A stretch of DNA of 64,000 bases. It comes from a phage. Of this stretch, positions 1 to 64,000 are shown one piece after another. How positions within the stretch are numbered: the stretch's first letter is position 1; every line of letters starts with the position of its first letter. The notes beneath the pieces are model-generated. The model made no database searches. It saw nothing but the letters and a program-made list of their open reading frames with translations, and was not told the origin of the DNA. The stretch lies in the sequence record PZ445427.1; one strand, written 5' to 3'. The position numbers were made by a program, and so were the translations under genes.

Positions 1-63
1 GTAAAATCACCTGTATCTGGATTATACTCGAAAAGTTCTTTGAGCTTATCTTGTGTTATCATT

Positions 64-1410
64 TTATGCCTTAAATACTTCCTGGGCTAATCTAACTGCT
101 TTCTCCGGAGTCATAGTAATAGTTTTCCACGCATTATTGCGATACACGGCCATACGTCCAGAAGCCTGTCTTAAACCAGTACCTCCTTTCATAATTAGAT
201 CTACAACAATCGGATCTAGCTTTCCGTCAACAATACGTTGAACGCGGCCTGCTAACTGTTCTATGAGAGATTCATTATTAATGAGACTTCCCATTATTAA
301 ACAAGACAGCTCGTTAAGAGAAATACCTTCTGAGAAGATACTCTGAGCTGCTGCAAGCACACAGGGTCCGCCCTCCGCTACATCTTTCTGGATTCTCAAT
401 CGGTCATCCAAAGGAGTTGCACCTATAATCTCATAGGTTGTAACACCACGTTGTGCGAGAGCTTCTAATATTGTTTGGATTAGTTCCGTCCTATCACTTA
501 CAAAGAGAACCTTATGCCCCATAGACACATATAAATGTGCTAGGTTTATAATAGTTTCCCGATATTCAGGATGATTATATACATCATTAGCACGTAGTGC
601 CCACGGTACGTTCTGGTTTCCTGATAATTCTACAGGCACGGAGTACCTATGGATTGTGGGTGGAACAGTATTATTAACCGGAGGACTAAAGATCTTATAT
701 CCAAAGAAGTCTTTGAACATAACTTGTAGCCCATCTTTACGTTTTAATGTACCTGATAGACCGATCTTGTAGCGAGCACATGAGATCTCTAGGAAATTAG
801 TGAAAGTTGTAGCTACACAGTGGTGAACTTCATCAACTATAACAGTACCGAATACCTTAGAAAGATTATTCGCATGTTTGTTCACTGTTTGTATATTACT
901 GACCACGATTGGTGGATCAATGTTATACTTTCCAGAACCTATAATACCCGGCTCGAATCCAAACCATTTACGAACTTCTGCAGCCCACATTTCACGAATG
1001 GATGTGTTAGTGCAGATTACCAGAGTTTTCTGGCCAAACTTATATGCAAGAGCTAGAGCTAGGATAGTTTTACCAAATCCAGGCTTACCATTAATAATAC
1101 AGGTATCATCGCACTCTTCATATATAGGAAGCTGATCTTCTTCACGTAGCTTGAACTGAGGTTCTGGTATTTCTACCGGAGCTAATGTGCGTTTATCAAC
1201 TAATTCGTATTTTACTCCCTTAGCATCTAGCAAATCCAGACGCGTAATGGGAATCCACTTAATCTCTTTAGCAACAACACCACTATTCTTATACATAATA
1301 GGGTATTTACTAGTCATTGTCTCGATGTGGTAAGTGGTTTGTTTACTACAATAATCCCAGAGTTCATCATCGGGCTTGAAATAGGCTTTATTAGATATAA
1401 CAACCTTCAT
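64..1410 (-). CDS. SF2 DEAD/DEAH-type DNA helicase (T5 D10-like)
   Basis: 448-aa ORF; Walker A GKPGFGKT and DEVH-type box (IVDEVHH); lies next to the polymerase gene. Confidence 0.8.
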   Translation of the reverse strand: MKVVISNKAYFKPDDELWDYCSKQTTYHIETMTSKYPIMYKNSGVVAKEIKWIPITRLDLLDAKGVKYELVDKRTLAPVEIPEPQFKLREEDQLPIYEECDDTCIINGKPGFGKTILALALAYKFGQKTLVICTNTSIREMWAAEVRKWFGFEPGIIGSGKYNIDPPIVVSNIQTVNKHANNLSKVFGTVIVDEVHHCVATTFTNFLEISCARYKIGLSGTLKRKDGLQVMFKDFFGYKIFSPPVNNTVPPTIHRYSVPVELSGNQNVPWALRANDVYNHPEYRETIINLAHLYVSMGHKVLFVSDRTELIQTILEALAQRGVTTYEIIGATPLDDRLRIQKDVAEGGPCVLAAAQSIFSEGISLNELSCLIMGSLINNESLIEQLAGRVQRIVDGKLDPIVVDLIMKGGTGLRQASGRMAVYRNNAWKTITMTPEKAVRLAQEVFKA

Positions 1411-1904
1411 AATTTTATTCTAAGTCTAGGAATTTCAGGCTCCTCTTGATGGACTTGATAAATAACAGGGCTATTATTTACCAGAATATAGCTTATATAA
1501 GCTGGAACATAGGATAGCACGAATGGATATGGGACTTTAGCCACATAGCATTGATACTTTCCATTATAAATTCTTGCAGAATGCAGAACTTTAGACGTGA
1601 TAACATCGTAGAACGTAGTTTTCTTCCAGTTAATGAGATTTCCATCAGAATCTATGAACTGGCTACGCTTTGACCCAACTAATTGGGACAACATTGATAT
1701 TCTACCACGAATAGGATAGAGCTTATAAGGTAATTCTTTCCGCTTCTCAAATAAGGCTAACCTACGTTGAGAGAATGTGCCAGGCAACTCCCTGTTATCT
1801 AGCACATATTTATTATATCTTGTTGTAATTACGGAATAATCACCTTCCTGCTCAATTGATACAAATGCCCGTAAAGCATATACGGGCAATTTGAAATCAA
1901 GCAC
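1407..1904 (-). CDS. hypothetical protein (165 aa)
   Basis: ORF overlaps both neighbours by a few nt (operon-like coupling); no motif recognised. Confidence 0.45.
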   Translation of the reverse strand: MLDFKLPVYALRAFVSIEQEGDYSVITTRYNKYVLDNRELPGTFSQRRLALFEKRKELPYKLYPIRGRISMLSQLVGSKRSQFIDSDGNLINWKKTTFYDVITSKVLHSARIYNGKYQCYVAKVPYPFVLSYVPAYISYILVNNSPVIYQVHQEEPEIPRLRIKL

Positions 1905-4464
1905 CTAAAATCCTTTTCACATTATCCAGATCTTTACATACAGCAATAAACTTATCATCCTTGTACTTGCTGTGGTCTGGATGCTCTTTATCCATTGCAG
2001 CTAACTTCTTATACTCGAAATCTGCATCGAGTAATACACCCTTAACATAACGAGTATATTCATCATCATCAATACAAGCGATTGATGGGTGCTGTTTCTT
2101 CATCTTACCACAAGAGTAGTCACGAGAACCACCTTTCTCAGAATCAGAATCAATACCGATTGGGCAGCCAGGGATACTAATACCACGATCCTTCTGGATG
2201 TTACGAATCAGAATCTCGTTATACTGATCAATCAGATCTTCACGTACAATAGCAACCACGGAGTCGTGAACCAACATGACAATCTTCATCTCTTTTCCTA
2301 GACCCAGGGACAGGATTTCTTCATCAGCATCAATAGCACCTAACAACAGGCTATCAGAAGATGCAGACTGAATGATTGCGTTAAATCCAGAACGGATTTC
2401 TTCACCCTGAACACCACGATCTTCGGAGTGGATATTGTGCAGACGACGCTTACGACCAAAGTGACTATAGATGAATCCAAAGTTCTTGATCTGATCGTGG
2501 CACTTATCAATCCAACGCTTAAGCTGAGGGAACTGACCGAAGTAAGTTTCGATATAGTCCTTCGCATCTGCAACGGTACATTCAACAAACGGTTCGCCTG
2601 TCTTAGCGGCCTGTTCCAGAAGAGCTTCGTTAACAGAGTGAGCGACTTTAGCTGGGCCAGAACCATACAGAATACCGAAGGTAATTGCCTTAGCAGCCTG
2701 ACGCAGAGCTGGGAACAACTTCTTAACATCACGCGGTTCACAGGTCAGTTTAAATACCATGTGTGCGATGTTTGAGTGGAAGTCAGGGTATTTATCAGGC
2801 TCATTCTTCATGTTGATAAATACTTGTTGCATATTTCTGTCACCAGACAGAACAGCAGCATAATAAACTTCCGCAGTTGTTAAGTCCCATGCGATTACAC
2901 GATATCCAGGAGGAGCTACTACACAACCCTTGATAATAGATTCATCACGTGGTAGCTGTTGCAGGTTCAGCTTACCAGAAGAACTCAGACGACCAGAAGT
3001 AGTCATATGTTCATGGAAACCAGTACGAATGCAACCATCTGCATCAATGCTCAGAAGAATCTTCTCAACATAAGTAGAGATCAGCTTAGTCAGCTTACGA
3101 ATCTCTAGCAGAGTCTTAGCAATTGGATGCTGAGTAGCCAGTTCGTTCAGAGCTTCTGCGTTTGTAGAATCTGCACCTGTATCTGTCAGCTTACCAGTTG
3201 GAGTCAGACCAACATAATCAAATAAAAGAACACGGAGCTGCTTAACAGAGTTAGGGTTAAATGCTTCGTTCTGGTCTTTTTCTAGCTGAACGACTTCTGG
3301 ATAAGTATACAGTTTCTCACGAGCCTTGTTCAGATTGTGAGTTAGCTGATACTGAGCTTCTTTCAAGCGATCAACAGAAATCGGTACACCACGATCTTCC
3401 ACACGTTGCAAGAATACACAACCAGGCATCAGAACGTCATAGTATAGACTGCAAAGCTTTTCATTCTTCTCAATTTTCGGTAAGAAGAAGTTATGCAGAC
3501 GCAGAGTAGCATCGGTATCTTTTGCAGCATAAGGCCACATAATATCAAATGGAATCAGATCATAGCTGAAATCTTCTTTCTTGATCTTATGTGCTTTGCA
3601 ATAATCCTCCTTGAACTTATCCAGTTCAAAGTCATAATCACCCATGTCAGTATACTTCATAGCCAGAGATTTCAGGCCGTGAGTACCACGACGTTCATCA
3701 AGAACATAGTGTTGTAACATGGTATCGTGAAGTCTACGCTCTTTATGTGCTTTCTCAAAGGAAAGTCCTAGATGATAGGAGTAAAAGTGCATATCAAACT
3801 TCAAGTTATGAAAAACGATCTGATGATTCTTGCTATCCAGAATTTTCTGGAGATAATGTACAGCTACTTCGGTGATACTGTCAGAGTCAATATAGACACC
3901 CTGATACTCTTGGTGAGACATAGAAACACCAAGCAGATAACCATCACGAGCATACAGAGCCGAGGTTTCGGAGTCGAATGCGATAGGCCCGATAACCATG
4001 TTATACACCATCTTGATGTATTCTTCAGCTTCATCTGGATCAGTAATAGGACGATAGTCACCGGCTTTTGCAATCTTCTCACGACCATTAATAATGTCGT
4101 GAATACTTTCTACAGTTGCTTCAAAGACCGGTTTCATTTCAGGCTTAAAGTGTAGCTGAGCTGGACTGATACTTGCAATCCAGTTGGCGTAGCCACCATG
4201 CTCTACACGTTTACCAGTATAATCACCGATACCTTTCTTACCTGCGAAATACAGGAAAGGTTCAGCACCAACTAGTACCACAAAATCGTAATCGTTCGGA
4301 TCGAACGGGTTATCTGGAGTTCCGATTGTAATATGCTTTTTCAGCAGACGACCAGATAACTTCTCGTTACACATATGGAATACATCAACTTCCTCACCAT
4401 AGAGTTGGAAGTGTTTATCATAACGAGTGTTATTTAGAGCTTTATCAACTACTGCAATTTTCAA
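1897..4464 (-). CDS. DNA polymerase, family A, with 3'-5' exonuclease domain
   Basis: 855-aa ORF; exo motif FDSETS; pol motif B RQAAKAITFGILYG; motif C LVHDS; length as recalled for T5 DNA polymerase. Confidence 0.95.
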   Translation of the reverse strand: MKIAVVDKALNNTRYDKHFQLYGEEVDVFHMCNEKLSGRLLKKHITIGTPDNPFDPNDYDFVVLVGAEPFLYFAGKKGIGDYTGKRVEHGGYANWIASISPAQLHFKPEMKPVFEATVESIHDIINGREKIAKAGDYRPITDPDEAEEYIKMVYNMVIGPIAFDSETSALYARDGYLLGVSMSHQEYQGVYIDSDSITEVAVHYLQKILDSKNHQIVFHNLKFDMHFYSYHLGLSFEKAHKERRLHDTMLQHYVLDERRGTHGLKSLAMKYTDMGDYDFELDKFKEDYCKAHKIKKEDFSYDLIPFDIMWPYAAKDTDATLRLHNFFLPKIEKNEKLCSLYYDVLMPGCVFLQRVEDRGVPISVDRLKEAQYQLTHNLNKAREKLYTYPEVVQLEKDQNEAFNPNSVKQLRVLLFDYVGLTPTGKLTDTGADSTNAEALNELATQHPIAKTLLEIRKLTKLISTYVEKILLSIDADGCIRTGFHEHMTTSGRLSSSGKLNLQQLPRDESIIKGCVVAPPGYRVIAWDLTTAEVYYAAVLSGDRNMQQVFINMKNEPDKYPDFHSNIAHMVFKLTCEPRDVKKLFPALRQAAKAITFGILYGSGPAKVAHSVNEALLEQAAKTGEPFVECTVADAKDYIETYFGQFPQLKRWIDKCHDQIKNFGFIYSHFGRKRRLHNIHSEDRGVQGEEIRSGFNAIIQSASSDSLLLGAIDADEEILSLGLGKEMKIVMLVHDSVVAIVREDLIDQYNEILIRNIQKDRGISIPGCPIGIDSDSEKGGSRDYSCGKMKKQHPSIACIDDDEYTRYVKGVLLDADFEYKKLAAMDKEHPDHSKYKDDKFIAVCKDLDNVKRILGA

Positions 4465-4526
4465 ATTTAGTCTCCTTTTGGTAAGTAAGTATAACTTCAG
4501 TGTTTCTTCTCTAACTTACCAATATA

Positions 4527-5417
4527 TTATACCAAATCTTTGAGCGATTCGGCAACTAAAATTTCAATACGTTGAGCCAACATATCGATCTCTTCTTTAT
4601 TTAAATCACCCGGGTCTTTACCTTCTGGAAGAAGGAAGTTACCAATTACAGGTGATAAACGTGTTTTTGTACGAATTAGCTTCGCCAATGCTTGCGCAGC
4701 TTTATTACCAGAAGCATCGTTATCTAGCAAGATAACTACTACTCTTACTCCAGCAATAATGTAAGGGCTGAATTTATCAGCAACGTTATCAGGTGTGAAC
4801 TGATGTGTACCAAAACAGCAAGAAGCATAATCCACACCGTTATCTTCTAGGTTTAACATATCAAAGATACCTTCAACTAGAACAAGAACTGGTGTATTAT
4901 ATCGTACGGGGAAAATCGGTGGTGAAACTTGTTTTGGTTTTACTAAGTATTTAGGAGGGGCAGAACTGTTTATAGAACGTCCCAGGAATAGGATATTGCG
5001 TCCAACAGCATCTGTTATTGGGAATACAATTCTGCCTTCCCAGTCTGCTTGATGTTGGAAAGCAAAATATTTCTTCAAGGTCTTAGAACTGATACCTCGG
5101 AAATCACCTTCGAAAAGGTAAGCAGATTCAGGAATTGCAAGATTCGTAGATCCATTCCTAATCTCTGAAATCTTTTTACGTACTTGTGACAATCTTGGTG
5201 ACTGTCTGTACTGAGTCTCATTAAAATAATGGTAAATGCTCGGTATTCCTCTACCGAAGCCACAACTCAAGCAATGCATAATTCCTGATTCAGGATCAAT
5301 ACGCAAACTTGGGTGTTTATCATCATGATCTGGATTGAGACAACAGATGAGGATATCCCCACCTGTGTCTTTGTATTCAATGCCTTTCAGATCAAGTAGT
5401 TCTGTTATTCTACTCAT
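4527..5417 (-). CDS. DNA primase (CHC2 zinc finger + TOPRIM)
   Basis: 296 aa; Cys/His cluster HCLSCGFGRG; TOPRIM-like LVEGIFDMLNL and VILLDNDASG. Confidence 0.8.
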   Translation of the reverse strand: MSRITELLDLKGIEYKDTGGDILICCLNPDHDDKHPSLRIDPESGIMHCLSCGFGRGIPSIYHYFNETQYRQSPRLSQVRKKISEIRNGSTNLAIPESAYLFEGDFRGISSKTLKKYFAFQHQADWEGRIVFPITDAVGRNILFLGRSINSSAPPKYLVKPKQVSPPIFPVRYNTPVLVLVEGIFDMLNLEDNGVDYASCCFGTHQFTPDNVADKFSPYIIAGVRVVVILLDNDASGNKAAQALAKLIRTKTRLSPVIGNFLLPEGKDPGDLNKEEIDMLAQRIEILVAESLKDLV

Positions 5418-6886
5418 ATATCGCTGGCCTGTTCACCTGTTGAATTTTCAGCTTTGTCTTTCTTAGCACGTTTAGGTTGAGCTGGTTTATCCTTTTCAAT
5501 AGGAATAACGAACTCAGCTTCCATTTGCGCAATATCTTCCATTGCTAGGTTGGTAGTGTTATCCATTCGCAGAGTTTCCCAGTTCATCTTAGGCATAAAC
5601 TTCACACTATCAGAGGAACGAGTCTTAACGAAGTCAAACATAATAGCACCTTGACCGTTATCAGCTTTTGCAGCATTAAGATTAGCAGCCATATCTGCGG
5701 AATCAAGAATCCCTTTAGACATACGCGTTCTACCATCTTGGTCAATCTGGTAAGGGGCAACACCAGCCACGTTATGTTTCTGGCAGATAGATTTGAAAGA
5801 TGAACTAACAACCATCTGTTCTTTCCAGTCATACATATCAATGGTCTTTGAATCTGGAAGTCTTGTTTGGTTAATATAGTCTAGAAGAGCTACAGTAACC
5901 TTATCACCATACTTAGCAACTAGTTTATTTAATTCTACATCAACCGTCGTAATAGACAGTTCAGGATCGTAAACGATGATCATAGGAGTGTGAAGCTCAT
6001 AGCCTTCAAGGAGTTTACTTTCCATATCATAGAAGTCACTCATTTTAGCCATAGTGTATTGCTTAACGAAGTTATCGAAAAGCTCTTCACCACCATTAAA
6101 CATCCTAGCCCTAGTTCTGGCTAATCTCAACAGAGCAGCACCTTCAAGAGTGTTATTACGCATTGCTAATGCAGATACTCCAGCTAACATAGCCAGATTA
6201 CGTCTAAACACTTCGTGCTCTTTCATCTCAATTGAGAAATATGGAGCAATGTCTCCATTCAAATATTGCTGAACCTGTATGTTTGAACAGATAATGGATT
6301 TACCAGTACCACGCCAACCACCAAGCAGTAACGTTTCTGTGCGAGCTAAACCAATTTGAGCGTCGAACTCATTACAAATACCAAGAGCGATCAAGTTCAG
6401 TTTGGTATCTTCTTCTCTCTGGAAAATACGCATTGTGTCTGCGTTGAATACCTTTCCAGTATTCGTTACTTTCTCTTCTAATTTTAAGTGAAGGGAGGCA
6501 ACTCGGTTGAGAATTTCTCCCTGATCCAGCATTGTTAAATCTTGAAGCACGTCTGTTTCTAGAAGTTTCAGGAATAGATCCTGCGTATATTCAGCTTCTA
6601 GGACTTCAAGTGCCTGTTCCATGCTCACTTCTGGAATTTGAGTGTTAGCTAAGACGACAAGAGCTTGAGAAAGGCGGGCGTTCCTATTGGCCTCAAGCAT
6701 CAGTGCGTCAATGGACGGCATTGCGTTATATTTCTTATAATAATTCTGGACGGCTTGGTAAATTGAGGAGAAAGCGTCATTAAAATGATCTTTATGCAGT
6801 TTTGAGAATGTTTCCAATGCTACTTGCTTCTGTTCAGAAGCGAGAAGCATCTTCAACACTACAGCTTGCACGTTAAACAAGGTCAT
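5414..6886 (-). CDS. DnaB-like replicative helicase / RecA-fold ATPase
   Basis: Walker A GGWRGTGKS; start placed at internal ATG (6886, SD AAGGAGA) because the upstream ATG at 6937 sits inside a terminator hairpin. Confidence 0.6.
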   Translation of the reverse strand: MTLFNVQAVVLKMLLASEQKQVALETFSKLHKDHFNDAFSSIYQAVQNYYKKYNAMPSIDALMLEANRNARLSQALVVLANTQIPEVSMEQALEVLEAEYTQDLFLKLLETDVLQDLTMLDQGEILNRVASLHLKLEEKVTNTGKVFNADTMRIFQREEDTKLNLIALGICNEFDAQIGLARTETLLLGGWRGTGKSIICSNIQVQQYLNGDIAPYFSIEMKEHEVFRRNLAMLAGVSALAMRNNTLEGAALLRLARTRARMFNGGEELFDNFVKQYTMAKMSDFYDMESKLLEGYELHTPMIIVYDPELSITTVDVELNKLVAKYGDKVTVALLDYINQTRLPDSKTIDMYDWKEQMVVSSSFKSICQKHNVAGVAPYQIDQDGRTRMSKGILDSADMAANLNAAKADNGQGAIMFDFVKTRSSDSVKFMPKMNWETLRMDNTTNLAMEDIAQMEAEFVIPIEKDKPAQPKRAKKDKAENSTGEQASDI

Positions 6887-6918
6887 TCTCCTTTGCACGC
6901 TTTCGTGCCTTCTAAATG

Positions 6919-6950
6919 CAAAAAGGGGAAGGAGCATAGCCCCCTCCCCT
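6919..6950 (-). terminator. rho-independent terminator (minus strand)
   Basis: minus-strand GGGGAGGGGGC-TAT-GCTCCTTCCCC hairpin followed by T-run, just after stop of the 6969..7736 gene. Confidence 0.6.
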
Positions 6951-6968
6951 TAGGTTTAATTTACCAGA

Positions 6969-7736
6969 TTATTCAGCAGCCGCAGCTTTTGCATCCAGTT
7001 TAGCACGCTTAGCGGCACCATCATAGTCCTTAGCAACCAGACCACGACGAGACAGCATAGATTTAACACCGCGCTCAGACTTACCAGTTTTCTCAGCGAT
7101 CTCAGCAACAGTCATGTTAGCCAGATCCAGACCTTCTAACAGATCTTCACGAGTTTTAGCACTTGAAGTTTCCTGTACCGGCATAGCAGCGATACGACCT
7201 TCACGAAGCAGGCTCAGAGCTTTACCACGAATCTGCTTAATATTGCGACCGAAGTGAGCAGCGATAGCTTCAATAGTAGCACCAGCAACAACCTGATTAA
7301 CGAAATCAGTTTCTTCGTCAGGAGTGAAGGAACGAACAGCAGCAGCTTTTTCAGTTGGCTTAACAGAAGCGGTCATTTCCAGACTCAGGATCTTACCCTG
7401 TACCTGCTTAGCACCGAACTGACCACCAGCTACAGCAGCAGCGATTTCAGCGTAAGTATACTGACCAGCATGAGCGTTCAGGAAATCAACTAGTTCAGCT
7501 TCCTGCTCAGGAGTCCACGGGGATTTCTGTACTTCGTTAGCTTTCTGTACTTCGAAACCTTCTTTACGCAGCTTAGAGCCAACAGAGCGAGCGGTAACGT
7601 CTTTGCCAGTCTCGGTAGCCAGTTCAGCAGCGATAGCAGCTACTTGTTCTTGAGAGATTACAGCAACACCCAGAGCAGTGGCTTTTGCTTTCAGAGACTC
7701 GGTTACACCTTCTACGTTCCAGTTCAGTTTAGACAT
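6969..7736 (-). CDS. Ala-rich protein with repeated HTH-like units, putative DNA-binding regulator
   Basis: 255 aa; repeated segments resembling helix-turn-helix (e.g. MTVAEIAEKTGKSERGVKSMLSRRGL). Confidence 0.45.
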   Translation of the reverse strand: MSKLNWNVEGVTESLKAKATALGVAVISQEQVAAIAAELATETGKDVTARSVGSKLRKEGFEVQKANEVQKSPWTPEQEAELVDFLNAHAGQYTYAEIAAAVAGGQFGAKQVQGKILSLEMTASVKPTEKAAAVRSFTPDEETDFVNQVVAGATIEAIAAHFGRNIKQIRGKALSLLREGRIAAMPVQETSSAKTREDLLEGLDLANMTVAEIAEKTGKSERGVKSMLSRRGLVAKDYDGAAKRAKLDAKAAAAE

Positions 7737-8511
7737 TATTATTTTTCTCCAATAGTTCTTTAATCGACAGGATTTCTATCCCATTCGTTTCGGCTTTCTT
7801 ATAAGATGAGGAAGAACGTTTTGATTCATCCTCACAGATTAGGTATTTGACGTCTTTGGTAACGGACTTCTTGACCGTATATCCTAGACTTTCTAAATAG
7901 TTTGTTGCATCCGTTCGATTTGCAAAGTCTTGCAAAGATCCGGTAATACAGACCGTGATTCCATTTGGCTGGGCAACTAAATCATCTGTAATGATGATAT
8001 CAGCTTTAGCACCTCGAATACCAGTTGAGAATTTCCACGGTAGTTCAATAACATCCTTGCCTTGTGGGGAATTTAGCCAGGTTTTGTAATTTTCTCCAGC
8101 CTTGCCGTCAGCCTTCACATCGTGGAAGCTAGTGCAATTTTGGGACAGTTTCTTTGCTGCAACCTCTCCAATAAGAGGAATTCCTAAAGAACCGAGAACT
8201 GAACCAAAGTCAATGTCTCCGCGAACCTTAGTATTTAACTCGCTAATCAACTTAGCGGCAACCTTGCTACCCACAGCTCCTACCAAATCTTCTTCGGTCA
8301 GGTAAAACAGTTCTGAGATCTTAGTCAGCTCCAGCTTCTCAATAGTTTTCGGGCCAAAGCCCTTTAACTTCATTTTTGTGCAGAAGTTCTCGATTAACTT
8401 ACTTGATTGCGCTGGACAGTTGGACTTATTCCTACAGAATAATTGCCCGTTGACAAGATCTAGCTTAGAACCACAAGAGGGACATTGTGTTGGAATTTCG
8501 ATTTTCATCAA
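7729..8511 (-). CDS. NAD-dependent DNA ligase, C-terminal part (Zn finger, HhH, BRCT-like)
   Basis: 260 aa; Cys4 cluster CPSCGSK...CRNKSNC; HhH-like LKGFGPKTIEKL; separate ORF from the adenylation domain. Confidence 0.75.
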   Translation of the reverse strand: MMKIEIPTQCPSCGSKLDLVNGQLFCRNKSNCPAQSSKLIENFCTKMKLKGFGPKTIEKLELTKISELFYLTEEDLVGAVGSKVAAKLISELNTKVRGDIDFGSVLGSLGIPLIGEVAAKKLSQNCTSFHDVKADGKAGENYKTWLNSPQGKDVIELPWKFSTGIRGAKADIIITDDLVAQPNGITVCITGSLQDFANRTDATNYLESLGYTVKKSVTKDVKYLICEDESKRSSSSYKKAETNGIEILSIKELLEKNNNV

Positions 8512-8538
8512 ATTTCTTCCTTATCAATTTATATAAAT

Positions 8539-8567
8539 ATTATAGCAAGTATTTAAGCATTTAGCAA
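8539..8567 (-). promoter_or_regulatory. promoter cassette (minus strand) inside the ligase split
   Basis: minus-strand TTGCTA-N17-TATAAT plus conserved leader ATTTATATAAATTGATAAGGAAG directly upstream of ATG 8511. Confidence 0.6.
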
Positions 8568-8710
8568 CTACAATTTTAACTAACTTTGCTTACCCTCGCC
8601 ATAACTTTCTATCCCTCAACTGAATGATAATAGTATATACCTAAGCGGCGAAAATGTCAATAACCACTTTATAATTCCGACATGGTAAACGGGTAGCAAA
8701 GGGTTACGAA

Positions 8711-9682
8711 TTAGTCGTATACTCGCTCTACTATACAAGGGATTACACCACCAGCACGAATCACTCGAATCTGGCAACCGATCTCTAAATCGAGAGCGTT
8801 AATATAATCAACGTTATTAAGAGTTGCTTTAACGATTGTGGCATCATCAATAATCACCGGTTCGAAATAACCAACTGGAGTTACTTTACCAGAAGCCCCT
8901 ACTTGCCATTCAACTTTAACAAGTGTGGTAATTTCGCCTTCTTCATCCTCTTTAATAGCAAATGCACCACGAGGAAATTTATTAGTCCAACCTTCACGGA
9001 AGAATTTGTTGTTATCATTAATACGAACAACTTTACCATCCGTCGGAATCCACTTAAAGAAGGAACGAACATTAACAACTGTCAAGAAGTTCTCATTCTC
9101 TAGCCAAAGCATATCTTTTAAATAGGCTTCTGTAATACCGACTGTTTCCGCTGAACACTGGATACCATATGCAACGAAGATTAAACCACCTTCACCAATA
9201 CGTTGCATGAAATCATCGCTGTCTTTCAGGTTAATAGCACCCGAAGCGTAGTTACGTTTGTTCTCTACTTCTTTAGTAATGAGAACTTCACCAGTGATTT
9301 GAGTTGGTACTTTTTGGGAAATAGTTTTGGGGATGTTTAGCATTTTAACATTATGCGTTACATCATTCCCTAGAATACCGTTACCACGAGTTAACGCTTG
9401 AACAAATTCACCATTAATATATAACAGAGAAATTGCACAGCCATCTAACTTATCAGTTTCAACCTGACCTAATGGATTGAATGGAGCTTTATCACCACGA
9501 CCGTAATAGACTTTCTGCAAAGAATACATACGATACAAGTGAGGAATATCACCTTTCGGTCCGATTTCTTCCTCTAGTGGGAATCTTTTAATCAGACGAT
9601 CATATTCTTCATCGGAAATAAGACTCATTCCCTGGTAGTACGCTTCTTGACAACGTTTGATAAAGTCTTTTACATTATTCAT
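8711..9682 (-). CDS. NAD-dependent DNA ligase, N-terminal adenylation domain
   Basis: 323 aa; adenylation lysine motif KLDGCA; OB-fold region follows. Confidence 0.8.
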   Translation of the reverse strand: MNNVKDFIKRCQEAYYQGMSLISDEEYDRLIKRFPLEEEIGPKGDIPHLYRMYSLQKVYYGRGDKAPFNPLGQVETDKLDGCAISLLYINGEFVQALTRGNGILGNDVTHNVKMLNIPKTISQKVPTQITGEVLITKEVENKRNYASGAINLKDSDDFMQRIGEGGLIFVAYGIQCSAETVGITEAYLKDMLWLENENFLTVVNVRSFFKWIPTDGKVVRINDNNKFFREGWTNKFPRGAFAIKEDEEGEITTLVKVEWQVGASGKVTPVGYFEPVIIDDATIVKATLNNVDYINALDLEIGCQIRVIRAGGVIPCIVERVYD

Positions 9683-9875
9683 CGTCTGCGATTTCCATTT
9701 TGAGTTCTTTATTATACTGAGCAGCCATACCAGCTAAATCAGCAGCTTCTTTTAACCACGCATCTTTGTACGCTTTCTGGTTTGGAGTGCCAATATTGTC
9801 CTGATAATTGATCTTTGCTATGGAAAGCAAATTAAGTTTTGCTTGAATCTTTGGAAGTGTTATTGTCATTGCCAT
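9675..9875 (-). CDS. hypothetical small protein
   Basis: ORF to 9893; first ATGs lie in the conserved leader, so start placed at ATG after GAGAGG. Confidence 0.4.
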   Translation of the reverse strand: MAMTITLPKIQAKLNLLSIAKINYQDNIGTPNQKAYKDAWLKEAADLAGMAAQYNKELKMEIADDE

Positions 9876-9904
9876 AATTGATCCTCTCATCAATTTATAT
9901 AAAT

Positions 9905-9933
9905 ATTATATATGAAAACTGAGTCGAAAGCAA
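9905..9933 (-). promoter_or_regulatory. promoter cassette (minus strand)
   Basis: minus-strand TTGCTT-N17-TATAAT followed by ATTTATATAAATTGATGAGAGG leader. Confidence 0.6.
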
Positions 9934-9960
9934 GTACATTTATAAAGAAAAAGCCAAGAA

Positions 9961-10269
9961 CTAGGCATTCTTGGCTTTGAGTTCTTCAGCTCGTTTCTGT
10001 ACTTCATGCAAGACCTCGGATTCACTGAGGATTTGCGTAAAAGCGTAGAATAGCTGTGACGTAGTTTCTAGGGTATAAGGAAAAGAGAAGCCGGATTTCG
10101 TTGGAAACCACTCTCCAGTAATATCTTGGAGCCAGTAACGAATTCCCATGTATAGATTCCCACGAAATTCAGATACGGTTAGTCTTACTTGTTCTCCCTC
10201 CTTCTCCCAAAGCATGATGGACTGGTCGTCAACGTGTCCTTCATAGTTTTGATTTACCTGATCGCTCAT
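9961..10269 (-). CDS. hypothetical protein (102 aa)
   Basis: clean ORF in gene-dense minus-strand block. Confidence 0.5.
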   Translation of the reverse strand: MSDQVNQNYEGHVDDQSIMLWEKEGEQVRLTVSEFRGNLYMGIRYWLQDITGEWFPTKSGFSFPYTLETTSQLFYAFTQILSESEVLHEVQKRAEELKAKNA

Positions 10270-10319
10270 TTACATATCCCAAATACACAAAAAGCCCCAT
10301 ATAGGGGCTAATTGGTTTC

Positions 10320-10616
10320 TTATCGGCCTACTGGAGAAGCACGATCTAACTCTGACTGGAGGCTCGTCACACGGCGAACTTTCGCAACAGGAATGAAACG
10401 GAAGCTATCGTTAGTACGAGAGAAAACGAGGATTTCATCTTCTTTCGGCTTACGGATGCGCTCACGTTTAATACGCTCAGCCAGGTATTTATCCTGAGCT
10501 GGATCAAATTCCATCGTACCCTGAAGGTACGTGGTTCCTTTCTGACGAAGTTTTTCGTAATGAAGATAAAACTCACCAAATTTTTCGCATTGAGCAATAA
10601 TTTCAGCTTTATTCAT
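10320..10616 (-). CDS. hypothetical protein (98 aa)
   Basis: clean ORF; basic C-terminus. Confidence 0.5.
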   Translation of the reverse strand: MNKAEIIAQCEKFGEFYLHYEKLRQKGTTYLQGTMEFDPAQDKYLAERIKRERIRKPKEDEILVFSRTNDSFRFIPVAKVRRVTSLQSELDRASPVGR

Positions 10617-10652
10617 AACTGTATTCCTTGTGTTGGTGGATTTATCTAAGAA

Positions 10653-11063
10653 TTACTTAGTGATAGCTCGGATAGCTTCTGCCAGATGAGCAGCTGCTTT
10701 ACCGGTCAGCTTGTCGATGATTGCGTCGTCCAGGAAGTCCGGTGCTAAGCCAGCATCAGAGAATGCAGAGCGAAGATCGGAGTGAGCCTGAGCTTTGGAA
10801 GTACGAGAACCACCAGAAGCTTTTTCTCCAGTAGATGCGTTTGATTTAGAAGTAGAGCCAGCAGCTTTCTTGATATACAGACCTGCTTTGGTCAGCTTCA
10901 TACGGAAACCGTTCGGAGTTACACCATTTTCCTGAGCAATTTCGCTAACAATTTCCATGCTAACGCCCGGACGCTCATCTTCTGGGAATTGCTCCATACG
11001 AGCAACGTAGTCGGAAGACATTTTTTCGAACAGTTCATCAGTCCACTGAGTTGGAGTAGTCAT
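10653..11063 (-). CDS. hypothetical protein (136 aa)
   Basis: ORF with SD AAGGAAA upstream; promoter cassette at 11122-11150. Confidence 0.5.
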   Translation of the reverse strand: MTTPTQWTDELFEKMSSDYVARMEQFPEDERPGVSMEIVSEIAQENGVTPNGFRMKLTKAGLYIKKAAGSTSKSNASTGEKASGGSRTSKAQAHSDLRSAFSDAGLAPDFLDDAIIDKLTGKAAAHLAEAIRAITK

Positions 11064-11121
11064 ATTTTTCGATTTCCTTAATTAAGAATTAAACAGAATA
11101 GTTCTTTCAAACTATGAGAAT

Positions 11122-11150
11122 ATTATATCAAGAATTACAGGATTAAGCAA
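11122..11150 (-). promoter_or_regulatory. promoter cassette (minus strand)
   Basis: minus-strand TTGCTT-N17-TATAAT. Confidence 0.55.
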
Positions 11151-11170
11151 CTGAAATTTTTCAGTAACTG

Positions 11171-11425
11171 CTACACATCTAGTTCAACGATCTCCCAATC
11201 GTCGGCCAGAGCTTCGTCTAGAGTTAGCTCAGTGGTTTTCCACGATGCATCGTCTAGCGTGAGTTTAGTACGCCCATCTTTAGACCACCACCAAGTAAAT
11301 TCTATAATGTCGTTATTATCAACATCTACTTTGATGATAGTGGTAGAATAAGTATTATTTTCCCAGCTATCTCGCTGGAGATATTTTACGTCTCCAGCTT
11401 TTAACAGATCAGTTAGTTTACTCAC
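11171..11425 (-). CDS. hypothetical protein (84 aa)
   Basis: ORF overlapping upstream gene stop (translational coupling). Confidence 0.5.
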   Translation of the reverse strand: MSKLTDLLKAGDVKYLQRDSWENNTYSTTIIKVDVDNNDIIEFTWWWSKDGRTKLTLDDASWKTTELTLDEALADDWEIVELDV

Positions 11426-12122
11426 GGCGTTTTCCTTTCTCTTTATCGAGTTTCAGTGCAGCTTTAACAGCTTCATTAACCAACGTGATAACTTCTTCAC
11501 GGCTCCATTTAAAGCCAAGAGCCTTAACATCAACTCCCAGCTTTTCCAGATGTTTAACAGAAGCTAATTCGTAGTGCATATAGTGAACGTTCTGTTGTTT
11601 ACCTTCTGATAACAACCAAACACGGTAGCAGCCAACTGGGTTAGTCATTGCTTTCTTGATTTCACCAATACACTGATAGCCAGGAACCCAAACAAGTTCA
11701 CCAACTTCAAATTCTTCTGCCATTGCATCATCAGGAATCAACGGAGGATTCAATGGATCAACAATATCGTTTAAACGAAGTAGAGCACCATAACGTTCCA
11801 GAACAGATTTAATCATCGCTACAGAACGATAGTTACGATCAGCAATTTCTTCAAAAGAATCACCAGAAAGATACTGTTCAATTACGTTTGCAAGCTCAAC
11901 CCCCTCAATCAGTGTTCCGCGCTTCTTCTTTTTCATTTCCGCAACTTGAACCTGACGATCTCTCCATTCCTCGATCATTCGTTCCATAGTTGGGTTAGAA
12001 GAAACGCCGAGCATTTCACATGCTGCTTTCTTAGTACCACCATTCTCCAGATGTTCAATAACCTTTTTAAAGGTTTCATCAGGGATTTCATGGATAAGTT
12101 TCTTTCTACGAGAACCAGCCAT
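11418..12122 (-). CDS. putative HTH DNA-binding protein (234 aa)
   Basis: N-terminal HTH-like TKKAACEMLGVSSNPTMERM; promoter cassette immediately upstream. Confidence 0.5.
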   Translation of the reverse strand: MAGSRRKKLIHEIPDETFKKVIEHLENGGTKKAACEMLGVSSNPTMERMIEEWRDRQVQVAEMKKKKRGTLIEGVELANVIEQYLSGDSFEEIADRNYRSVAMIKSVLERYGALLRLNDIVDPLNPPLIPDDAMAEEFEVGELVWVPGYQCIGEIKKAMTNPVGCYRVWLLSEGKQQNVHYMHYELASVKHLEKLGVDVKALGFKWSREEVITLVNEAVKAALKLDKEKGKRRE

Positions 12123-12153
12123 ATTTAAACTCCTCTCTCAAATTTATGAATCT

Positions 12154-12182
12154 ATTATACAGAAAAATTTTCCTAAAAGCAA
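12154..12182 (-). promoter_or_regulatory. promoter cassette (minus strand)
   Basis: minus-strand TTGCTT-N17-TATAAT plus AGATTCATAAATTTGAGAGAGGAG leader ending at ATG 12122. Confidence 0.6.
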
Positions 12183-12190
12183 ATAAATTT

Positions 12191-12424
12191 TTACGATTCT
12201 TTGAGCAAAGAAGCAAGTTCAGCATAGACTTTATCTAACTCAAAGCCAATGCGAAGAGACACACGAGTCTTCCGTTGTTTAAGTAACCATATGGAGACGT
12301 TAGGGATGCCAGCGAGACGAGGTGGTACAACCCTACATAGTTTCTCCGCAGTATCGTAAACAGAAGTTTTACGTTCTTTTACGGGAAACTTCCTTGTTTC
12401 CCACTTTTTATTCTTCGCTGTCAT
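12191..12424 (-). CDS. hypothetical small protein
   Basis: ORF to 12475; start moved to ATG 12424 (MTAKNKK) to limit overlap with upstream gene end. Confidence 0.35.
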   Translation of the reverse strand: MTAKNKKWETRKFPVKERKTSVYDTAEKLCRVVPPRLAGIPNVSIWLLKQRKTRVSLRIGFELDKVYAELASLLKES

Positions 12425-15198
12425 TTCTAGCCCCCAATTCAGCAAGAGCTTCCTCATGCATCTGACGTTCTTCATCTGTCATAAACTTAACTGGAATCGG
12501 CATACATTCGATCTTACAGTAAGTTCTGTACCAGTCCACAATCTTTTCCGTATCCAGATCTTTACCGATACCCATCATGCCAAGATACATACGAGCATAT
12601 TTTGGGTTAGCGCTCTGACCTGTCTTAAGGAAGAAATCCTTCTTCTTATTCTTAAGAGCTTCGATAAACGGTTTGATTGTTACGTTTGAACACTTTTTAA
12701 TATCTTCCCAGAACATGTCGTGCATCTTATGGAAGAATGCAGCTCTATCGTTTGGTTTATCCTTGATATACTGTTCAACGTGTTCCACTGTTACATCTTT
12801 AATAGAATCCAGATGATAATAGCGAACCAGAAGTAACTTGGCTTCATAGGCATCTGCATGACGTGGTGCACAATATTCAGGAGTTGAGTGCAAAATAGCT
12901 TTGATTCGCTCTTCTGTATACTCTTTTCCTGCACCTTCGATAGTTCCCCAGCTTTCGCTGAAAATATCGATAGTTGCACCCTGATCAAGCAGATAATAAC
13001 GCAAAGTACTAGTATAGTTTCTAGATTCCAGCTCACGACGACGTGCGTACAGTTGTTGGGCTAACTCAATCCAACCTTCGTCAATATTATATTGCTCGGA
13101 ACCCGCAGAAAATCCACTCGTAGATTTATCAATAAAATAATAAATGTTCTGAGCACCACGGTCGCGCCTGATTGCTTGAAAACGCATGTTTGGCGCTTGG
13201 TTTGAGGTTCGAGTGATAACAAATACGTTATCAAAATAGTTAAAGTCAACACCACTTGTTACAGATGGACTACATAATAAACAATCAATCTGTTGATCAA
13301 TTAGCTCATTAGTTGTATAATCCAGAATACGACGGATATCTACATCAGACGTAGAGTTTGAGTGAATTTCTTTAACTAACGCACCTGTATTACGACGTAA
13401 TGCCATTCCCTTTTCATTCAGTTCATCCGGTCCACAGTCAGATACTAGGATTGATTTCTCACCCATCTCTAGAGATGTTTGAAGTGCAACCCAAATACTG
13501 GATTCGTCAGGGAATTCATAAGCGTGAGCTTTCGCCAGCATTTTACGGTGGTGATTATAAAATGCGACTGGTTTATCAAAATCAATCAAAGAACCATAGG
13601 CTTCAATCGTTTCTGCACTGATATCACCATCAGATAAGATCACCGTTTTAGCAGTAATAAGAATATCGCGAAGAACCTGTATACATTCACGACGGTTTTT
13701 AACAACCGGAGCGAATAACAGATCATTCATTACTGCGTCACATTCATCAATAAAGATCGTATCAATCTGACCCACAAAGCTCTTGAACTTATGGATAGAG
13801 TGAATAGTTGAAGACATACGATCAATGGCACCACGTTTGAAGTTCAGCATATCAACTGACTTATCATACTGACCAGCACTGAATTTCTTCGCGTTTGAAG
13901 ATACAAGTGCCCTAGTATTCGTGATTGCAATAAAGTTTCCTGGAAGAACACCTGCATCTAGCCACTTAGTTACTGCTGTGGTTTTACCTGTACCAAGACT
14001 TGCCTTAACAAATGTTAAATGTCCTTTTGGTGGTACAATGTTAATTTTCAGGTATGGAACTTCTGGTGGAGAATCTGTATCCAGACGTTTTAATGGTACG
14101 CCTTTTAAGTTGGGCGGAATCTCACGTTTGGAGTTATTTACAAAGGCTTTGAGAGCCTGCTTACGACCGTTATTAAAGTAATCTTGAATATTACGACTAT
14201 TATCTTTAGTTGCAATATATTCAGATAAAGCTGGTTTAATCTCACGTTCTAACCACGTAAAGTCAACACCATCTTCTAACGCTCTGTGATAAAGTTTTGG
14301 GATAATACGCAGGTACACCCCATCCTCAGCTTCTTCTAGTTCGCTGATGGTTTCTTCCACTTTATCAGATGCAGCCTTCTTGCCTTTAATTTGGTCAAGT
14401 AAGGAGTAGAATTCTTCTTTAAACTCACCTCTAGTTGTTTCAAAGTCAACTAGGTTATTGGGTAGATTCACTTTCGAACCCTTAACATACACAAGACGTG
14501 GTTTATTCTCCGCTTTAAACGGATCGACTATACCATCATCAAATAAGGGATCTGCGAAATAGTGAAGCTGAACAGAAGAATAATAAGCTAAGTCAGCAAT
14601 ATCAAAGCCATACTTTTGCTTACTACTGTCATTGATGGATGTAAATAAGAATTTTAATTGCCCCTGCGTTACCTTGACATTAGATTCTAGCATTAAGTGC
14701 ATTCGGATACCTGGTTTTAATCCAGCCGAAGACGATGCATGAGCAATAAACCCTGCATCAAGAGGAAACATATCCTCACTAATACTATTCAACATCTTAA
14801 TAATATGACGTGCCATGCCAACAAGATTAAACTTGTCATAGCCACCAGTATCTACAATACCATCCACGTCCATAGCGATAATATGACTAGGATTGGATAC
14901 GTTAAAGTTTCCTCTGGTACGACGCACATTATCTTTTGGGGCTAGACATTTACCACGAATAGCTACAATATGCGGGTCTTTGGTAAGACGACGCATGATA
15001 GGTAACATTTCAGCAAGGTTTTGCGGGTCAAGTTCTTCAAGTACATCAAATTTGAAGGGCATGGAAGCTGGTTTACCTTCTGGATGCTCTTTAGAGAATC
15101 GCTTTGCAAAGGTGTAATCTTCCACTTTGATCTCTTTCCAGATGCCAGTGGCTTTATCTCTGGAAAATCCTGCGTGACCTTGTAGGATTGAGAACACA
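12408..15198 (-). CDS. large P-loop NTPase, putative replication-origin-binding helicase (T5 D2-like?)
   Basis: Walker A GTGKTTAV and helicase-like motifs; ORF runs to 15320 but GTG 15198 has AGGAG 6 nt upstream and the N-terminal extension looks non-coding. Confidence 0.6.
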
Positions 15199-15693
15199 AC
15201 AATACTCCTATGTTGGTTATTCGGATATCTTTCTTTAGGACTATTCAAAAGAATAGAACAACTATTACTACCATTTACACAAACATTAATCATCATCAAG
15301 CAGTATGAATAAGTTATCATACCTCAGTGCTGCGCTCTCTTAACTCTTATCCAGATCAGAACCTAGGTCATTGGCCGCTAAGCCGATTCTGATTGCCCTC
15401 ACTATCCTATTGGTAGGTGGCTACTGGACGTGTCACCATTCGCTGCTCTTTTCGTTCGCACCCCCATATAAAGCTCTGCCTATATAACGAGCTAAATATG
15501 CACGGTTTGGATTTACCTTTCCGAATTCAGGGTACGCAGATCACTTAATTGATAATTAACTAATGCAGTATAAACACTAGTAATAGTTAAAACAACCCTT
15601 AATGGGGCAGCCTAACTGTTCCGTATTGCGGATTGTAAACAAGAAAAATTAGCAAAATCAATTTTTACTAATGTCTCTCAATTCAATATAAAT

Positions 15694-15722
15694 ATTATAT
15701 CAAGATTTTGAGCATCCTGCAA
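15694..15722 (-). promoter_or_regulatory. promoter (minus strand) about 490 nt upstream of the large NTPase gene
   Basis: minus-strand TTGCAG-N17-TATAAT followed by the conserved ATTTATATTGAATTGAGAG leader but no nearby start codon. Confidence 0.5.
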
Positions 15723-15813
15723 GTAAAATTTTTCCGAAGGTGCTATCAGTGTCTTTGAGCACAGAGAAAACCGAGCCAAAATGACTCGGTAATCAGGATT
15801 GGACTAATGAAAA

Positions 15814-16209
15814 TCAATCATCATTTAGGCCTGGAACATAGATCCCAATGCGATTTAATTGACCTTTAGCTTCTTCGAGAATATCTTCGGTGTACTCCCA
15901 AATATCATCTTCTACTTGCAAAAGATAAGGGGATTCACCAGTTTCGGGGTCACGTGTAATGGCTAAGCCACGTGGATGGAATATAGAGAAGTTGAGGGCA
16001 ACAATCAAGCCCATACTGGACAATTCATTCCAGTCAGCTTCCCAACCATCATCTTCATCTTCGTCCACAAAGACACCTACACTAGGGTCTGTTACAGAAG
16101 TAAACGGAAATGTTACACTAACCTTGTCAACCCCCAACCAACGTGCAAGGAGCCCTTCAGCACGCTCTACCAAACTAGGATCTATCTGACGCCAAAATAC
16201 TTGTTCCAT
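15814..16209 (-). CDS. hypothetical protein, paralog of 16219..16647
   Basis: 131 aa; shared blocks MGLIVALN..F.P and GE.P...V...GW.Y with neighbour. Confidence 0.5.
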   Translation of the reverse strand: MEQVFWRQIDPSLVERAEGLLARWLGVDKVSVTFPFTSVTDPSVGVFVDEDEDDGWEADWNELSSMGLIVALNFSIFHPRGLAITRDPETGESPYLLQVEDDIWEYTEDILEEAKGQLNRIGIYVPGLNDD

Positions 16210-16218
16210 TCTGCCTCC

Positions 16219-16647
16219 TTAAGCAGTTAAACCTGGGATCATATACCCGAAACGACGAAGTTTCTGAATCCCCTCATTTACTTCTTCGGGCGAATATGAC
16301 CAGCCCTCACGTTCATTTACCTGGAAAGCAGGAGCTTCACCAGTGCGATAGTTTACAATAAGACGGTGATTTGCAGGCATAAACAGCTTATGGTTCAAGG
16401 CAAAAACCAGACCCATTTCATCGAGTTCTTTCCAGTCTACAATTTCTTCTACTCCCTCACCTAAATCCACGCTAACTCCAATACATGGAGCTTCCTCTAG
16501 TGGGCCTTTAAAGGATAGGAAGATATCGTTATTCTCACACCAAATCTTAAGCAGATTGATGGTTTCATTATACATACCATTAGGGAGAGAACGCCAGAAG
16601 TTGAGGAGCATAGGGTTTACCTCTTTCATGAAAAGATTATCGAACAT
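16219..16647 (-). CDS. hypothetical protein, paralog of 15814..16209
   Basis: 142 aa; tandem duplicate. Confidence 0.5.
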   Translation of the reverse strand: MFDNLFMKEVNPMLLNFWRSLPNGMYNETINLLKIWCENNDIFLSFKGPLEEAPCIGVSVDLGEGVEEIVDWKELDEMGLVFALNHKLFMPANHRLIVNYRTGEAPAFQVNEREGWSYSPEEVNEGIQKLRRFGYMIPGLTA

Positions 16648-16649
16648 AT

Positions 16650-17165
16650 TTACACCTTAAGTTTCTGAAGAGCCTTACACATTTCAAGATCTGGACTAAA
16701 CTCCAGCATATAGCTGATAGCATTTAAATCTTGAAGGTTTATTCCAGTCCTGCCATTTACAATAACAGTAGGGAATTGGTACATCATAGCACCAGCATCA
16801 TCTAGGACACACCAATGCTTGAGCTTATATTTTTCGACGAAACGTAAAACAGAATTACCCCGAGATAAACCACCTCCAGTAAAATCTGTTGTACCAAGGA
16901 AACGATCGATCAAACCGAGTCCGGTCATAATCTGAACGTTCTCCATTTCATTTCGTACAGAAAACCATGAAGAGACCCCAACAATCATTATTGGGGAGGG
17001 TTTAAGAAAGTTCTGAAAAGCCTGGAGTAATGGCTTATAAACCCAATCACTGCCAAAGAACAGCTTTTCACTGTCTGGAGCATGATGGTGAGAGATGCTC
17101 GAATTGAGCACCCCATCAATATCCAGGAAAATCACAGGAGTATTACTTATTTCCACCAGTAGCAT
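16650..17165 (-). CDS. HAD-superfamily phosphatase-like protein
   Basis: N-terminal motif I IFLDIDGVLN (DxDG[V/T]). Confidence 0.5.
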   Translation of the reverse strand: MLLVEISNTPVIFLDIDGVLNSSISHHHAPDSEKLFFGSDWVYKPLLQAFQNFLKPSPIMIVGVSSWFSVRNEMENVQIMTGLGLIDRFLGTTDFTGGGLSRGNSVLRFVEKYKLKHWCVLDDAGAMMYQFPTVIVNGRTGINLQDLNAISYMLEFSPDLEMCKALQKLKV

Positions 17166-17328
17166 CCCACGTCCAGACTTTAACTTCCTCAGTAAAAGGA
17201 ACCGGAACCTTCAATTCACCTTTACCCCACATAACAGATAGGAACAGAGAATAAATGGTAATCATACCGATTAGGTTGACAAACCATACTAGACCTTTCC
17301 AGATACCCTTAAAAATCTTCTTTATCAT
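17143..17328 (-). CDS. small membrane protein (61 aa)
   Basis: hydrophobic core LVWFVNLIGMITIYSLFLSVMW. Confidence 0.35.
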   Translation of the reverse strand: MIKKIFKGIWKGLVWFVNLIGMITIYSLFLSVMWGKGELKVPVPFTEEVKVWTWDATGGNK

Positions 17329-17540
17329 TCGTTCTCCTCTAGGAACGCTTTATGTTCCGGTGTGTCGATATAGATTACACAGAAATCATCTGACATATAA
17401 TCCATTTCCCACAACTCTTCACGATAGCACCATGTTTTATCTGGCCATACAATTATATCATCAGGGTGTCTTTTAGGCGATTTGTAAAATCGGGGGTCTG
17501 ATCCCATATCTCCCATTTTACCCTTATTAGGATGCGACAT
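17325..17540 (-). CDS. hypothetical protein (71 aa)
   Basis: ORF in frame-coupled operon. Confidence 0.4.
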   Translation of the reverse strand: MSHPNKGKMGDMGSDPRFYKSPKRHPDDIIVWPDKTWCYREELWEMDYMSDDFCVIYIDTPEHKAFLEENE

Positions 17541-18369
17541 AAATAGTTCCTTCCATAAAGGCTTCTACTTGACCAATGAAATGCTTGTTACCAAAAACTT
17601 CGGCAGCTCCAGCCCGCCATACAGTAACACCACGTTTCTCATATTCAAGCTGTTCATCATAGCGAACTTGAGGGTTAACAACCATCATCTTAGTTCCACG
17701 ACATACAGCAGGGAATAGTTCCCAGTTGAAGTCAATCACTTGGTTGCTACAACCTACCACAATAACCATATCATTACTAGTAAGCGTATCAAACAGGTTA
17801 ATCTGACCCATATACCACGGAGCCGTCTCACCAAAGAATGTTACGTTTGGTTTTACCCATTCGTAATCTTCAGGGGCAATCGCAGTATACCCAACATCTT
17901 CGATGATTTGATTGCGACCCTGACGATAGATCACCTCTTTCAAGTACCCGTGAGCGTGAATGATTTCATCACGAGGGATACCAGCACGTTCCAGAAGGTC
18001 ATCAACGTTAGTAGTGAAGTTCTTCACGCTATCCGCATCATAACGCTGGAACCATTCTGCAATTCGCAGATGGGCAATGTTAGGCTCAACAGTCTGTAAT
18101 TCCTGACGACGCATGTTGTAGAACTCATGAGTCTTGAGATACAGATCGTTACCATCTTCATCAATGCCAGGGAAACGAGCACTGAAGTAGTTAGGATCAT
18201 CTTCACCACAGAAGCGACGGAAGCCAGCTTCAAAGTTAGGCAAGCTACATACTTCCTCTAGATCGTACTCATCCCACAAGGATTTCCCACTAGCAGTATC
18301 AGTACGGAAAGCACGAACACCACTATCTACACTCAAACCTGCACCACTAACAACGATTAGTCTACGCAT
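17527..18369 (-). CDS. Sir2-family NAD-dependent deacylase-like protein
   Basis: N-terminal VVSGAGLSVDSGVRAFR resembles Sir2/CobB GAGIS..SGI..FR NAD-binding motif. Confidence 0.65.
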   Translation of the reverse strand: MRRLIVVSGAGLSVDSGVRAFRTDTASGKSLWDEYDLEEVCSLPNFEAGFRRFCGEDDPNYFSARFPGIDEDGNDLYLKTHEFYNMRRQELQTVEPNIAHLRIAEWFQRYDADSVKNFTTNVDDLLERAGIPRDEIIHAHGYLKEVIYRQGRNQIIEDVGYTAIAPEDYEWVKPNVTFFGETAPWYMGQINLFDTLTSNDMVIVVGCSNQVIDFNWELFPAVCRGTKMMVVNPQVRYDEQLEYEKRGVTVWRAGAAEVFGNKHFIGQVEAFMEGTIYVAS

Positions 18370-18563
18370 TATACGATTCCTTGCTTGAATCCTTCGATGA
18401 TATTTTGGAGCAGAATTGCTTCTTCTGGGCGAACCTTCTCTTGCTTAATAAGTATATCCAAACCAGCAATACAGGTAGCTACTCCAGCATTATACCCAGC
18501 ATTCCACTGCTCCATGAGCATATTTTCTAAATTACTTTTTAGATTCTGATTCAAGAAGTCCAT
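18369..18563 (-). CDS. hypothetical small protein
   Basis: internal ATG with GGAGG 7-11 nt upstream; overlaps upstream gene. Confidence 0.4.
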   Translation of the reverse strand: MDFLNQNLKSNLENMLMEQWNAGYNAGVATCIAGLDILIKQEKVRPEEAILLQNIIEGFKQGIV

Positions 18564-18735
18564 AAAGTTTTTCCTCCAATTCCATAATACGATTTTCGTA
18601 AGAAGCACGCAGCTTCTCGATGGACAAAGCACGAACTGTAACTTCATCTGAATTGATCGCTAGCTGAGCTAGATCTTCTGTTTCCATACGTCCGTTGTAA
18701 ATTAAGCGATATTTAAGATGTTTTACGTTTTTCAT
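18532..18735 (-). CDS. hypothetical small protein (67 aa)
   Basis: ORF. Confidence 0.4.
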   Translation of the reverse strand: MKNVKHLKYRLIYNGRMETEDLAQLAINSDEVTVRALSIEKLRASYENRIMELEEKLYGLLESESKK

Positions 18736-18744
18736 TCTTGTTCC

Positions 18745-19026
18745 TTAGTTCTGTACTGTAAATTCATTCTTATCACAGTGAGCATAATAATACCCATACA
18801 TACGATAAATTTTAACAGCCTTAGTAGATCCTTTGGATTCTTCATAATCAATCCAGAGCCACTTGTCTTTACCTACATAATGTACCCGAAACTTCTTAAC
18901 TTTCTTATCATTCCATGTTGCAACAACACGACGATAATCAAATCCGCCTAACCAATCGAGAGCCTTACGTTCATCACTAGGCTCTCCAAGATGTGAAACA
19001 TCTACTTTAGGAAGCAATTCGCTCAT
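18745..19026 (-). CDS. hypothetical protein (93 aa)
   Basis: ORF with promoter cassette upstream. Confidence 0.5.
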   Translation of the reverse strand: MSELLPKVDVSHLGEPSDERKALDWLGGFDYRRVVATWNDKKVKKFRVHYVGKDKWLWIDYEESKGSTKAVKIYRMYGYYYAHCDKNEFTVQN

Positions 19027-19054
19027 AGCTTTCTCCTCTCAAATTTATAAATCA

Positions 19055-19083
19055 ATTATACATAAGTTTTAGCTCGAAAGCAA
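19055..19083 (-). promoter_or_regulatory. promoter cassette (minus strand)
   Basis: minus-strand TTGCTT-N17-TATAAT plus TGATTTATAAATTTGAGAGGAG leader. Confidence 0.6.
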
Positions 19084-19124
19084 ATAAAATAAAAGCCAGG
19101 TCGACTAGCAACCTGGCTGATTCA

Positions 19125-20999
19125 TTATTTAGCGCGAATGTCCTGATGTTTCACTCGACCCATAACCTCATGTTGTTTGCCTGGGTTAAATGGACGAGCA
19201 CCTGGATTTCCAAGATATCCGCAAACTCGACGAGTTACCTCAAGAGTCTCAGGATCATGATTGCCACAAATTGGGCATTTGAAACCATCCTCAGAAGCTA
19301 TAGTTTCACCCAAGAACCCACATTCCCCACAAGAGTCTACTGGAGTATTAATACCGAAGTAATGAACTTTACTTGCAGCATAGTTAATAACCCATTCCAG
19401 TGCATCAGGGAATCGTTTCATATCCGGTAATTCCACATAGGAAATGCACCCACCAGAAGCAATAGGAGTAAAGTTAGACTCATAATCAAACTTCACATTT
19501 GGAGCAACCTTACGTTCTACATCAAGGTGATGGGAATTAGTGTAATATCCTTTAGCCAGAATATCTTCATGCTCTGGGAAATACTCACGGTCTAGGCGAC
19601 AGAAGCGATCACATAGAGATTCAGATGGTGTAGCATACAGACTATACCCTAATTGAGTCTCTTCCTTCTTCTGATCAGCACGATCACGCATGTATTGTAG
19701 CACACGTTGAACGAACTTGATACAAGACTCAGACATTGTATCTACATCTTTACCAAACATGAGTTGCAACATTTCGTGGCAGCCAATATATCCTAGGGAT
19801 ACAGAAGCACGCTTGTAGAAATGATCAAATACATATTCATCTGGCCCCAGACGTAATCCAAAGGCTCCTGACATATAGAGGATGGGCGCAGCTTTAGCTT
19901 GAATGTATTTTAAGCGATCAACCCTCCACTCCAATCCTTTTAACGCGGTATCCACACGCAGCTCAAGCAGATCGAAGAATAGATCAATATTTCCTTCCGC
20001 TTCGATAGCAATTCGAGGAAGGTTCACAGAAACAACACCTAAGTTATTACGGCCAGAAGTTTCACCATCTTCCGCAGCAGCTAGGAATGAACGACAGCCC
20101 ATAGAGACTTTGTAGTCACCAGTAACTTCTACAACCTTATCATAACTGATATAGTCAGGATACATACGTTCAGCAGTACATTTCATAGCTAACTTCTTGA
20201 TATCATAGTTAACATCACCAGGTTTCATGTTAACACCATCACGAAGTACAAATACCAGTTTAGGGAAGATAGCTGTACGTTTATTAATACCCAAACCATC
20301 CATACGCACTTCTAAGATTGCTTTCTGTACAAGACGTGCTTCCCAAGAAGTTCCTAGACCAAAACCAAAGGTAATAAATGGACTCTGACCATTAGAGTTG
20401 AACATCGTATTGATCTCATACTCTAGACCCTGACAGGCATCGTAAACTTCCTTCTCAGTCATTTCCGTAGCCATTACAGATGCTTTAGCTTCATCCTTAG
20501 TCCAACGTTTTGCAAACGCATGATTCTTATCATAAGACTTACGAACATAAGGAGCCAATACTTCATCTAATCGGTCTACAGAAGTACCACCATATTGATG
20601 TGAACTAACCTGAGTGATAATCTGAGCTGTGATAGCAGCCGCAGTAGTAATAGAGTTTGGCGTACTGATTTCAGCATTACCAACCTTCATACCGTTTTTC
20701 AACATATCTTCCAAAGCAACCAGGCAACAGTTAGTCATACCTAACGCAGCGTAATCAGCATCATGGAAGTGAATATCACCAATCATGTGAGCATTTCGAA
20801 TCTGGATTGGCATTTCTTCCAGAATCAGATATTTACTCAATTCCCCTGCAAGCATGTCCCTTTGTGTAGGGAAACGTTCTGAGGGCTTATTGGCATTATT
20901 AAACAGCAGCTCTTCATCTGCTGAACCTTCGATAATTTCTTTGCAGTTTCGAATCAAGGACTGCATTCCTTTATACTTTAGTTCTTCATTGCGATTCAT
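19125..20999 (-). CDS. nrdD: anaerobic ribonucleoside-triphosphate reductase (class III RNR)
   Basis: 624 aa; C-terminal Zn-ribbon CGECG...CPICG and glycyl-radical motif RVCGYLG. Confidence 0.85.
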   Translation of the reverse strand: MNRNEELKYKGMQSLIRNCKEIIEGSADEELLFNNANKPSERFPTQRDMLAGELSKYLILEEMPIQIRNAHMIGDIHFHDADYAALGMTNCCLVALEDMLKNGMKVGNAEISTPNSITTAAAITAQIITQVSSHQYGGTSVDRLDEVLAPYVRKSYDKNHAFAKRWTKDEAKASVMATEMTEKEVYDACQGLEYEINTMFNSNGQSPFITFGFGLGTSWEARLVQKAILEVRMDGLGINKRTAIFPKLVFVLRDGVNMKPGDVNYDIKKLAMKCTAERMYPDYISYDKVVEVTGDYKVSMGCRSFLAAAEDGETSGRNNLGVVSVNLPRIAIEAEGNIDLFFDLLELRVDTALKGLEWRVDRLKYIQAKAAPILYMSGAFGLRLGPDEYVFDHFYKRASVSLGYIGCHEMLQLMFGKDVDTMSESCIKFVQRVLQYMRDRADQKKEETQLGYSLYATPSESLCDRFCRLDREYFPEHEDILAKGYYTNSHHLDVERKVAPNVKFDYESNFTPIASGGCISYVELPDMKRFPDALEWVINYAASKVHYFGINTPVDSCGECGFLGETIASEDGFKCPICGNHDPETLEVTRRVCGYLGNPGARPFNPGKQHEVMGRVKHQDIRAK

Positions 21000-21028
21000 T
21001 ATACCCTCCTTCTCTAACTAAGACTACT

Positions 21029-21057
21029 ATTATAACTCATTCGAAGGCGGATGTCAA
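21029..21057 (-). promoter_or_regulatory. sigma70-consensus promoter for nrdD (minus strand)
   Basis: minus-strand TTGACA-N17-TATAAT; differs from the reiterated TTGCTT-type cassette. Confidence 0.6.
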
Positions 21058-21084
21058 CAATATTTTACTATAACATTCTGTAAA

Positions 21085-21098
21085 TTGATCTGAGTCAA
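21085..21098. promoter_or_regulatory. FNR/CRP-like palindrome TTGAT-N4-GTCAA upstream of nrdD promoter
   Basis: TTGATCTGAGTCAA centred about 70 nt upstream of predicted nrdD start site. Confidence 0.35.
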
Positions 21099-21249
21099 AA
21101 AATTTTATTTGCCAACCTCTATTAAAAATAGTATAATCACGCGCCCGTGTACGCGATATAAAATGATTATCTAGTACCACACATCTCCCAATAAAAGCAA
21201 GCAAATTTTTTATTTAAAAGCAATATCATAGGCTTATTTAAAATTGTAG

Positions 21250-21278
21250 TTGCTTTCTCCCGTATATATTGGTATAAT
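21250..21278 (+). promoter_or_regulatory. promoter cassette (TTGCTT-N17-TATAAT)
   Basis: hexamers at 21250-21255 and 21273-21278 upstream of phoH. Confidence 0.6.
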
Positions 21279-21342
21279 ATATTTGTAAGTTGATAAACAA
21301 GATCTTTTTGTTGATCCTCTGTTAGCGAAGTACACTATAGGA

Positions 21343-22104
21343 GTGTTATTTATGGGAAAAGCACGTCAAAAAAGAGAGAACCGCAATGGTTCAAGAAAGC
21401 GTGGCAACAAGTACGAGAGTAACGTAATTCAAGCAGATTTCTCTGGTGATTACGCCAATCCAGTTGCTAAATCCCTAGTTGGTAAAAACCGTGAGCAAAA
21501 ATCATATATCAATATGATCAAGAACAACACAGTGACTGTGGGTATTGGTGAACCAGGTACTGGTAAAACCTTTATTCCATCCGTTCTTGCAGCTCAGGAA
21601 CTCGTAGACATTCACTCAGATATTGAGCAAGTGATCCTCGTGCGTCCGAACGAACCTCTAGGTAAATCTCTTGGTATGCTCCCAGGTGATCTGGCAGAAA
21701 AGCTAGAGCCTTGGTTGGAACCAATAGCCGATGGCATGAAATGGGCAATCGGTGATCACGCCTACAAAGGATATGTCGAACGTCAGAAAATTAAATTCCT
21801 GGCTATCGAACATGCCCGTGGCCGAACTTTCAACAACTCCTATGTAATTGTCGATGAAGCTCAGAATATCTCCGTTGAAGCAATGATCTGTCTCTTGACT
21901 CGTGTAGGACAAGATTGTCGTTTAATTATCTGTGGGGATATAGCGCAGAAAGACATCAAGGGTGATTCAGGTCTAGCACTTCTTATGGAAGTCTATGAGA
22001 AGTATGAAAACTCTCCTTTCTCTATGATCGAACTGATCGACAACGTTCGCTCACCAGAGTCTAAAGCATTCTACGATATCTTTAAGGATATGGGGAAGGT
22101 GTAA
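21343..22104 (+). CDS. phoH: PhoH-like ATPase
   Basis: 253 aa; Walker A GEPGTGKT; Walker B IVDEAQN. Confidence 0.8.
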   Translation: MLFMGKARQKRENRNGSRKRGNKYESNVIQADFSGDYANPVAKSLVGKNREQKSYINMIKNNTVTVGIGEPGTGKTFIPSVLAAQELVDIHSDIEQVILVRPNEPLGKSLGMLPGDLAEKLEPWLEPIADGMKWAIGDHAYKGYVERQKIKFLAIEHARGRTFNNSYVIVDEAQNISVEAMICLLTRVGQDCRLIICGDIAQKDIKGDSGLALLMEVYEKYENSPFSMIELIDNVRSPESKAFYDIFKDMGKV

Positions 22105-22105
22105 T

Positions 22106-22348
22106 ATGGGAAACGTCGTACATCTGCACCGCAAAACTAAGATCCACCGTACTTCACTGAGTGCTGCTAATATGATTACACGTAAGGAAGGGGAAGAAAG
22201 TCCTAAGACTACCCTAGCGTGGAAAATTGTAGCCTCTAATCCAAATCGGCCTTTTAATTATAATGAACTTTCAACATCAGTAGATATTCTTCTGAGGGCG
22301 AATGCGAAAGCAAAAGTAATTAATCAAGCCGAAAAACTAGACTGGTAA
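22106..22348 (+). CDS. hypothetical protein (80 aa)
   Basis: ORF coupled to phoH stop. Confidence 0.4.
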   Translation: MGNVVHLHRKTKIHRTSLSAANMITRKEGEESPKTTLAWKIVASNPNRPFNYNELSTSVDILLRANAKAKVINQAEKLDW

Positions 22349-22469
22349 TATAGAAGGCCTGGGTATGAAAATACTCGGGCCTTTTCTATCAGAAAATTTT
22401 ATTTGCCAAATGACTGAGAATAAAGTAAACTATTTCCTAAATCCTGATAACTACAAAAAGGAAAGCCAA

Positions 22470-24800
22470 ATGAGCCATCGCATAGAAAAAGTAATCAAAC
22501 GTGACGGTACTGTAGAAGACTTTGCTCCTGAAAAACTCAATGGTTGGGCAGTGTATGGCTGCAAAACAGTTGATGTAAGCTGGTCATCCATCACTATGGC
22601 TGCTCAAAAAACTCTACCTAAAGGTGTTGTAGACTCCGACACCCTAATGGATGCGTTAATTAAAGCCGCTGAAGGTCTTATCAAAGATAACCCAGCATAT
22701 GATGTGCCAGCTAAGGAATTACGTCTTGCGCAGATGCGTAAACGTCTATATGACTCCTTCGAGCCTCCTTCTCTGCGTTTCTTCCACGATCATATGGTTA
22801 GTGTTGGAGCTTGGGAAGACATGAGTGCATGGATTAGCGATGATCAGTTTGATGCTCTGAATCAAGTTATCGATCATGATCGCGATCGTTTATTCACCAG
22901 TGGTGGACTGAAACAGTTCTTCGACAAGTATTCCCGTCGTAATATTGCAACTGGTGAAATTTATGAAACCCCGCAGTTTGCCTACATGGGCATGGCAATG
23001 GCGATGTTATCTCAACCTAACTGGACAATCCTAGATGCAATCGACCTCTACAATGCAATGTCGCTCCACAAAATCAACGTTCCTACTCCACCTCTCGTGG
23101 GTCTTAGGAGCAGCGACCGCGGTTTTGCTTCTTGTTGTCTTGTTGATAGTACTGATACCCTCGATTCAATCGACACAGCCGAGCATATCGTCTTCAAAAT
23201 GGTCGCAGCCAGAGCGGGAATCGGGTATCATCTTGAAAGCCGATCAATTGCTGATCCGGTGCGAAATGGGGCATTCCCGCATTCCGGAAAACTGCCATAT
23301 TATCGACACATTGACCGTTCAGTAAAAGCTAACACTCAGCAAACCCGTGGCGGTTCTGCTACTGTGTCTTATCCATACTTCGATCCTGAAATCATTCAGT
23401 TGATGCAGGTTAAGCAGCAACGTGCTACAGACGAGAATAAAATCGATAAGATGGATTATTCTCTGAGCTTTAACAACCTTCTGTTAAAACGTTACCTGAA
23501 AAACGAAGATATTACGCTAATGTCCTACTTCTACGCACCAGAAGTTCATGAAGCGTTTTATGGTGAAGATGAGGCTAAGTTTGAAGAAATCTACGTGGCA
23601 GCGGAGAAACGTGTGGCATCTCTTACAAAGACCGACCACGAAGGAAAAACAATTCCAGCAGCTCCTAGAATCTCTGCAAAAGAAATCCTAGATACTTGGT
23701 TACGTATCCGTATGGAAACAGGGCGTATGTATGCTCATCACATTGGTGAATCTAACCGTCATGGTAACTTCCTTGACCCGATTCGTATGACCAACCTTTG
23801 TGTTGAAATTACTCAGCCAACCCGTCCATTCCATCACATTACGGAACTGTATAAAACCCAAGATCAGTTAGACGATATGCGTCCAGAAGATATTGGTGAA
23901 GTATCTCTGTGTAACTTAGGTGGTGTTGTACTAGGCCGCATGGAATCTCTGGCTGAATGGGAGAAAACTTGCTACATCCTTCTGAAATTCGTTGATACAA
24001 TCATCGAGATTCAGGATTACCCATTCCCAACTATGGAATACACGGCTAAGAAACGTCGAAACGTTGGTATTGGCCTGATGAACGCAGCAGGTGCAATGGC
24101 AGCAGAAGGTTTGGCTTACGAAGGTGTTGAAGCTCGTAACTGGATTCACCGTGAAGCTGAAAAACTGTCTTACTTCCTGCACAAAGCATCTGTACGTCTG
24201 GCTAAAGAACAAGGTGCATGTGACTGGTTTAATCGTACTAAGCCATCCAAAGGAACTCTGGTAATCGACACGTACAAGAAAACTGTTGATGAACTGGTAA
24301 CCGTAGGTCTAGAAATGGATTGGGAATCTCTGCGTGCAGATATCCTGAAATACGGTATGCGTAACTCTGTTCTGACTGCTCAGATGCCGGGTGAAAGTTC
24401 CTCTGTACTGCTAGGTGTTACTAACTCTATTGAACCACCTCGTAAGATTGTATCTATCAAGGGTAGTGCAGTGAATAAAGTAATTGCAATTGCTCCAGGT
24501 GCAACCGATTGGGATACATTAATGAGCTATAAACTGGCTTATGATGTAGATCGTATCGAGTGGATCAAATGGGTAGCAACCATGCAGAAATTTTTCAGTC
24601 AGTCTATCAGTACGAATATGTACTATGACTACACCAAGTTTGAGAATGAAATCATTCCTGGTCCAGTAGTAGTTCGTGATTTCATGACTGCTGTTAAGTA
24701 CGGTTGGAAAACTTGGTACTACGCTAACTTCAACACTGAAAATGGTGGTGGAGCTGGTGAAGAAGCAGCAGGTTGTGCATCCGGTGGTTGTAACCTATAA
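22470..24800 (+). CDS. nrdA: ribonucleoside-diphosphate reductase alpha subunit (class Ia)
   Basis: ATP-cone KRDGTVEDF at chosen start; catalytic-site region EVSLCNLGG; ORF extends to 22365 but upstream part looks like leader. Confidence 0.85.
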   Translation: MSHRIEKVIKRDGTVEDFAPEKLNGWAVYGCKTVDVSWSSITMAAQKTLPKGVVDSDTLMDALIKAAEGLIKDNPAYDVPAKELRLAQMRKRLYDSFEPPSLRFFHDHMVSVGAWEDMSAWISDDQFDALNQVIDHDRDRLFTSGGLKQFFDKYSRRNIATGEIYETPQFAYMGMAMAMLSQPNWTILDAIDLYNAMSLHKINVPTPPLVGLRSSDRGFASCCLVDSTDTLDSIDTAEHIVFKMVAARAGIGYHLESRSIADPVRNGAFPHSGKLPYYRHIDRSVKANTQQTRGGSATVSYPYFDPEIIQLMQVKQQRATDENKIDKMDYSLSFNNLLLKRYLKNEDITLMSYFYAPEVHEAFYGEDEAKFEEIYVAAEKRVASLTKTDHEGKTIPAAPRISAKEILDTWLRIRMETGRMYAHHIGESNRHGNFLDPIRMTNLCVEITQPTRPFHHITELYKTQDQLDDMRPEDIGEVSLCNLGGVVLGRMESLAEWEKTCYILLKFVDTIIEIQDYPFPTMEYTAKKRRNVGIGLMNAAGAMAAEGLAYEGVEARNWIHREAEKLSYFLHKASVRLAKEQGACDWFNRTKPSKGTLVIDTYKKTVDELVTVGLEMDWESLRADILKYGMRNSVLTAQMPGESSSVLLGVTNSIEPPRKIVSIKGSAVNKVIAIAPGATDWDTLMSYKLAYDVDRIEWIKWVATMQKFFSQSISTNMYYDYTKFENEIIPGPVVVRDFMTAVKYGWKTWYYANFNTENGGGAGEEAAGCASGGCNL

Positions 24801-24809
24801 TAAAAACAA

Positions 24810-24836
24810 GGAGATCTTCGGGTCTCCTTTTTCTTT
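24810..24836 (+). terminator. rho-independent terminator after nrdA
   Basis: GGAGATC-TTCG-GGTCTCC hairpin followed by TTTTTCTTT. Confidence 0.6.
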
Positions 24837-24846
24837 GAAATTTTAC

Positions 24847-24875
24847 TTGCTAATCGCTACCAGATTTGCTATAAT
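24847..24875 (+). promoter_or_regulatory. promoter cassette (TTGCTA-N17-TATAAT)
   Basis: upstream of nrdB. Confidence 0.6.
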
Positions 24876-24906
24876 ATTCCTGAAATAGTGAGAAAGAGGA
24901 AAATCA

Positions 24907-26052
24907 ATGACTACTTTACTAAACCTGAATTGGGATCATACTAACGCTGACCTTTTCCTGGGCGATTCTCTTGGTATCGCAGATTACGTTCGTGTAGCAC
25001 ATCCTGAACTTGAGCGTCTAGCACTTCTGCAACGTTCTCAATTTTGGACTGAAACTGAAATCAGTCTGGAAGCTGATAAGAAACAATGGCCAAACCTCCC
25101 GCGTGATATCCAGGAAATTACTCTCCTGAACTTAGCATGGCAAACTCAAACAGATTCTTTCATTAGTCGTGCTCCTGAGGCAGCTATTATGCCACTTGTA
25201 AGCCGTCCTGAATTGGAAGGTATGCTCAAGCAGTGGAGCTACTTCGAAGATCTACATAGCCGTGCGTATAGTAACATTATTCGTAACGTTCTGACTGACC
25301 CAGCAGAATTTATTGATTCTGTAACTAAAAACCAAGAAGCATTTGCACGTATCGCAGATTCTGTTGAACTGTTTGATGAATTGTATCTGTTAGGTCAGTA
25401 TTTCCTTGCAGTACGTGATCATCAGGGTGATAATACTTATCCAGAAACTGAGTTCCCTGAAGTTAAACGTGAAACTCAGGCTAAGCTGTTAGATGCTTAC
25501 TTTGCAATCTACGGTCTGGAAGCAATGCAGTTCTACGCATCTTTTGCATGTACCTTTGCTCTAGCAGAGAACGATATTCTGCAAGGTATTGCCAAGAACC
25601 TGCAACTAATTGCTAAAGATGAAGCTCTGCACACTCAAATGTCTAAAGCTATCATCCAGATTATGTTTCAGCAGTTTGATAAAGATCTGGTAGATGAAGC
25701 ATTAGCTAAAGCACCAGCACAACTCCTAAAAACTCTGAAAACTGAGATTGAATGGGGTCACTTTATCTTTAAAGGCCGTAGTCTGATTGGTTTGAACGCA
25801 GAACTGCTTGAAGAATATCTTTACTTTGTAGGACGTAACGCATTTATGCATATTGGTGTAGAATGGCCAAGCCACTTACCTGTAATTACTAAGAACCCTA
25901 TTCCGTGGATTATGAACTGGTTGGATACTACGTCTTTACAACCTGCTCCGCAAGAGATTCAGATTGGTGCGGCATACCGCGTAGGTCAGGTCACAGAAAC
26001 CTCTGCTGATACTCTGAAAGATCTTGGCAACGAATTTGAGGGTATGTTCTAA
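24907..26052 (+). CDS. nrdB: ribonucleoside-diphosphate reductase beta subunit
   Basis: 381 aa; di-iron ligand region (EALHT, helix with E/H pairs); follows nrdA. Confidence 0.85.
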   Translation: MTTLLNLNWDHTNADLFLGDSLGIADYVRVAHPELERLALLQRSQFWTETEISLEADKKQWPNLPRDIQEITLLNLAWQTQTDSFISRAPEAAIMPLVSRPELEGMLKQWSYFEDLHSRAYSNIIRNVLTDPAEFIDSVTKNQEAFARIADSVELFDELYLLGQYFLAVRDHQGDNTYPETEFPEVKRETQAKLLDAYFAIYGLEAMQFYASFACTFALAENDILQGIAKNLQLIAKDEALHTQMSKAIIQIMFQQFDKDLVDEALAKAPAQLLKTLKTEIEWGHFIFKGRSLIGLNAELLEEYLYFVGRNAFMHIGVEWPSHLPVITKNPIPWIMNWLDTTSLQPAPQEIQIGAAYRVGQVTETSADTLKDLGNEFEGMF

Positions 26053-26582
26053 TGATAGCAGCAATCTATGCAACTGGGCCGAATGGGGAGTTCGGCCTCA
26101 ACGGTAAACTCCCTTGGGGTTCTTTCAAAGAAGAACTAGATATCTTCTACGCTACTTTGGATTCTCTAGCACCTGATAATATTATTGTAGGAGCAGGAAC
26201 TTGGTTAGCCTTCCCTGAGACTCTGCAAAAAAGAATACTAGGAGATTCTGACCTATTTATTTATGCAAATAGACCACTACCTAACTCTGTAGGATCAGCC
26301 ACACGCATAAGTAACATTGGATACAGTCTACCTGATTTCCTCAAGGAAGAAGTAACTGTAGTATTAGGGGGAGCAACTCTGCTTCTTGAAATGTATGTCA
26401 AAAATCATCTAGATATGGCGTATATCTCTACTATTACTTCAGCTACACCATTATCTGCTGATGTACATCTGCATCATCACATTACTTTAACTAATTCAAT
26501 GGCAACTAGAATGGACTATGTAGCAGGACAGAATGCAGATAAAACACTTTCTTTCTTACAAGAATTGGTGATATTTAAATGA
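26052..26582 (+). CDS. dihydrofolate reductase
   Basis: 176 aa; N-terminal [15 protein letters not shown] pattern; coupled to thymidylate synthase gene. Confidence 0.7.
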
Positions 26583-27433
26583 GGCAATATATTGAAACTG
26601 GAAAACGTATTCTAGAAGAGGGTGTATGGGTAACGAATCCTAGAACAGGGGTTCGTTGCCTAACTATTATTGATGCAGACTTTACCTTTAACGTAGGAGC
26701 AGGAGAACTGCCGCTAGTAACTACTCGTAAAGCATTTGCTAAACAAGCAATAATGGAAATGATCGGATATCTCCGTGGGTACGACTCAGCAGCACAATTC
26801 CGCGCTATTGGTGTTAATACATGGAATGCTAATGCAAATGAAAATATTGCCTGGCTAGGTAATCCATTCCGTAAAGGCGAGGATGATATGGGACGAGTCT
26901 ATGGTGTTCAAGGACGTCATTGGACTAATTCTGATGGTATGGTATTTGATCAGTTAGCCAAAGTCTATCATAATTTGAAAAGAGGGATTGACGATCGTGG
27001 AGAAATTTTAACTTTTTGGAACCCTGGGGAATTTCGTAAAGGATGCCTACGTCCGTGTATGCATACCCATCAATTCTCTATTTTAGGTGATACACTATAC
27101 CTAAACTCTTTCCAGAGGTCTAATGATTTCTTGCTGGGCCAAGTATTTAATATGGTGCAATGTTATGCACTTCTAGCTATTATGGCACAGATTACAGGTC
27201 TTAAGCCAGGTATTGCTCGTCAAAAGATTATCAATCTTCATATCTATGAAGATCAGTATAATGTTCTGATGGAGCACAAGCAATTCGATCGTAAACCTTT
27301 TGCATCTCCTACTTTAGAAATCAATCCAAATATCCAAACTTTGGATGATGTATTAACGTGGGTAAATAAGGATGATTTTACTGTTCGTGGCTATGAACAC
27401 CATCCTGCTATTGCATACCCATTCACAGTCTAA
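26579..27433 (+). CDS. thyA: thymidylate synthase
   Basis: 284 aa; ThyA-like blocks incl. catalytic Cys region [10 protein letters not shown] and [13 protein letters not shown]. Confidence 0.9.
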
Positions 27434-27440
27434 TTCAAAT

Positions 27441-27463
27441 AGCCCTTCGGGGCTATTATATTT
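27441..27463 (+). terminator. UUCG-tetraloop hairpin / terminator
   Basis: AGCCC-TTCG-GGGCT followed by ATTATATTT. Confidence 0.5.
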
Positions 27464-27472
27464 AAATTTCAT

Positions 27473-27501
27473 TTGCTTACTGAGTGAAATTCAAATATAA
27501 T
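27473..27501 (+). promoter_or_regulatory. promoter cassette (TTGCTT-N17-TATAAT)
   Basis: overlaps the 5' end of ORF 27484; real start likely ATG 27526. Confidence 0.6.
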
Positions 27502-27525
27502 ATATTTTATAAATTGGAGACACTT

Positions 27526-27780
27526 ATGGGACTCTTTAAAAAGAAAGTTTATTTAACACAAAGTCAAGAACGCAGGTTCTTAGCTCTGTCTCAGTATTAC
27601 CATTTACCTTTCGATCATTTCATAGAACGGGCGTTAGAACAATTCCTAGAAAAGGAATTAAGGGCAATTAGACCTGAACCGCCAAGAGCACCAAATGATG
27701 CACAGAGAGGTCATCCACGTATCCCACCTATGCCGCCAGTTCCACCAGCGACTAGGGTCATTATAGAAGGTGAAAAATAA
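27526..27780 (+). CDS. hypothetical protein (about 85 aa), Pro-rich C-terminus
   Basis: ATG after GGAGACAC; upstream ATG 27484 lies inside the promoter. Confidence 0.45.
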   Translation: MGLFKKKVYLTQSQERRFLALSQYYHLPFDHFIERALEQFLEKELRAIRPEPPRAPNDAQRGHPRIPPMPPVPPATRVIIEGEK

Positions 27781-28049
27781 TGTCTATTCTTTTATCTGCT
27801 TTAGAAGCAAAACAAAATACTATTGCTAGTATTAAAAAGGAAGTAATTGACTTAGAGTCACTTATTGCCGTAGAGATTGACAAAGCCATCAAAGATAAAG
27901 AATTTAACTGTCACATCCAGGGATTGACTGAATATTCAGAAAATGCTAGAAATAGCGTCATGCAAAAACTTAGCAAACTAGGTTATGTTGTGGAAGCTAA
28001 GTATGAGCAACGTGAAGGTTTTTGGCTTGAAATTGATTGGAGCAAATAA
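27780..28049 (+). CDS. hypothetical protein (89 aa)
   Basis: ORF coupled to neighbours. Confidence 0.45.
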   Translation: MSILLSALEAKQNTIASIKKEVIDLESLIAVEIDKAIKDKEFNCHIQGLTEYSENARNSVMQKLSKLGYVVEAKYEQREGFWLEIDWSK

Positions 28050-28525
28050 TGTCGGTTTTCCACATATATACAGATGGTGCATGTAAGGGCAATCCTGGTT
28101 TAGGTGCGTGGGGATTCGTTGTCTATAATGATAATGATGATCGTATTGGCTCTAAATCTGGCTTCAGCCATAAAACTACTAATAACGAAATGGAACTTAC
28201 TGCAATTGTTGAAGTTCTTCGTTGGTCTACTAAGAAAGATAATCGTCCAGTAATTATCTACACTGATTCTGCTTACTGCAAAAATGGTATGGAAAGCTGG
28301 ATGTGGTCTTGGCAGAAGAAAGGATGGAAGAAAGGAGATGGTGAAACTCCTCTTAATCTAGAACTCTGGCAAGAAGCGTTTAAACTAACTCAACAGTATA
28401 TTAATTTCCATGATACTAACCCAACCTTTGTTAAGGTTAAAGGTCACTCAGGTATTCGTGGTAATGAAGAAGTTGATGCTCTATGCAATACTGTAATTAC
28501 TGAGCAAGAACTTGCTGAGATGTAA
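28037..28525 (+). CDS. ribonuclease H
   Basis: 162 aa; RNase H-like N-terminus IYTDGACKGNPGLGAWGF and downstream acidic/His residues. Confidence 0.8.
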   Translation: MEQIMSVFHIYTDGACKGNPGLGAWGFVVYNDNDDRIGSKSGFSHKTTNNEMELTAIVEVLRWSTKKDNRPVIIYTDSAYCKNGMESWMWSWQKKGWKKGDGETPLNLELWQEAFKLTQQYINFHDTNPTFVKVKGHSGIRGNEEVDALCNTVITEQELAEM

Positions 28526-28545
28526 TAAATAATTTAAAAATTCAC

Positions 28546-28574
28546 TTGCTTAAAGCCCTCGAATTTAGTATAAT
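28546..28574 (+). promoter_or_regulatory. promoter cassette (TTGCTT-N17-TATAAT)
   Basis: followed by leader with GAGGAGGG SD and ATG 28602. Confidence 0.6.
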
Positions 28575-28601
28575 ATTCGTATTGAAAGTGAGGAGGGCTT
28601 T

Positions 28602-28880
28602 ATGCGAATTTACAACTCAAATTCATTAGGATTTAAACCTTTGAGAAAACGCGCACAATCTCCGCGTCAGATCAGAAAGGCAAATATTGGTGAGCCAGAA
28701 ACTAGGCTTCCACCACCTCCGGAGCAGCGTCTAGTTTATCTAGATGAAGAATTAGCCGAAAGGGAACGCAAAGCTCAAGAAGAAATTGAGCGCAAGAAAC
28801 TGTGTACTGCTCCTGCATATAACAAGGGTGGTTATCAGTACGTTTCCAGTGAGGAACAAGCTAAGATGATCGGCAGATAA
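28602..28880 (+). CDS. hypothetical protein (92 aa)
   Basis: ORF after promoter cassette. Confidence 0.45.
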   Translation: MRIYNSNSLGFKPLRKRAQSPRQIRKANIGEPETRLPPPPEQRLVYLDEELAERERKAQEEIERKKLCTAPAYNKGGYQYVSSEEQAKMIGR

Positions 28881-28896
28881 TTTTTAAAAAATTCAT

Positions 28897-28925
28897 TTGC
28901 TAAACGCTTCAAAATTTCGTATAAT
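28897..28925 (+). promoter_or_regulatory. promoter cassette (TTGCTA-N17-TATAAT)
   Basis: upstream of 28964 gene. Confidence 0.6.
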
Positions 28926-28963
28926 ATATCTCATAAATTGATCAACAAAAAGGAAAACAAATA

Positions 28964-29479
28964 ATGGCTAAGCAGAAAAACGCAAAAACTCAGGCAGCTC
29001 CGGCAGTTAAAACTTTCGCTCAGACCGAAGCCAATCGTAAGGCTCGTCTGGAACGTCATCTGCGTAAGCATCCTACTGATGCTCAGGCTCAGACTGCCCT
29101 GAAGTCTGCGGCTCCGGTTCGCCAGAAGCCGAAGGCCAAGAACTCTACTCGCGCAACTGCTAAGCAGATTGTGTTCATCAAGGATGAAGGTCATAAGTCT
29201 GTACCGGTAACTCTGAGCTTTAACGGCGGTGCTGAGATGTTCGCCCGCAACGGTATGGCTCTGAAAGACTACGAAAAAGCAGTCAATCAGAAGCGTAAGC
29301 CAATGGCTGACGTAATGCGTGAATCCCGTGGACAGTTTGGCTCCGTTAAACCGAATATTTTCGGTGTAGAGTATAGCCGTGACAACGTTCGCGCTCTGTG
29401 CTACGGTATCGGTATTAAGTTTACTGGTGCTTCTGATCGTAAATCCGCTAAACCTACTCGTAAGCGTAAAGCGAAGTAA
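28964..29479 (+). CDS. highly basic Lys/Ala-rich protein (171 aa), probably abundant early protein
   Basis: codon usage shifts to CTG/CGT/GCT-rich; antisense ORF 28931..29503 judged spurious. Confidence 0.6.
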   Translation: MAKQKNAKTQAAPAVKTFAQTEANRKARLERHLRKHPTDAQAQTALKSAAPVRQKPKAKNSTRATAKQIVFIKDEGHKSVPVTLSFNGGAEMFARNGMALKDYEKAVNQKRKPMADVMRESRGQFGSVKPNIFGVEYSRDNVRALCYGIGIKFTGASDRKSAKPTRKRKAK

Positions 29480-29487
29480 TGATTGAT

Positions 29488-29501
29488 GGGGCGAAAGCCC
29501 C
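29488..29501 (+). other. GNRA-tetraloop hairpin GGGGC-GAAA-GCCCC
   Basis: perfect 5-bp stem with GAAA loop right after stop codon; no T-run. Confidence 0.5.
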
Positions 29502-29540
29502 ATATACTAACTCTTTCTCTGACTAATTAAGGATATTTTT

Positions 29541-29756
29541 ATGTTCTCTAAGAAACCACGTTCCGTTACTGAAATCGTTGCTTCCTTTACCACTATTACT
29601 GATGAACTTCAAGCTCGTATTGAAGCTGACCAGAAAACTGCTGCTGATATTCAGAAACAGCAGGAAGAACTCGCTCTGAAACTGGCTGAAACCAATAAGA
29701 GTGAAAAATCTGCTCAAACTATTAAGGAAAATATCCTTAAACTGCTGGGCAAGTAA
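29541..29756 (+). CDS. hypothetical protein (71 aa)
   Basis: ORF with host-like codon usage. Confidence 0.5.
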   Translation: MFSKKPRSVTEIVASFTTITDELQARIEADQKTAADIQKQQEELALKLAETNKSEKSAQTIKENILKLLGK

Positions 29757-29765
29757 TTTAAATCA

Positions 29766-29788
29766 GGGGGCGAAAGCCCCTCTTATTT
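29766..29788 (+). terminator. GNRA-hairpin terminator
   Basis: GGGGC-GAAA-GCCCC followed by TCTTATTT. Confidence 0.5.
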
Positions 29789-29797
29789 GGAGAAACT

Positions 29798-30010
29798 ATG
29801 CGTAACTTCGTTGCAAAGAATGATTTTAACCGTGCTAGCACTCACAAGTCTGCTAGAGACTACACTCGTCTTTCTAAACATGAGCTTCTAGAAGAAATCA
29901 TGGAAGAAAACTGGGATGTTAGTGAAAATGGAACAGACCTGTTTGAAGAAGAGGAACTTCCTCTGAAAGACCCCAAACAGTGGGAGTCTATTAAAGAGAC
30001 AGCTCTTTAA
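29798..30010 (+). CDS. hypothetical acidic protein (70 aa)
   Basis: ORF. Confidence 0.5.
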   Translation: MRNFVAKNDFNRASTHKSARDYTRLSKHELLEEIMEENWDVSENGTDLFEEEELPLKDPKQWESIKETAL

Positions 30011-30040
30011 TAGTTTTCTACAACAATAAAGGACATAATT

Positions 30041-30742
30041 ATGAAATTCAAGCCCTTTGGTATGCTGGACATTGAATCTCTAGGTACTCCAGGAAATTGC
30101 GGTACTACTCATATTGCAATGCCTTCTTTCGCTTTTGTAGCGATGCACGGAATTGATAAAGATCCTGATCTGGTATTCGTTACTCTAGACGTTCAAGATC
30201 AGCTTAATGCGGGTGCTAAGGTAACTGCCTCTACTATTGCATTCTGGATGGATCAAGCTAAAAACAGTCCATCTGCGCTCCATATTATGGAGGCTCTAAA
30301 TGGTCGTAATCCTAAACTGATTGCCTTCCGTGATGGTAAGCATCACTGCACTAATGACGTAGGCTCTAATTATGCTGCCTTCTCTATGGCTCAGAACATT
30401 ATGGAATTGTCTCTAGGAGATAATGCTCTGTATTACGGCAATGGCCCAGAGTTTGATATGACAATCTACTCTGCAAATACGTTCCATGCCGGAACCCATG
30501 AAGAAATAGTTCCGTGGAAATTCTGGAACTTAGGTAACGTTCGATCTTTCCGTAATCAGTGGATGCAAGCTGGTTATAGCTATAAAGATCTAGAAGCCGA
30601 AGGTGCTAGCTGGGCAAAAGCTAAAATGGAAAAGATGGACACCATTCGTTATGGAATCTATCCTGTGAAGCATGATCCAGCATTCGATGCTTTAGTTGAA
30701 AGTTATTGTGTAGCCGTCATGATCGAAAAAATCAAAATTTGA
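30041..30742 (+). CDS. hypothetical protein (233 aa)
   Basis: ORF with SD AAAGGA. Confidence 0.6.
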   Translation: MKFKPFGMLDIESLGTPGNCGTTHIAMPSFAFVAMHGIDKDPDLVFVTLDVQDQLNAGAKVTASTIAFWMDQAKNSPSALHIMEALNGRNPKLIAFRDGKHHCTNDVGSNYAAFSMAQNIMELSLGDNALYYGNGPEFDMTIYSANTFHAGTHEEIVPWKFWNLGNVRSFRNQWMQAGYSYKDLEAEGASWAKAKMEKMDTIRYGIYPVKHDPAFDALVESYCVAVMIEKIKI

Positions 30743-30743
30743 T

Positions 30744-30772
30744 TTGCTTTCAGCTCCAAAATTCTGTATAAT
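30744..30772 (+). promoter_or_regulatory. promoter cassette (TTGCTT-N17-TATAAT)
   Basis: -35 begins right after upstream stop. Confidence 0.6.
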
Positions 30773-30812
30773 ATATTCATAAATTTGAGAGAACAACAAA
30801 AGGAAAACAATT

Positions 30813-30995
30813 ATGCCAGTATCTAAAAACGTCCGTAAAAATGGTAAAGTAGCAAAACGTAACCTGGGTCTGCGTCGTATGGCTGAACGTCAGTCCGGCA
30901 TCCAGAAAATCTTTAACGTACTGAATCGCGCCAATCCGAATATTGATAACAGTTCTGATACTGTTCTGCGCACTCTGCTCGCAATCGGTCTGTAA
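30813..30995 (+). CDS. small basic protein (60 aa)
   Basis: ORF after promoter cassette. Confidence 0.5.
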   Translation: MPVSKNVRKNGKVAKRNLGLRRMAERQSGIQKIFNVLNRANPNIDNSSDTVLRTLLAIGL

Positions 30996-31049
30996 TAGAC
31001 CGTTTTTAAAACAAATTCAAATCTCAAACTTCATATAAGGAAGCAAATA

Positions 31050-31688
31050 ATGACTACTCGTATCTCTAAAACTCGTGCTCTGGCAACTATCAAGTCTCTG
31101 GAAGCTAAAATCCGTAAAGCTACTGAACAACAGCTTTTGATTGCTGTTGGTGAAGGTAAAGACAAGAATCAAGTTGTCGTTGGTGCTGCAATCGAAGTAG
31201 ATGCTCTGTCTACTCGTATTAAAACTGATTTCCAGTCTCTGCTGGATATGATGACCCAGCGTGATCATCTGAAAGCAGCGCTGATCAAGAGCAATGCTGA
31301 AACTGTTGTAGAGATCGGTTCCCGCTCTATGACTGTTGCGGAAGCAATCGAAGCTAAGCGTTCTATGGAACTCAAAGCTCAGTTGCTGGCTAACATGCGT
31401 AAGCAGTTCCATGCTGCTACTGTTAAGTTTAACACTCAAAAGGCTCAGTTTGATGCCAAGTATGAGCGTTTGCAGGATACCATGGCTACCCGTGACAAGA
31501 AGACTTCCGAGGATGAAGTTAAGATGCAGCTTAACCTGCTGGAACTCAAGAACACTCCGTTCCTGATCGATCCGCTGGAGCTGGAAAAGCTGATCAAGCA
31601 ACACGACGAAGAGTACCAGGACTTTGCAACCAACGTTGACTTTGTTCTGTCTGAGTCCAACGCCTCTACTTTTATCGAAGTAGAGTAA
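31050..31688 (+). CDS. hypothetical protein (212 aa), predicted helical
   Basis: ORF; three overlapping antisense/alternative ORFs judged spurious. Confidence 0.6.
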   Translation: MTTRISKTRALATIKSLEAKIRKATEQQLLIAVGEGKDKNQVVVGAAIEVDALSTRIKTDFQSLLDMMTQRDHLKAALIKSNAETVVEIGSRSMTVAEAIEAKRSMELKAQLLANMRKQFHAATVKFNTQKAQFDAKYERLQDTMATRDKKTSEDEVKMQLNLLELKNTPFLIDPLELEKLIKQHDEEYQDFATNVDFVLSESNASTFIEVE

Positions 31689-32072
31689 TAATTTAAAAGA
31701 CTAGTAAATCGGTAGACGAAAGCCCAAGCATCTTACCTCGCAGCAGCGGTTGAAATACGAGGTTAAATAAGACCGCTGACCATACTATAAAGTATAATCT
31801 ATTGGAGATTATGTTTATTACATCAGACATTTAATCTGACACGTAAAAACAAAAGGTCGTTGGTAGTACCAACACAACTTCAAAGATCAACGCTCAAGTA
31901 TGAAAGCTGAAAAGTTAAAAGCACTCAAACTTCTAACCTTCTAAAGCTAAAAGATGCAAAGTATTCGTTGATGATTCAAACCCTAGATCAAAGGTACATG
32001 GCTCATAAGATATGGCCTGTGGCGCCTCTAGGCTGTTTATCGGTTTACTAGTCTCTCAATTTAAAAATGTAT

Positions 32073-32101
32073 TTGCTAATTAGTTTAGTTTTCTATATAA
32101 T
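32073..32101 (+). promoter_or_regulatory. promoter cassette (TTGCTA-N17-TATAAT)
   Basis: ends a 440-nt ORF-free segment. Confidence 0.6.
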
Positions 32102-32131
32102 ATATTTTTAAATTGATGAGACGAGGCTATT

Positions 32132-32449
32132 ATGATTTTTCATATTCTGATTGATGATGTGCGTAACCTTCATGGAATGGACATTATCATTCGAACCCCC
32201 GAAGCCGCTGTTGAGTTTCTGAATAAAACCGATACCACAGGTCATTTCGTTTATATGGATAACGATCTGGCTGTAGATGGTATGGAAGGTTATCAAATTC
32301 TTCGTTTACTCCTAGAATTTGGTCAGAGACCCAAGAAAGTGGTACTAGTAACCTCGAACCCAGTAGCTAAAGAGACCATGCGTAATGATCTCTTAGACGA
32401 AGGGTATCAAGAAAGCCCTAATCGTATTGAGTACGATTGGCCGGAGTAA
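32132..32449 (+). CDS. hypothetical protein (105 aa), receiver-domain-like fold suspected
   Basis: ORF; weak pattern only. Confidence 0.45.
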   Translation: MIFHILIDDVRNLHGMDIIIRTPEAAVEFLNKTDTTGHFVYMDNDLAVDGMEGYQILRLLLEFGQRPKKVVLVTSNPVAKETMRNDLLDEGYQESPNRIEYDWPE

Positions 32450-32454
32450 ATAAA

Positions 32455-32904
32455 ATGAAGGCAGCTTTGCTTTTAATAGCTGCCCTAACCTATAGCTTCA
32501 ATAGTCATGCGACCTACGACTCAAAGCAGATTGATTGCATTGCAAAAAATATCTACTTCGAAGCACGAGGTGAGGGCACTAAAGGAATGATCGCAGTTGC
32601 ACAGGTTACTAAAAACCGTGTTAACTCTGGTACTTTTCCTGATTCTTACTGTAAAGTAGTATATCAGTCTAACCAGTTCTCTTGGGTGGCCAAGAGACCA
32701 AAAGTTGATAAAACCGATGAGGCTTGGCAAGTTGCTAAGAATTTAGCTAGAGTGATATACTACGTTGATTTACCACAAGATCCAACACATGGAGCGTTAT
32801 ACTTCCATAGTGGTAAAGATAAACCGTACTGGACAAAGAAGTTTAAGAAAACAACGAAGATTCAAGGCCATACGTTCTACAAGCCTGTGGTTAAGAAAAC
32901 TTAA
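32455..32904 (+). CDS. SleB-like cell-wall hydrolase with signal peptide
   Basis: signal-like MKAALLLIAALTYSFNSHA; block NIYFEARGEG...AVAQVTKNRV typical of Hydrolase_2 family. Confidence 0.55.
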   Translation: MKAALLLIAALTYSFNSHATYDSKQIDCIAKNIYFEARGEGTKGMIAVAQVTKNRVNSGTFPDSYCKVVYQSNQFSWVAKRPKVDKTDEAWQVAKNLARVIYYVDLPQDPTHGALYFHSGKDKPYWTKKFKKTTKIQGHTFYKPVVKKT

Positions 32905-32912
32905 AAATTCGA

Positions 32913-32941
32913 TTGCTTAAAGCCTTAAATTTCTGTATAAT
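32913..32941 (+). promoter_or_regulatory. promoter cassette (TTGCTT-N17-TATAAT)
   Basis: followed by conserved leader and ATG 32973. Confidence 0.6.
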
Positions 32942-32972
32942 ACTTTCATAAATTAATGAGAGGAAGCGAAAT

Positions 32973-33143
32973 ATGAAATCAGTTGTAATTATTGGTGTTA
33001 ATACTCGTGGTATCCGTACTACGAAAACAGTTAAAACTACTAACGTTGCTGAAATTACTACAAACCCTAAGAAGTTTGATTTCGCTAAAGTCTCGGCAGT
33101 TATGACAGAACAATCTTTTAACCAAGCACTGGGAATTAAATAA
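32973..33143 (+). CDS. hypothetical small protein (56 aa)
   Basis: ATG after GAGAGGAAG; stop overlaps next start (TAATG). Confidence 0.4.
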   Translation: MKSVVIIGVNTRGIRTTKTVKTTNVAEITTNPKKFDFAKVSAVMTEQSFNQALGIK

Positions 33144-33586
33144 TGGAAGAGAATATTCTAAATGTTTTGCGTAGGGCTTTGCAGGAATCTAAGGTTGATG
33201 GTTCTGATAAAGAAGTAGCTAAAAGCTACCAGACCATAATCGGAGATCTTCAGCGTGTTGATAAAGACTTCATTACTTCTGAACAGTTTGTATCTTATCT
33301 AAAAGCTCAACTGAAAAGCATTAATCAGACGAAAGCTAAACTTCACGGTCAAGACCTTGATAATTATAGCTTGCAGTCTGCTCAGTATGAGTATATACTG
33401 AACAAATGGCTACAACAGTATCTGCCGCCTCAGTTATCTGATTCTGAGATTCGCAAATACTTTGCAGAATTAGTTAAGTTGAACCCTGGGATTACAAAAG
33501 GTATGCTGATGAAAGCGATTAAGGAAGAGTTTCCTGGTCGTTACGACGGTGGCATTGCTGCTCAGGTTGCTGGCGAATTTAATTAA
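33143..33586 (+). CDS. YqeY/GatB-C-terminal-domain-like protein
   Basis: 147 aa; blocks YLPPQLSDSEIRKYF and C-terminal GxxKGxLMKAIKEE...G resemble YqeY family. Confidence 0.45.
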   Translation: MEENILNVLRRALQESKVDGSDKEVAKSYQTIIGDLQRVDKDFITSEQFVSYLKAQLKSINQTKAKLHGQDLDNYSLQSAQYEYILNKWLQQYLPPQLSDSEIRKYFAELVKLNPGITKGMLMKAIKEEFPGRYDGGIAAQVAGEFN

Positions 33587-33594
33587 AAATTGAT

Positions 33595-33623
33595 TTGCTA
33601 AACGCCTCAAAATTCTGTATAAT
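33595..33623 (+). promoter_or_regulatory. promoter cassette driving an ORF-free region
   Basis: TTGCTA-N17-TATAAT at 33595-33600/33618-33623; no start codon within normal distance. Confidence 0.6.
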
Positions 33624-33629
33624 AGATTC

Positions 33630-34482
33630 ATAAATTAGAGAACAGCGAGCCGATTACGCTGAGTGAGTTTAGTGATTCCTACTAGGATAGCTATTCCACT
33701 GAATAGAGTCGGTGAGTTGGAGACTAGTAAGTACTCTGAGAGAGGCTACGAGCTAACGCTTATTGCTATTGATAGGGAACTGAAAATCTGCGGAAAACTC
33801 GGGAGCTGTCCCGAAATCTCGTAAACTCTTCTCTAGTTTATGTTAGTGGGGTGTCGAACTGACTTATGTGATAACACTGCCGTCCTAGTATAAACGGTAA
33901 TATCAAACCGTAACTGGTGGAAGATGCAGGTTCGAATCCTGCGGTCGGAAAGAATCAGATAACTCGGGCTTATACCGGATAAGCATTCGCTGCTGGAGTA
34001 CATACTATGACGGTTCAGGAGGTACGCCACCTGATCAGTATTAGGTTAGAATCGAAACAGCTAAACCACGAGGAAACCTGACGGCCTCAACCAAACTCGG
34101 AACTCGGGATCACTGCCTAGTGTGTGCCCCGTTTAACCTGAGACTAGGCATCCAGCTTCGCATCGAAAATCGGAGGTGCGATTCTAACAGACCGCGTGAA
34201 TATGAGAGTGGGAAACGCTGACATGAGAGATGTCACTAATGGTGCCCAATAGTACAGGTAATTCGCGATAATTCCTGTTGAGCGGCAGCAGTAGGCTGGG
34301 AGTCATGACCTAAGCCTAACCGAGTTCTTCACATACGGAGAACATAACCACAAAGTCACCCTGACTTAAACTGGAAGATATTGTCTGACGGAAGGGCTGC
34401 AGAGCTTAATCTGAGGGGGCTGACCCTACCTACCGTCGGGTATCTTTAAGAGCTTTTATAAGAGTTCTTAAAAATACCTAAA
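33630..34482 (+). ncRNA. candidate large structured non-coding RNA (about 850 nt), class unknown
   Basis: no plus-strand ORF >=60 aa; balanced composition unlike AT-rich spacers; hairpins (e.g. GCCTAGT...ACTAGGC); three AACTCGGG repeats; internal partial tRNA copy. Confidence 0.45.
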
Positions 34483-34557
34483 CGGGGTGTAGTCTAAGGG
34501 ATAGGCAGGAGTCTTCTAAATTCCTTTATGCAGGTTCGAATCCTGTCACCTCGGCCA
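34483..34557 (+). tRNA. tRNA-Arg (anticodon UCU)
   Basis: acceptor CGGGGTG/CACCTCG; anticodon stem GGAGT/ATTCC with loop CTTCTAA; T-arm GCAGG-TTCGAAT-CCTGT; CCA encoded. Confidence 0.7.
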
Positions 34558-34583
34558 ATTTTATTAACTGCTAGGAAAATAAA

Positions 34584-34784
34584 GTGAAAACACGATATAT
34601 AGTAAAAGTAGTAGGTGAACATTCACAAGTAAATACCACCGATGTTACAGCGCTAGCATTTGAAGTAGTCTCCGGTATAGTCATATTTCATAACGGAGAT
34701 ATCAAAGCTCCTGAATTTGCTGTGGATGCTAGCCTGTTTATTTCTGCAACTAAAGTAACTGTAGTAGCTAACTCTTCTAAATAA
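34584..34784 (+). CDS. hypothetical protein (66 aa)
   Basis: ORF with SD AGGAAAATAAAG. Confidence 0.4.
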   Translation: MKTRYIVKVVGEHSQVNTTDVTALAFEVVSGIVIFHNGDIKAPEFAVDASLFISATKVTVVANSSK

Positions 34785-34795
34785 TAAGGAAATAT

Positions 34796-35740
34796 ATGTT
34801 TACTAAAAACACTAAAGAACTGACTTCCGATCAAAAAGTAATTCGTACTATTAAACGTTGGGGTGTTGGTGCTGTAGTTGGTCTTGGCGCTCTTATTCTG
34901 GCTCTCAATTCCTACACAGTTGTTCAGGATGGTACTGTTAAGACTCAAACCTTCCTGGGTAAAGTTAGCCCGAACCCTGTACTGCCAGGCTTCCATATTG
35001 TTAACCCATTTGCTTCTTTTGATACTTTTAGTACGAAAGATATTTCTATGAAACTGGATAAACTTCAGGTTCCTAGCCAGGATAAGTTTAAGTCTACTGT
35101 TGACATTACCGTTATGTTGCAGTTTGATGGTGCTAAAGCTCCTATGAACCGTGTTAACGCAGGTACTCAGGATCAGGCTCTGAACAAGTACGTTGAAGAG
35201 AAGATGCTATCTACGATTCGTGAGTTTGGTAAGTCTGTACCAAAAGCACAAGATCTGTTCGACGCTAAGATTCAGGCTCAACTGCAAACTGCTATTCAGC
35301 AAGAAGTAGAGGAGTATGCGCGTCCTTATGGTTACACCGTTAAGCAAGTATTCCTTCAGGATATTACTCTGCCACCGGTAATCATGGAACAGGTACAGAA
35401 CACCAAAGTTCGTGAAGAACAAGTTAACGCTGCAAAAGCTGAACTGGCTCGTGTTGAACAAGAAGCACAACAGAAAGTTAAGCAAGCTGAGGCAGATCGT
35501 TCTGCTCGTGAAAACATGGCAGTAGCTAACGAACGTGACGCAGATGCTAAACTGTACGCAGCTAAGAAAGAAGCTGAAGCTAACGCCGCTCTGCAACGTA
35601 CCATTACTCCTGAAATGATTCGTTGGAAGCAGCTGGAAGTTGAAATGCTTCGTGCTGAAAAATACCAAGGTGGTGTACCGCAGACTGTTGTTGGTACTGG
35701 CTATGATGGTCAAATGATCATGGATATGCGTAACAAGTAA
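34796..35740 (+). CDS. SPFH/band-7 (HflK/C-, prohibitin-like) membrane protein
   Basis: 314 aa; N-terminal TM helix, SPFH-like core, long Ala/Glu/Gln-rich coiled-coil tail. Confidence 0.65.
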   Translation: MFTKNTKELTSDQKVIRTIKRWGVGAVVGLGALILALNSYTVVQDGTVKTQTFLGKVSPNPVLPGFHIVNPFASFDTFSTKDISMKLDKLQVPSQDKFKSTVDITVMLQFDGAKAPMNRVNAGTQDQALNKYVEEKMLSTIREFGKSVPKAQDLFDAKIQAQLQTAIQQEVEEYARPYGYTVKQVFLQDITLPPVIMEQVQNTKVREEQVNAAKAELARVEQEAQQKVKQAEADRSARENMAVANERDADAKLYAAKKEAEANAALQRTITPEMIRWKQLEVEMLRAEKYQGGVPQTVVGTGYDGQMIMDMRNK

Positions 35741-35763
35741 TAGTTACACGTAATCTTCGAACC

Positions 35764-35798
35764 AAGCCCGCGTTTCCTCCGAGAGCGCGGGCTTTTCT
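35764..35798 (+). terminator. rho-independent terminator
   Basis: GCCCGCG...CGCGGGC hairpin followed by TTTTCTGT. Confidence 0.6.
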
Positions 35799-35814
35799 GT
35801 ATTTAAGACAAAAG

Positions 35815-35850
35815 AAAAGCCCCTTACCTTTCGGCAGGGGCTTTGTTTTT
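35815..35850. terminator. bidirectional terminator between convergent transcription units
   Basis: GCCCCTT...AGGGGC hairpin flanked by T-runs on both strands. Confidence 0.6.
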
Positions 35851-36057
35851 GGTTTAGAACCATATACTCTTGTTACAGCAACCACCCATACGGGAGACCA
35901 ATCTTGACTGAAAATCTACTCTAGGGGGCAGGATAAGAGTAGGCTTAAAGGCAAACGGATTGAACACCGGTATTTGCGTAAACATTGCTGGAGAGCAACA
36001 ACGTGCTACAGGCATTGGGCAGCATGATGTAGGTTTTCTACAACACATATAAACTCC

Positions 36058-36477
36058 TTAGGATTTCTCCCCATTTTGCGCTTTTGCAACTTGACTTTGA
36101 CAGAAACTATTAAACTTACCCATAAGTGAAACAAGTTGCTTCCCATCCTCTGTTTTAGCGAAGTCTTCGAAAAGGGCTAGAACAGCCTGTCCTTCCGCAG
36201 ATACCTGCGGTTGTTGGGTTTGTTGAGTCATCTGCTGCTGTGGTTGCATTTGCTGAGGCATCATCTGCTGAGGCACCATTTGTTGCATTTGCATTTGCGG
36301 CTGCATTTGCATCTGGTTGATGTTTCCCTGCGGGTTTTGCAGGGAATTTTGCATTTGCTGTGCTTCTGCCAATCTCTGTTGCAACTGTTGTAAGTAGGGG
36401 TTATCCAGCCCCGGAACGGGCTGCTGGGAGCCCATACTTTGATTAAATCCGTTGTTCACAAAACCATATTTACTCAT
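36058..36477 (-). CDS. Gln/Met-rich low-complexity protein (139 aa)
   Basis: about 40% Q in central region (QMQPQMQMQQMVPQQMMPQQMQPQQQ); structured C-terminus. Confidence 0.55.
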   Translation of the reverse strand: MSKYGFVNNGFNQSMGSQQPVPGLDNPYLQQLQQRLAEAQQMQNSLQNPQGNINQMQMQPQMQMQQMVPQQMMPQQMQPQQQMTQQTQQPQVSAEGQAVLALFEDFAKTEDGKQLVSLMGKFNSFCQSQVAKAQNGEKS

Positions 36478-36499
36478 GATGGGCTCCTCCCCTTAATTA

Positions 36500-37495
36500 T
36501 TAAGCCGGCAGTTTAGCCTGCAGACCAGCCAGAGTCTGAGTGATAGCACCAAGACTTACAGCGATTTGGTTGATTACCTGACCGTTAGCACCGCTACCCT
36601 GAGCGATAGCTTCACGCAGACGGCATTCGTTCAGTTCGTCCTGAATACGCGCAGTAGTTACACCAGCGATTGCAGACTGAAGTTCACAGCAGCATTCAGC
36701 GATCTGACGTTCCAGAGCGTTCTGGTTAGCACAAGCCTGAGCAGCTACAGCAGCGAACTGGTTGTTAGTCTGGATAGACTGAGCAAACATGATCTGAGCG
36801 GTATCGAACTTGTCTTGAGCACGTGCGATCTGGTTAGCAGCGAAAGCTTGATCCATTTGACGAGAAAGATCGAACTGACCCTGAATAACATTACGAGTTT
36901 CCTGACAGATCTGGTTGGACAGGTTAGCACCAGTACCGTAGATCGTAGTCAGAAGCTGTTGAGTACTAGCAGCTTGAGCAGCTCCTACACCATTTACTGC
37001 ACTCAGAACAGCACCAGTACCCTGATTAGCTTCAGTACGAGTAGTGTTGATTGCAGCTAGAATACTTGCAGTATCCTGGTTAGAAAGGATCGCATCCACA
37101 GCAGTTCCCTCAGCGGCAACACCAGCACCGCGGCCAAAACCACCGAAACCACCGAATCCGCCTGTTAATAGAGCACCGATTAGGATAGCTCCGAATAGAC
37201 CCATACCTTCACCACCGAAAGCACCATTAGCAACTGCTGGGTAACCACCCATTAGGCCAGGGAAGCCACTAGTGAATACGTTTACTGGTTCTTGCATTTT
37301 ATGTTTTCCATGTTTATGACAATGTTCATCATCGTCATCTTCTTCATCATTTTCATCGTGTTCACGATGTTCTTTTTCGTAGGCCTTGACCTTCTCCCAC
37401 TTTTTCTTGTCTGATTCTTCGTGACGACGCAGTTCTGCTGCTACGCCAGCGACCGTATCAGGACTCTTAGCTACTTCTTCTGTCATTTTTGACAC
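36500..37495 (-). CDS. membrane protein with His/acidic N-terminus and glycine-zipper segment (331 aa)
   Basis: HREHDENDEEDDDDEHCHKHGKH; Gly-zipper GGFGGFGGFGRG with hydrophobic stretch; Ala/Gln-rich C-terminal half with CCCELQ. Confidence 0.55.
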   Translation of the reverse strand: MSKMTEEVAKSPDTVAGVAAELRRHEESDKKKWEKVKAYEKEHREHDENDEEDDDDEHCHKHGKHKMQEPVNVFTSGFPGLMGGYPAVANGAFGGEGMGLFGAILIGALLTGGFGGFGGFGRGAGVAAEGTAVDAILSNQDTASILAAINTTRTEANQGTGAVLSAVNGVGAAQAASTQQLLTTIYGTGANLSNQICQETRNVIQGQFDLSRQMDQAFAANQIARAQDKFDTAQIMFAQSIQTNNQFAAVAAQACANQNALERQIAECCCELQSAIAGVTTARIQDELNECRLREAIAQGSGANGQVINQIAVSLGAITQTLAGLQAKLPA

Positions 37496-37547
37496 CTCCT
37501 AGTATATAGAAAATGTGTGTCTCTTTGATCACTCATCCATATCATAT

Positions 37548-37576
37548 ACTTTACATTACCCCAGCGAAAATGTCAA
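37548..37576 (-). promoter_or_regulatory. sigma70-like promoter for the 37495..36058 operon (minus strand)
   Basis: minus-strand TTGACA-N17-TAAAGT, then AGGAGGTG SD and ATG 37495. Confidence 0.5.
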
Positions 37577-37692
37577 GGGGTCTTTAAAAATTGCCCCCGG
37601 ATTTTTAGTGGGGTAACAATTTCTGGACTTCACCACTCACCTGCTACCCTTAAGTGCCCTGCGATTTTCCACTAAAAAGTTTAAAAATTCGA

Positions 37693-37721
37693 TTGCTTGA
37701 ATGCTAAATTCTCTGTATAAT
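37693..37721 (+). promoter_or_regulatory. promoter cassette (TTGCTT-N17-TATAAT)
   Basis: leader AAATTTGAGAGAGGAATCAAAT then ATG 37752. Confidence 0.6.
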
Positions 37722-37751
37722 ATATTTATAAATTTGAGAGAGGAATCAAAT

Positions 37752-38807
37752 ATGATTAAGACTGGTCTAGTAATTGGTAAGTTCGCACCATTAACGCGTG
37801 GTCATATTAACCTAATAAACACAGCAGCAACTATGTGTGAACGAGTTATTGTTGTAGTTAGTCATGATAATCGTTGGCTGGATAAGCAGAACACACGTGA
37901 TCAGGAAGTATTACAGTTAAAGAATCGACTTCGTTGGTTAGAACAAACTTACGCGGATATTGAGCACATTTCGGTAGAGTACATTATTGAAGATGATATT
38001 CCTGAATATCCGAATGGTTGGCCGGAATATGCTAGAATCCTTAATGAAAATTACGGACATTTGCCTGAGATCACCATTTTCTCTAGCGAACTAGACTATG
38101 ATGCAGAATATAAGAAATATCTGCCGAAGTTTGGTCATTATATTGTAGATTCTGATCGGACTCGTGTTCCAATCTCAGCTACAATGATTCGTAATGATCT
38201 TATGAAGTATTGGGAGTTTCTTCCTAGCGTAGTTCGTAAAGATTACGTGCGTAAGGTTGTAATCATTGGGACTGAAAGCTCGGGAAAGACTACTTTAACA
38301 AAATACCTTGCGAAGCTATACAACACTTCGTGGGTAGAAGAATATGGCCGAACGTATTGTGAAGTTGATCTAGTTGGTAACGAAAATCTACTTACCAGTG
38401 AAGATTATAGTAAAATTGCGTTCAGACACAAAGAGCTAGAGTTTGAAGCAGAACGTACTGCAAATAAGATCATGTTTGTGGATACAAATGCTTTTATTAC
38501 TGAGTTCTACCACAGACTTTATGAACATCGTAAGAATCCTGTGGTTACAGCAATTGCAAAAGAAGAACATTACGATTTAGTAATTGTTCTAGCGCCTACT
38601 GTTAAGTGGGTAGATGATGGTTTACGTATTAACTCCGATCGTTCAATTACTTCTGAACTGTTCGAGCAGATGAAGAAAGAATTTCCAAATCAGTTCCCTG
38701 AAGGGCGTACTGTTTACATCGACTCCCCGGACTACAAAGTTCGTATGGACGAAGCAGTAAACGCAGTAGACTGGCTGATTCATCACTTTAACGTTGGAGA
38801 GTTTTAA
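37752..38807 (+). CDS. NadR-like bifunctional NMN adenylyltransferase / ribosylnicotinamide kinase
   Basis: nucleotidyltransferase motif GKFAPLTRGH; Walker A IIGTESSGKTTL (compare NadR GGESSGKS); start at internal ATG after SD. Confidence 0.7.
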   Translation: MIKTGLVIGKFAPLTRGHINLINTAATMCERVIVVVSHDNRWLDKQNTRDQEVLQLKNRLRWLEQTYADIEHISVEYIIEDDIPEYPNGWPEYARILNENYGHLPEITIFSSELDYDAEYKKYLPKFGHYIVDSDRTRVPISATMIRNDLMKYWEFLPSVVRKDYVRKVVIIGTESSGKTTLTKYLAKLYNTSWVEEYGRTYCEVDLVGNENLLTSEDYSKIAFRHKELEFEAERTANKIMFVDTNAFITEFYHRLYEHRKNPVVTAIAKEEHYDLVIVLAPTVKWVDDGLRINSDRSITSELFEQMKKEFPNQFPEGRTVYIDSPDYKVRMDEAVNAVDWLIHHFNVGEF

Positions 38808-38808
38808 T

Positions 38809-39486
38809 ATGACTAACTATCTTGTAAATGACTTTAAAAACTGGAAACCTTTGGAATATCTGTGGCTGTTTATAGCAGTCGCCTTTATTAGTTTAGCAAA
38901 CTATAATGGTACAGCTCTAGATTGGGCTACTGCAATAACCAATGTGGTTTGTGTTATTCTGGTTGCAAAAGGACGTGTTTCCAACTATATTTGGGGCTTA
39001 GTGGGTGTTCTTACATATGGTATTACAGCTTTAAACGCAGATCTTTATGGTAACGCTGCACTAAACCTGCTATACTACGTTCCTATGCAGTTTTATGGAA
39101 TGTACTTATGGCATAAAAATAAGCCAAGTAATCTGCCAGATGTTCCAACTAAGGTTCTGACTAAAGCCCAAGCTCTGCTGACTCTAGGGATTCTAGCAGT
39201 AGCCACGTTAGGGTATGGTAGTTTCTTAGCTACTACGGCTGATCCATTCCCAATGTTGGATGCATTTACTGCGGTAGGTAGTGTGATCGCTATGTGGCTT
39301 ATGGTTAAGCAGTATGCCGAGCAGTGGCTGATCTGGATTGCTATTAACATTGGTACTGTGTACATTTGGCTTGTAACTGCTCAATCTACAGGTGCATCTT
39401 ATGCAATCCTAGCAATGTGGCTAGTATTCTTAGGTAACTCTATTATGGGAGCCTATAAAGGATACTTTGTACGCGTTAACAAATAA
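38809..39486 (+). CDS. PnuC-like nicotinamide riboside transporter
   Basis: about 225 aa polytopic membrane protein with W-rich helices; immediately follows NadR-like gene. Confidence 0.6.
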   Translation: MTNYLVNDFKNWKPLEYLWLFIAVAFISLANYNGTALDWATAITNVVCVILVAKGRVSNYIWGLVGVLTYGITALNADLYGNAALNLLYYVPMQFYGMYLWHKNKPSNLPDVPTKVLTKAQALLTLGILAVATLGYGSFLATTADPFPMLDAFTAVGSVIAMWLMVKQYAEQWLIWIAINIGTVYIWLVTAQSTGASYAILAMWLVFLGNSIMGAYKGYFVRVNK

Positions 39487-39494
39487 AGTAGTTA

Positions 39495-39520
39495 TAGCCC
39501 TCGCTTAGAGGGCTATTATA
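39495..39520 (+). terminator. rho-independent terminator
   Basis: TAGCCCTC-GCTTA-GAGGGCTA hairpin followed by TTATAC. Confidence 0.5.
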
Positions 39521-39533
39521 CAGAAATTTTCAC

Positions 39534-39562
39534 TTGCTTTATATAGAAAATTTCTGTATAAT
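39534..39562 (+). promoter_or_regulatory. promoter cassette (TTGCTT-N17-TATAAT)
   Basis: upstream of 39593 gene. Confidence 0.6.
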
Positions 39563-39592
39563 ATATTTATAAATTTGAGAGAGGAATCAAAC

Positions 39593-39889
39593 ATGAAACG
39601 CATTGTACTTGCATTGACTCTAGTATCTACTTCTGTATTTGCTGTTCCACAACAGGAACTTTGTCAAGTTCAGGTTTGTAATAAGTTAGAACGATTTACT
39701 TTGGATATTTGGTCACACATTAAAGATAATATGGGTGAACAGTGTTTTGATATTGTTCTGCCAAAAGAGCAGGCTGTTCCTGGTGCTGTTCTTAGCTCAG
39801 AGTCACGTTGGTGGCAGGGTTCTTCTATCAACCCAACTAAGAAGTCAGTGACACGTATCAAACAGGTATATCAGTGCAATGTTCAGTAA
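39593..39889 (+). CDS. secreted small protein with signal peptide (98 aa)
   Basis: MKRIVLALTLVSTSVFA signal-like N-terminus; 4 Cys. Confidence 0.5.
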   Translation: MKRIVLALTLVSTSVFAVPQQELCQVQVCNKLERFTLDIWSHIKDNMGEQCFDIVLPKEQAVPGAVLSSESRWWQGSSINPTKKSVTRIKQVYQCNVQ

Positions 39890-39897
39890 AATTTCAC

Positions 39898-39926
39898 TTG
39901 CTTAATGCCGAAATTTTCTGTATAAT
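39898..39926 (+). promoter_or_regulatory. promoter cassette driving tRNA operon
   Basis: TTGCTT-N17-TATAAT; first tRNA starts about 15 nt after predicted TSS. Confidence 0.6.
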
Positions 39927-39940
39927 ATATTCATAAATTT

Positions 39941-40034
39941 GGAAGATTAACCCTAAAGGTAAGGGAGCTGTTTGCTAAACAGCCAGTAACTGTGGAGACA
40001 CGGTGTGCCAGTTCGAATCTGGCATCTTCCTCCA
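39941..40034 (+). tRNA. tRNA-Ser (anticodon GCU), class II
   Basis: acceptor GGAAGAT/ATCTTCC; anticodon stem GCTGT/ACAGC loop TTGCTAA; long variable arm; T-arm GCCAG-TTCGAAT-CTGGC; CCA encoded. Confidence 0.75.
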
Positions 40035-40039
40035 AATTT

Positions 40040-40117
40040 GGTTCTCAAGCTCATTTGGTATGAGCCGTCGCCTCATAAGCGAAAGGTAGGTAGGTTCGAA
40101 TCCTCCGGGAGCCACCA
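40040..40117 (+). tRNA. tRNA with anticodon CAU (Met or Ile-lysidine type)
   Basis: acceptor GGTTCTC/GGGAGCC (2 G-U); anticodon loop CTCATAA; T-loop TTCGAAT; CCA encoded. Confidence 0.6.
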
Positions 40118-40134
40118 ATTAATTAGGAGACTAT

Positions 40135-40320
40135 ATGTCTAGATTCTACGAAATGAAGAAAGCATTAGAAGAATGTCGGTGTAAGGACTGTCATGGTGGT
40201 GGTAGGCAGGATGATGCAGAACCTGGGGATATTTTCTGTAGAGAATGGGAATGTCCTACATGTAAAGGTACTGGTATCAACCCTGAATATGCAATTTGTC
40301 TAGACATTGAGCGAGGCTAA
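40135..40320 (+). CDS. small Zn-ribbon protein (61 aa)
   Basis: CxxC...CxxC (CRCKDC / CPTCKG). Confidence 0.5.
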   Translation: MSRFYEMKKALEECRCKDCHGGGRQDDAEPGDIFCREWECPTCKGTGINPEYAICLDIERG

Positions 40321-40660
40321 GATGGATATTTTTACTACTCCGGCAATAAACCTTTTAGGTGTTGGCTTGTTCCAAGCTACGGTGTATCGTACCGATGATT
40401 CTACTGATGTGGTAACGTTCATCGTACCTGAGTTCTTCCTAGAAAAGTTCTTTGAAGAGTTTGAGCAGTTCCGTGAAGAACACAATGCTCATTCCGATAT
40501 GGAAGATCTAGCAGCTATGTTCCCTGCGGTTTACGGCTATATCTTTGAAGGTAATGGCCTAGATCTTAATAAATCTGAACTCGTTGAACTTAATTGGGGC
40601 ATCAATTTTGAGGTTGGCTCTCCATTCCCTCGATATTTCCAGGGTTTAGAGATTCGCTAA
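40307..40660 (+). CDS. hypothetical protein (117 aa)
   Basis: ORF. Confidence 0.5.
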   Translation: MSEAKMDIFTTPAINLLGVGLFQATVYRTDDSTDVVTFIVPEFFLEKFFEEFEQFREEHNAHSDMEDLAAMFPAVYGYIFEGNGLDLNKSELVELNWGINFEVGSPFPRYFQGLEIR

Positions 40661-40668
40661 GATTACAT

Positions 40669-40745
40669 GGGGGTGTAATCGAATTGGCATAGGTACTGGA
40701 CTTAAAATTCAGGTTTTGTGGGTTCGAATCCCACCACCCCTACCA
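40669..40745 (+). tRNA. tRNA, anticodon UAA (Leu-type anticodon but class I length)
   Basis: acceptor GGGGGTG/CACCCCT; anticodon stem CTGGA/TTCAG loop CTTAAAA; T-arm GTGGG-TTCGAAT-CCCAC; D-arm not resolved. Confidence 0.5.
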
Positions 40746-40896
40746 AATTAAGGAAATAAAATGAAAGCTATTAAGAAAGCACTACGTAAATTTATGTACT
40801 GTCGTTTCCATAGTATTAAGGCTTCAACTAATGGTACGACTTACGATCGCTATGATCCTAAGTTTGGCTTACATTCTAAATAACTGGAGATAATAA

Positions 40897-41103
40897 ATGG
40901 CTAATCCTGAAATTACTGCACAGCGCTTTATGCTGAAAGGTATTATTGCTGAAGCAGGCATGACAGAAGAAGTTGCAGATTTTCAAAAGCAGTTCCTAAA
41001 TATTCTCACTCAAGCCAAAGAGCTAGGAGAGAAAGAACATGGCGCGGCTATTATGGCAATCACATTGGTTGGGCTTGATCTGGCAGAAGAATCAGGAGTT
41101 TAA
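40897..41103 (+). CDS. hypothetical protein (68 aa)
   Basis: ORF. Confidence 0.45.
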   Translation: MANPEITAQRFMLKGIIAEAGMTEEVADFQKQFLNILTQAKELGEKEHGAAIMAITLVGLDLAEESGV

Positions 41104-41133
41104 CTCCTCCAAGCAGAAATTTTAAAAATGTAC

Positions 41134-41163
41134 TTGCTTTTTACTTAAGATTTCTGCTATAAT
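41134..41163 (+). promoter_or_regulatory. promoter cassette (TTGCTT-N18-TATAAT)
   Basis: upstream of 41194 gene. Confidence 0.55.
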
Positions 41164-41193
41164 AGTTATATAAATTGATGAAGGAGTTAACGA

Positions 41194-41469
41194 ATGTCAA
41201 AACGTGTTACTTCAACTGGTGTTGAAAGTGCTGTTTGTAAATCCTGGGGTGGCTGGGAAGGTGAGATTGAATGGCTTTATTTCTACGATGTAGAACTTCT
41301 GCCGGAAGTCAAAGCTAAATGTGTGGAAGCTGGTATGGCTCCTGATGCAAAGGCTGATATCGAAATCACCATGACTAAGCTAGAAGGTCGTGTAATTACG
41401 CTCAATGATGATTATGAAGAAGTGTTCGAGCTTCCATTCAAACTGAGTGTCACTCCTAGCTTCGAGTAA
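41194..41469 (+). CDS. hypothetical protein (91 aa)
   Basis: ORF after promoter. Confidence 0.5.
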   Translation: MSKRVTSTGVESAVCKSWGGWEGEIEWLYFYDVELLPEVKAKCVEAGMAPDAKADIEITMTKLEGRVITLNDDYEEVFELPFKLSVTPSFE

Positions 41470-41505
41470 CTGATATAGCACTGAGCAAGTTCTTTAAAAT
41501 TTGAC

Positions 41506-41534
41506 TTGCTCAGTCCTTCAAAACTTGATATAAT
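41506..41534 (+). promoter_or_regulatory. promoter cassette (TTGCTC-N17-TATAAT) driving tRNA-Tyr
   Basis: hexamers 41506-41511 / 41529-41534. Confidence 0.55.
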
Positions 41535-41599
41535 ATTTATCTAATTTGGAAACATATTTAAAAGTGTTTAAATGAGAATTTTTGAATACTTCTAAATAT

Positions 41600-41687
41600 G
41601 GGCGTTTATTCCGTAAGTGGTAGCGGAGGGGATTGTAAATCCCTGGTCATTGCGACTCGAGTGGTTCGACTCCATTAACGCCCACCA
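41600..41687 (+). tRNA. tRNA-Tyr (anticodon GUA), class II
   Basis: perfect acceptor GGGCGTT/AACGCCC; D-stem TCCG/CGGA; anticodon loop TTGTAAA; long variable arm; T-loop TTCGACT; CCA encoded. Confidence 0.75.
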
Positions 41688-41704
41688 AATTAAAGGTAAA
41701 GGAT

Positions 41705-42196
41705 ATGTATATTGATCGGATAATTCAAGAAGCTGCAAATAGGGGTATTATACAGTTGGGTTCACCCGCTGATATAAATAAAGATCTAATATTAGAAAGC
41801 CTCACATTTGGTACAGCTAACTTTGGTCGCGATAGTAATCGTCGATATAGCTTGAAGTTATCTGCACTATCTTTTATCAAGTATAACAAAAGTATTGGAG
41901 AAAAATCCAGCTGTGGTTTTATTTACGCAATAACTAACCCAGCTTGGGATAACTATGTAAAAATTGGTATGTCTTCTGATCCTAAAACAAGATTAAGAAA
42001 TTACCAAACCTATTCTCCTTTACGTGATTATAAGTTAATACATTGGTCATTCTGGTTTAATGCTAGAGAAGCGGAGAAAATGCTTCATAATAGCTTTCCT
42101 GAACGGCTTAACGAATGGGTAGTGTTAGACAGAGGTGTAGACGAAATACTTTCCGAGTTTAACAATTTATCCAATAAGCAATTTAAGTCCTGTTAG
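41705..42196 (+). CDS. T5orf172/GIY-YIG-like domain protein (putative homing-endonuclease-type)
   Basis: 163 aa; block GFIYAITNPAWDNYVKIGMS...RL..Y resembles GIY-YIG/T5orf172 core; 3' end overlaps tRNA-Glu by about 10 nt. Confidence 0.55.
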   Translation: MYIDRIIQEAANRGIIQLGSPADINKDLILESLTFGTANFGRDSNRRYSLKLSALSFIKYNKSIGEKSSCGFIYAITNPAWDNYVKIGMSSDPKTRLRNYQTYSPLRDYKLIHWSFWFNAREAEKMLHNSFPERLNEWVVLDRGVDEILSEFNNLSNKQFKSC

Positions 42197-42263
42197 ACAA
42201 ACTGGTAAAGTCACTACCCTTTCAAGGTAGGATTTGCGGGTTCGATCCCCGCACAGGACGCCA
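42187..42263 (+). tRNA. tRNA-Glu (anticodon UUC)
   Basis: acceptor GTCCTGT/ACAGGAC; anticodon stem CTACC/GGTAG loop CTTTCAA; T-arm GCGGG-TTCGATC-CCCGC; CCA encoded. Confidence 0.7.
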
Positions 42264-42272
42264 ATTTCTGCA

Positions 42273-42348
42273 TTCCTAGAGTGTTACTGGACAGCATGTC
42301 GGTCTCCAAAACCGTACGGTCTAGGTTCGAGTCCTAGTAGGTTTGCCA
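42273..42348 (+). other. tRNA-like element with Trp-type anticodon arm (CCA); possible degenerate tRNA
   Basis: anticodon arm CGGT-CTCCAAA-ACCG and T-arm CTAGG-TTCGAGT-CCTAG are canonical, but acceptor pairing is only 5/7. Confidence 0.35.
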
Positions 42349-42354
42349 ATATTT

Positions 42355-42429
42355 GCACCTTTAGCTGAGATGGATTAGCGCTTGCCTGAAGAGCTTGAGA
42401 GGTTCGTTCAATTCGAACAGGGTGCACCA
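42355..42429 (+). tRNA. tRNA, anticodon probably GAA (Phe); CUG not excluded
   Basis: acceptor GCACCTT/AGGGTGC; D-stem GCTG/TAGC; anticodon loop CTGAAGA with weak stem; T-arm GTTCG-TTCAATT-CGAAC; CCA encoded. Confidence 0.55.
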
Positions 42430-42448
42430 ATTAATCAATATAAGGCTT

Positions 42449-42829
42449 ATGGAAACAAAAACGTGTAATAAGTGTGGAAATACATTTCCCTTGAGTACGG
42501 ACTACTTCTTTAAAAGTGGTAAGCAAGTCTCAGGAAAACAAAAATGGAAACCTATGTGCAAACAATGCGAAAGTATATCTCGTATTGAATACTATAATAA
42601 TACAATTGCCGAGGTTTTTCCTGACTTACATTGTGCTATTTGTGGGTATAACAAGTGTCCACAGGCGATTGATTTCCATCATTTAGAGCAGGATGATAAA
42701 GAGTTTAATATTAGTGAAGCTAGACGGGGTACGTTTAACAAAGAAAAACTAATAGAAGAGCTTGAGAAATGTGTACCTTTATGCTGTAGGTGTCACAGAG
42801 AATATCATGCTGGAGTTATTGAGCTTTAA
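42449..42829 (+). CDS. HNH homing endonuclease
   Basis: HNH motif DFHHLEQDDKEFN...CCRCHREYH with Zn-binding Cys pairs; start placed after upstream tRNA. Confidence 0.75.
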   Translation: METKTCNKCGNTFPLSTDYFFKSGKQVSGKQKWKPMCKQCESISRIEYYNNTIAEVFPDLHCAICGYNKCPQAIDFHHLEQDDKEFNISEARRGTFNKEKLIEELEKCVPLCCRCHREYHAGVIEL

Positions 42830-42843
42830 ACTGAAAAATGTAG

Positions 42844-42872
42844 TTGCTTAAATCCTTAAAGTTCTGTATAAT
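42844..42872 (+). promoter_or_regulatory. promoter cassette (TTGCTT-N17-TATAAT)
   Basis: upstream of 42901 gene. Confidence 0.6.
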
Positions 42873-42900
42873 TATTATATAAATTGAACTGGAGAACTAG

Positions 42901-43089
42901 ATGAAAGCACCTAAACCGAAATTAGTTAAGTTCGACTGCTGTGACACTGAAATCTTATTTACTAAGTTTGGTGAATTTAAGATGTGTGAATGTGGAACAT
43001 GTGGTTATGATCATGGTGATGGATATTATTGCAGAACCCTCGGGCCTTCTGAACTAATCCACTTCTCATGGCCGGAAAGTAAAGAATAA
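42901..43089 (+). CDS. small Cys-rich protein (62 aa)
   Basis: CC...CEC..C...C pattern. Confidence 0.45.
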   Translation: MKAPKPKLVKFDCCDTEILFTKFGEFKMCECGTCGYDHGDGYYCRTLGPSELIHFSWPESKE

Positions 43090-43091
43090 TA

Positions 43092-43167
43092 CGACCGTTG
43101 GCTGAATGGCTTAGGCGGAGGCCTGCAAAACCTCCTTATGTGAGTTCGAATCTCATGCGGTCGTCCA
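43092..43167 (+). tRNA. tRNA-Cys (anticodon GCA)
   Basis: acceptor CGACCGT/GCGGTCG; anticodon loop CTGCAAA (stem GAGGC/ACCTC with one mismatch); T-arm GTGAG-TTCGAAT-CTCAT; CCA encoded. Confidence 0.6.
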
Positions 43168-43174
43168 AATTTTA

Positions 43175-43257
43175 GGGTCGTTAGCCAAGCGGTTTGGCGG
43201 TGGACTGTTAATCCATGTCGAAAGACAACGTAGGTTCGAATCCTACACGGCCCGCCA
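43175..43257 (+). tRNA. tRNA, anticodon GUU (Asn-type) with unusually long variable arm
   Basis: acceptor GGGTCGT/ACGGCCC; anticodon stem GTGGA/TCCAT loop CTGTTAA; 13-nt variable hairpin; T-arm GTAGG-TTCGAAT-CCTAC; CCA encoded. Confidence 0.55.
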
Positions 43258-43360
43258 TATTCTGTGTAGAGTTAAGTAAACCGGTAGCCAACCAGCTATC
43301 ATTGCTGATATCGAATTCAGTCACAGATACCATTTTTCATTAACAACTGAGGAAATAGAT

Positions 43361-43546
43361 ATGACAACTCGTGCAATTGCTCGACTAGAAGCTGATCGTG
43401 ATAGTCTGATTAATAATATTAAGGTTTGGGATCAAGAAATTGAAAACCAAAAACTGACATTAATTCAAGATATGCAACAACAGAATGCCCGTCGTGAAGC
43501 TCTAAAAGAGGTTGAGGAAGCTATCGAAAAACTCAAAACTGAGTAA
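43361..43546 (+). CDS. hypothetical coiled-coil protein (61 aa)
   Basis: ORF with SD GAGGAAATAG. Confidence 0.45.
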   Translation: MTTRAIARLEADRDSLINNIKVWDQEIENQKLTLIQDMQQQNARREALKEVEEAIEKLKTE

Positions 43547-43554
43547 ATAAATTA

Positions 43555-43632
43555 TGCGATCGGGGCTGGCTTGGTAATGGTACTCCCCTGTCACGGGAGA
43601 GAATGTGGGTTCGAATCCCATCGGTCGCGCCA
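43555..43632 (+). tRNA. tRNA-Asp (anticodon GUC)
   Basis: acceptor GCGATCC/CGGTCGC (6/7); anticodon stem CTCCC/GGGAG loop CTGTCAC; T-arm GTGGG-TTCGAAT-CCCAT; CCA encoded. Confidence 0.65.
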
Positions 43633-43638
43633 AATAAT

Positions 43639-43714
43639 ACATCCATAGCTCAATGGTTAGAGCTACCGCCTCTTAAGCGGAGGGTTCTAGGTTCAAGTCC
43701 TAGTGGGTGTACCA
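43639..43714 (+). tRNA. tRNA-Lys (anticodon CUU)
   Basis: acceptor ACATCCA/TGGGTGT; D-stem GCTC/GAGC; anticodon loop CTCTTAA; T-arm CTAGG-TTCAAGT-CCTAG; CCA encoded. Confidence 0.65.
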
Positions 43715-43794
43715 AACATCAGAGCAGCGTGATGTACTGCAAAGACCCAAAGTCCGGGGTGGACTTCTTGATTCAAAGGAGCAGGCATTAATTA

Positions 43795-43905
43795 TCATTC
43801 TAGCGTGGTGGAGAGGGGACACCAGCTTGCCGAGGGTAGAAGCTCGTTCGATTCGAGTGAAAGAATGGTTCTCGTAAATCCGCACAAGTGATAGTAGGTT
43901 CAAGT
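43795..43905 (+). other. unresolved tRNA-like structured segment
   Basis: contains T-arm-like GCTCG-TTCGATT-CGAGT and GTAGG-TTCAAGT-CCTAC but no acceptor pairing at tRNA spacing. Confidence 0.3.
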
Positions 43906-43927
43906 CCTACCTAGATTGACTCATTAT

Positions 43928-44001
43928 GCGTTCGTAGTTAAAAGGTATAATTTTTGGTTGCCAACCAGAAGTTGAGGGTTCGATTCCCTCCGACCGCACC
44001 A
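43928..44001 (+). tRNA. tRNA-Gly (anticodon GCC)
   Basis: acceptor GCGTTCG/CGACCGC (6/7); D-stem GTTA/TAAT; anticodon stem TTTGG/CCAGA loop TTGCCAA; T-arm GAGGG-TTCGATT-CCCTC; CCA encoded. Confidence 0.65.
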
Positions 44002-44249
44002 AATTTAGGTTTCTGCTTCCTAGAGAACTGACTCCTAGATAAACAAGGCGATGAGTTTCCGGCCGGTTCTAGTCGCTGAAAATCCTCCCGACCAGGTAGG
44101 TGTAAGTAAACGAAAGTTTACTTATTAAGTAAGTCCGACACATCGGCGGGTGTGTTCTAGTACTTAAAGAAGGTCTCGCAAACTTTCTCGCTAGCATGAG
44201 TTGATAGCTCGGTGACTTACCTAATAAGTAAATTTATTAAAAAATGTAG

Positions 44250-44278
44250 TTGCTATTTAGCTTAATTCTCTGTATAAT
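44250..44278 (+). promoter_or_regulatory. promoter cassette driving tRNA-Pro/CAU operon
   Basis: TTGCTA-N17-TATAAT. Confidence 0.6.
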
Positions 44279-44310
44279 ATATTTTATAAAGTGAGTTAAC
44301 AAAGAATATT

Positions 44311-44388
44311 CTCCGTGTAGCTCAGTTTGGCCAGAGCGTTTCGTTTGGGGCGATAGGGTCGGGGGTTCAAATCCTCCCACGGAGACCA
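44311..44388 (+). tRNA. tRNA-Pro (anticodon UGG)
   Basis: perfect acceptor CTCCGTG/CACGGAG; D-stem GCTC/GAGC; anticodon loop TTTGGGG; T-arm GGGGG-TTCAAAT-CCTCC; CCA encoded. Confidence 0.7.
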
Positions 44389-44394
44389 AACAAT

Positions 44395-44472
44395 TGCGGG
44401 TTAGATCTCTGGTAGAGATCGCTAGTCTCATAAGCTAGAAAGAGGTAGGTTCGATTCCTACACCCGCTTCCA
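44395..44472 (+). tRNA. tRNA with anticodon CAU (second copy; Met/fMet/Ile2 type)
   Basis: acceptor TGCGGGT/ACCCGCT (1:72 mismatch, as in initiator tRNAs); D-stem GATC/GATC; anticodon stem CTAGT/GCTAG loop CTCATAA; CCA encoded. Confidence 0.65.
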
Positions 44473-44493
44473 ATTTAATAGAAGGATTTCGAA

Positions 44494-44658
44494 ATGAAAT
44501 TATTTCGTTTAAAAGTAAGTGATCTACGTTCTAGCAAAGATCGTAAGAAGTATCCACTAGCCCATTACGGTAAAGATGAAAATGAAGTGATGGCGGAATT
44601 TGGTATTAATCATCCTTACTTGAAAGTTCACTCTATTAAAGAAGTATACATGTATTAA
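44494..44658 (+). CDS. hypothetical small protein (54 aa)
   Basis: ATG after AAGGATTTCGAA; below 60-aa threshold of ORF track. Confidence 0.35.
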   Translation: MKLFRLKVSDLRSSKDRKKYPLAHYGKDENEVMAEFGINHPYLKVHSIKEVYMY

Positions 44659-44660
44659 AT

Positions 44661-44738
44661 TGACCGTTAACTCAACTGGATAAGAGTACCGAGCTTTTAC
44701 CTCGTAGGTTCTGGGTTCGAATCCCAGACGGTCAACCA
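44661..44738 (+). tRNA. tRNA-Lys (anticodon UUU)
   Basis: perfect acceptor TGACCGT/ACGGTCA; D-stem ACTC/GAGT; anticodon loop CTTTTAC; T-arm CTGGG-TTCGAAT-CCCAG; CCA encoded. Confidence 0.65.
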
Positions 44739-44755
44739 ATTTAAAGGAATTTGTT

Positions 44756-45073
44756 ATGAATATTAACAAAGTTCTAGGAACAATATCAGAAATGTCTGGT
44801 AGAGCTGGAAAACGCTTTACTGAATTATGTATTAAAAATCAAAAAGTACCAGAACATCAATGTCATTATTGTCGAGACTGTGAACAATACCATGAAATGT
44901 GTGTGGTTGAAGATTGGGTCTGGGATCAGATAAGAAAAGAACAATCCAAAGATATTGTTCTATGTTTTACTTGTATGGAACGACGTTTAGGACGTAAAAT
45001 TACTCTTAAAGATCTTAAACATGTTCCCTGTAACGCTCCTTACTTCATTGGTTTTAGAATGGAGAGATTTTGA
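44756..45073 (+). CDS. Cys-rich protein (105 aa)
   Basis: CHYCRDC and CFTC clusters (Zn-binding likely). Confidence 0.5.
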   Translation: MNINKVLGTISEMSGRAGKRFTELCIKNQKVPEHQCHYCRDCEQYHEMCVVEDWVWDQIRKEQSKDIVLCFTCMERRLGRKITLKDLKHVPCNAPYFIGFRMERF

Positions 45074-45206
45074 TGATAATCTGGTTTTACTTAATGAAAC
45101 AAAAAGTCAAGCAGTACAACGTATTTTCTGCTGATTTTACTATTGGAATGTTCTTAGCGGGATTATGTGAGTTTCTGTTTGAAGCCTACATCATAGGAAG
45201 TCTTTT

Positions 45207-45280
45207 GCTCGGTTAGTTTAATGGGAGAACCCCGTCTTTACACGGCGGTTGCGATAGTTCGATTCTATCACCGAGTACCA
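45207..45280 (+). tRNA. tRNA-Val (anticodon UAC)
   Basis: acceptor GCTCGGT/ACCGAGT; anticodon stem CCGTC/GGCGG loop TTTACAC; T-arm GATAG-TTCGATT-CTATC; CCA encoded. Confidence 0.65.
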
Positions 45281-45299
45281 ATTAACTCAAAATAAGGAA

Positions 45300-45659
45300 T
45301 TGCAAATGCAATTATCAAGCAAGGTTCAAGGCTATTTCGGGCATGTAACAATGGAGTTCGCTATCTCTAAAGGTTGGGACTTCGAACAAGATCTAGCTGA
45401 ATTCTACAAAGATATTGATCTGAATGTACCGTACATAGGACTCTCTACTGGTCAAGAGATCACAGAAGGCGATGTGTTCAAGGCAAGTCAAGGTGAGGTA
45501 ACACCTAGTTTTGCCGAGTTCTGGTTAGGTATTACTTTGAAAGAAGATGCACCGGATGGTGGTGTGGTTATGCAGAGTATGCACTCTGGAAGCTCTGACT
45601 ACCTTTTCGTTAGTGACGTTAAGGAAATACAAGAAATCTGCAAAAATGTACTTGCTTGA
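45300..45659 (+). CDS. hypothetical protein (119 aa)
   Basis: ORF. Confidence 0.5.
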   Translation: MQMQLSSKVQGYFGHVTMEFAISKGWDFEQDLAEFYKDIDLNVPYIGLSTGQEITEGDVFKASQGEVTPSFAEFWLGITLKEDAPDGGVVMQSMHSGSSDYLFVSDVKEIQEICKNVLA

Positions 45660-45680
45660 TGCTTAATTTCTTGTTATAAT
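45652..45680 (+). promoter_or_regulatory. promoter cassette followed by about 245-nt leader
   Basis: TTGCTT-N17-TATAAT; next ATG only at 45924. Confidence 0.55.
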
Positions 45681-45923
45681 ATTTATATAAATTGATGGGG
45701 AGAAATCCTCATCAAAGTTCACTAAGGTATTAGCTCGACCTAGGACTGGCTGCCAAAAAGCACGATCCCTACGACTTGGGAGAAGTTCTAGATTAGTCCA
45801 CTAGATTCAGTGGCAACTGAATAGTGTATCGGGTTTGTGAAGAGCGGTTATCCTCTACTGGCTAATGTCTGAGGGTAATACGCACACCGAGCTAATAGCC
45901 TTAGTAAACTAGAAGGAATATCT

Positions 45924-46187
45924 ATGTTTGATCTTAAAGATATGGCTAAGAAACTAATGTCGCAACGTTATCAACAAAGAACCCTCCATAAACGAGTTTC
46001 CGATATGAAGAAACGTTGCAATAATGCTAAGTATTATAATAGTCTTAATAAACTATCTGATGTAGATCTTGCTAAAACTGAAGCAATATATAATCACTTA
46101 GTAGTAGAATCTGATATAGTGAATAAAGATATTGCTAGGCTAGAAGCTCAGATTGTAGCAACTGTTCTCGATATGTATAGAGAATAA
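45924..46187 (+). CDS. hypothetical protein (87 aa)
   Basis: ORF with SD AGAAGGAATATC. Confidence 0.5.
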   Translation: MFDLKDMAKKLMSQRYQQRTLHKRVSDMKKRCNNAKYYNSLNKLSDVDLAKTEAIYNHLVVESDIVNKDIARLEAQIVATVLDMYRE

Positions 46188-46196
46188 ATAAATTTT

Positions 46197-46275
46197 GGGG
46201 AATGGGTCTGCATGGAGTGGACACCTCGCTTGCACCGAGGACATCAGAACGGTTCGATTCCGTTATTCTCCACCA
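46197..46275 (+). tRNA. tRNA-Ala (anticodon UGC), copy 1
   Basis: acceptor GGGGAAT/ATTCTCC with G3-U70; anticodon stem CCTCG/CGAGG loop CTTGCAC; T-arm AACGG-TTCGATT-CCGTT; CCA encoded. Confidence 0.55.
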
Positions 46276-46281
46276 AAATTC

Positions 46282-46357
46282 GGGGTCATAGGTTATTTGG
46301 TTAAACTTACTGCCTTGCAAGCAGTGGAACTCAGTTCAATTCTGAGTGACTCCACCA
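46282..46357 (+). tRNA. tRNA-Ala (anticodon UGC), copy 2
   Basis: acceptor GGGGTCA/TGACTCC with G3-U70; anticodon stem ACTGC/GCAGT loop CTTGCAA; T-arm CTCAG-TTCAATT-CTGAG; CCA encoded. Confidence 0.7.
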
Positions 46358-46376
46358 AACAAATTAAGGAAATAAT

Positions 46377-46595
46377 ATGGTATTCTTAGCAGCCTCTGTA
46401 GTTCTTGCAGCTTTAGCACTAGCTATCTATTTTAGAACTATTAAAGATTTAGCTAAAGAAAAGAAAACTTTCTTTACTGATTATTCTTGGGGCGCTCCAT
46501 ATACCGTCCGCTTTATCAGCTTAGAAGCTATGCTGATAATGGTATTCAGTGGTATAGGTTCCGTTGTTACAGGGTTACTATTTATTTCTAACTAA
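46377..46595 (+). CDS. small membrane protein (72 aa)
   Basis: two hydrophobic helices. Confidence 0.5.
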   Translation: MVFLAASVVLAALALAIYFRTIKDLAKEKKTFFTDYSWGAPYTVRFISLEAMLIMVFSGIGSVVTGLLFISN

Positions 46596-46602
46596 ATAAA
46601 AT

Positions 46603-46683
46603 GGGGATGTGGCGAAATTGGCAGACGCGCTAGATTTAGGCTCTAGTCTTCGGGTGTGGGTTCGAGTCCCTCCATCCCTACCA
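46603..46683 (+). tRNA. tRNA-Leu (anticodon UAG), class II
   Basis: acceptor GGGGATG/CATCCCT; Leu-type D-arm GGCGAAATTGGCAGACGCGC; anticodon stem CTAGA/TCTAG loop TTTAGGC; CCA encoded. Confidence 0.65.
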
Positions 46684-46857
46684 AACATTGGATTAACTCA
46701 TGATGAAAACTCCTATAACTGATATCTGGTTAGCTGTTAATACATTAACTAAAGAGTATGTGTTTATAGAGTATGGTCAGAGGTATGACCAAAAGATGTA
46801 TAATCTCATACTTCCAGTATCCGCTAATGAAGTTTATGATTTAATCCTGAGATCTAC

Positions 46858-46948
46858 GGAAGAGCAAATCGATTAGGTGACGAAAACCGCTTGGAAAGTG
46901 GCTGACTGGTAAAACGGCTTGAGAGTTCGAATCTCTCTTCTTCCGCCA
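46858..46948 (+). tRNA. tRNA-Ser (anticodon GGA), class II
   Basis: acceptor GGAAGAG/TTCTTCC; anticodon loop TTGGAAA; long variable arm; T-arm GAGAG-TTCGAAT-CTCTC; CCA encoded. Confidence 0.55.
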
Positions 46949-46970
46949 AACAACTTACTAGGAAACTAAT

Positions 46971-47327
46971 ATGTCAGAAGTGACAATCTATAATGAAATG
47001 CTTGGCAAAATTTTTACTAGTGTATGCCAAGACCAAGATACTCTTATCTTCATTTGTACTGATGGTAAGAACTATAAGTTTTATCATGAGCAGGACTGCT
47101 GTGAAGATGTTCATATAGATGATATTATTGGTGATTTACATGACCTTTTAGGTTATCCAATCATAGAAGCAGAGGAAGTAATCACACACGCTACAGAAGA
47201 TTGGGATTCAGTAACCCATACATGGTATAAGTTTGCCACAGCTAAAGGCTGTGTAACCGTTAAATGGCATGGTTCTAGTAATGGTTATTACTCTGAATCT
47301 GTAAACTTTGTAATATACGAACAATAG
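46971..47327 (+). CDS. hypothetical protein (118 aa)
   Basis: ORF; stop overlaps start of next tRNA by 2 nt. Confidence 0.5.
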   Translation: MSEVTIYNEMLGKIFTSVCQDQDTLIFICTDGKNYKFYHEQDCCEDVHIDDIIGDLHDLLGYPIIEAEEVITHATEDWDSVTHTWYKFATAKGCVTVKWHGSSNGYYSESVNFVIYEQ

Positions 47328-47415
47328 AAGATAGGACGTAGTGGTACGTAACCGGTCTTGAAAACCGGCCCGCTGTAGTGATATGGTGATGGTTCGACTC
47401 CATTATCTTCTGCCA
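47326..47415 (+). tRNA. tRNA-Ser (anticodon UGA), class II
   Basis: perfect acceptor AGAAGAT/ATCTTCT; anticodon stem CCGGT/ACCGG loop CTTGAAA; long variable arm; T-arm GATGG-TTCGACT-CCATT; CCA encoded. Confidence 0.7.
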
Positions 47416-47560
47416 AATCTTGAAGTATGCCGGAATCGGTAGACGGGGCTTCCTAAAGGGCGTAAGGGGAACATCCACTCCTCATAAGATACCCGAAAAC
47501 GAGGCTGAGATAAATGGTCTATCTCGTGAAGGTTCAAGTCCTTCTGCTTCTTGATATTCA
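47416..47560 (+). other. unresolved tRNA-like structured segment
   Basis: Leu-type D-arm-like CCGGAATCGGTAGACGGGG and T-arm GAAGG-TTCAAGT-CCTTC, but no acceptor or anticodon arm at tRNA spacing. Confidence 0.3.
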
Positions 47561-47773
47561 ATGGCTCAAAGAGTAACGGTGCACCTTTCTAGAGAATTTC
47601 CTGGGCGAGAATCCAGGTGTAATCAACTAGTTGTTAGTGTGATGAGTTTCGGAGAGCCGCCACAATTGAAAATTCGTACTCGTCTTGAGCTTCGTGCAAT
47701 AGAAGATAACTTGATTAGTATTCTAGAAAATGCTATTTGAGGATGGTTTCGCTAACCCTGCGAGTTTTCAATT

Positions 47774-47850
47774 GTGGCTATATCATAATTGGTTAATGAT
47801 CCTGATTGTGAATCAGGCCTATGTGGATTCGAGTTCCACTAGCCACCCCA
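47774..47850 (+). tRNA. tRNA-His (anticodon GUG)
   Basis: perfect acceptor GTGGCTA/TAGCCAC; D-stem TCAT/ATGA; anticodon stem CCTGA/TCAGG loop TTGTGAA; CCA encoded. Confidence 0.75.
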
Positions 47851-47856
47851 AATATT

Positions 47857-47931
47857 GCGTCCTTATTTCAACGGAAAGAATGTAAAGCTACGAACTTTAC
47901 GATCGGGGTTCGATTCCCTGAGGATGCACCA
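47857..47931 (+). tRNA. tRNA-Arg (anticodon ACG)
   Basis: acceptor GCGTCCT/AGGATGC; anticodon stem GTAAAG/CTTTAC loop CTACGAA; T-arm CGGGG-TTCGATT-CCCTG; CCA encoded. Confidence 0.65.
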
Positions 47932-47954
47932 ATTAACTTAAACAGGAAAATAAT

Positions 47955-48156
47955 AATGGCTGATTTCTGTAAAGAATGCTCTATCGATATGTGGGGCAAA
48001 GATACACAAGATCTTTCTGGTCTTATCACTGAAGCCGAGGTTAAAGAGGGCTACGGTGCTGTAGTAATCTGCGAAGGTTGTGGTATTATCCGTGTTGATC
48101 ATGAAGGCAAACGCCTTGAAGAACCTGAGCCAATCGCAACGGTTCCTGTAGAGTAA
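47955..48156 (+). CDS. small Cys-rich protein (67 aa)
   Basis: start placed after tRNAs (ORF 47821 otherwise overlaps two tRNAs); CxxC...CxxC. Confidence 0.45.
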
Positions 48157-48164
48157 AGAATTAT

Positions 48165-48240
48165 TGGGATGTAGATCAATTGGCAGATCGTCGGCCTCTG
48201 ACTCCGAAGGTTCCACGTTCGATCCGTGGCATCCCAGCCA
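48165..48240 (+). tRNA. tRNA-Gln (anticodon CUG)
   Basis: perfect acceptor TGGGATG/CATCCCA with U1-A72 and G73 (Gln-like); D-stem GATC/GATC; anticodon loop CTCTGAC; CCA encoded. Confidence 0.7.
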
Positions 48241-48246
48241 AACAAT

Positions 48247-48322
48247 TGGAGAGTAGTGTAACGGTTAGCACAACGGCCTTTGACTCCGTTAATGGTAGGT
48301 TCGATTCCTCCTTCTCCAGCCA
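48247..48322 (+). tRNA. tRNA-Gln (anticodon UUG)
   Basis: acceptor TGGAGAG/TTCTCCA, G73; anticodon loop CTTTGAC; T-loop TTCGATT; CCA encoded. Confidence 0.65.
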
Positions 48323-48328
48323 ATTTAT

Positions 48329-48403
48329 GCGTGATTAGTTCAGTGGCTAGAATAACTGGCTTCCAACCAGTAGACACGAGTTCGACTCTCGTATCCCGCA
48401 CCA
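48329..48403 (+). tRNA. tRNA-Gly (anticodon UCC)
   Basis: acceptor GCGTGAT/ATCCCGC (6/7); D-stem GTTC/GAAT; anticodon stem ACTGG/CCAGT loop CTTCCAA; CCA encoded. Confidence 0.65.
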
Positions 48404-48419
48404 AATATAAGGAAACGTT

Positions 48420-48662
48420 ATGGACGTTTTTGAGTTTCGTAATAAAAGCCCCAATAGGCGCGTTTTGATTATTGGTGAAACATATCGAGCTTATGAGCAA
48501 GAAGATGGTTCGGTTTTACTAAACGATGAAAAGCAAGGTTATAGCTTTTATCCAGAAGAAACGTATGAAGAATTTCGTACCAAGTTTCTCTTACCAGACT
48601 GGCTAGCAGTAGCCGAGCAACGAGAATCCGAAGATGGCAGAAAACCTAAAATTAAAGGTTGA
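48420..48662 (+). CDS. hypothetical protein (80 aa)
   Basis: ORF with SD AAGGAAACG. Confidence 0.5.
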   Translation: MDVFEFRNKSPNRRVLIIGETYRAYEQEDGSVLLNDEKQGYSFYPEETYEEFRTKFLLPDWLAVAEQRESEDGRKPKIKG

Positions 48663-48785
48663 CAAACAAAAGAAATACGTTGAGGTTGAATTAGGCGAAG
48701 AACGCTTAAAGCTATCCTTCGAGTTTCTTCAGCAGTTGGCGATGACAGTAATGTCTGATAAGTCTCCTGTATTTGAGAAAGAAAT

Positions 48786-48808
48786 CCCGTTGAAATGACG
48801 GGTTTATT
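48786..48808 (+). terminator. hairpin CCCGT-TGAAATGA-ACGGG followed by TTTATT
   Basis: directly upstream of tRNA-Thr; may be terminator or processing signal. Confidence 0.35.
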
Positions 48809-48883
48809 GCTCCTAAAGCATTGCTGGCGATGCAGTTGCCTTGTAAGCATCTGAACCGGGTTCGATTCCTGGTGGGAGCACCA
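48809..48883 (+). tRNA. tRNA-Thr (anticodon UGU)
   Basis: acceptor GCTCCTA/TGGGAGC; D-stem GCAT/ATGC; anticodon loop CTTGTAA; T-arm CCGGG-TTCGATT-CCTGG; CCA encoded. Confidence 0.65.
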
Positions 48884-48898
48884 AATTTAAAAATTCAT

Positions 48899-48927
48899 TT
48901 GCCTTCTCTCTTATTTCTTGTTATAAT
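48899..48927 (+). promoter_or_regulatory. promoter cassette (TTGCCT-N17-TATAAT)
   Basis: followed by AATTAATGAGAGGGAAACC leader and ATG 48958. Confidence 0.55.
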
Positions 48928-48957
48928 ATTTATATAAATTAATGAGAGGGAAACCAA

Positions 48958-49251
48958 ATGAAACGTTATCTTTCTGTCGTATTCCAAACGGGTGGTCAAC
49001 GCTACACTTACGAATTTCCTGAGTCTTGGAAAATCAAAGAGGGTGATCAAGTTGTTGTGTTAACACCTCGTGAAGGCTTCAAAGTAGTAACGGTTAAACA
49101 AGTATTTCCAAAAGATCACGAACCATCTAAGTCTCTTAACTATAAGATGATTCATGGTCTGGTACGAAAAGTACCTAGAACAGAAGTCGAAGTAGATAAA
49201 ACTGGAGAAGCTAAATACCAGTATACCTCTTACTTAGACGAAATGATGTAA
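48958..49251 (+). CDS. hypothetical protein (97 aa)
   Basis: ORF after promoter. Confidence 0.5.
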   Translation: MKRYLSVVFQTGGQRYTYEFPESWKIKEGDQVVVLTPREGFKVVTVKQVFPKDHEPSKSLNYKMIHGLVRKVPRTEVEVDKTGEAKYQYTSYLDEMM

Positions 49252-49252
49252 T

Positions 49253-49328
49253 GCTCCGATAGTTCAAACGGTTAGAACAGGCGACCGATAATCGTCAAAT
49301 CTTGGTTCGATCCCAAGTCGGAGTACCA
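49253..49328 (+). tRNA. tRNA-Ile (anticodon GAU)
   Basis: acceptor GCTCCGA/TCGGAGT; D-stem GTTC/GAAC; anticodon stem GGCGA/TCGTC loop CCGATAA; T-arm CTTGG-TTCGATC-CCAAG; CCA encoded. Confidence 0.7.
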
Positions 49329-49334
49329 AATTAT

Positions 49335-49407
49335 AGTTAGTTGGCAGAGTGGTTATGCACCTCCTTCATACGGAGTGACTACAGTGGTTCAAATCCACTA
49401 CTAACTA
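49335..49407 (+). tRNA. tRNA with anticodon CAU (third copy); CCA not encoded
   Basis: perfect acceptor AGTTAGT/ACTAACT; anticodon loop TTCATAC; T-arm AGTGG-TTCAAAT-CCACT; 3' end followed by CTA. Confidence 0.55.
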
Positions 49408-49779
49408 CTAAACAGAGGATCAGGTCATTGTACCAGATCCTGCTGAGAAGAGAGTCCACATTCTATAAATGGCCGGGCGTGACAGCAGGAAGTAGACTGC
49501 AACTCCATGCTATCCAGGAGTATAAATGTAGAAGCTAGGACTTTAGATAGCCATTGTCTTAGCGTGAGCAATCACGTAGTTGCAACAGACCTGGAAGATC
49601 GCAACGTTAAAATCAAAGTTCCAGTGCTTATTTATCTAATCGAGACCATCAATCTCACCGGAATGCTAGCACCCCAACAGTAGCTAGTGATTAGATAATA
49701 AGCAAGCCTGCCTTCCAGTTTTTATCTTGCTTCTGGGTTAACAAAAAGCTGAGCCAAATTCTAACATCAGGGAGATCTA

Positions 49780-50148
49780 ATGAAAGCATATCAAAGTCTT
49801 AAGTCTGGCGTAATTAACATTGTTCATAACAATCAGATCATTCAACTATATTCTAAAGATGGTGAACTTAAACAGAAAGTTCTAGTCGAAGATCTAGAAG
49901 GTATCACACCTCACTTTGACCCTGAGGCCTTTCGCATTGTAGATGTGGAAGTGGTTCCTCAAGTCGAGGGTGGTCAGCACCTAAATGTCAATGTGTTAAG
50001 CCGTGATCAGCTTTTGGATGCACAGAAACATCCTGAAAAATATCCTCAGTTGACCATCCGTGTCTCTGGCTATGCTGTTCGATTTAACGCATTGACGCGT
50101 GAACAACAGAACGACGTTATTAGTCGTACATTTACTCAGGCGATATAA
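49780..50148 (+). CDS. autonomous glycyl-radical cofactor (GrcA/YfiD-like)
   Basis: 122 aa; C-terminal glycyl-radical signature [25 protein letters not shown]. Confidence 0.7.
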
Positions 50149-50229
50149 TGGGGTTTGGATACGATTTCTCCCAGCTACGCAAGGTAGTCGAGCAAACTCC
50201 ATTTATCTCCCAAGTTTTAGGAGAAATGT

Positions 50230-50529
50230 GTGGATCGAGCATTAAGACGCCATCACCGGCAACGTGTGAAAAACAACCGAAAGAAGTATTGGACAGTATT
50301 CCCTCATGAAGAAAGTCCTAAGCGGTTAGGCATTATTACTACCACGCCTTGCATCTGTTCTTGTTGGATGTGTGGGAATCCTCGCAAATACTATAAGAAT
50401 AGTAAAGCAGGTATGAAAATCTCGGAGATTAAAAAGATGGATGCAATGATTATGGGCACCACCTTTACAGGTGGTATCTCTGATGAATTCGACGGTTTTG
50501 TAACTCAAGATATTGTTGAAATTATCTAA
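50230..50529 (+). CDS. short radical-SAM-like protein, possible glycyl-radical activase (NrdG/PflA-like core)
   Basis: 99 aa; CxxxCxxC (CICSCWMC) preceded by Gly/Thr-rich strand and followed by GGISDE (compare GGEP of activases). Confidence 0.4.
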   Translation: MDRALRRHHRQRVKNNRKKYWTVFPHEESPKRLGIITTTPCICSCWMCGNPRKYYKNSKAGMKISEIKKMDAMIMGTTFTGGISDEFDGFVTQDIVEII

Positions 50530-50537
50530 TTAATAAT

Positions 50538-50575
50538 AAACCCCAGCTATTGAATAAGTAGTCTGGGGTTTTCTT
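50538..50575 (+). terminator. rho-independent terminator
   Basis: AACCCCAG...CTGGGGTT hairpin followed by TTCTTG. Confidence 0.55.
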
Positions 50576-50593
50576 GTATGTAGGATTTTCGAA

Positions 50594-50779
50594 ATGAAAA
50601 TTTTTAAAGTGAACTATAGAGGCCTGTGGTTAGGTGGTACAGCTATTGTTGTTGCGGAAACTGCGGAAGAAGCAATCGAACTGGCTAGAAACCATAGAAG
50701 TTCTATAGAGTTCGAAGATGCGAGGGTAGAAGAACTCCCAAGCAGTGGGGTAGTATACAACGACAACGGAGATTACTAA
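50594..50779 (+). CDS. hypothetical protein (61 aa)
   Basis: ORF. Confidence 0.45.
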   Translation: MKIFKVNYRGLWLGGTAIVVAETAEEAIELARNHRSSIEFEDARVEELPSSGVVYNDNGDY

Positions 50780-50837
50780 TGTTATATTTTGAAGTTCGTC
50801 CACATTAAGTTAATTCAAAAGACTTAATGGAGGTAAT

Positions 50838-51185
50838 ATGAGCCGTACTTATCGTAAACAATCTGGTGATCAGTGGTGGAAATCAAAAGCTAAGTATACT
50901 CAGGAGTACACTCTCCTCAAAGGTAGTGGCTACTGGATTCGAGTTACTTACGCTAAATCCTGGGATGAAGTAGAGCAGGAAATGAAGGAAGCAACTATCC
51001 GCAACGAGAAAAAGGATGGTTACAACTGGGATTCTGTTAGCAAGAATGTTAAGTGGCATTCTAACAAAATGGTTCGTCAAGGGAATCGTCAAGAACTCCA
51101 CCGTGTAATGAGAGATCCAGAAAATTACGACTATAATCGCGACCATGACATGCGTAAGCGTGGTTTATGGTGGTGCTACGACTAA
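50838..51185 (+). CDS. hypothetical protein (115 aa)
   Basis: ORF with SD GGAGGTAATATG. Confidence 0.5.
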   Translation: MSRTYRKQSGDQWWKSKAKYTQEYTLLKGSGYWIRVTYAKSWDEVEQEMKEATIRNEKKDGYNWDSVSKNVKWHSNKMVRQGNRQELHRVMRDPENYDYNRDHDMRKRGLWWCYD

Positions 51186-51191
51186 GGAAAT

Positions 51192-51689
51192 ATGGAAACC
51201 TGGAAAGACATAACAGGTTTTGAGGGTAAATACCAGATATCTAATAAGGGGAATGTCTCTAGTTATTTATCTGGTAAAATTCTCAAACCCCAAGTAAATA
51301 GACAAGGGTATCTTGTCATCAACCTATATTATGAAGTAGGTAAAGCTAGAAAATTTAGGATACACAGACTTGTAGCTGAGCACTTTATACCTAATCCAGA
51401 TAATAAACCCTTCGTTAATCATCTGGATGGTGATAAGTCAAATAATGACGAGGATAACCTAGAATGGAGCACCTCGGAAGAGAATAATAGACATGCCCGT
51501 GAAAATGGTTTAGCTAATTGGGCGAAAGGGGAACAGCATGGTAGGTGTAAACTATCTGATGCAGATATCTTTTGGATAAGAAGTCATTATCAGCCAAGAA
51601 ACCGAGAATTTGGTCAAGCTGCTTTAGCTAGGATGTTCGGTGTAAGTCAACCTCACATATCGTATATAATTAACGGGCATAAAAGGTAA
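51192..51689 (+). CDS. HNH homing endonuclease (NUMOD4-HNH type)
   Basis: N-terminal FEGKYQISNKGNV; HNH region HRLVAEHF...NHLDGDKSNNDEDNLEW. Confidence 0.7.
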   Translation: METWKDITGFEGKYQISNKGNVSSYLSGKILKPQVNRQGYLVINLYYEVGKARKFRIHRLVAEHFIPNPDNKPFVNHLDGDKSNNDEDNLEWSTSEENNRHARENGLANWAKGEQHGRCKLSDADIFWIRSHYQPRNREFGQAALARMFGVSQPHISYIINGHKR

Positions 51690-51705
51690 AAATGAAATAA
51701 TTCAT

Positions 51706-51734
51706 TTGCTAAAGAACCTCTTTATTGATATAAT
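51706..51734 (+). promoter_or_regulatory. promoter cassette (TTGCTA-N17-TATAAT)
   Basis: leader AATTGATAGAGAGGGCTTTGAA then ATG 51766. Confidence 0.6.
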
Positions 51735-51765
51735 ATTTATATAAATTGATAGAGAGGGCTTTGAA

Positions 51766-52047
51766 ATGAAAACTCGCCTAGACTGTGCTGTTCATGTACT
51801 TGAGCATGATATTGTTGGGACTTGTATGTCTTATCATGAAGCAGGTAAAATGATTGTTAAACGTGTTGCTGATGTTTGTAGTTTGAAAATCACCGAAGAT
51901 GAAGCAGACGAACTGCTTGGACAGGCAATAGAGAAAACAGAAATTTTCTTGTGCGATTCTTGTTCTTGGTGGTGTGAAGCTCACGAACATTCTTTCAATG
52001 ATTATGATGTATGCCGTGACTGTAAAGAGGACGATGAAGATGAATAA
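51766..52047 (+). CDS. Cys-rich acidic protein (93 aa)
   Basis: CDSCSWWC...CRDC clusters. Confidence 0.5.
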   Translation: MKTRLDCAVHVLEHDIVGTCMSYHEAGKMIVKRVADVCSLKITEDEADELLGQAIEKTEIFLCDSCSWWCEAHEHSFNDYDVCRDCKEDDEDE

Positions 52048-52339
52048 GTTTATTATTGCTCTGGTAATTTCAGCAGTCAGTTTCGGTTCTCTGGCATCTA
52101 CCAAAGTTTCTATGAAAAATGGTAATGTTAAAGTTCAGCAGAATGGCATTACCACCGAATATGGTAAAGTACGTGATGTAAAAGAACGTAATGGCAAAGT
52201 AGAAATATATACTAATAAAAACTTCTCTACTCCGGCTGTTACTGTTAGTAAACGTGGTGAAATCACTACTCAACGTACTAATAGTTCTGATTCTTTTACT
52301 TGCCGTTATGACTGCGGCTTTGAAGGTGAAGATGAGTAA
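52040..52339 (+). CDS. secreted protein with signal peptide (99 aa)
   Basis: start at MNKFIIALVISAVSFGSLAS; upstream in-frame extension overlaps previous gene. Confidence 0.5.
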   Translation: MNKFIIALVISAVSFGSLASTKVSMKNGNVKVQQNGITTEYGKVRDVKERNGKVEIYTNKNFSTPAVTVSKRGEITTQRTNSSDSFTCRYDCGFEGEDE

Positions 52340-52751
52340 TTTAGACCCTAGAATTAAACATGCAGTTGAAGAAATCCAAGATCAAATCGATGAGGATTTC
52401 ACTGTTTGGTCAAGATTTGGTAATGGTGAAGGTTGTCAGCTTTATAGCATGAAAATGGGTATCTCGATTGAACTTAGTATCAATCCCGAGGGTAACGTAG
52501 AAGCCCAACCCATGTTCAGTGTTCCAGGCTTCTCTGGATTTGTTATGGGCATGAAACTATGTCTACCAAATAAACATCTTTACCGTGTTATCTGTCAGCT
52601 AGAAACAATTAAACATTTCTTGCCAGAAGATAACATTAATGACTACTATCATGAAGTTGTAGCAGCTTACATGATGAAAGAACGCAAACGTCGGAGAGCA
52701 GAACGTGAAAGAGCTAAATCTCAACAGTCTAGTACAGATTCCAGCAACTGA
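52332..52751 (+). CDS. hypothetical protein (139 aa)
   Basis: start at ATG overlapping previous stop (ATGAGTAA). Confidence 0.5.
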   Translation: MSNLDPRIKHAVEEIQDQIDEDFTVWSRFGNGEGCQLYSMKMGISIELSINPEGNVEAQPMFSVPGFSGFVMGMKLCLPNKHLYRVICQLETIKHFLPEDNINDYYHEVVAAYMMKERKRRRAERERAKSQQSSTDSSN

Positions 52752-53001
52752 TGCTGTACTAGACTTCCTCAAGCAGGAACATATTAAGTTCTGGACTAAC
52801 TATGCAGAACAGTACGAAGAAACTTCTAGTGCAATAACATTCGCGGATAAACGAATAGCTGAGTATACAGATCCTAGAGTTAAAAATGGTATGATTACCT
52901 TACCACTTTGGGATGTAATGGAAAAGTTTGGTAAAGATTTGTGCCCAGGTTGTATACCATTGTTTGTTACTATTCTAATTGACGAAAAGGATCTTAAATG
53001 A
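52705..53001 (+). CDS. hypothetical protein (98 aa)
   Basis: ORF; overlaps previous gene by 47 nt in another frame. Confidence 0.4.
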   Translation: MKELNLNSLVQIPATDAVLDFLKQEHIKFWTNYAEQYEETSSAITFADKRIAEYTDPRVKNGMITLPLWDVMEKFGKDLCPGCIPLFVTILIDEKDLK

Positions 53002-53282
53002 TTATCTCTCCATTTGCTTTGTGGTTTGTTATTGGTGCAGTTGTCGCGATTTACAGTCTGATTGATGATCTGTATATCTCTAAAAATAAAGATGTTATTC
53101 TTTATGTTATAAACAAATATCGTCCGCCAGAATTAGCAGAATTTGACGATGAAAAGATGTTCAAATTCATTATGTCAGGTATGCTTATTATGGACACCTT
53201 GTTCGGGCCAGTAGCTACTTATTTCTTCTTCCGTAAAACTCGTAAGATGAAAAAGTTCCGTGCTGAAATGCAGAGCAAGTAA
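52998..53282 (+). CDS. small membrane protein (94 aa)
   Basis: N-terminal TM helix; basic C-terminus. Confidence 0.5.
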   Translation: MIISPFALWFVIGAVVAIYSLIDDLYISKNKDVILYVINKYRPPELAEFDDEKMFKFIMSGMLIMDTLFGPVATYFFFRKTRKMKKFRAEMQSK

Positions 53283-53398
53283 AGAACTCGCGTAGGACCG
53301 AGTTGCGTCACCTGCAACTGTTACGGATAAGGGAGTCGTGCCCCTTAGTGCGGTAAGTGGTGAGTTGGTCGCTGACCTCAACTTTAACTGGAGATATC

Positions 53399-53746
53399 AT
53401 GAGCTTTATTTTATTTATTGTAGCAGCATGGTTTATTATTGGTTTAGGCTATGCTATTGCAGTTATTCGTCATCTGGATGAATATTCTGCTGAATGGTTT
53501 ATTAAGTACCTACGTTTAGACGATCAAGAACACGAGTTCGACAGTGCTGAGGAAAGACAGGCTGTCCAGTCAATGACTCCCAAAGAATGCTTGCTTTACA
53601 TGCGTGTAATTGGTTTCTTTGGACTGTTGGTAGCGGGGCCGCTAGGTCTTACTATTGCTCCCTACAAAGAAGTTGTTGACGACATTAAACTATGGAGAAC
53701 CGCTGGATCGCTACGTCGTGCTAGAGAATTAAGTAAACAAGAGTGA
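53399..53746 (+). CDS. membrane protein (115 aa)
   Basis: start at ATG after GGAGATATC; two TM helices. Confidence 0.5.
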   Translation: MSFILFIVAAWFIIGLGYAIAVIRHLDEYSAEWFIKYLRLDDQEHEFDSAEERQAVQSMTPKECLLYMRVIGFFGLLVAGPLGLTIAPYKEVVDDIKLWRTAGSLRRARELSKQE

Positions 53747-53781
53747 TGATAATCACCTCCTAGCAAGAATAATAATGACAA

Positions 53782-53817
53782 AGCCCAGCCTGCAATTTTG
53801 CGACTGGGCTATTTTTG
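53782..53817 (+). terminator. rho-independent terminator
   Basis: AGCCCAG...CTGGGCT hairpin followed by ATTTTTG. Confidence 0.6.
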
Positions 53818-53831
53818 TAATAAAATTTCAG

Positions 53832-53860
53832 TTGCTCAGATGCCACAAGTATTGTATAAT
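53832..53860 (+). promoter_or_regulatory. promoter cassette (TTGCTC-N17-TATAAT)
   Basis: upstream of 53892 gene. Confidence 0.6.
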
Positions 53861-53891
53861 ATGTTTATAGATTGAGGCAAAAGGATAATTT

Positions 53892-54590
53892 ATGAGAATC
53901 ATTTCAAAGTTCAATGATGTATACGATTTGCAGAATAGTTTATTTGATCCAGATCGTGTCTGGGAGCGTAAAACTGAAGAGCTGCTAGTAAAAGTAACTG
54001 ACGATGTAGAAAAGAATATCGTTCATAATCGTCAGGTGTTTCGTGAGGGTTCCTTATCCTTCCGTGGTGACTTCGAATACTCAGTAAATCCACTGTTTAT
54101 TGCAGGCGAAGTTTACTGGTTACATGAACTGTCCTGCTGGCATCCAGCATTCAGTTTCAAAACGTTCAACATCGATGCTGTGTTCGATAAAATGGAAGAA
54201 ATGGGATTACATGCCCGTTCTTACTTACTAGATAAGAATCGTGGTGATGTTCGTGAAACCATGCGAGATATGTTGGTTGAAGCAAAACCTAAAGCAGAAC
54301 GTATCTTATCTGAACTGCGCGTACCAATTGCATATGTGAAAGGTATTAAGAAGAACGATAACGATGATGTTCGTAACTTCGTAATTCAGACAAACATTCG
54401 TTTCCATCAGTCAGGTATTCCGTGGCAGGAAATTGAAAGTAACTTATACCGTTTACACCAAGTTCTCGAACAGTATATCTTCGGTGTACTAGGAACTGGT
54501 GAGCCTGATATGATTACCGTATCAGATAAAGACAGGTTAGCAGCACATGGATTTGATACAAAAACTTCTTTCAGGAATATGGCAAGGTAA
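53892..54590 (+). CDS. hypothetical protein (232 aa)
   Basis: ORF with SD AAAAGGATAA. Confidence 0.55.
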   Translation: MRIISKFNDVYDLQNSLFDPDRVWERKTEELLVKVTDDVEKNIVHNRQVFREGSLSFRGDFEYSVNPLFIAGEVYWLHELSCWHPAFSFKTFNIDAVFDKMEEMGLHARSYLLDKNRGDVRETMRDMLVEAKPKAERILSELRVPIAYVKGIKKNDNDDVRNFVIQTNIRFHQSGIPWQEIESNLYRLHQVLEQYIFGVLGTGEPDMITVSDKDRLAAHGFDTKTSFRNMAR

Positions 54591-54996
54591 GTGGTATATC
54601 CTGGGAGCTGGTCTTGCGATAGGTATCGGATTCGGTGCTTATCACTTAGTAAATAAGGTTGAAACCCTAGCTGGGGATCTTGCAATTGCGACTAAAAAGA
54701 TCTCCACTCTAGAGACTTCCCTTAATAAGGTGAAAACTGAGAGTGAACTTCGTGAGACTCGAATGAACCAGTATTTCACAATGAATAATATTTCGCAAGC
54801 AGATCTAGACAAAAAGATTAAGCAGTTAGATAAAGCTCTTAGTCGTCAAGATGTTATCGCTGCAAAGCCTGGATTGGTAACATTAATTGCTAAAAAGCAG
54901 AATAAAGAGTTCGAGGAAAGATTAGCATGTTTAACTGGAAACTTGGAGTACTGCTCGCAGCCGCAATCACAATCACAGGCTGTGCAGAAGAAATAA
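54547..54996 (+). CDS. membrane-anchored coiled-coil protein, candidate i-spanin
   Basis: N-terminal TM helix WYILGAGLAIGIGFGAY then long helical periplasmic part; next gene starts inside it. Confidence 0.4.
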   Translation: MDLIQKLLSGIWQGKWYILGAGLAIGIGFGAYHLVNKVETLAGDLAIATKKISTLETSLNKVKTESELRETRMNQYFTMNNISQADLDKKIKQLDKALSRQDVIAAKPGLVTLIAKKQNKEFEERLACLTGNLEYCSQPQSQSQAVQKK

Positions 54997-55280
54997 AACC
55001 AGAGCCATCTCATGAGTTAAAGCAAGCTCATGTTGACTGGCCTAAAGGACTTCAGCCGTGTAGCTTTGATTTCAAATTCGAAAAGAAATTAGCTACAAAT
55101 GGTGAAGATGGCGTAGTAGTTGTTGTACCTTACAAAGATTGGAATGCAAAAGCAAAATGCGAGGAAGCAGTTTACTCTTACATTTCACGACTGACCGGTA
55201 TGGTTTGCTTCTATCGTCAAGATTTACAAGAAAAACGTTGCTTAGTTTACTATCCACCCATTACAAATAGGAAAGATTAA
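54927..55280 (+). CDS. lipoprotein, candidate o-spanin
   Basis: lipobox LAAAITITGC after signal helix; embedded start within previous gene (Rz/Rz1-like architecture). Confidence 0.4.
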   Translation: MFNWKLGVLLAAAITITGCAEEIKPEPSHELKQAHVDWPKGLQPCSFDFKFEKKLATNGEDGVVVVVPYKDWNAKAKCEEAVYSYISRLTGMVCFYRQDLQEKRCLVYYPPITNRKD

Positions 55281-56032
55281 TGTCAGTATTAGTCGGTTTA
55301 CATGGTGAGGCTGGTGCGGGAAAAGATACCGTTGCAGAATTAATGATTGACTGGTGTAATGACACGTTCCCAACGTGTTTATCCCGTCGTTATAGTTTTG
55401 CTAAACCCGTTTACGAACTTGCATCCGTAATCCTCGGGGTAACCCCAGAGTTTCTGGGAGAGCGCAGGGGAAAAGAGATTGACCAATGGTTTACAGTCAC
55501 ACAATCTCAATTGGAGCGAGCTAGAGACGTATGGTTTAAGTATGGTATCGATAAGTTTGAGGACTTCTCGTACGTTTGGCCGATATTTGAAGGAAAATAC
55601 CTTGATCCTCAGCAGTTAATTGGGCAAGCTGATGATGCGCTGTATAGCGTATTTATCTCCCCAAGAAAAATGCTACAGCTTGTAGGTACTGAGTTAGGAA
55701 GGCAGCTGGTGCATGAACGCATTTGGCTCATAATTCTGGAGCAATCCATCGATAAAGACGACCCAGACGTCGCAATCGTTACCGATGTGCGTTTCCCCAA
55801 TGAGGGAGAGCTAATCATGGAAACCAATACTCTAGATATGGATTCCATGCTTATTAAGGTTGAATCTGGTATTACTAATAAGTATCGCATCGAGACAGAT
55901 CATCCGTCTGAAAGCGGTATTCCTGAAAAATACATTTCTCATAAATTTGAGAATACCTTCAACGGACTTGATGCACTTCGTACCGATGTGTACCACTTCT
56001 GTGACTTAGAGCTAGAACCACTAGTTGGATAA
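55280..56032 (+). CDS. deoxynucleoside monophosphate kinase-like P-loop kinase
   Basis: 250 aa; P-loop GLHGEAGAGKDT (compare T4 gp1 GxxRSGKDT). Confidence 0.6.
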   Translation: MSVLVGLHGEAGAGKDTVAELMIDWCNDTFPTCLSRRYSFAKPVYELASVILGVTPEFLGERRGKEIDQWFTVTQSQLERARDVWFKYGIDKFEDFSYVWPIFEGKYLDPQQLIGQADDALYSVFISPRKMLQLVGTELGRQLVHERIWLIILEQSIDKDDPDVAIVTDVRFPNEGELIMETNTLDMDSMLIKVESGITNKYRIETDHPSESGIPEKYISHKFENTFNGLDALRTDVYHFCDLELEPLVG

Positions 56033-56044
56033 TTAAGGATCACT

Positions 56045-56644
56045 ATGACTAATAAGAAAGAAGAAAAGACTAACCTGTTTCACACTGTTCGCCAATCTAA
56101 CGAATATACCTTTTTCTTTGATGAAGAATTAGGCTCACCGGATGAGTATCGTGATCTATCAATGATACTGATGCAGGCTGGTGAAGATGATGAAATTAAT
56201 CTGATGATTAATGGGCCTGGTGGTTACGTTGATACTGCTGCACAACTATCTAACCTAATCGCTAACTGTCGTGGAACGGTTATTGGACACCTGCTCGGTC
56301 CTAGTGCTTCTGCTTACTGCACAATCTTCCTGTCTTGCCATGGTTGGGTTGTACATCCACATGCTACGCTTATGGGACATACGTTCTCTGGCGGATTCTG
56401 TGAGAAAGGTCAAGAAATCAAGAAAGCCTATGAATCTTACAACCAGTTTGTAGAAGATATGATGCTCGATGTTTACTTCCCGTTCTTCTCTATTGACGAG
56501 ATCGAGGACATGGTAAAAGAGAATAAGAATATCTACCTCAACAGCAAAGAAATCAATAAGCGTATTGAAATTTTGGCGAATTATCGCAAAGAGCAATATA
56601 GTAAAGCTCAAGCTCCACATCCAGAAGAACATGGAGAAGTGTAA
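56045..56644 (+). CDS. ClpP/S49-like serine protease fold protein (tentative)
   Basis: 199 aa; LMINGPGGYVD and GPSASA segments resemble ClpP-family cores. Confidence 0.4.
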   Translation: MTNKKEEKTNLFHTVRQSNEYTFFFDEELGSPDEYRDLSMILMQAGEDDEINLMINGPGGYVDTAAQLSNLIANCRGTVIGHLLGPSASAYCTIFLSCHGWVVHPHATLMGHTFSGGFCEKGQEIKKAYESYNQFVEDMMLDVYFPFFSIDEIEDMVKENKNIYLNSKEINKRIEILANYRKEQYSKAQAPHPEEHGEV

Positions 56645-56800
56645 GTAGTTTTAAGCCAGAGTTTAACGACTCTGGCTTTTCTTTTGCCTAAAATTCTTCT
56701 TGACAACGACAAAAAATTATGCTCCAGAAGTGATCTTTAAAAACACGTTGTAATTTTCCTCTAGAATTAGTATAATGGTAATGGTTAGAGGAGGTTACAA

Positions 56801-57457
56801 GTGGAAAAGTTTCTACAACTATTAACGGTACTGCTCCAAGAAGCGAAAGATCCAGCTTCGCTACTAAAACGTCTGCTAACTATCTTAGTTGCTGTCATTA
56901 TTTTCTTGTTTGTAAGTAACACTAGCGAGGTGATGTCATTTTTAAAGACTTTCTCCACGTCTGCGGTTTTACAGGATGTTCAAACCCAAAGGATAGATAA
57001 CTTTCCTAATGTAGCACGAGAAAAGAGCATGGTTCTTTTCTCTCAGACGGGTGCGGATGCTGTTTTTGTAGTCAAGTATAAACCCGATGCTATAAACGAT
57101 TATTCGAACATTATTGCATGGGAAAGCAATGCGCAATTGGATAGGGCTGACTTGGCCGATAAAGCAGTAAACAAGACGTCTGAACTTTATAGACGTCACC
57201 TGGAAGGCTTTAACTACGCTTCGGATTTAAGTGTAAAAGTAAATAAATATATGGGGTCAAATATACCCGCGTTTAAGAACGTTACTTTTAATTACGTCTA
57301 TACTTGTCCGTATTTCAACCTAAATAATATCTATGCTGGATACATAGGTATTGCCTGGAAGGATAAACCCGTAGATACAGCTGACTCGGAACAATTTAAG
57401 GAGTACTTAACAAAGCTTTGCTCACCGCAGCAAAGATCATTAGGTAGATCTATATGA
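56801..57457 (+). CDS. holin-like membrane protein (218 aa)
   Basis: GTG start after GAGGAGG; single N-terminal TM helix LLTILVAVIIFLFV; immediately upstream of and overlapping endolysin. Confidence 0.55.
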   Translation: MEKFLQLLTVLLQEAKDPASLLKRLLTILVAVIIFLFVSNTSEVMSFLKTFSTSAVLQDVQTQRIDNFPNVAREKSMVLFSQTGADAVFVVKYKPDAINDYSNIIAWESNAQLDRADLADKAVNKTSELYRRHLEGFNYASDLSVKVNKYMGSNIPAFKNVTFNYVYTCPYFNLNNIYAGYIGIAWKDKPVDTADSEQFKEYLTKLCSPQQRSLGRSI

Positions 57458-57867
57458 GTTTTAAATTTGGTAAAAATAGCGAAAAACAATTAGCAACTGT
57501 TAAGCCCGAGCTACAAAAGGTAGCTCGTAGGGCTTTAGAACTATCCCCATATGATTTCACAATCGTACAAGGTATTCGTACAGTAGCACAAAGTGCCCAA
57601 AACATTGCTAATGGTACTTCATTTTTGAAAGACCCTAGCAAAAGTAAGCATGTAACTGGAGACGCTATCGATTTTGCACCATATATTAATGGTAAGATTG
57701 ATTGGAAAGATCTGGAAGCATTTTGGGCTGTTAAGAAGGCTTTTGAACAAGCTGGTAAGGAACTTGGTGTCAAACTTCGTTTTGGTGCCGACTGGAATAG
57801 TTCTGGTGATTATCATGATGAGATCGATCGTGGTACTTACGACGGTGGTCACGTAGAATTAGTCTGA
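57454..57867 (+). CDS. endolysin, M15-family L-alanyl-D-glutamate peptidase
   Basis: 137 aa; Zn-ligand motifs H..GDAIDF and DGGHVE; N-terminus MSFKFGKNSEKQL as recalled for T5 endolysin. Confidence 0.85.
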   Translation: MSFKFGKNSEKQLATVKPELQKVARRALELSPYDFTIVQGIRTVAQSAQNIANGTSFLKDPSKSKHVTGDAIDFAPYINGKIDWKDLEAFWAVKKAFEQAGKELGVKLRFGADWNSSGDYHDEIDRGTYDGGHVELV

Positions 57868-57876
57868 TAATAAATC

Positions 57877-57901
57877 AAGGCGGGGTAATTCCCGCCTTTT
57901 A
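57877..57901 (+). terminator. rho-independent terminator after endolysin
   Basis: GGCGGG-GTAATT-CCCGCC followed by TTTT. Confidence 0.65.
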
Positions 57902-57942
57902 AAGCAAAGGGGGCTTTAAAAACTTAATGATAGGAGAAAGCC

Positions 57943-58359
57943 ATGTTTGCAGAACTATTCACCATGATATTACTAGGAATATGGAAAATAAGCCTAGTAG
58001 TTTTCATCTTAATGATAATTCTCACTGTTGTCGCACTAGTTACCCAAAATGATACATTAAAGAAAGTCGTTCATGGGCTAGAGTATATAATTATGGGCAC
58101 ATTCGGCGTTTGCAAATGCAACTGCCAGAGGAATACGAAATATTGTTGGCTTTGGATGGAGTTAGAGAACTGCATCACAGTAGCCCTGGCTGTCTCATTC
58201 GGTATGATTCTTATGGCCCTTACTCTAGCATTGATACCACTGATGTTAGCTGGGGGAGTCACGGCTTATTTCACCCTTTTCTCCCCTATACTTATGTATT
58301 CAATATATCCAATAACTATGTACTTAGTTAGGAAGAGATTCCCACATCAAGCACACTAA
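57943..58359 (+). CDS. polytopic membrane protein (138 aa)
   Basis: several hydrophobic helices; Cys cluster CKCNCQ. Confidence 0.5.
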   Translation: MFAELFTMILLGIWKISLVVFILMIILTVVALVTQNDTLKKVVHGLEYIIMGTFGVCKCNCQRNTKYCWLWMELENCITVALAVSFGMILMALTLALIPLMLAGGVTAYFTLFSPILMYSIYPITMYLVRKRFPHQAH

Positions 58360-58372
58360 TATAAAAAAGTAG

Positions 58373-58401
58373 TTGACTTTCCGCTGAAATTTTTATATAA
58401 T
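58373..58401 (+). promoter_or_regulatory. promoter cassette (TTGACT-N17-TATAAT)
   Basis: upstream of 58435 gene. Confidence 0.6.
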
Positions 58402-58434
58402 ATTTGTATAAATTGAATCAGAGGAGTTTCACAA

Positions 58435-58845
58435 ATGTCAGATCGTTACTATACTCAGATGGCTAACCATTACAATATGGCTCCGTATGAATTGAACATC
58501 GCATTACGTGACCTCGATTCACCAGAGCGTGCAAAACTTGAGAAAAAGGCGGGAATTCGTATGTCTAGCAATGGCAAGAAACTTACTCGTATTGACTTAA
58601 ATACCATGCTAATGGAAGAGCTTGGCGTGAATATTGAAGGTCAGAAGTTGCCTCTCAATGTTCTTGAAACGATGCTGGATATAGTCAAAAAGAAAACCTA
58701 TAAGAAAGTACAAGTACCGGAAGGCAGGCTAAAAGCCCCTTATCAGGCTGCTGTATCTGAGTGCTTAGGTGCTACCTTAGATCTTAGCACTGCAACTGTT
58801 AAAGTGATGAAGGCATTTTTGGAGGCCATTAATAAACATGAGTAA
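58435..58845 (+). CDS. hypothetical protein (136 aa)
   Basis: ORF. Confidence 0.5.
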   Translation: MSDRYYTQMANHYNMAPYELNIALRDLDSPERAKLEKKAGIRMSSNGKKLTRIDLNTMLMEELGVNIEGQKLPLNVLETMLDIVKKKTYKKVQVPEGRLKAPYQAAVSECLGATLDLSTATVKVMKAFLEAINKHE

Positions 58846-59128
58846 ATTAGTATATCTATTAAAGGGATCTACCTGCAATCCGTGCAAAATGTTCGAGCCT
58901 GTATTTGATAAAGTAGTACAGGACTACAGTCTAGAAGTTCATAAAGAGACTGATAACACAGAACTTATGCAGAAATTTGGCGTTCGTCAGGTTCCTGTAG
59001 TAGTTTTAGCAGATCGTCTCCCGAATGGTCGTGTGGAAGCCAACCACATTCTGATTGGTCGTCAGCTTCGTAAAGAAACTATGCACGATGCAATCAAAAA
59101 CTTCCTGGAAGATAATCCAGAAGATTAA
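58838..59128 (+). CDS. thioredoxin-fold protein
   Basis: 96 aa; CxxC active-site-like CNPC near N-terminus. Confidence 0.5.
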   Translation: MSKLVYLLKGSTCNPCKMFEPVFDKVVQDYSLEVHKETDNTELMQKFGVRQVPVVVLADRLPNGRVEANHILIGRQLRKETMHDAIKNFLEDNPED

Positions 59129-59136
59129 TAAATCCA

Positions 59137-59168
59137 ACCCAGATCTTAGCTGATCTGGGTTTTTTATT
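59137..59168 (+). terminator. rho-independent terminator
   Basis: ACCCAGATC-TTAGCT-GATCTGGGT followed by TTTTTATT. Confidence 0.65.
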
Positions 59169-59170
59169 AC

Positions 59171-59199
59171 TTGCTTTCTGCTAAAAATTTTGATATAAT
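59171..59199 (+). promoter_or_regulatory. promoter cassette (TTGCTT-N17-TATAAT)
   Basis: leader AAATTGATGAGAGGAGTATCACA then TTG start 59231. Confidence 0.6.
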
Positions 59200-59230
59200 A
59201 TATGTATAAATTGATGAGAGGAGTATCACA

Positions 59231-59611
59231 TTGAATTACGCATATCTTATAATACATAACAACGTGGTCTGTGGTACTCGTGCTGTAGAGATGGGAATCA
59301 CAGAAGAAAAGTATAAGTCACTGCCTGAAAAGGAGCAAGAATATTATGTTGAGCAAGCTGCTTGGGAATATGCTGAAGTTTATCCCGAAGAACGTGAAGG
59401 CCGTGTTACTATTGTTGTTGCTCTGGGGCTGGTGGGCTGTGATACCGAAGTTGATACAGATCTAGAAACACTTGAAGAATGGGAAGAGCTGGATATTGCA
59501 GAGCAAAATGCTATTATCCGTGAATCTTTCTGGGAAGCAGTAGACTGTCACGTTGTATTTGAGCCAAACGATACAGAAGCTGAAAAACACACTAATTGGA
59601 TGACTCGATAA
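59231..59611 (+). CDS. hypothetical acidic protein (126 aa)
   Basis: TTG start after GAGAGGAG. Confidence 0.45.
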   Translation: MNYAYLIIHNNVVCGTRAVEMGITEEKYKSLPEKEQEYYVEQAAWEYAEVYPEEREGRVTIVVALGLVGCDTEVDTDLETLEEWEELDIAEQNAIIRESFWEAVDCHVVFEPNDTEAEKHTNWMTR

Positions 59612-60474
59612 TGAAAAAAGAATTTAACCTGCATGAAATGTTAGTAGTACCAGATGATGTTAACCTGTTCTTCGTAGGAGATATTCACGGCTGTAATGAT
59701 ATGCTGGAAGATGCTCTTAAACTAGCAGGGTATAAAGAGAAGCGTGATTATGTTGTCTGTGTTGGCGACCTAATTGACCGTGGCCCGCAGAACTTACAGG
59801 TTCTAGCCAAATTCTTATATAACCCACGCTTCCGTAGCGTTCGTGGCAACCATGATCAGTTTATGATTGCTGGTGACTATGCCAACTGGATGTATAATGG
59901 TGGAATGTGGGCAATGAATGATCTGGATACCGATACAATTAAAGGTATCGCAGAAGATATGGCAGTTAAAATGCCAGTATTCATGACTGTACTCCATCGT
60001 GGCAAGAAATACGGTGTTGTTCATGGTGGAATACCATTCCAATATAAAGATGCGGGATTCGATGTACATACACCTAATTGGGACGATATTATTGATCATA
60101 TCGCTGCAAGTGAAAATGATCCTAATGATCATCCTAGTTATTACATTGAGCCATATCTATGGGATCGTGATGTAATTCAGGAAATTGGTTTTCATCTGTC
60201 TAAGCAAGGTGCAGAGCACCCCTATTTCCAGCGTTATACAGGATTTAAAGATGAACTGACTGTGGAAGTGCCAGAAGTTGAAAGTGTAGATTTCGTATTC
60301 CATGGTCACACTGGTGTTCCTTACCCAATTCTGTACAAGAACCGTGTTTATCTCGATACTGGCGGTGTTTTCAACGGGCAGTTGACGGTTGCGCAAGTTA
60401 ATGATGAAGCTGGTAAGATTATGACATTTACCACTGACAAAGATGATAGCTGTGGTGTACAGAGGATTCTATAA
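59596..60474 (+). CDS. Ser/Thr protein phosphatase (PPP-family metallophosphoesterase)
   Basis: motifs GDIHG, GDLIDRG, GNHD characteristic of lambda-PP-like phosphatases. Confidence 0.8.
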   Translation: MDDSIMKKEFNLHEMLVVPDDVNLFFVGDIHGCNDMLEDALKLAGYKEKRDYVVCVGDLIDRGPQNLQVLAKFLYNPRFRSVRGNHDQFMIAGDYANWMYNGGMWAMNDLDTDTIKGIAEDMAVKMPVFMTVLHRGKKYGVVHGGIPFQYKDAGFDVHTPNWDDIIDHIAASENDPNDHPSYYIEPYLWDRDVIQEIGFHLSKQGAEHPYFQRYTGFKDELTVEVPEVESVDFVFHGHTGVPYPILYKNRVYLDTGGVFNGQLTVAQVNDEAGKIMTFTTDKDDSCGVQRIL

Positions 60475-60842
60475 TGGAACGTGAAGAACGTTATGTAGTT
60501 ATAAAGCTGTCTGATATTGAGAAAGCCCTAGAATTAGGGCATATCACTCAGAGTAACTTTACCACTTTGGAACATATCTTGTCCAAACTATGGTATAGTC
60601 GAGCACAACGTGGTAAAGAAGATCTCAAAACCGTCGTGGTAGAGCATGATTGGCCAGAGTACGAAGAAGTCTGGAAAATGCTAGAGAATCGTGTTGGTTT
60701 TGAGCAAGCACGACAGGAAGAACTTGACAAAGGATATCAAGAAGCGAAAGAGCACCATGAGGTTTATGATGAAATATTCAAACTTCGTGGTATTAGTAGT
60801 TATTGTCAGGGTTGGAATAAATATGCGGAGGAAGTTCTGTAA
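60474..60842 (+). CDS. hypothetical protein (122 aa)
   Basis: ORF coupled to neighbours. Confidence 0.5.
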   Translation: MEREERYVVIKLSDIEKALELGHITQSNFTTLEHILSKLWYSRAQRGKEDLKTVVVEHDWPEYEEVWKMLENRVGFEQARQEELDKGYQEAKEHHEVYDEIFKLRGISSYCQGWNKYAEEVL

Positions 60843-61048
60843 TGAAGAGATTACTACTAGTATCAGTACTAATACTAGCTGGATGTGATCCTTATGATAA
60901 TAGTATGAGATTCACCGCAGAAGATACTAGACACTTGTGTGATGTAGCTGGAGGTGAGCTGGATAATTCCAGCATCCAAATTGGACTCACAAAAGGTATA
61001 TTCTACGATAGTTATACTATTACCTCAACTTGTGTAAGGAATAAGTAA
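60842..61048 (+). CDS. small lipoprotein (68 aa)
   Basis: signal + lipobox VLILAGC. Confidence 0.5.
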   Translation: MKRLLLVSVLILAGCDPYDNSMRFTAEDTRHLCDVAGGELDNSSIQIGLTKGIFYDSYTITSTCVRNK

Positions 61049-61638
61049 TGAAAGTTAAATTCTGGTCGGATTTGCACCTAGACCATCCTGGAACTCTTCG
61101 CTTCCGTCCGTGGTTTAAGAACATGAAAGAGCACGATGAATATATCCTAGATACTTTGTCCAAGCACATTGGCAAGCGTACAAAACTTGTATTGCTAGGA
61201 GATATTGCCGTGGGGCGTGAAGGGTTGGCTAAATTGAAGTCGGTTATCCACAATGTGCCTAACCAATTAATCATGGGCAACCACGATGCTGAACGTCAGG
61301 GTCTGCGTATTAAAGATCTTGTAGACGTTTATGATGATATTCAGGCTCTAGGTAAGCAAACAGGTGGTGGCAAGAAGTTTTGGCTGTCACACTGTCCATT
61401 GCACGAAGCAGAACTTCGTGGTAAGCTAAACATTCACGGACATGTGCACACCAATTCTGTGCGTGACCCACGTTATATCAACGTCTCTTTTGAGATGAGC
61501 AAGACTCCTATTCCTCTAGAGGATATTGTGTCTGGCAAGTTCACAAGCTATGATAAAGTGGTTAACTGCACTACTGGTGAAATACTCCAAATCGATGAAG
61601 ATGTGGCGGCGGTATTGAGAGGAGATATCAATGTTTGA
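61048..61638 (+). CDS. calcineurin-like metallophosphoesterase
   Basis: 196 aa; GDIAVG, GNHDAE, GHVH metal-ligand motifs. Confidence 0.6.
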   Translation: MKVKFWSDLHLDHPGTLRFRPWFKNMKEHDEYILDTLSKHIGKRTKLVLLGDIAVGREGLAKLKSVIHNVPNQLIMGNHDAERQGLRIKDLVDVYDDIQALGKQTGGGKKFWLSHCPLHEAELRGKLNIHGHVHTNSVRDPRYINVSFEMSKTPIPLEDIVSGKFTSYDKVVNCTTGEILQIDEDVAAVLRGDINV

Positions 61639-61740
61639 TTTTGATGGCATGGCTCGTGAGATATTTATAGCAATAGGTATAGTAGTTCTTATCTCTTTCT
61701 TTACGGGCCTAGGCTTAGGCCTTTTATTTTAAAACTTCAT

Positions 61741-61769
61741 TTGCTAAAATGCTTAGTTTTCTGTATAAT
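61741..61769 (+). promoter_or_regulatory. promoter cassette (TTGCTA-N17-TATAAT)
   Basis: upstream of 61800 gene. Confidence 0.6.
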
Positions 61770-61799
61770 TACTTTATAAATTGATGAGAAGGAATCAAA

Positions 61800-62231
61800 A
61801 TGCAAAAGATTGATAAAGCACTCTTAATCGCAACAGCAGATAAGTTTGAGCAAGTTAAAGCTACTTTTAAGGCAGTCTTTCAGTCCTATGTTCAAGACAA
61901 ATCGAACCCGATTTCTGAGCGTTTGATGATGTGGGAATGTTTTGCTTGCAATGCTCTGCTAATTTCCGATTATAAGGGAGAAGTATCTGAGGAATTGCAT
62001 GAGATCTTTATTAATGAGGATACTCCACGCTATCAGTTAGTGAACTTCCAAGATCTAGCTGAGCAAGTTATTCCTGATGATCTTTGGGACAAGTATTACG
62101 GTGATCCTGAAGAAGATGGTATGGAACCTGAGAAGTGCATCGAACTGATCTGTAAGGATCACCCTGAAATTGCTGAGAAATTTGAGCTAGTATTTGCTTC
62201 TGAGTTCTCAGGTTTCGTTAACGATTGGTAA
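61800..62231 (+). CDS. hypothetical protein (143 aa)
   Basis: ORF after promoter. Confidence 0.5.
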   Translation: MQKIDKALLIATADKFEQVKATFKAVFQSYVQDKSNPISERLMMWECFACNALLISDYKGEVSEELHEIFINEDTPRYQLVNFQDLAEQVIPDDLWDKYYGDPEEDGMEPEKCIELICKDHPEIAEKFELVFASEFSGFVNDW

Positions 62232-62248
62232 GTAAATAAAAAATTCAG

Positions 62249-62277
62249 TTGCTTTTAGCTTTAAAATTCTGTATAAT
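62249..62277 (+). promoter_or_regulatory. promoter cassette (TTGCTT-N17-TATAAT)
   Basis: leader ATAAATTAATGAGAGAGGAAATTCTA then ATG 62310. Confidence 0.6.
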
Positions 62278-62309
62278 AAGTTCATAAATTAATGAGAGAG
62301 GAAATTCTA

Positions 62310-62561
62310 ATGGAAAACATGACTAAAACTGAAATGGCTAACGTTCTGGCAATTCTCCTCGATATGCAGGGTTTTGAAGGTCAGCTCATGAAGATGTCTA
62401 TTCCGGCAATGAAAAAGATGTATGATTCTCTGAACAAGAATGCTATGGCATTCAACCTTGCAAAACAAGAAGCACGTTTTGCAAAAGAGCATCAGGCAAC
62501 TGCGGAACGTCGTGCAGCATCTTTTGAGCGTGAAGTTAAGCAACTGAAAGGTAAAAAATAA
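62310..62561 (+). CDS. hypothetical protein (83 aa)
   Basis: start after GAGAGAGG; upstream in-frame ATG lies in the leader. Confidence 0.5.
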   Translation: MENMTKTEMANVLAILLDMQGFEGQLMKMSIPAMKKMYDSLNKNAMAFNLAKQEARFAKEHQATAERRAASFEREVKQLKGKK

Positions 62562-62974
62562 TGACTTACGGCCAATTCTTCTATACACTAGGGCTTGGTG
62601 CCCTAGTTTCACTCTGTATTTCGATGGGCACGACGGGCTATATGCTTAGTCAAAGAGATGCAGATCTACCAAAACCAGTAACTAAAGAAGTATACGTTTA
62701 CTCCAGTCCTGAAGTACAAGCAATAGCGGAACGTAATAAAATGCTCGCAGAAGCAAACGTTGCACTTAAACAAACAGAATTAGATGAAGCGTTATCGAAA
62801 TATTCTGGGGTTGAAGTAGTAGATGCCTACAAAATGGAAGACTCAATTGAAGTCAAGCTTCAAATTGAAGAGGGTAAAAGATTCTGTAAAATGAATGATT
62901 CCTCCTTAGTAAAAATTAAGTTTTATGAAACTATAAGCCCCTACATTAAATGTAGTAATGGAGTAACGGATTAA
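62561..62974 (+). CDS. hypothetical membrane-anchored protein (137 aa)
   Basis: N-terminal hydrophobic helix. Confidence 0.5.
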   Translation: MTYGQFFYTLGLGALVSLCISMGTTGYMLSQRDADLPKPVTKEVYVYSSPEVQAIAERNKMLAEANVALKQTELDEALSKYSGVEVVDAYKMEDSIEVKLQIEEGKRFCKMNDSSLVKIKFYETISPYIKCSNGVTD

Positions 62975-63255
62975 TGATTACAGAAATTTTAATTGGATTG
63001 CTGGTTCTCACGACTTTAGCAGCAATTGGTGGAATCATTGGCATTCTTAATGCTAATAAAAATATGGAAGCAATGAAGGCCACCAATAATGCGCTTTGGG
63101 AAAAATATATAGCTGCTGAAAAAGATATCGAAGACACGCAAAGACGTTCAGATCTTCTTAAAGAAAAGCTAAAGAATGTTGAAGCTCTTGTTGGTAACAC
63201 TAAACTTCCTATTAAAGTCCTGCGCGCTCAGGTAATCACGGAGATTAAGAAATGA
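62974..63255 (+). CDS. small membrane-anchored coiled-coil protein (93 aa)
   Basis: N-terminal TM helix then helical segment. Confidence 0.5.
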   Translation: MITEILIGLLVLTTLAAIGGIIGILNANKNMEAMKATNNALWEKYIAAEKDIEDTQRRSDLLKEKLKNVEALVGNTKLPIKVLRAQVITEIKK

Positions 63256-63497
63256 TGTTAATTATCTTAGCTTTTTATCTGGTTATTGTTGGTGTTCTGG
63301 TTACTAAGTATCACACCTGGACTCCAAAGAACGTTGGTAAAGTAGCGCTGTTTGTTCTGCCAGTTCCTATCATCATTGTTGCTATGTTGTTCACGATGTT
63401 GGCAGGTAAAGTGACAAAAACTGATGTAAAACGCATTGTAGACGAACTACAGCAATCTTCTGACCTGATCGAGGATATTCTGAAAGATGAAGCTTAA
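63252..63497 (+). CDS. small membrane protein (81 aa)
   Basis: two TM helices. Confidence 0.5.
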   Translation: MMLIILAFYLVIVGVLVTKYHTWTPKNVGKVALFVLPVPIIIVAMLFTMLAGKVTKTDVKRIVDELQQSSDLIEDILKDEA

Positions 63498-63819
63498 TTT
63501 TAGTGAATTAACCCTGCTGGACGAGTTTCTAGGTTTTGTTACTGAACGTGGGTTTATTAACGTAGACCCCCAGACACTAGAAGTCCTTCAATCTATCCAG
63601 AATAAAACTAAAACAGATCTGGAAGACTTATGGCGACCGCTTTCTGAGTTAACTCCTCTTAATATGAAAGTGATTGTTAAAAATATTGAAACTGGTGAAG
63701 AACGTGAGATGGTTCGTAAAGAACTAGCTAATAGTTATTCTCCAGAGTCCTTAGTGATGCATCATGACGATGAACCAGAAACACTTTGGACAGCCCATTA
63801 CGTTTGGCGTCTACCTTGA
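63487..63819 (+). CDS. hypothetical protein (110 aa)
   Basis: ORF. Confidence 0.5.
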   Translation: MKLNFSELTLLDEFLGFVTERGFINVDPQTLEVLQSIQNKTKTDLEDLWRPLSELTPLNMKVIVKNIETGEEREMVRKELANSYSPESLVMHHDDEPETLWTAHYVWRLP

Positions 63820-64000
63820 TTGATTTAACAACTGTTACGGCAATCTTAATCTTCGGTTTAGTGGTTGCCGTTTTCATAATCATTGAGCAGGCCAAAGTAA
63901 TACGGAGACTTAAAAACAATGCTAAGACTTCTTAGTTCCAAGCTCTCCCAATCCATTTGGGAGTATTTTATAATTCTACCAGCTTTTATGTTAAGTTGTG

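What the first reader, a model, noticed from the sequence alone, without database searches (positions are those of the whole stretch)
37693..39520. Phage-encoded NAD+ salvage pair (NadR-like + PnuC-like) in a genome that also carries Sir2-like and NAD-dependent ligase genes
Seen in sequence: 37752..38807 has an NMN adenylyltransferase motif (GKFAPLTRGH) and a kinase P-loop (IIGTESSGKTTL) in NadR order, and is followed by a polytopic membrane protein with PnuC-like features, under its own promoter and terminator. Elsewhere the window encodes a Sir2-like NAD-binding protein (17527..18369) and a split NAD-dependent DNA ligase. Inference: the phage may secure its own NAD+ supply for ligase function and possibly to buffer NAD+-depleting host defences; this is hypothesis only.
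Basis: partly seen in the sequence, partly recalled or inferred. Interest (0 to 1): 0.6.

Follow-up and report, generated by a model that had tools for sequence, protein, structure and literature searches.

The report
Phage NAD+ rebuilding operon (NARP3)
This T5-like phage carries a two-gene operon that imports nicotinamide riboside and turns it into NAD+, letting the phage resist bacterial defences that destroy NAD+; the pair is real, but it was published in August 2026 as NARP3, so it is already known.

Summary
Window 37752..38807 (+) encodes a 351-aa NadR-like enzyme with an NMN adenylyltransferase domain and a ribosylnicotinamide kinase domain but no HTH domain. Window 38809..39486 (+) encodes a 225-aa PnuC nicotinamide riboside transporter. 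Both get strong HMM support. They sit between a T5 early-type promoter and a stable hairpin.

The window is a T5-like Epseptimavirus. The two proteins differ by one residue each from Bas30_86 and Bas30_87 of phage TrudiRoth. That pair was characterised as NARP3 (Yan et al., Sci Adv 2026, PMC13464706; PDB 9X6F/9X6H). PnuC imports NR, NadR converts NR to NMN to NAD+, and co-expression restores NAD+ and phage growth against Sir2-HerA and DSR1. Every residue that paper names as important is conserved here.

The Sir2-like gene and the split NAD-dependent ligase are also confirmed. Phage T5 has both but lacks the pair, so the pair is an accessory cassette and is not required for ligase function.

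One thing is not in the literature I read. A conserved 98-aa secreted protein (39593..39889, phrog_6894) lies next to NadR/PnuC in three enterobacterial phage lineages. It also occurs widely without them.

The parts
37693..37721 (+). Sigma-70 promoter of T5 early type: -35 TTGCTT (37693-37698), 17-nt spacer, -10 TATAAT (37716-37721). It lies inside a 73-nt promoter/5'UTR module (37683-37755).
   Evidence: Read from the sequence. The module is repeated at 39524-39596 with 82% identity. The downstream motif TATAATNNNTTNATAAATTTGAGAGAGGA occurs 6 times in the window against 0 expected. The region aligns to the annotated T5 promoter P15a.
37736..37751 (+). 5'UTR with ribosome-binding site (GAGAGAGGA, with GAGG 8 nt before the ATG).
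   Evidence: Read from the sequence. The Sw2 record annotates an RBS at the matching position.
37752..38807 (+). nadR-like gene: 351-aa bifunctional NMN adenylyltransferase (residues 1-166) and ribosylnicotinamide kinase (residues 167-351), with no HTH domain. Equivalent to Bas30_86 of NARP3.
   Evidence: HMM hits. 350/351 identical to PDB 9X6F/9X6H, the only difference being R260 here against S. All 22 residues named in the paper are conserved. 100% identical to the protein of Salmonella phage bobsandoy.
38809..39486 (+). pnuC gene: 225-aa nicotinamide riboside transporter. Equivalent to Bas30_87 of NARP3.
   Evidence: HMM hits. E = 8.7e-33 to PnuC 4QTN. 224/225 identical to Bas30_87, differing at A25V. 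NR-binding residues N45, Q94 and N180 are conserved. 100% identical to the PnuC of phage EPS7.
39494..39516 (+). Terminator-like hairpin (9-bp G+C-rich stem, 5-nt loop) 8 nt after the pnuC stop codon.
   Evidence: -18 kcal/mol, z = -5.1, and 0 of 200 shuffles fold as well. Annotated as a terminator in phage Sw2. No canonical U-run, so the scanner did not call it.
39524..39592 (+). Second copy of the promoter/5'UTR module, driving the next gene. It marks the downstream edge of the nadR-pnuC transcription unit.
   Evidence: Direct repeat D2, 82% identical to 37683-37755. Exact match to the promoter motif.
39593..39889 (+). 98-aa secreted protein (signal peptide, 4 invariant Cys, motif SRW[YW]QGSSINPTKKSVTR), phrog_6894, function unknown. 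It is a recurrent neighbour of NadR/PnuC and a possible accessory, but is not shown to belong to the system.
   Evidence: define the family. It lies beside NadR/PnuC in three phage lineages. It occurs without them in most other lineages.
17527..18369 (-). Context only: Sir2-like protein, a possible NAD+ consumer.
   Evidence: Pfam SIR2 1.1e-21 and PHROG 2162 at 6.7e-107. 52% identical to T5.102.
7729..9682 (-). Context only: split NAD-dependent DNA ligase. ligA at 8711..9682 has the adenylation and OB domains; ligB at 7729..8511 has HhH and BRCT.
   Evidence: 96-97% identical to T5 ligA/ligB.

Best explanation
This is the NARP3 NAD+ reconstitution operon of a T5-like (Epseptimavirus) phage.

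A strong early-type sigma-70 promoter transcribes nadR-like and pnuC as one unit, ending at a hairpin (inferred from sequence and from homology to annotated T5 signals). PnuC inserts into the inner membrane and lets external nicotinamide riboside (NR) diffuse in. The kinase domain of the NadR-like enzyme phosphorylates NR to NMN with ATP. That also traps NR in the cell, which is established PnuC/NadR biology. The adenylyltransferase domain then joins NMN and ATP to give NAD+. These two enzymatic steps, and NR binding by the transporter, were shown for proteins that differ by one residue each.

Because the enzyme lacks the HTH domain of enterobacterial NadR, it is not a transcription regulator. 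The resulting NAD+ supply does not depend on ADP-ribose or nicotinamide. It refills the pool emptied by NAD+-degrading defences such as Sir2-HerA and DSR1, so the phage can replicate. This was shown by heterologous co-expression and is inferred for this phage in its own infection.

The operon is an accessory cassette in a variable slot of the early region, not part of the T5-like core.
For: - Domain and family assignment by three HMM libraries.
- 350/351 identity to the crystallised Bas30_86 (PDB 9X6F/9X6H) and 224/225 identity to Bas30_87.
- All ligand and catalytic residues named in the paper are conserved. NadR: K10, F11, H18, S37, E80, P84, Y86, G89, F110, S112, D115, V139, I141, K163, R167, K168, E230, D275. 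PnuC: N45, Q94, N180.
- The published biochemistry, structures, NAD+ measurements and plaque assays (PMC13464706).
- NadR-PnuC linkage is near universal in phages. 33 of 35 IMG/VR NadR loci have PnuC within 3 kb, and the other two are cut at a contig end.
- About 200 T5-like records carry the pair.
- Accessory status. Homology with T5 runs exactly up to the nadR start codon and resumes at tRNA-Ser. T5 has a Toprim protein (T5.076) in that slot. No NadR or PnuC was found in the 117.75 kb of T5 fetched.
Against: - Nothing in the sequence contradicts the explanation.
- The anti-defence role was shown only with plasmid-borne genes and unrelated phages. The native phage was not tested (authors' own statement).
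- The pathway needs external NR (EC50 about 4-6 uM in the paper). How much NR is available in nature is unknown.
- TIGR01526 scores below its strict equivalog cutoff.
- The promoter and terminator are sequence-level inferences. The generic scanners did not call either one.
Confidence: 0.9

Rival explanations
1. This is a housekeeping NAD+ supply for the phage's own NAD+-using enzymes (the split LigA/LigB ligase and the Sir2-like protein), not a counter-defence. The operon would raise NAD+ so that replication and ligation do not become limiting during a large burst.
For: The same genome encodes an NAD-dependent ligase and a Sir2-like protein. The operon sits in the early region under an early-type promoter. 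This reading is compatible with the same biochemistry.
Against: T5 has the ligase (96-97% identical) and a Sir2 homolog. No NadR or PnuC was found in the 117.75 of 121.75 kb of T5 that I fetched, so the pair is not needed for those enzymes. About half of the T5-like records that match the flanks lack the full pair: 201 of 401 cover at least 80% of the query. The published data show a direct benefit against NAD+-depleting systems.
Confidence: 0.08
2. The NadR-like protein acts mainly as a transcription regulator of host or phage NAD genes, as some database records state ('trifunctional NAD biosynthesis/regulator protein', 'DNA-dependent negative transcription regulator').
For: Only inherited annotation in some records (hits H3, H4 and H28).
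Against: The protein starts at position 65 of the 411-position NadR model, so the whole N-terminal HTH domain is missing. It aligns end to end with the two-domain crystal structure. The paper also describes it as lacking the HTH domain.
Confidence: 0.01
3. The functional unit has three genes. The downstream 98-aa secreted protein (39593..39889) would work with PnuC and NadR, for example by helping to obtain or deliver NR in the periplasm.
For: Homologs (58-79% identical) lie within 1 kb of NadR in three phage lineages with different gene orders: T5-like, Vequintavirinae, and jumbo phages of about 355-371 kb. NadR and PnuC are the only neighbour families shared between these lineages. In all 9 IMG/VR contigs where both genes were detected, they are adjacent.
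Against: The two genes alone suffice for NAD+ restoration and phage rescue. Only 9 of 35 NadR loci have the small gene. 16 of 26 IMG/VR loci with the small gene, most metagenome loci, and bacterial chromosomes (Mesorhizobium, an Oligoflexus MAG) have it without NadR or PnuC, next to unrelated genes. In this phage it has its own promoter after the terminator. All three linked lineages infect Enterobacterales, so a shared block moved by horizontal transfer could explain the linkage.
Confidence: 0.12

Closest known systems
NARP3 (Bas30_86/Bas30_87 of Escherichia phage TrudiRoth; Yan et al., Sci Adv 2026, PMC13464706; PDB 9X6H apo, 9X6F with NAD+)
   Same: Same two genes in the same order, with a 1-nt gap between them. 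One amino-acid difference in each protein (R260S in NadR, A25V in PnuC). All functionally tested residues are identical. The promoter region and the downstream small gene (bas30_0088) are the same.
   Different: Essentially nothing in the module. In TrudiRoth the operon directly follows the SPFH gene. The window has T5.077-type genes on the opposite strand in between.
Bacterial NadR (E. coli/Salmonella trifunctional NadR, PDB 8X7F; H. influenzae NadR, PDB 1LW7)
   Same: Same NMNAT and RNK two-domain core, same (H/T)xGH and ISATxxR motifs, same Walker A loop. E = 3.7e-55 to 1LW7 and 1e-51 to 8X7F.
   Different: No N-terminal HTH repressor domain. About 35% identity to Salmonella NadR (hit H54). 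TRGH replaces HTGH in the first motif (alignment). The gene is adjacent to pnuC, whereas E. coli nadR and pnuC are at separate loci.
PnuC nicotinamide riboside transporter (Neisseria mucosa, PDB 4QTN)
   Same: Same family (Pfam PF04973, TIGR01528). Aligns over residues 9-215.
   Different: Shorter, at 225 aa against 244 for the crystallised chain. The paper reports three NR-contacting residues rather than four.
NARP2 (NadV/Nampt plus NatV NMNAT-Nudix, e.g. Vibrio phage KVP40) and NARP1 (Adps plus Namat)
   Same: Same purpose: phage-encoded two-gene pathways that rebuild NAD+ against depletion-based immunity. The NMNAT domain is shared with NatV, and KVP40-like phages give 24-25% tblastn hits.
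   Different: NARP3 starts from imported NR, not from the breakdown products nicotinamide or ADP-ribose. It includes a membrane transporter and depends on the medium.

Membership tests
NARP3 (phage NadR-like + PnuC two-gene NAD+ reconstitution pathway) | Adjacent, co-oriented NadR-like and PnuC-like genes in a phage genome | tested here: met
   37752..38807 and 38809..39486, both on the + strand, 1 nt apart. The window is a T5-like Epseptimavirus.
NARP3 (phage NadR-like + PnuC two-gene NAD+ reconstitution pathway) | The NadR-like enzyme has NMNAT and RNK domains and lacks the HTH domain | tested here: met
   Aligned to positions 65-407 of the 411-position NadR model. CTP_transf_like covers residues 7-147 and AAA_28 covers 168-314. 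Full-length match to PDB 9X6F.
NARP3 (phage NadR-like + PnuC two-gene NAD+ reconstitution pathway) | Residues shown by mutation or structure to be needed: NadR K10, F11, S37, E80, P84, G89, F110, S112, D115, V139, I141, E230, D275; PnuC N45, Q94, N180 | tested here: met
   All are identical in the window proteins. The residue list is from PMC13464706.
NARP3 (phage NadR-like + PnuC two-gene NAD+ reconstitution pathway) | NR import, conversion of NR to NMN to NAD+, and rescue of phage from NAD+-depleting defence | not testable with these tools
   Shown experimentally for proteins 350/351 and 224/225 identical to these. Not shown for this phage in its native infection.
Enterobacterial trifunctional NadR (NCBIfam NF005988 / TIGR01526) | N-terminal HTH DNA-binding (repressor) domain | tested here: not met
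   The match starts at model position 65 and the protein has no residues upstream of the NMNAT domain. The alternative upstream ATG at 37701 adds only 17 aa. I therefore file it as NadR-like and bifunctional, not as trifunctional NadR.
Enterobacterial trifunctional NadR (NCBIfam NF005988 / TIGR01526) | Score above the curated family cutoffs | tested here: inconclusive
   NF005988 scores 256.1 against a cutoff of 201 (passes). TIGR01526 scores 272.8 against a cutoff of 341.15 (fails).
PnuC transporter family (Pfam PF04973, TIGR01528) | Score above the curated cutoffs over the full-length domain | tested here: met
   PF04973 scores 148.3 against 27.3 and TIGR01528 scores 121.2 against 42.45. E = 8.7e-33 to 4QTN.
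PnuC transporter family (Pfam PF04973, TIGR01528) | Polytopic membrane protein | tested here: met
   A crude hydropathy scan finds several hydrophobic stretches spread along the protein. The Sw2 annotation lists 7 TMDs.

The most novel reading that the evidence does not exclude
The conserved 98-aa secreted, disulfide-containing protein encoded just after pnuC (39593..39889, phrog_6894) is a facultative third component of NARP3-type cassettes in enterobacterial phages. It would act in the periplasm to improve the supply or uptake of the NR that the pathway depends on. The published system is described as strictly two genes.
Probability: 0.12. Interest if true: 0.45.

Novelty: already known. Interest (0 to 1): 0.15.

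Why it matters
NAD+ depletion is a common bacterial anti-phage strategy, and phage pathways that rebuild NAD+ decide whether such defences work. This operon is the third such pathway. It can also be moved into therapeutic phages. For this window, though, nothing new is added:

- The genes have been annotated in T5-like phages since EPS7.
- The idea was raised in 2024 (bioRxiv 10.1101/2024.02.11.579819).
- The mechanism, structures and anti-defence activity were published in August 2026 for near-identical proteins.

What remains open is the role in the native T5-like infection, where the NR comes from in nature, and whether the recurrent small secreted neighbour has anything to do with the pathway.

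Tried and rejected
- **Riboswitch or other RNA element near nadR/pnuC.** An Rfam scan of 33000..41000 at E <= 0.1 gave only tRNAs and one sub-threshold sRNA match elsewhere. The 5'UTR is about 25 nt, so I rejected this.
- **Generic promoter/terminator scanner.** It called neither the TTGCTT-17-TATAAT promoter nor the hairpin after pnuC. I supported both by homology to annotated T5 and Sw2 features, by the repeat analysis and by folding.
- **Function of the 98-aa neighbour.**
  - No Pfam hit. PHROG 6894 is 'unknown function'.
  - The AlphaFold2 model has mean pLDDT 76.
- **Other NAD-related genes next to the small gene where NadR is absent.** Neighbours were ribonucleotide reductase, DnaB, RNA ligase, SPFH, a CapR-domain protein and two-component-system genes. 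None was NAD-related.
- **More independent lineages with the small gene linked to NadR.** Metagenome and genome scans found only the same three lineages.
- **NadR-like protein as a regulator.** Rejected on domain content.
- **One failed script.** It failed only because of file naming and was rerun.
Full report
**What is in the sequence**

The region 37693..39520 contains two tightly packed genes on the + strand.

- The first gene, 37752..38807, encodes 351 aa.
- The second gene, 38809..39486, encodes a 225-aa hydrophobic protein. It starts 1 nt after the first gene's stop codon and has a GGAGAG ribosome-binding site upstream.
- An alternative ATG at 37701 would add only 17 residues and has no ribosome-binding site. 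The annotated start in related phages is the one at 37752.

**Family assignment**

- The first protein matches the NCBIfam NadR model NF005988 with 256 bits (cutoff 201), but only over model positions 65-407 of 411. The N-terminal HTH repressor domain is therefore absent.
- It also matches Pfam CTP_transf_like (residues 7-147) and AAA_28 (residues 168-314), and PHROG 3462 'nicotinamide-nucleotide adenylyltransferase' at 8.7e-154.
- It falls below the strict equivalog cutoff of TIGR01526 (272.8 against 341).
- The second protein matches Pfam NMN_transporter (2.9e-43), TIGR01528 PnuC (121 bits, cutoff 42) and PHROG 1880.
- It aligns to the solved N. mucosa PnuC (4QTN) at E = 8.7e-33. A crude hydropathy scan finds several hydrophobic stretches along its length.

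**Where the window comes from**

The 2.2-kb region is 93-99.4% identical to about 200 T5-like phages of Salmonella and Escherichia (Demerecviridae, Epseptimavirus: Sw2, Stitch, Sepoy, IrmaTschudi and others). Most of these records already annotate the two genes as nicotinamide-nucleotide adenylyltransferase and PnuC-like transporter. The NadR-like protein is 100% identical to that of Salmonella phage bobsandoy. The PnuC is 100% identical to that of phage EPS7.

**It is the published NARP3 system**

A search of solved structures returned PDB 9X6F/9X6H, 350/351 identical to the window protein. These entries belong to Yan et al., Sci Adv 12 Aug 2026 (PMC13464706). That paper names the Bas30_86/Bas30_87 pair of phage TrudiRoth 'NARP3'. 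It shows the following:

- Bas30_87 is a trimeric PnuC-type transporter that binds NR (Kd about 0.66 uM). N45, Q94 and N180 are essential.
- Bas30_86 converts NR to NMN and then to NAD+ with ATP. Apo and NAD+-bound crystal structures are given.
- Neither gene alone is enough. Together they restore NAD+/NADH depleted by Sir2-HerA, rescue T7 and lambda about 10^3- to 10^4-fold, and also counter DSR1.
- Rescue depends on NR, with an EC50 of about 4-6 uM.

I fetched the TrudiRoth locus. The window proteins differ from Bas30_86, Bas30_87 and Bas30_88 by one residue each: R260S, A25V and V18A. All 22 NadR residues and all 3 PnuC residues that the paper names are identical here.

The idea that phage NadR-PnuC operons form another NAD+ reconstitution pathway had already been stated by Osterman and colleagues in 2024.

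**Transcription unit**

- Upstream of nadR lies TTGCTT (37693-37698), a 17-nt spacer, TATAAT (37716-37721), and then ATAAATTTGAGAGAGGA.
- This 73-nt module recurs at 39524-39596 and again near 39888. Its core motif occurs 6 times in the window against 0 expected.
- One exact copy (12131-12159, - strand) sits in front of the D2 helicase homolog. That is where the T5 record annotates promoter P-N25.
- The copy in front of nadR aligns with the annotated T5 promoter P15a.
- After pnuC, a 9-bp G+C-rich hairpin (39494-39516) folds at -18 kcal/mol with z = -5.1. Phage Sw2 annotates a terminator at the matching place.
- The generic scanner called neither signal, because the -35 hexamer matches consensus at only 3 of 6 positions and the hairpin has no U-run. 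'Own promoter and terminator' is therefore well supported but still inferred.
- No Rfam riboswitch or other RNA family lies near the operon.

**The wider NAD+ context, and the ligase idea**

The Sir2-like gene (17527..18369, -) and the split NAD-dependent ligase (8711..9682 and 7729..8511, -) are confirmed.

Phage T5 itself allows a test of the idea that the pair exists to feed those enzymes.

- I fetched 117.75 of the 121.75 kb of T5. tblastn finds LigA (96%), LigB (97%) and Sir2 (52%), but no NadR, no PnuC and no small neighbour.
- At the syntenic place, homology between the window and T5 runs up to the nadR start codon (window 37755, T5 37794) and resumes at tRNA-Ser(GCU).
- T5 has a 172-aa Toprim protein (T5.076) there instead.

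So the pair is an exchangeable cargo behind a conserved early promoter. T5-like replication does not require it. This fits an accessory, counter-defence role better than a housekeeping one.

**How general is the pairing**

Of 35 NadR-like loci recovered from IMG/VR, 33 have PnuC within 3 kb. The other two are cut by a contig end. In GenBank phages, 790 records have a NadR-like hit and 778 a PnuC-like hit.

**A side observation not in the papers I read**

The gene after the terminator (39593..39889, bas30_0088 in TrudiRoth) encodes a 98-aa protein. It has a signal peptide, four invariant cysteines and a very conserved SRW[YW]QGSSINPTKKSVTR motif. It belongs to phrog_6894, of unknown function.

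Evidence for a link to NadR/PnuC:

- Homologs 58-79% identical lie within 1 kb of NadR in two other lineages, Vequintavirinae (about 146-148 kb) and jumbo phages of about 355-371 kb. There the gene is upstream of NadR rather than downstream of PnuC.
- NadR and PnuC are the only neighbour families shared between lineages.
- In all 9 IMG/VR contigs where both genes were detected, they are adjacent.

Evidence against a link:

- Only 9 of 35 NadR loci have the small gene.
- 16 of 26 IMG/VR loci with the small gene lack NadR and PnuC. So do most metagenome loci and two bacterial genomes.
- In those loci the neighbours are unrelated genes: RNR, DnaB, RNA ligase, SPFH and two-component systems.
- The two published genes suffice for activity.
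- The structure model (pLDDT 76) has no informative fold match.

I rate a functional link at about 12%. Co-transfer of a block among enterobacterial phages is the simpler reading.

**Verdict**

The mechanism is NR import followed by conversion of NR to NMN to NAD+, which rebuilds the pool that defence systems destroy. It is shown for near-identical proteins and inferred for this phage's own infection. The finding is already known, so its interest as a discovery is low.

Noticed in passing
window 39593..39889 (+); related loci L003, L005, L009-L013, L016-L018: A 98-aa secreted protein (phrog_6894) with 4 invariant Cys and the motif SRW[YW]QGSSINPTKKSVTR lies next to NadR/PnuC in three enterobacterial phage lineages with different gene orders. 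Elsewhere it occurs alone, including in bacterial chromosomes. No Pfam family and no fold match.
   Followed up: partly
window 37683-37755, 39524-39596, 39888-39946; also 12131-12159 (-), 19032-19060 (-), 30767-30795, 32936-32964: Repeated promoter/5'UTR modules of T5 early type (TTGCTT-17-TATAAT followed by ATAAATTTGAGAGAGGA): 6 motif matches against 0 expected. The copy at 12131-12159 sits in front of the D2 helicase homolog, where T5 annotates promoter P-N25. The nadR-pnuC cassette is bracketed by two copies 82% identical to each other, which could promote cassette exchange by recombination.
   Followed up: partly
window 37755..39912 versus T5 NC_005859 37288..37794 (L002): Cargo swap behind a conserved promoter. 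T5 carries a 172-aa Toprim-domain protein (T5.076, annotated 'DNA primase') where this phage carries nadR, pnuC and the small secreted gene.
   Followed up: yes
window 39514-39531 and 39546-39563: A perfect 18-nt inverted repeat (TATTATACAGAAATTTTC / GAAAATTTCTGTATAATA) with 14 nt between the arms. It links the tail of the pnuC terminator to the -10 region of the next promoter. It could form a second hairpin in read-through RNA or act as a leftward -10 element.
   Followed up: no
window 35741..37495 versus TrudiRoth MZ501109 69540..69803 (L069): The window, like T5 and Sw2, has genes on the opposite strand between the SPFH gene and nadR (36500..37495 is phrog_8119, and Sw2 annotates a second one beside it). 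In TrudiRoth the SPFH gene is followed after 263 nt by nadR.
   Followed up: no
window 16650..17165 (-): This protein hits Pfam HAD_SAK_2 (HAD domain of 'Swiss Army Knife' RNA repair proteins). PHROG 18062 and the T5 record (T5.105) label the family 'Sir2 (NAD-dependent deacetylase)'. That is probably a propagated misannotation, and it would inflate counts of phage Sir2 genes.
   Followed up: no
window 17527..18369 (-) versus T5.102: The Sir2-like protein is only 52% identical to its T5 counterpart. The ligase subunits in the same comparison are 96-97% identical, so the Sir2 gene is unusually divergent within T5-like phages.
   Followed up: no
window 34483..49408: A cluster of 29 tRNA genes found by ARAGORN. 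There is also a borderline tRNA-like Rfam match at 33879-33950 (29.3 bits, at the gathering score) that ARAGORN did not call. T5 annotates tRNA-like stable RNAs in the equivalent region.
   Followed up: no
database records H1 (MG065642), H4 (PV692321), H52 (OY978796): Questionable public annotations. A 99.4%-identical T5-like genome is labelled 'Campylobacter phage A148'. The HTH-less NadR-like gene is labelled 'DNA-dependent negative transcription regulator' in one record and 'tRNA nucleotidyltransferase' in another.
   Followed up: no
loci L025 (8400-9719), L074 (2918-4234); window 34796..35740: An SPFH/Band_7 protein lies within a few kb of the small secreted gene in two further metagenomic phage contigs, as well as in T5-like phages. 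T5 has the SPFH gene without the small gene, so this is probably coincidental.
   Followed up: no

What the first reader, a model, noticed from the sequence alone, without database searches (positions are those of the whole stretch)
39898..49407. tRNA cluster with atypical members and embedded endonuclease genes
Seen in sequence: about 28 tRNA genes in several operons. By-eye folds give three CAU tRNAs, two tRNA-Ala(UGC) both with G3-U70, a GUU-anticodon tRNA with a 13-nt variable hairpin, a UAA-anticodon tRNA of class I length, and a final CAU tRNA lacking encoded CCA while all others encode it. Two homing-endonuclease-type genes (T5orf172/GIY-YIG-like 41705..42196 and HNH 42449..42829) sit between tRNAs and one overlaps tRNA-Glu. 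Anticodon calls need tool confirmation.
Basis: seen in the sequence. Interest (0 to 1): 0.5.

Follow-up and report, generated by a model that had tools for sequence, protein, structure and literature searches.

The report
T5-like phage tRNA-rich region
This is the well-known tRNA gene block of a T5-like Salmonella/E. coli phage: 28 tRNA genes covering all 20 amino acids, with two mobile endonuclease genes inserted between them; the odd-looking tRNAs are real but are shared with hundreds of other phages.

Summary
ARAGORN and the Rfam tRNA model find 28 tRNA genes at 39941-49408, plus tRNA-Arg(UCU) at 34483. There are three CAU tRNAs, two tRNA-Ala(UGC) with G3·U70, an 83-nt tRNA-Asn(GUU) with a 13-nt variable hairpin, and a 77-nt class-I-length tRNA-Leu(UAA). 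A final CAU tRNA reads CTA where the CCA should be. A T5orf172 gene ends 10 nt inside tRNA-Glu, and an HNH gene follows tRNA-Phe.

The window is an Epseptimavirus (T5-like, Demerecviridae). It is 95-98% identical to published Salmonella phages and collinear with the annotated tRNA region of phage T5. This "tRNA-rich region" is already described. T5 tRNA-Lys, Thr, Asn and Tyr neutralise the PARIS and retron-Eco7 defences, and homing endonucleases inside phage tRNA clusters are known (F-Tfl in T5, SegB in T4).

Both endonuclease genes are precise, sporadically distributed insertions.

The atypical tRNAs are conserved and covary. Armless tRNA-Leu and V-arm tRNA-Asn recur widely in viral contigs, and I found no paper describing them.

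The region also holds a missed degenerate tRNA-Ser(GGA) and homologues of the T5 "stable RNAs".

Verdict: real, correctly interpreted, already known. Interest is low to moderate.

The parts
34483..34557 (+). tRNA-Arg(UCU), an outlying member 5.4 kb upstream of the cluster
   Evidence: ARAGORN; Rfam 49.3 bits
39898..39943 (+). T5-type early promoter (TTGCTT-N17-TGTATAAT) directly upstream of tRNA-Ser(GCU). The finding's start coordinate is its -35 hexamer.
   Evidence: Repeat family D5/D6
39941..40034 (+). tRNA-Ser(GCU), class II, 94 nt
   Evidence: Rfam 48.4 bits
40040..40117 (+). CAU tRNA no. 1, orthologue of T5 tRNA-Ile2(CAU), read as AUA after lysidine modification
   Evidence: 86% identical to T5 tRNAI2 with a fully compensated anticodon stem; Rfam 40.0 bits
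40669..40745 (+). tRNA-Leu(UAA), class-I length (77 nt, 5-nt variable loop), with a Leu-type D-arm and A73
   Evidence: Rfam 57.4 bits
41115..41196 (+). T5-type promoter copy upstream of ORF 41194-41469
   Evidence: Repeat D9; similar to the T5 P13b promoter
41491..41548 (+). T5-type promoter upstream of tRNA-Tyr (position of T5 P14a)
   Evidence: Repeat D6; collinear with T5
41600..41687 (+). tRNA-Tyr(GUA), class II. Its variable hairpin GUC-AUUGC-GAC is identical to that of T5 tRNA-Tyr.
   Evidence: ARAGORN; comparison with T5
41705..42196 (+). T5orf172 (GIY-YIG-like) free-standing endonuclease gene. Its 3' end overlaps tRNA-Glu by 10 nt. The inserted segment is 41694-42178.
   Evidence: Pfam E 4.8e-9; absent from T5, chee24 and L006; present in 58 records
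42187..42263 (+). tRNA-Glu(UUC)
   Evidence: 61.1 bits
42272..42348 (+). tRNA-Trp(CCA) with conserved U2·U71 and U3·U70 mismatches
   Evidence: Rfam 36.3 bits
42355..42429 (+). tRNA-Phe(GAA)
   Evidence: 45.8 bits
42449..42829 (+). HNH endonuclease gene (126 aa). The inserted segment is 42431-42833.
   Evidence: PHROG 1.7e-30; motifs; absent from ZBSTP12, T5, chee24 and L006; present in 12 records
42829..42908 (+). T5-type promoter copy upstream of ORF 42901-43089
   Evidence: D3, D5, D6
43092..43167 (+). tRNA-Cys(GCA)
   Evidence: 40.7 bits
43175..43257 (+). tRNA-Asn(GUU) with a 13-nt variable arm (GUC-GAAA-GAC stem-loop) and G73
   Evidence: Rfam 59.0 bits; homologues in 520 phage records
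43260..43332 (+). Homologue of T5 RNA3 (putative tRNA-like RNA, ends ACCA)
   Evidence: 97% to T5 rna3; fold
43556..43632 (+). tRNA-Asp(GUC)
   Evidence: 46.8 bits
43639..43714 (+). tRNA-Lys(CUU)
   Evidence: 64.8 bits
43796..43920 (+). Homologue of T5 RNA2 (tRNA-like stable RNA with a T-arm)
   Evidence: 88%; fold
43928..44001 (+). tRNA-Gly(GCC)
   Evidence: 61.1 bits
44134..44185 (+). Partial homologue of T5 RNAIV
   Evidence: 81% over 53 nt
44250..44295 (+). T5-type promoter upstream of tRNA-Pro (position of T5 P13a)
   Evidence: 10/12 consensus match; repeat D5
44311..44388 (+). tRNA-Pro(UGG)
   Evidence: 54.4 bits
44395..44472 (+). CAU tRNA no. 2, orthologue of the T5 'tRNA-fMet'. It has U1·U72, A11-U24 and G2-C71/C3-G70/G4-C69, but only one of the three G-C pairs in the anticodon stem.
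   Evidence: 98.7% to T5 tRNAfM; Rfam 46.2 bits
44661..44738 (+). tRNA-Lys(UUU). Positions 38-41 read C-C-U-C, against A-U-C-A in E. coli.
   Evidence: Rfam 60.6 bits
45207..45280 (+). tRNA-Val(UAC)
   Evidence: 57.8 bits
45637..45716 (+). T5-type promoter copy (position of T5 P13b)
45728..45840 (+). Homologue of the first 113 nt of T5 RNA2H (stable RNA of unknown function)
   Evidence: 96%
46197..46275 (+). tRNA-Ala(UGC) no. 1, 79 nt, with an unusual extended D-arm, G3·U70 and A73
   Evidence: 36.3 bits; conserved with covariation in chee24, IME260 and ZBSTP12
46282..46357 (+). tRNA-Ala(UGC) no. 2, canonical, with G3·U70 and A73
   Evidence: 59.6 bits
46603..46683 (+). tRNA-Leu(UAG), 81 nt, variable arm cut down to a UUCG mini-hairpin
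   Evidence: Rfam 54.1 bits
46858..46948 (+). Degenerate tRNA-Ser(GGA), orthologue of T5 tRNA-Ser2. Not called by ARAGORN or Rfam.
   Evidence: Alignment A1; blast to the chee24 and ZBSTP12 tRNA-Ser
47326..47415 (+). tRNA-Ser(UGA), class II
   Evidence: Rfam 32.1 bits
47419..47562 (+). Homologue of T5 RNA1 (tRNA-like stable RNA)
   Evidence: 81%; T-arm-like hairpin at 47528-47544
47667..47772 (+). Homologue of T5 RNAIII (stable RNA), abutting tRNA-His
   Evidence: 96%
47774..47850 (+). tRNA-His(GUG)
   Evidence: 58.6 bits
47857..47931 (+). tRNA-Arg(ACG)
   Evidence: 53.4 bits
48165..48240 (+). tRNA-Gln(CUG)
   Evidence: 56.4 bits
48247..48322 (+). tRNA-Gln(UUG)
   Evidence: 50.0 bits
48329..48403 (+). 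tRNA-Gly(UCC)
   Evidence: 65.5 bits
48809..48883 (+). tRNA-Thr(UGU). Its anticodon stem-loop is identical to that of T5 tRNA-Thr (G39 instead of U39).
   Evidence: Rfam 47.4 bits
48884..48963 (+). T5-type promoter copy (position of T5 P11)
   Evidence: 10/12 match with an extended -10; repeats
49253..49328 (+). tRNA-Ile(GAU)
   Evidence: 58.9 bits
49335..49408 (+). CAU tRNA no. 3, orthologue of T5 elongator tRNA-Met. The 3' end reads A-C-T-A instead of A-C-C-A.
   Evidence: 98.6% to T5 tRNAM; Rfam 52.5 bits

Best explanation
The region is the tRNA-rich region of a T5-like (Epseptimavirus) virulent phage. About eight strong T5-type early promoters drive short operons of tRNA genes, small ORFs and tRNA-like stable RNAs. 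Host RNase P and 3' exonucleases would release 28 or more tRNAs that between them decode all 20 amino acids.

The set does three things (inferred from T5 work). First, it keeps translation running once the phage has destroyed host DNA and host tRNA synthesis stops. Second, it favours the A/U-ending codons of a 40% G+C genome in a 52% G+C host. Third, it replaces host tRNAs that defence nucleases cut. The replacement copies differ from the host ones at or near the cut site, or in overall shape. These include Lys, Thr and Asn against PARIS AriB, and Tyr against retron-Eco7 and Septu.

The structural oddities are conserved alleles that keep the known synthetase identity elements. They are an armless tRNA-Leu, a V-arm tRNA-Asn, U·U pairs in tRNA-Trp and an odd D-arm in tRNA-Ala no. 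1. They are most likely functional.

The one gene with CTA in place of CCA would need 3' trimming and the host CCA-adding enzyme.

The two endonuclease genes are selfish free-standing homing elements inserted in tRNA spacers. They probably cut endonuclease-free alleles in co-infecting relatives and drag the neighbouring tRNA genes along. This explains the mosaic, allele-swapping pattern of the region.
For: Shown here:
- 95-98% DNA identity to Epseptimavirus genomes.
- Gene order collinear with the T5 tRNA region, including its promoters and stable RNAs.
- 28+1 tRNAs found by two methods, with all 20 amino acids covered.
- A repeated TTGCTT-N17-TGTATAAT promoter family placed in front of tRNA groups.
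- Compensatory changes between orthologues: the Ile2 anticodon stem, the Ala1 anticodon and T stems, and the Trp acceptor stem.
- tRNA-Leu keeps U8, A14, A15, G18, G19, A21 and A73. The review PMC9976931 says the E. coli LeuRS identity set rests on A73, A15-U48, G18G19 and A20a, not on the variable arm.
- tRNA-Asn keeps the GUU anticodon and G73, which are the E. coli AsnRS determinants.
- The tRNA-Tyr variable hairpin and the tRNA-Thr anticodon stem-loop are identical to those of T5. tRNA-Lys(UUU) differs from E. coli at positions 38-41, around the AriB cut site.
- The codons most enriched over E. coli are CUA 6.1x, AAG 4.1x, ACU 3.5x, ACA 2.3x, GCU 2.25x and UAU 2.2x. Several of these, though not all, are read by a phage tRNA through Watson-Crick pairing.
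- Both endonuclease genes are precise insertions with sporadic distribution.

From the literature:
- T5 tRNA-Lys, Thr and Asn neutralise PARIS (PMC11464382, PMC12409363).
- T5 tRNA-Tyr rescues infection from retron-Eco7, and the ~8-kb tRNA-rich region is dispensable except under defence (PMC11555353).
- SegB homes into tRNA genes and carries its flanks with it (PMC2330249).
- SegB amplifies tRNA-Tyr under Septu pressure (PMC13096335).
Against: - No expression, processing or charging data exist for this phage.
- The codon-usage link is weak overall: median phage/host ratio 1.35 against 1.03, Mann-Whitney p = 0.10.
- E. coli LeuRS failed to charge the type I tRNA-Leu(CAA) of Streptomyces coelicolor (PMC6614811). 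Charging of the armless phage tRNA-Leu is therefore not certain.
- tRNA-Asn keeps the host-like UAAUC|C sequence at the AriB site, so any resistance would have to come from shape.
- The 'fMet' tRNA lacks two of the three anticodon-stem G-C pairs and has U73.
- T5 record notes say several T5 tRNAs did not work as amber suppressors.
- Endonuclease activity and target sites were not tested.
- A generic sigma-70 scan was not enriched over shuffles.
Confidence: 0.85

Rival explanations
1. Pure codon compensation. The tRNAs exist only to supply codons that the AT-rich phage uses more than its host, with no role in defence evasion.
For: The phage is 40.3% G+C against 52% for E. coli. The phage tRNAs with U34 anticodons match A-ending codons that are enriched 1.4-6x: CUA, ACA, GUA, CCA, GGA, AGA, UUA and CAA.
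Against: The set covers all 20 amino acids. It includes codons the phage uses less than the host: GGC 0.26x, AGC 0.43x, UGC 0.42x and CAG 0.64x. The overall test is not significant at p = 0.10. T5 orthologues are experimentally needed only under PARIS or retron defence.
Confidence: 0.1
2. The atypical members are decaying pseudogenes or processing signals rather than working adaptors. These are the armless Leu, the V-arm Asn, the U·U Trp, Ala no. 1 and the Met without CCA.
For: The region does contain true relics: the degenerate tRNA-Ser(GGA) at 46858, the tRNA-like RNA1, RNA2 and RNA3 homologues, and a weak tRNA-like hit at 33879. T5 notes report several tRNAs that failed as suppressors. Ala no. 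1 and Trp score only 36 bits.
Against: Each atypical tRNA is conserved across genera with compensatory stem changes and retained identity nucleotides. The V-arm stem covaries through at least 9 different Watson-Crick combinations, capped mostly by GNRA or UUCG tetraloops. The armless Leu makes up 42% of tRNA-Leu in an unbiased viral sample. Leu(UAA) and Asn are the only genes for their anticodons in this phage.
Confidence: 0.08
3. Identity switch. The V-arm tRNA-Asn(GUU) is charged by a synthetase that reads class II shape (SerRS or TyrRS), or it acts as a decoy for nucleases that cut variable loops, rather than inserting Asn.
For: G73 is shared by E. coli tRNA-Ser and tRNA-Asn, and SerRS reads arm size, not the anticodon. 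The window's V-arm has the same N-GUC-loop-GAC-NNC layout as the variable hairpin of this phage's own tRNA-Tyr and of T5 tRNA-Tyr. It resembles E. coli tRNA-Tyr as well, but that comparison is from memory. In the viral sample, 30 loci carry both a class I and a V-arm tRNA-Asn. There is a nematode precedent, the nev-tRNAs (PMC3333845).
Against: The V stem is only 3-4 bp, against roughly 3-6 bp plus a larger loop in this phage's own tRNA-Ser genes. The full AsnRS determinant set, GUU plus G73, is kept in 93 of 101 sequences. In this window it is the only tRNA-Asn, and AAC/AAU codons make up 5% of phage codons, so mis-insertion would be costly.
Confidence: 0.05

Closest known systems
tRNA gene region of bacteriophage T5 (GenBank AY543070, with endonucleases F-TflI/II/IV), also described as the 'tRNA-rich region' of T5-like phages (PMC11555353)
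   Same: The order of tRNA genes is the same: Ser-Ile2 ... Tyr-Glu-Trp-Phe ... Cys-Asn ... Asp ... Pro-fMet-Lys-Val ... Ala-Leu ... Ser ... His ... Gln-Gln-Gly ... Thr ... Ile-Met. The promoters and the stable RNAs RNA1, RNA2, RNA3, RNAIII, RNAIV and RNA2H are shared. Endonuclease ORFs likewise end inside the next tRNA.
   Different: This phage has 28 tRNAs where T5 has 23. It adds Leu(UAA), Lys(CUU), Gly(GCC), Arg(ACG) and a second Ala. Its Asn, Trp and Ala alleles are unrelated in sequence to those of T5. Its endonuclease genes are a T5orf172 type and a small HNH type at different sites; the T5 hegA, hegC and hegD positions are empty.
Phage T4/T6 tRNA cluster with the GIY-YIG homing endonuclease SegB (PMC2330249, PMC13096335)
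   Same: A free-standing GIY-YIG-type endonuclease gene lies between tRNA genes, next to tRNA-Tyr. The ORF overlaps the next tRNA. The gene is absent from close relatives.
   Different: The protein family is different (T5orf172, 163 aa), as is the phage family. Cleavage of tRNA T-arm sequences and amplification of tRNA genes were not tested here.
Type I (short variable loop) tRNA-Leu of animal mitochondria and Streptomyces coelicolor (PMC6614811)
   Same: A tRNA-Leu with a 5-nt variable loop, in a system whose other relatives carry the long-arm form.
   Different: The phage form is an E. coli-like tRNA-Leu with the hairpin cleanly removed. It keeps A14, A15, G18G19 and A73. The host LeuRS is the E. 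coli type, which did not charge the Streptomyces type I tRNA.
Nematode V-arm tRNAs with non-Leu/Ser anticodons (nev-tRNAs, PMC3333845)
   Same: A long variable arm on a tRNA whose anticodon belongs to a class I family.
   Different: nev-tRNAs have Leu-type bodies and are charged with Leu. The phage tRNA-Asn keeps the Asn determinants (GUU, G73), a class I D-arm and a short 3-bp arm. Nothing here shows recoding.

Membership tests
T5-like (Demerecviridae) tRNA-rich region | High DNA identity to Demerecviridae genomes | tested here: met
   625 phage records match. The best are 95-98% identical Epseptimavirus genomes.
T5-like (Demerecviridae) tRNA-rich region | Synteny of tRNA genes, promoters and stable RNAs with the T5 tRNA region | tested here: met
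   Collinear blast blocks and matching gene order
T5-like (Demerecviridae) tRNA-rich region | tRNAs are expressed early and protect against tRNA-cleaving defences | not testable with these tools
   Known for T5 and SP15 only. Here only sequence similarity at the relevant sites was checked.
Canonical tRNA (Rfam RF00005) | Covariance-model score at or above 29 bits | tested here: met
   28 of 29 genes score 32-65 bits. tRNA-Tyr is matched only through the clan's tRNA-Sec model at 33.2 bits, below its threshold, but it is called by ARAGORN.
Class II (long variable arm) tRNA, applied to tRNA-Asn 43175 | Variable region longer than 10 nt that forms a stem-loop | tested here: met
   13 nt, GUC-GAAA-GAC. 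The stem covaries in relatives: GUUC/GAAC, GC/GC, GAG/CUC, GUG/CAC and others.
E. coli-type tRNA-Leu identity set | A73, A14, the A15-U48 pair, and G18G19 in a Leu-type D-loop | tested here: met
   All are present in both Leu genes. The feature list is from PMC9976931.
E. coli-type tRNA-Leu identity set | Long variable arm (class II shape) | tested here: not met
   Variable region of 5 nt (UAA) and 9 nt (UAG). The review says the arm is not needed by E. coli LeuRS, but PMC6614811 reports no charging of a foreign type I tRNA-Leu.
Bacterial initiator tRNA, applied to CAU no. 2 (44395) | Mismatch at 1-72, and an A11-U24 pair | tested here: met
   U1·U72, and the D-stem GAUC/GAUC gives A11-U24. 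That these features define initiators is from my own knowledge.
Bacterial initiator tRNA, applied to CAU no. 2 (44395) | Three consecutive G-C pairs (29-41, 30-40, 31-39) in the anticodon stem | tested here: not met
   The stem is CUAGU/GCUAG, so only G30-C40 is a G-C pair. The discriminator is U, not A. The T5 record nevertheless labels the orthologue an initiator.
tRNA-Ala | G3·U70 wobble pair and A73 | tested here: met
   Both Ala genes
GIY-YIG/T5orf172 free-standing homing endonuclease | Nuclease domain present | tested here: met
   Pfam T5orf172 at 37.1 bits (cut-off 20), residues 71-133
GIY-YIG/T5orf172 free-standing homing endonuclease | Intergenic insertion present or absent among otherwise collinear relatives | tested here: met
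   Segment 41694-42178 is missing from T5, chee24 and L006, where Tyr and Glu are 6-8 nt apart. It is found in 58 records.
GIY-YIG/T5orf172 free-standing homing endonuclease | Site-specific cleavage of the empty allele and biased inheritance | not testable with these tools
   Needs biochemistry and phage crosses
HNH homing endonuclease | HNH catalytic motif with zinc-binding cysteines | tested here: inconclusive
   PHROG HNH families hit at E 1.7e-30 and 3.8e-18, and DFHH...N...CCRCH..YH is visible. There is no Pfam hit at E <= 0.01.
HNH homing endonuclease | Sporadic presence at a precise site | tested here: met
   Segment 42431-42833 is absent from four comparators and present in only 12 records.

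The most novel reading that the evidence does not exclude
Three features could be members of virus-enriched tRNA shape classes that nobody has characterised: the armless tRNA-Leu, the V-arm tRNA-Asn and the U·U-acceptor tRNA-Trp. On this reading, phages remodel the variable arm or acceptor stem so that host tRNA-cleaving defence nucleases, which read tRNA shape, no longer bind. PARIS AriB, PtuAB of retron-Eco7 and Septu are examples of such nucleases. Meanwhile the host synthetases, which read A73 plus the elbow (Leu) or the anticodon plus G73 (Asn), would still charge them. Support: armless Leu is 42% of tRNA-Leu in an unbiased sample of viral tRNA arrays. V-arm Asn gave more than 100 distinct viral sequences. 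In bacterial and archaeal genome assemblies, V-arm Asn turned up only inside tRNA arrays on contigs, most of them MAG contigs. I found no paper on either class in six full-text searches.
Probability: 0.25. Interest if true: 0.6.

Novelty: already known. Interest (0 to 1): 0.27.

Why it matters
As a locus it adds nothing new. It is one more copy of the T5-type tRNA-rich region, whose role in beating tRNA-cleaving bacterial immunity is an active and already published topic.

It is useful as a well-annotated example. It shows which T5 counter-defence tRNA features are kept: the Tyr variable loop and the Thr anticodon stem. It shows which are replaced by other solutions: different substitutions around the AriB site in tRNA-Lys, and a V-arm in tRNA-Asn. 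It also shows how endonuclease insertions go along with allele swapping.

The side observation may be worth a tRNA biologist's attention. Phages commonly break the class I / class II rule for Leu and Asn. This makes a simple question testable: do enterobacterial LeuRS and AsnRS charge these shapes, and do defence nucleases miss them?

Tried and rejected
- A generic sigma-70 and terminator scan gave 22 promoter-like sites against 27 expected and 10 terminator-like sites against 7.6 expected. This was uninformative. The promoters were found instead as a repeat family and by homology to annotated T5 promoters.
- The search for related loci with the single ORF 40322-40660 returned only three close relatives. 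I switched to DNA pattern scans.
- The genome-contig scan with the Asn pattern mostly hit ordinary tRNA-Ser and intron-containing archaeal tRNA-Asn. It therefore gives only a rough view of the bacterial distribution, and no second genome scan was allowed to test the armless Leu.
- Six literature searches for V-arm tRNA-Asn or type I tRNA-Leu in phages found nothing specific. The library lacks most subscription journals, including the 1980s Russian T5 tRNA sequencing papers, so absence is weak evidence.
- I considered that CAU no. 3 might be the Ile2 tRNA because it sits next to Ile(GAU). I rejected this because it is 98.6% identical to the T5 gene annotated as elongator Met, while CAU no. 1 matches T5 Ile2. 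No isotype-specific model (tRNAscan-SE) was available to check independently.
- I considered that ORF 47821-48156 overlaps the His and Arg tRNAs. Its PHROG match starts at residue 46, so the real gene starts after tRNA-Arg.
- U·U pairs at 2-71 and 3-70 of tRNA-Trp were not found in 79 other viral tRNA-Trp sequences, so this feature is specific to the lineage.

Full report
**Observation.**
ARAGORN finds 29 tRNA genes in the window, all on the + strand. Twenty-eight lie between 39941 and 49408, and one, tRNA-Arg(UCU), is at 34483-34557. The Rfam tRNA covariance model confirms them independently. Most score 40-65 bits against a gathering score of 29. The lowest scores are Trp and Ala no. 1 (36.3 bits each) and Ser(UGA) (32.1 bits). 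tRNA-Tyr is matched only through the related tRNA-Sec model, below its threshold.

- There are three CAU tRNAs, at 40040, 44395 and 49335.
- There are two tRNA-Ala(UGC) genes, both with G3·U70 and A73.
- The GUU tRNA is 83 nt. Its 13-nt variable region, GUCGAAAGACAAC, forms a 3-bp stem capped by GAAA.
- The UAA tRNA is 77 nt with a 5-nt variable loop.
- Every gene has an encoded CCA except the last, which reads A-C-T-A.
- ORF 41705-42196 carries a Pfam T5orf172 domain, and its TAG stop lies inside the first 10 nt of tRNA-Glu.
- ORF 42449-42829 matches PHROG HNH endonuclease families and shows the cysteine and HNH motifs.

**What the window is.**
The 9.5-kb stretch matches 625 phage records. 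The best matches are 95-98% identical Salmonella and Escherichia phages of the genus Epseptimavirus in the family Demerecviridae, the T5-like phages. The richly annotated T5 record AY543070 has the same gene order in the opposite orientation: Ser3(GCU)-Ile2(CAU) ... Tyr-Glu-Trp-Phe ... Cys-Asn-RNA3 ... Asp ... RNA2-RNAIV-Pro-fMet-Lys-Val-RNA2H-Ala-Leu(UAG) ... Ser2-Ser1-RNA1-RNAI-RNAIII-His ... Gln2-Gln1-Gly1 ... Thr ... Ile1-Met.

By orthology the three CAU genes are Ile2 (86% identity), the T5 'fMet' (98.7%) and elongator Met (98.6%). The Ile2 orthologues differ by a fully compensated anticodon stem. The 'fMet' gene has the 1-72 mismatch (U·U), A11-U24 and G2-C71/C3-G70/G4-C69. It has only one of the three anticodon-stem G-C pairs and has U73, so I do not file it as a canonical initiator.

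The missing CCA is a single C75-to-T change relative to T5. It is shared with ZBSTP12. Such a tRNA would need 3' trimming and the host CCA-adding enzyme. The precedent is the T4 tRNAs that lack an encoded CCA (my own knowledge).

**Operons.**
A generic promoter scan was not enriched. A repeat search, however, found a family of about 60-75-nt elements with TTGCTT, a 17-nt spacer and TGTATAAT. Copies start at 39534, 39898, about 41135, 41501, 42844, 44250, 45652 and 48899. Several align with promoters annotated in T5, namely P14a, P13a, P13b and P11. The finding's start coordinate, 39898, is the -35 hexamer of the promoter in front of tRNA-Ser(GCU). Within each group the tRNAs are 5-8 nt apart.

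**Endonuclease genes.**
Alignment with relatives shows that 41694-42178 (T5orf172) is a clean insertion between tRNA-Tyr and tRNA-Glu. In T5 and chee24 these two genes are 6-8 nt apart. Likewise 42431-42833 (HNH) is a clean insertion after tRNA-Phe. It is absent from ZBSTP12, T5, chee24 and an IMG/VR relative. The two segments occur in 58 and 12 phage records respectively, against 625 for the region. This is the pattern expected of free-standing homing endonuclease genes.

T5 itself has HNH endonuclease genes (F-TflI, II, IV) at other sites in this region, and their ORFs also run into the next tRNA. In T4, the GIY-YIG enzyme SegB cuts at tRNA T-arm sequences and spreads itself together with flanking tRNA genes (PMC2330249). 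In T6, SegB amplifies the neighbouring tRNA-Tyr gene under Septu pressure (PMC13096335). The T5orf172 gene here also sits next to tRNA-Tyr.

The region is a mosaic. The Asn, Trp and Ala alleles here have no detectable similarity to those of T5. A DUF7448 ORF (46971-47327) is present or absent among close relatives.

**Function.**
I take function from work on T5:
- T5 encodes a tRNA-Lys(UUU) that PARIS AriB cannot cut. Full rescue needs T5 tRNA-Lys, Thr(UGU) and Asn(GUU) (PMC11464382, PMC12409363).
- T5 and SP15 lose resistance to retron-Eco7 when the ~8-kb 'tRNA-rich region' is deleted, and tRNA-Tyr restores it (PMC11555353).
- The resistance of T5 tRNA-Tyr is attributed to its distinctive variable loop (PMC13096335).

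In this window:
- The tRNA-Tyr variable hairpin (GUC-AUUGC-GAC) and the tRNA-Thr anticodon stem-loop are identical to those of T5.
- tRNA-Lys(UUU) differs from E. coli at positions 38-41, though with other bases than T5 uses.
- tRNA-Asn keeps the host-like UAAUC|C sequence at the AriB site but has the extra arm.

Codon usage gives partial support for compensation. The window is 40.3% G+C against 52% for an E. coli sample. The codons most enriched in the phage are CUA (6.1x), AAG (4.1x), ACU (3.5x), ACA (2.3x), GCU (2.25x) and UAU (2.2x). Of these, CUA, AAG and ACA have Watson-Crick cognate phage tRNAs. The overall contrast is weak, with median ratios of 1.35 against 1.03 and p = 0.10. The set also includes tRNAs for codons the phage avoids.

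**The atypical tRNAs are not local accidents.**
The 77-nt tRNA-Leu(UAA) is annotated as tRNA-Leu in many T5-like genomes. Aligned with E. coli leuW and with the long-arm versions in T5 and Klebsiella phage IME260, it is an E. coli-like tRNA-Leu with the arm hairpin cleanly removed. It retains U8, A14, A15, G18, G19, A21 and A73. The window's Leu(UAG), at 81 nt, is an intermediate whose arm is cut down to a UUCG mini-hairpin.

The identity review states that E. coli LeuRS depends on A73, A15-U48, G18G19 and A20a, and not on the arm (PMC9976931). Against that, E. coli LeuRS did not charge the Streptomyces type I tRNA-Leu (PMC6614811), so charging is likely but unproven. In loci chosen without regard to Leu, 38 of 91 tRNA-Leu genes were of class I length.

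The 83-nt tRNA-Asn has homologues in 520 phage records, including T4-like phages such as CC31. It gave 101 distinct V-arm tRNA-Asn sequences with arms of 11-18 nt and G73 in 93 of 101. The best hairpins were mostly 3-4 bp (7 sequences had only 2 bp), the loops were mostly GNRA or UUCG, and there were many different Watson-Crick stems. In loci chosen without regard to Asn, the form is rare, 2 of 58.

In bacterial and archaeal genomes the same pattern mostly hit ordinary tRNA-Ser. The eleven V-arm Asn hits all lay in arrays of 4-23 tRNAs per 8 kb, mostly on MAG contigs. The AsnRS determinants, the anticodon and G73, are kept. Six full-text searches found no description of either form in phages. 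The library is incomplete, so this is weak evidence of absence.

**Other features.**
- tRNA-Trp has U2·U71 and U3·U70. These are conserved in chee24, IME260 and an Aeromonas phage while the rest of the acceptor stem covaries. The mismatches were not seen in 79 other viral tRNA-Trp sequences.
- tRNA-Ala no. 1 has an extended D-stem. It is conserved across genera, with compensated anticodon and T stems.
- A degenerate tRNA-Ser(GGA) at 46858-46948 is the orthologue of T5 Ser2. ARAGORN and Rfam both miss it.
- Homologues of the T5 stable RNAs are present: RNA3, RNA2, RNAIV, RNA2H, RNA1 and RNAIII.

**Verdict.**
The locus is a further copy of a published, actively studied system, so I rate it as already known. 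The residual interest lies in the recurrent phage tRNA shapes (armless Leu, V-arm Asn), which appear to be uncharacterised and are easy to test.

Noticed in passing
window 46858-46948 (+): A degenerate tRNA-Ser(GGA) gene ending in GCCA, orthologous to T5 tRNA-Ser2 and to the tRNA-Ser genes of ZBSTP12 and chee24. Its variable arm is 2-4 nt shorter and its D-loop has 1 extra nt. Neither ARAGORN nor Rfam calls it.
   Followed up: partly
window 43260-43332, 43796-43920, 44134-44185, 45728-45840, 47419-47562, 47667-47772 (+): Homologues (81-97% identity) of the T5 'stable RNAs of unknown function': RNA3, RNA2, RNAIV, RNA2H, RNA1 and RNAIII. Three of them are tRNA-like, with an acceptor-like stem, a T-arm and, in RNA3, an ACCA end. 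Some overlap small ORFs that relatives annotate as proteins.
   Followed up: partly
window 42272-42348 (+); L003 11744-11820; L004 12643-12719; L005 2546-2620: tRNA-Trp keeps U2·U71 and U3·U70 mismatches in four Demerecviridae genera while pairs 4-7 of the acceptor stem covary. The feature is not seen in 79 other viral tRNA-Trp sequences.
   Followed up: partly
window 46603-46683 (+): tRNA-Leu(UAG) is 81 nt, with its variable arm reduced to a UUCG mini-hairpin. Orthologues are 87 nt (IME260), 85 nt (T5) and 77 nt (chee24, a different allele), a graded series of arm loss.
   Followed up: partly
IMG/VR loci L009-L247: Phage tRNA arrays often break the class I / class II rule. 42% of tRNA-Leu are armless and more than 100 distinct tRNA-Asn carry a V-arm. 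ARAGORN also reports forms of 79 nt or longer for Ile (24), Met (19), Cys (16) and Thr (13). 30 loci carry both a class I and a V-arm tRNA-Asn.
   Followed up: partly
window 33879-33950 (+): A weak tRNA-like hit (29.3 bits, right at the gathering score) with a good T-arm. It has two acceptor-stem mismatches, no recognisable anticodon arm and no CCA, so it is probably a relic. chee24 has an ARAGORN 'tRNA-Ser(ACU)' call at the matching position.
   Followed up: partly
window 37701-39486 (+): A NadR-like gene (cytidylyltransferase plus AAA_28 kinase domains) and a PnuC NMN transporter gene lie directly upstream of the tRNA block. This is an NAD salvage pair, also present in the Aeromonas relative.
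   Followed up: no
window 33143-33586 (+): A 147-aa ORF with a sub-threshold YqeY/GatB-tail-like match (25.6 bits against a cut-off of 27). Relatives annotate it as 'tRNA amidotransferase'. It sits just upstream of the outlying tRNA-Arg.
   Followed up: no
window 46971-47327 (+): A DUF7448 ORF (E 3e-26) that is absent from ZBSTP12 and an IMG/VR relative but present in chee24. This is another presence/absence element inside the tRNA block.
   Followed up: no
window 49780-50148 (+) and 34796-35740 (+): A glycine-radical (GrcA-like) small protein lies just downstream of the tRNA block, and an SPFH/Band 7 protein lies next to tRNA-Arg.
   Followed up: no
L005 4904-4978 and 5800-5873 (Aeromonas phage AhP_Mru1): This Demerecviridae relative carries tRNAs with CUA and UCA anticodons, annotated as suppressor tRNAs, inside its tRNA array.
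   Followed up: no
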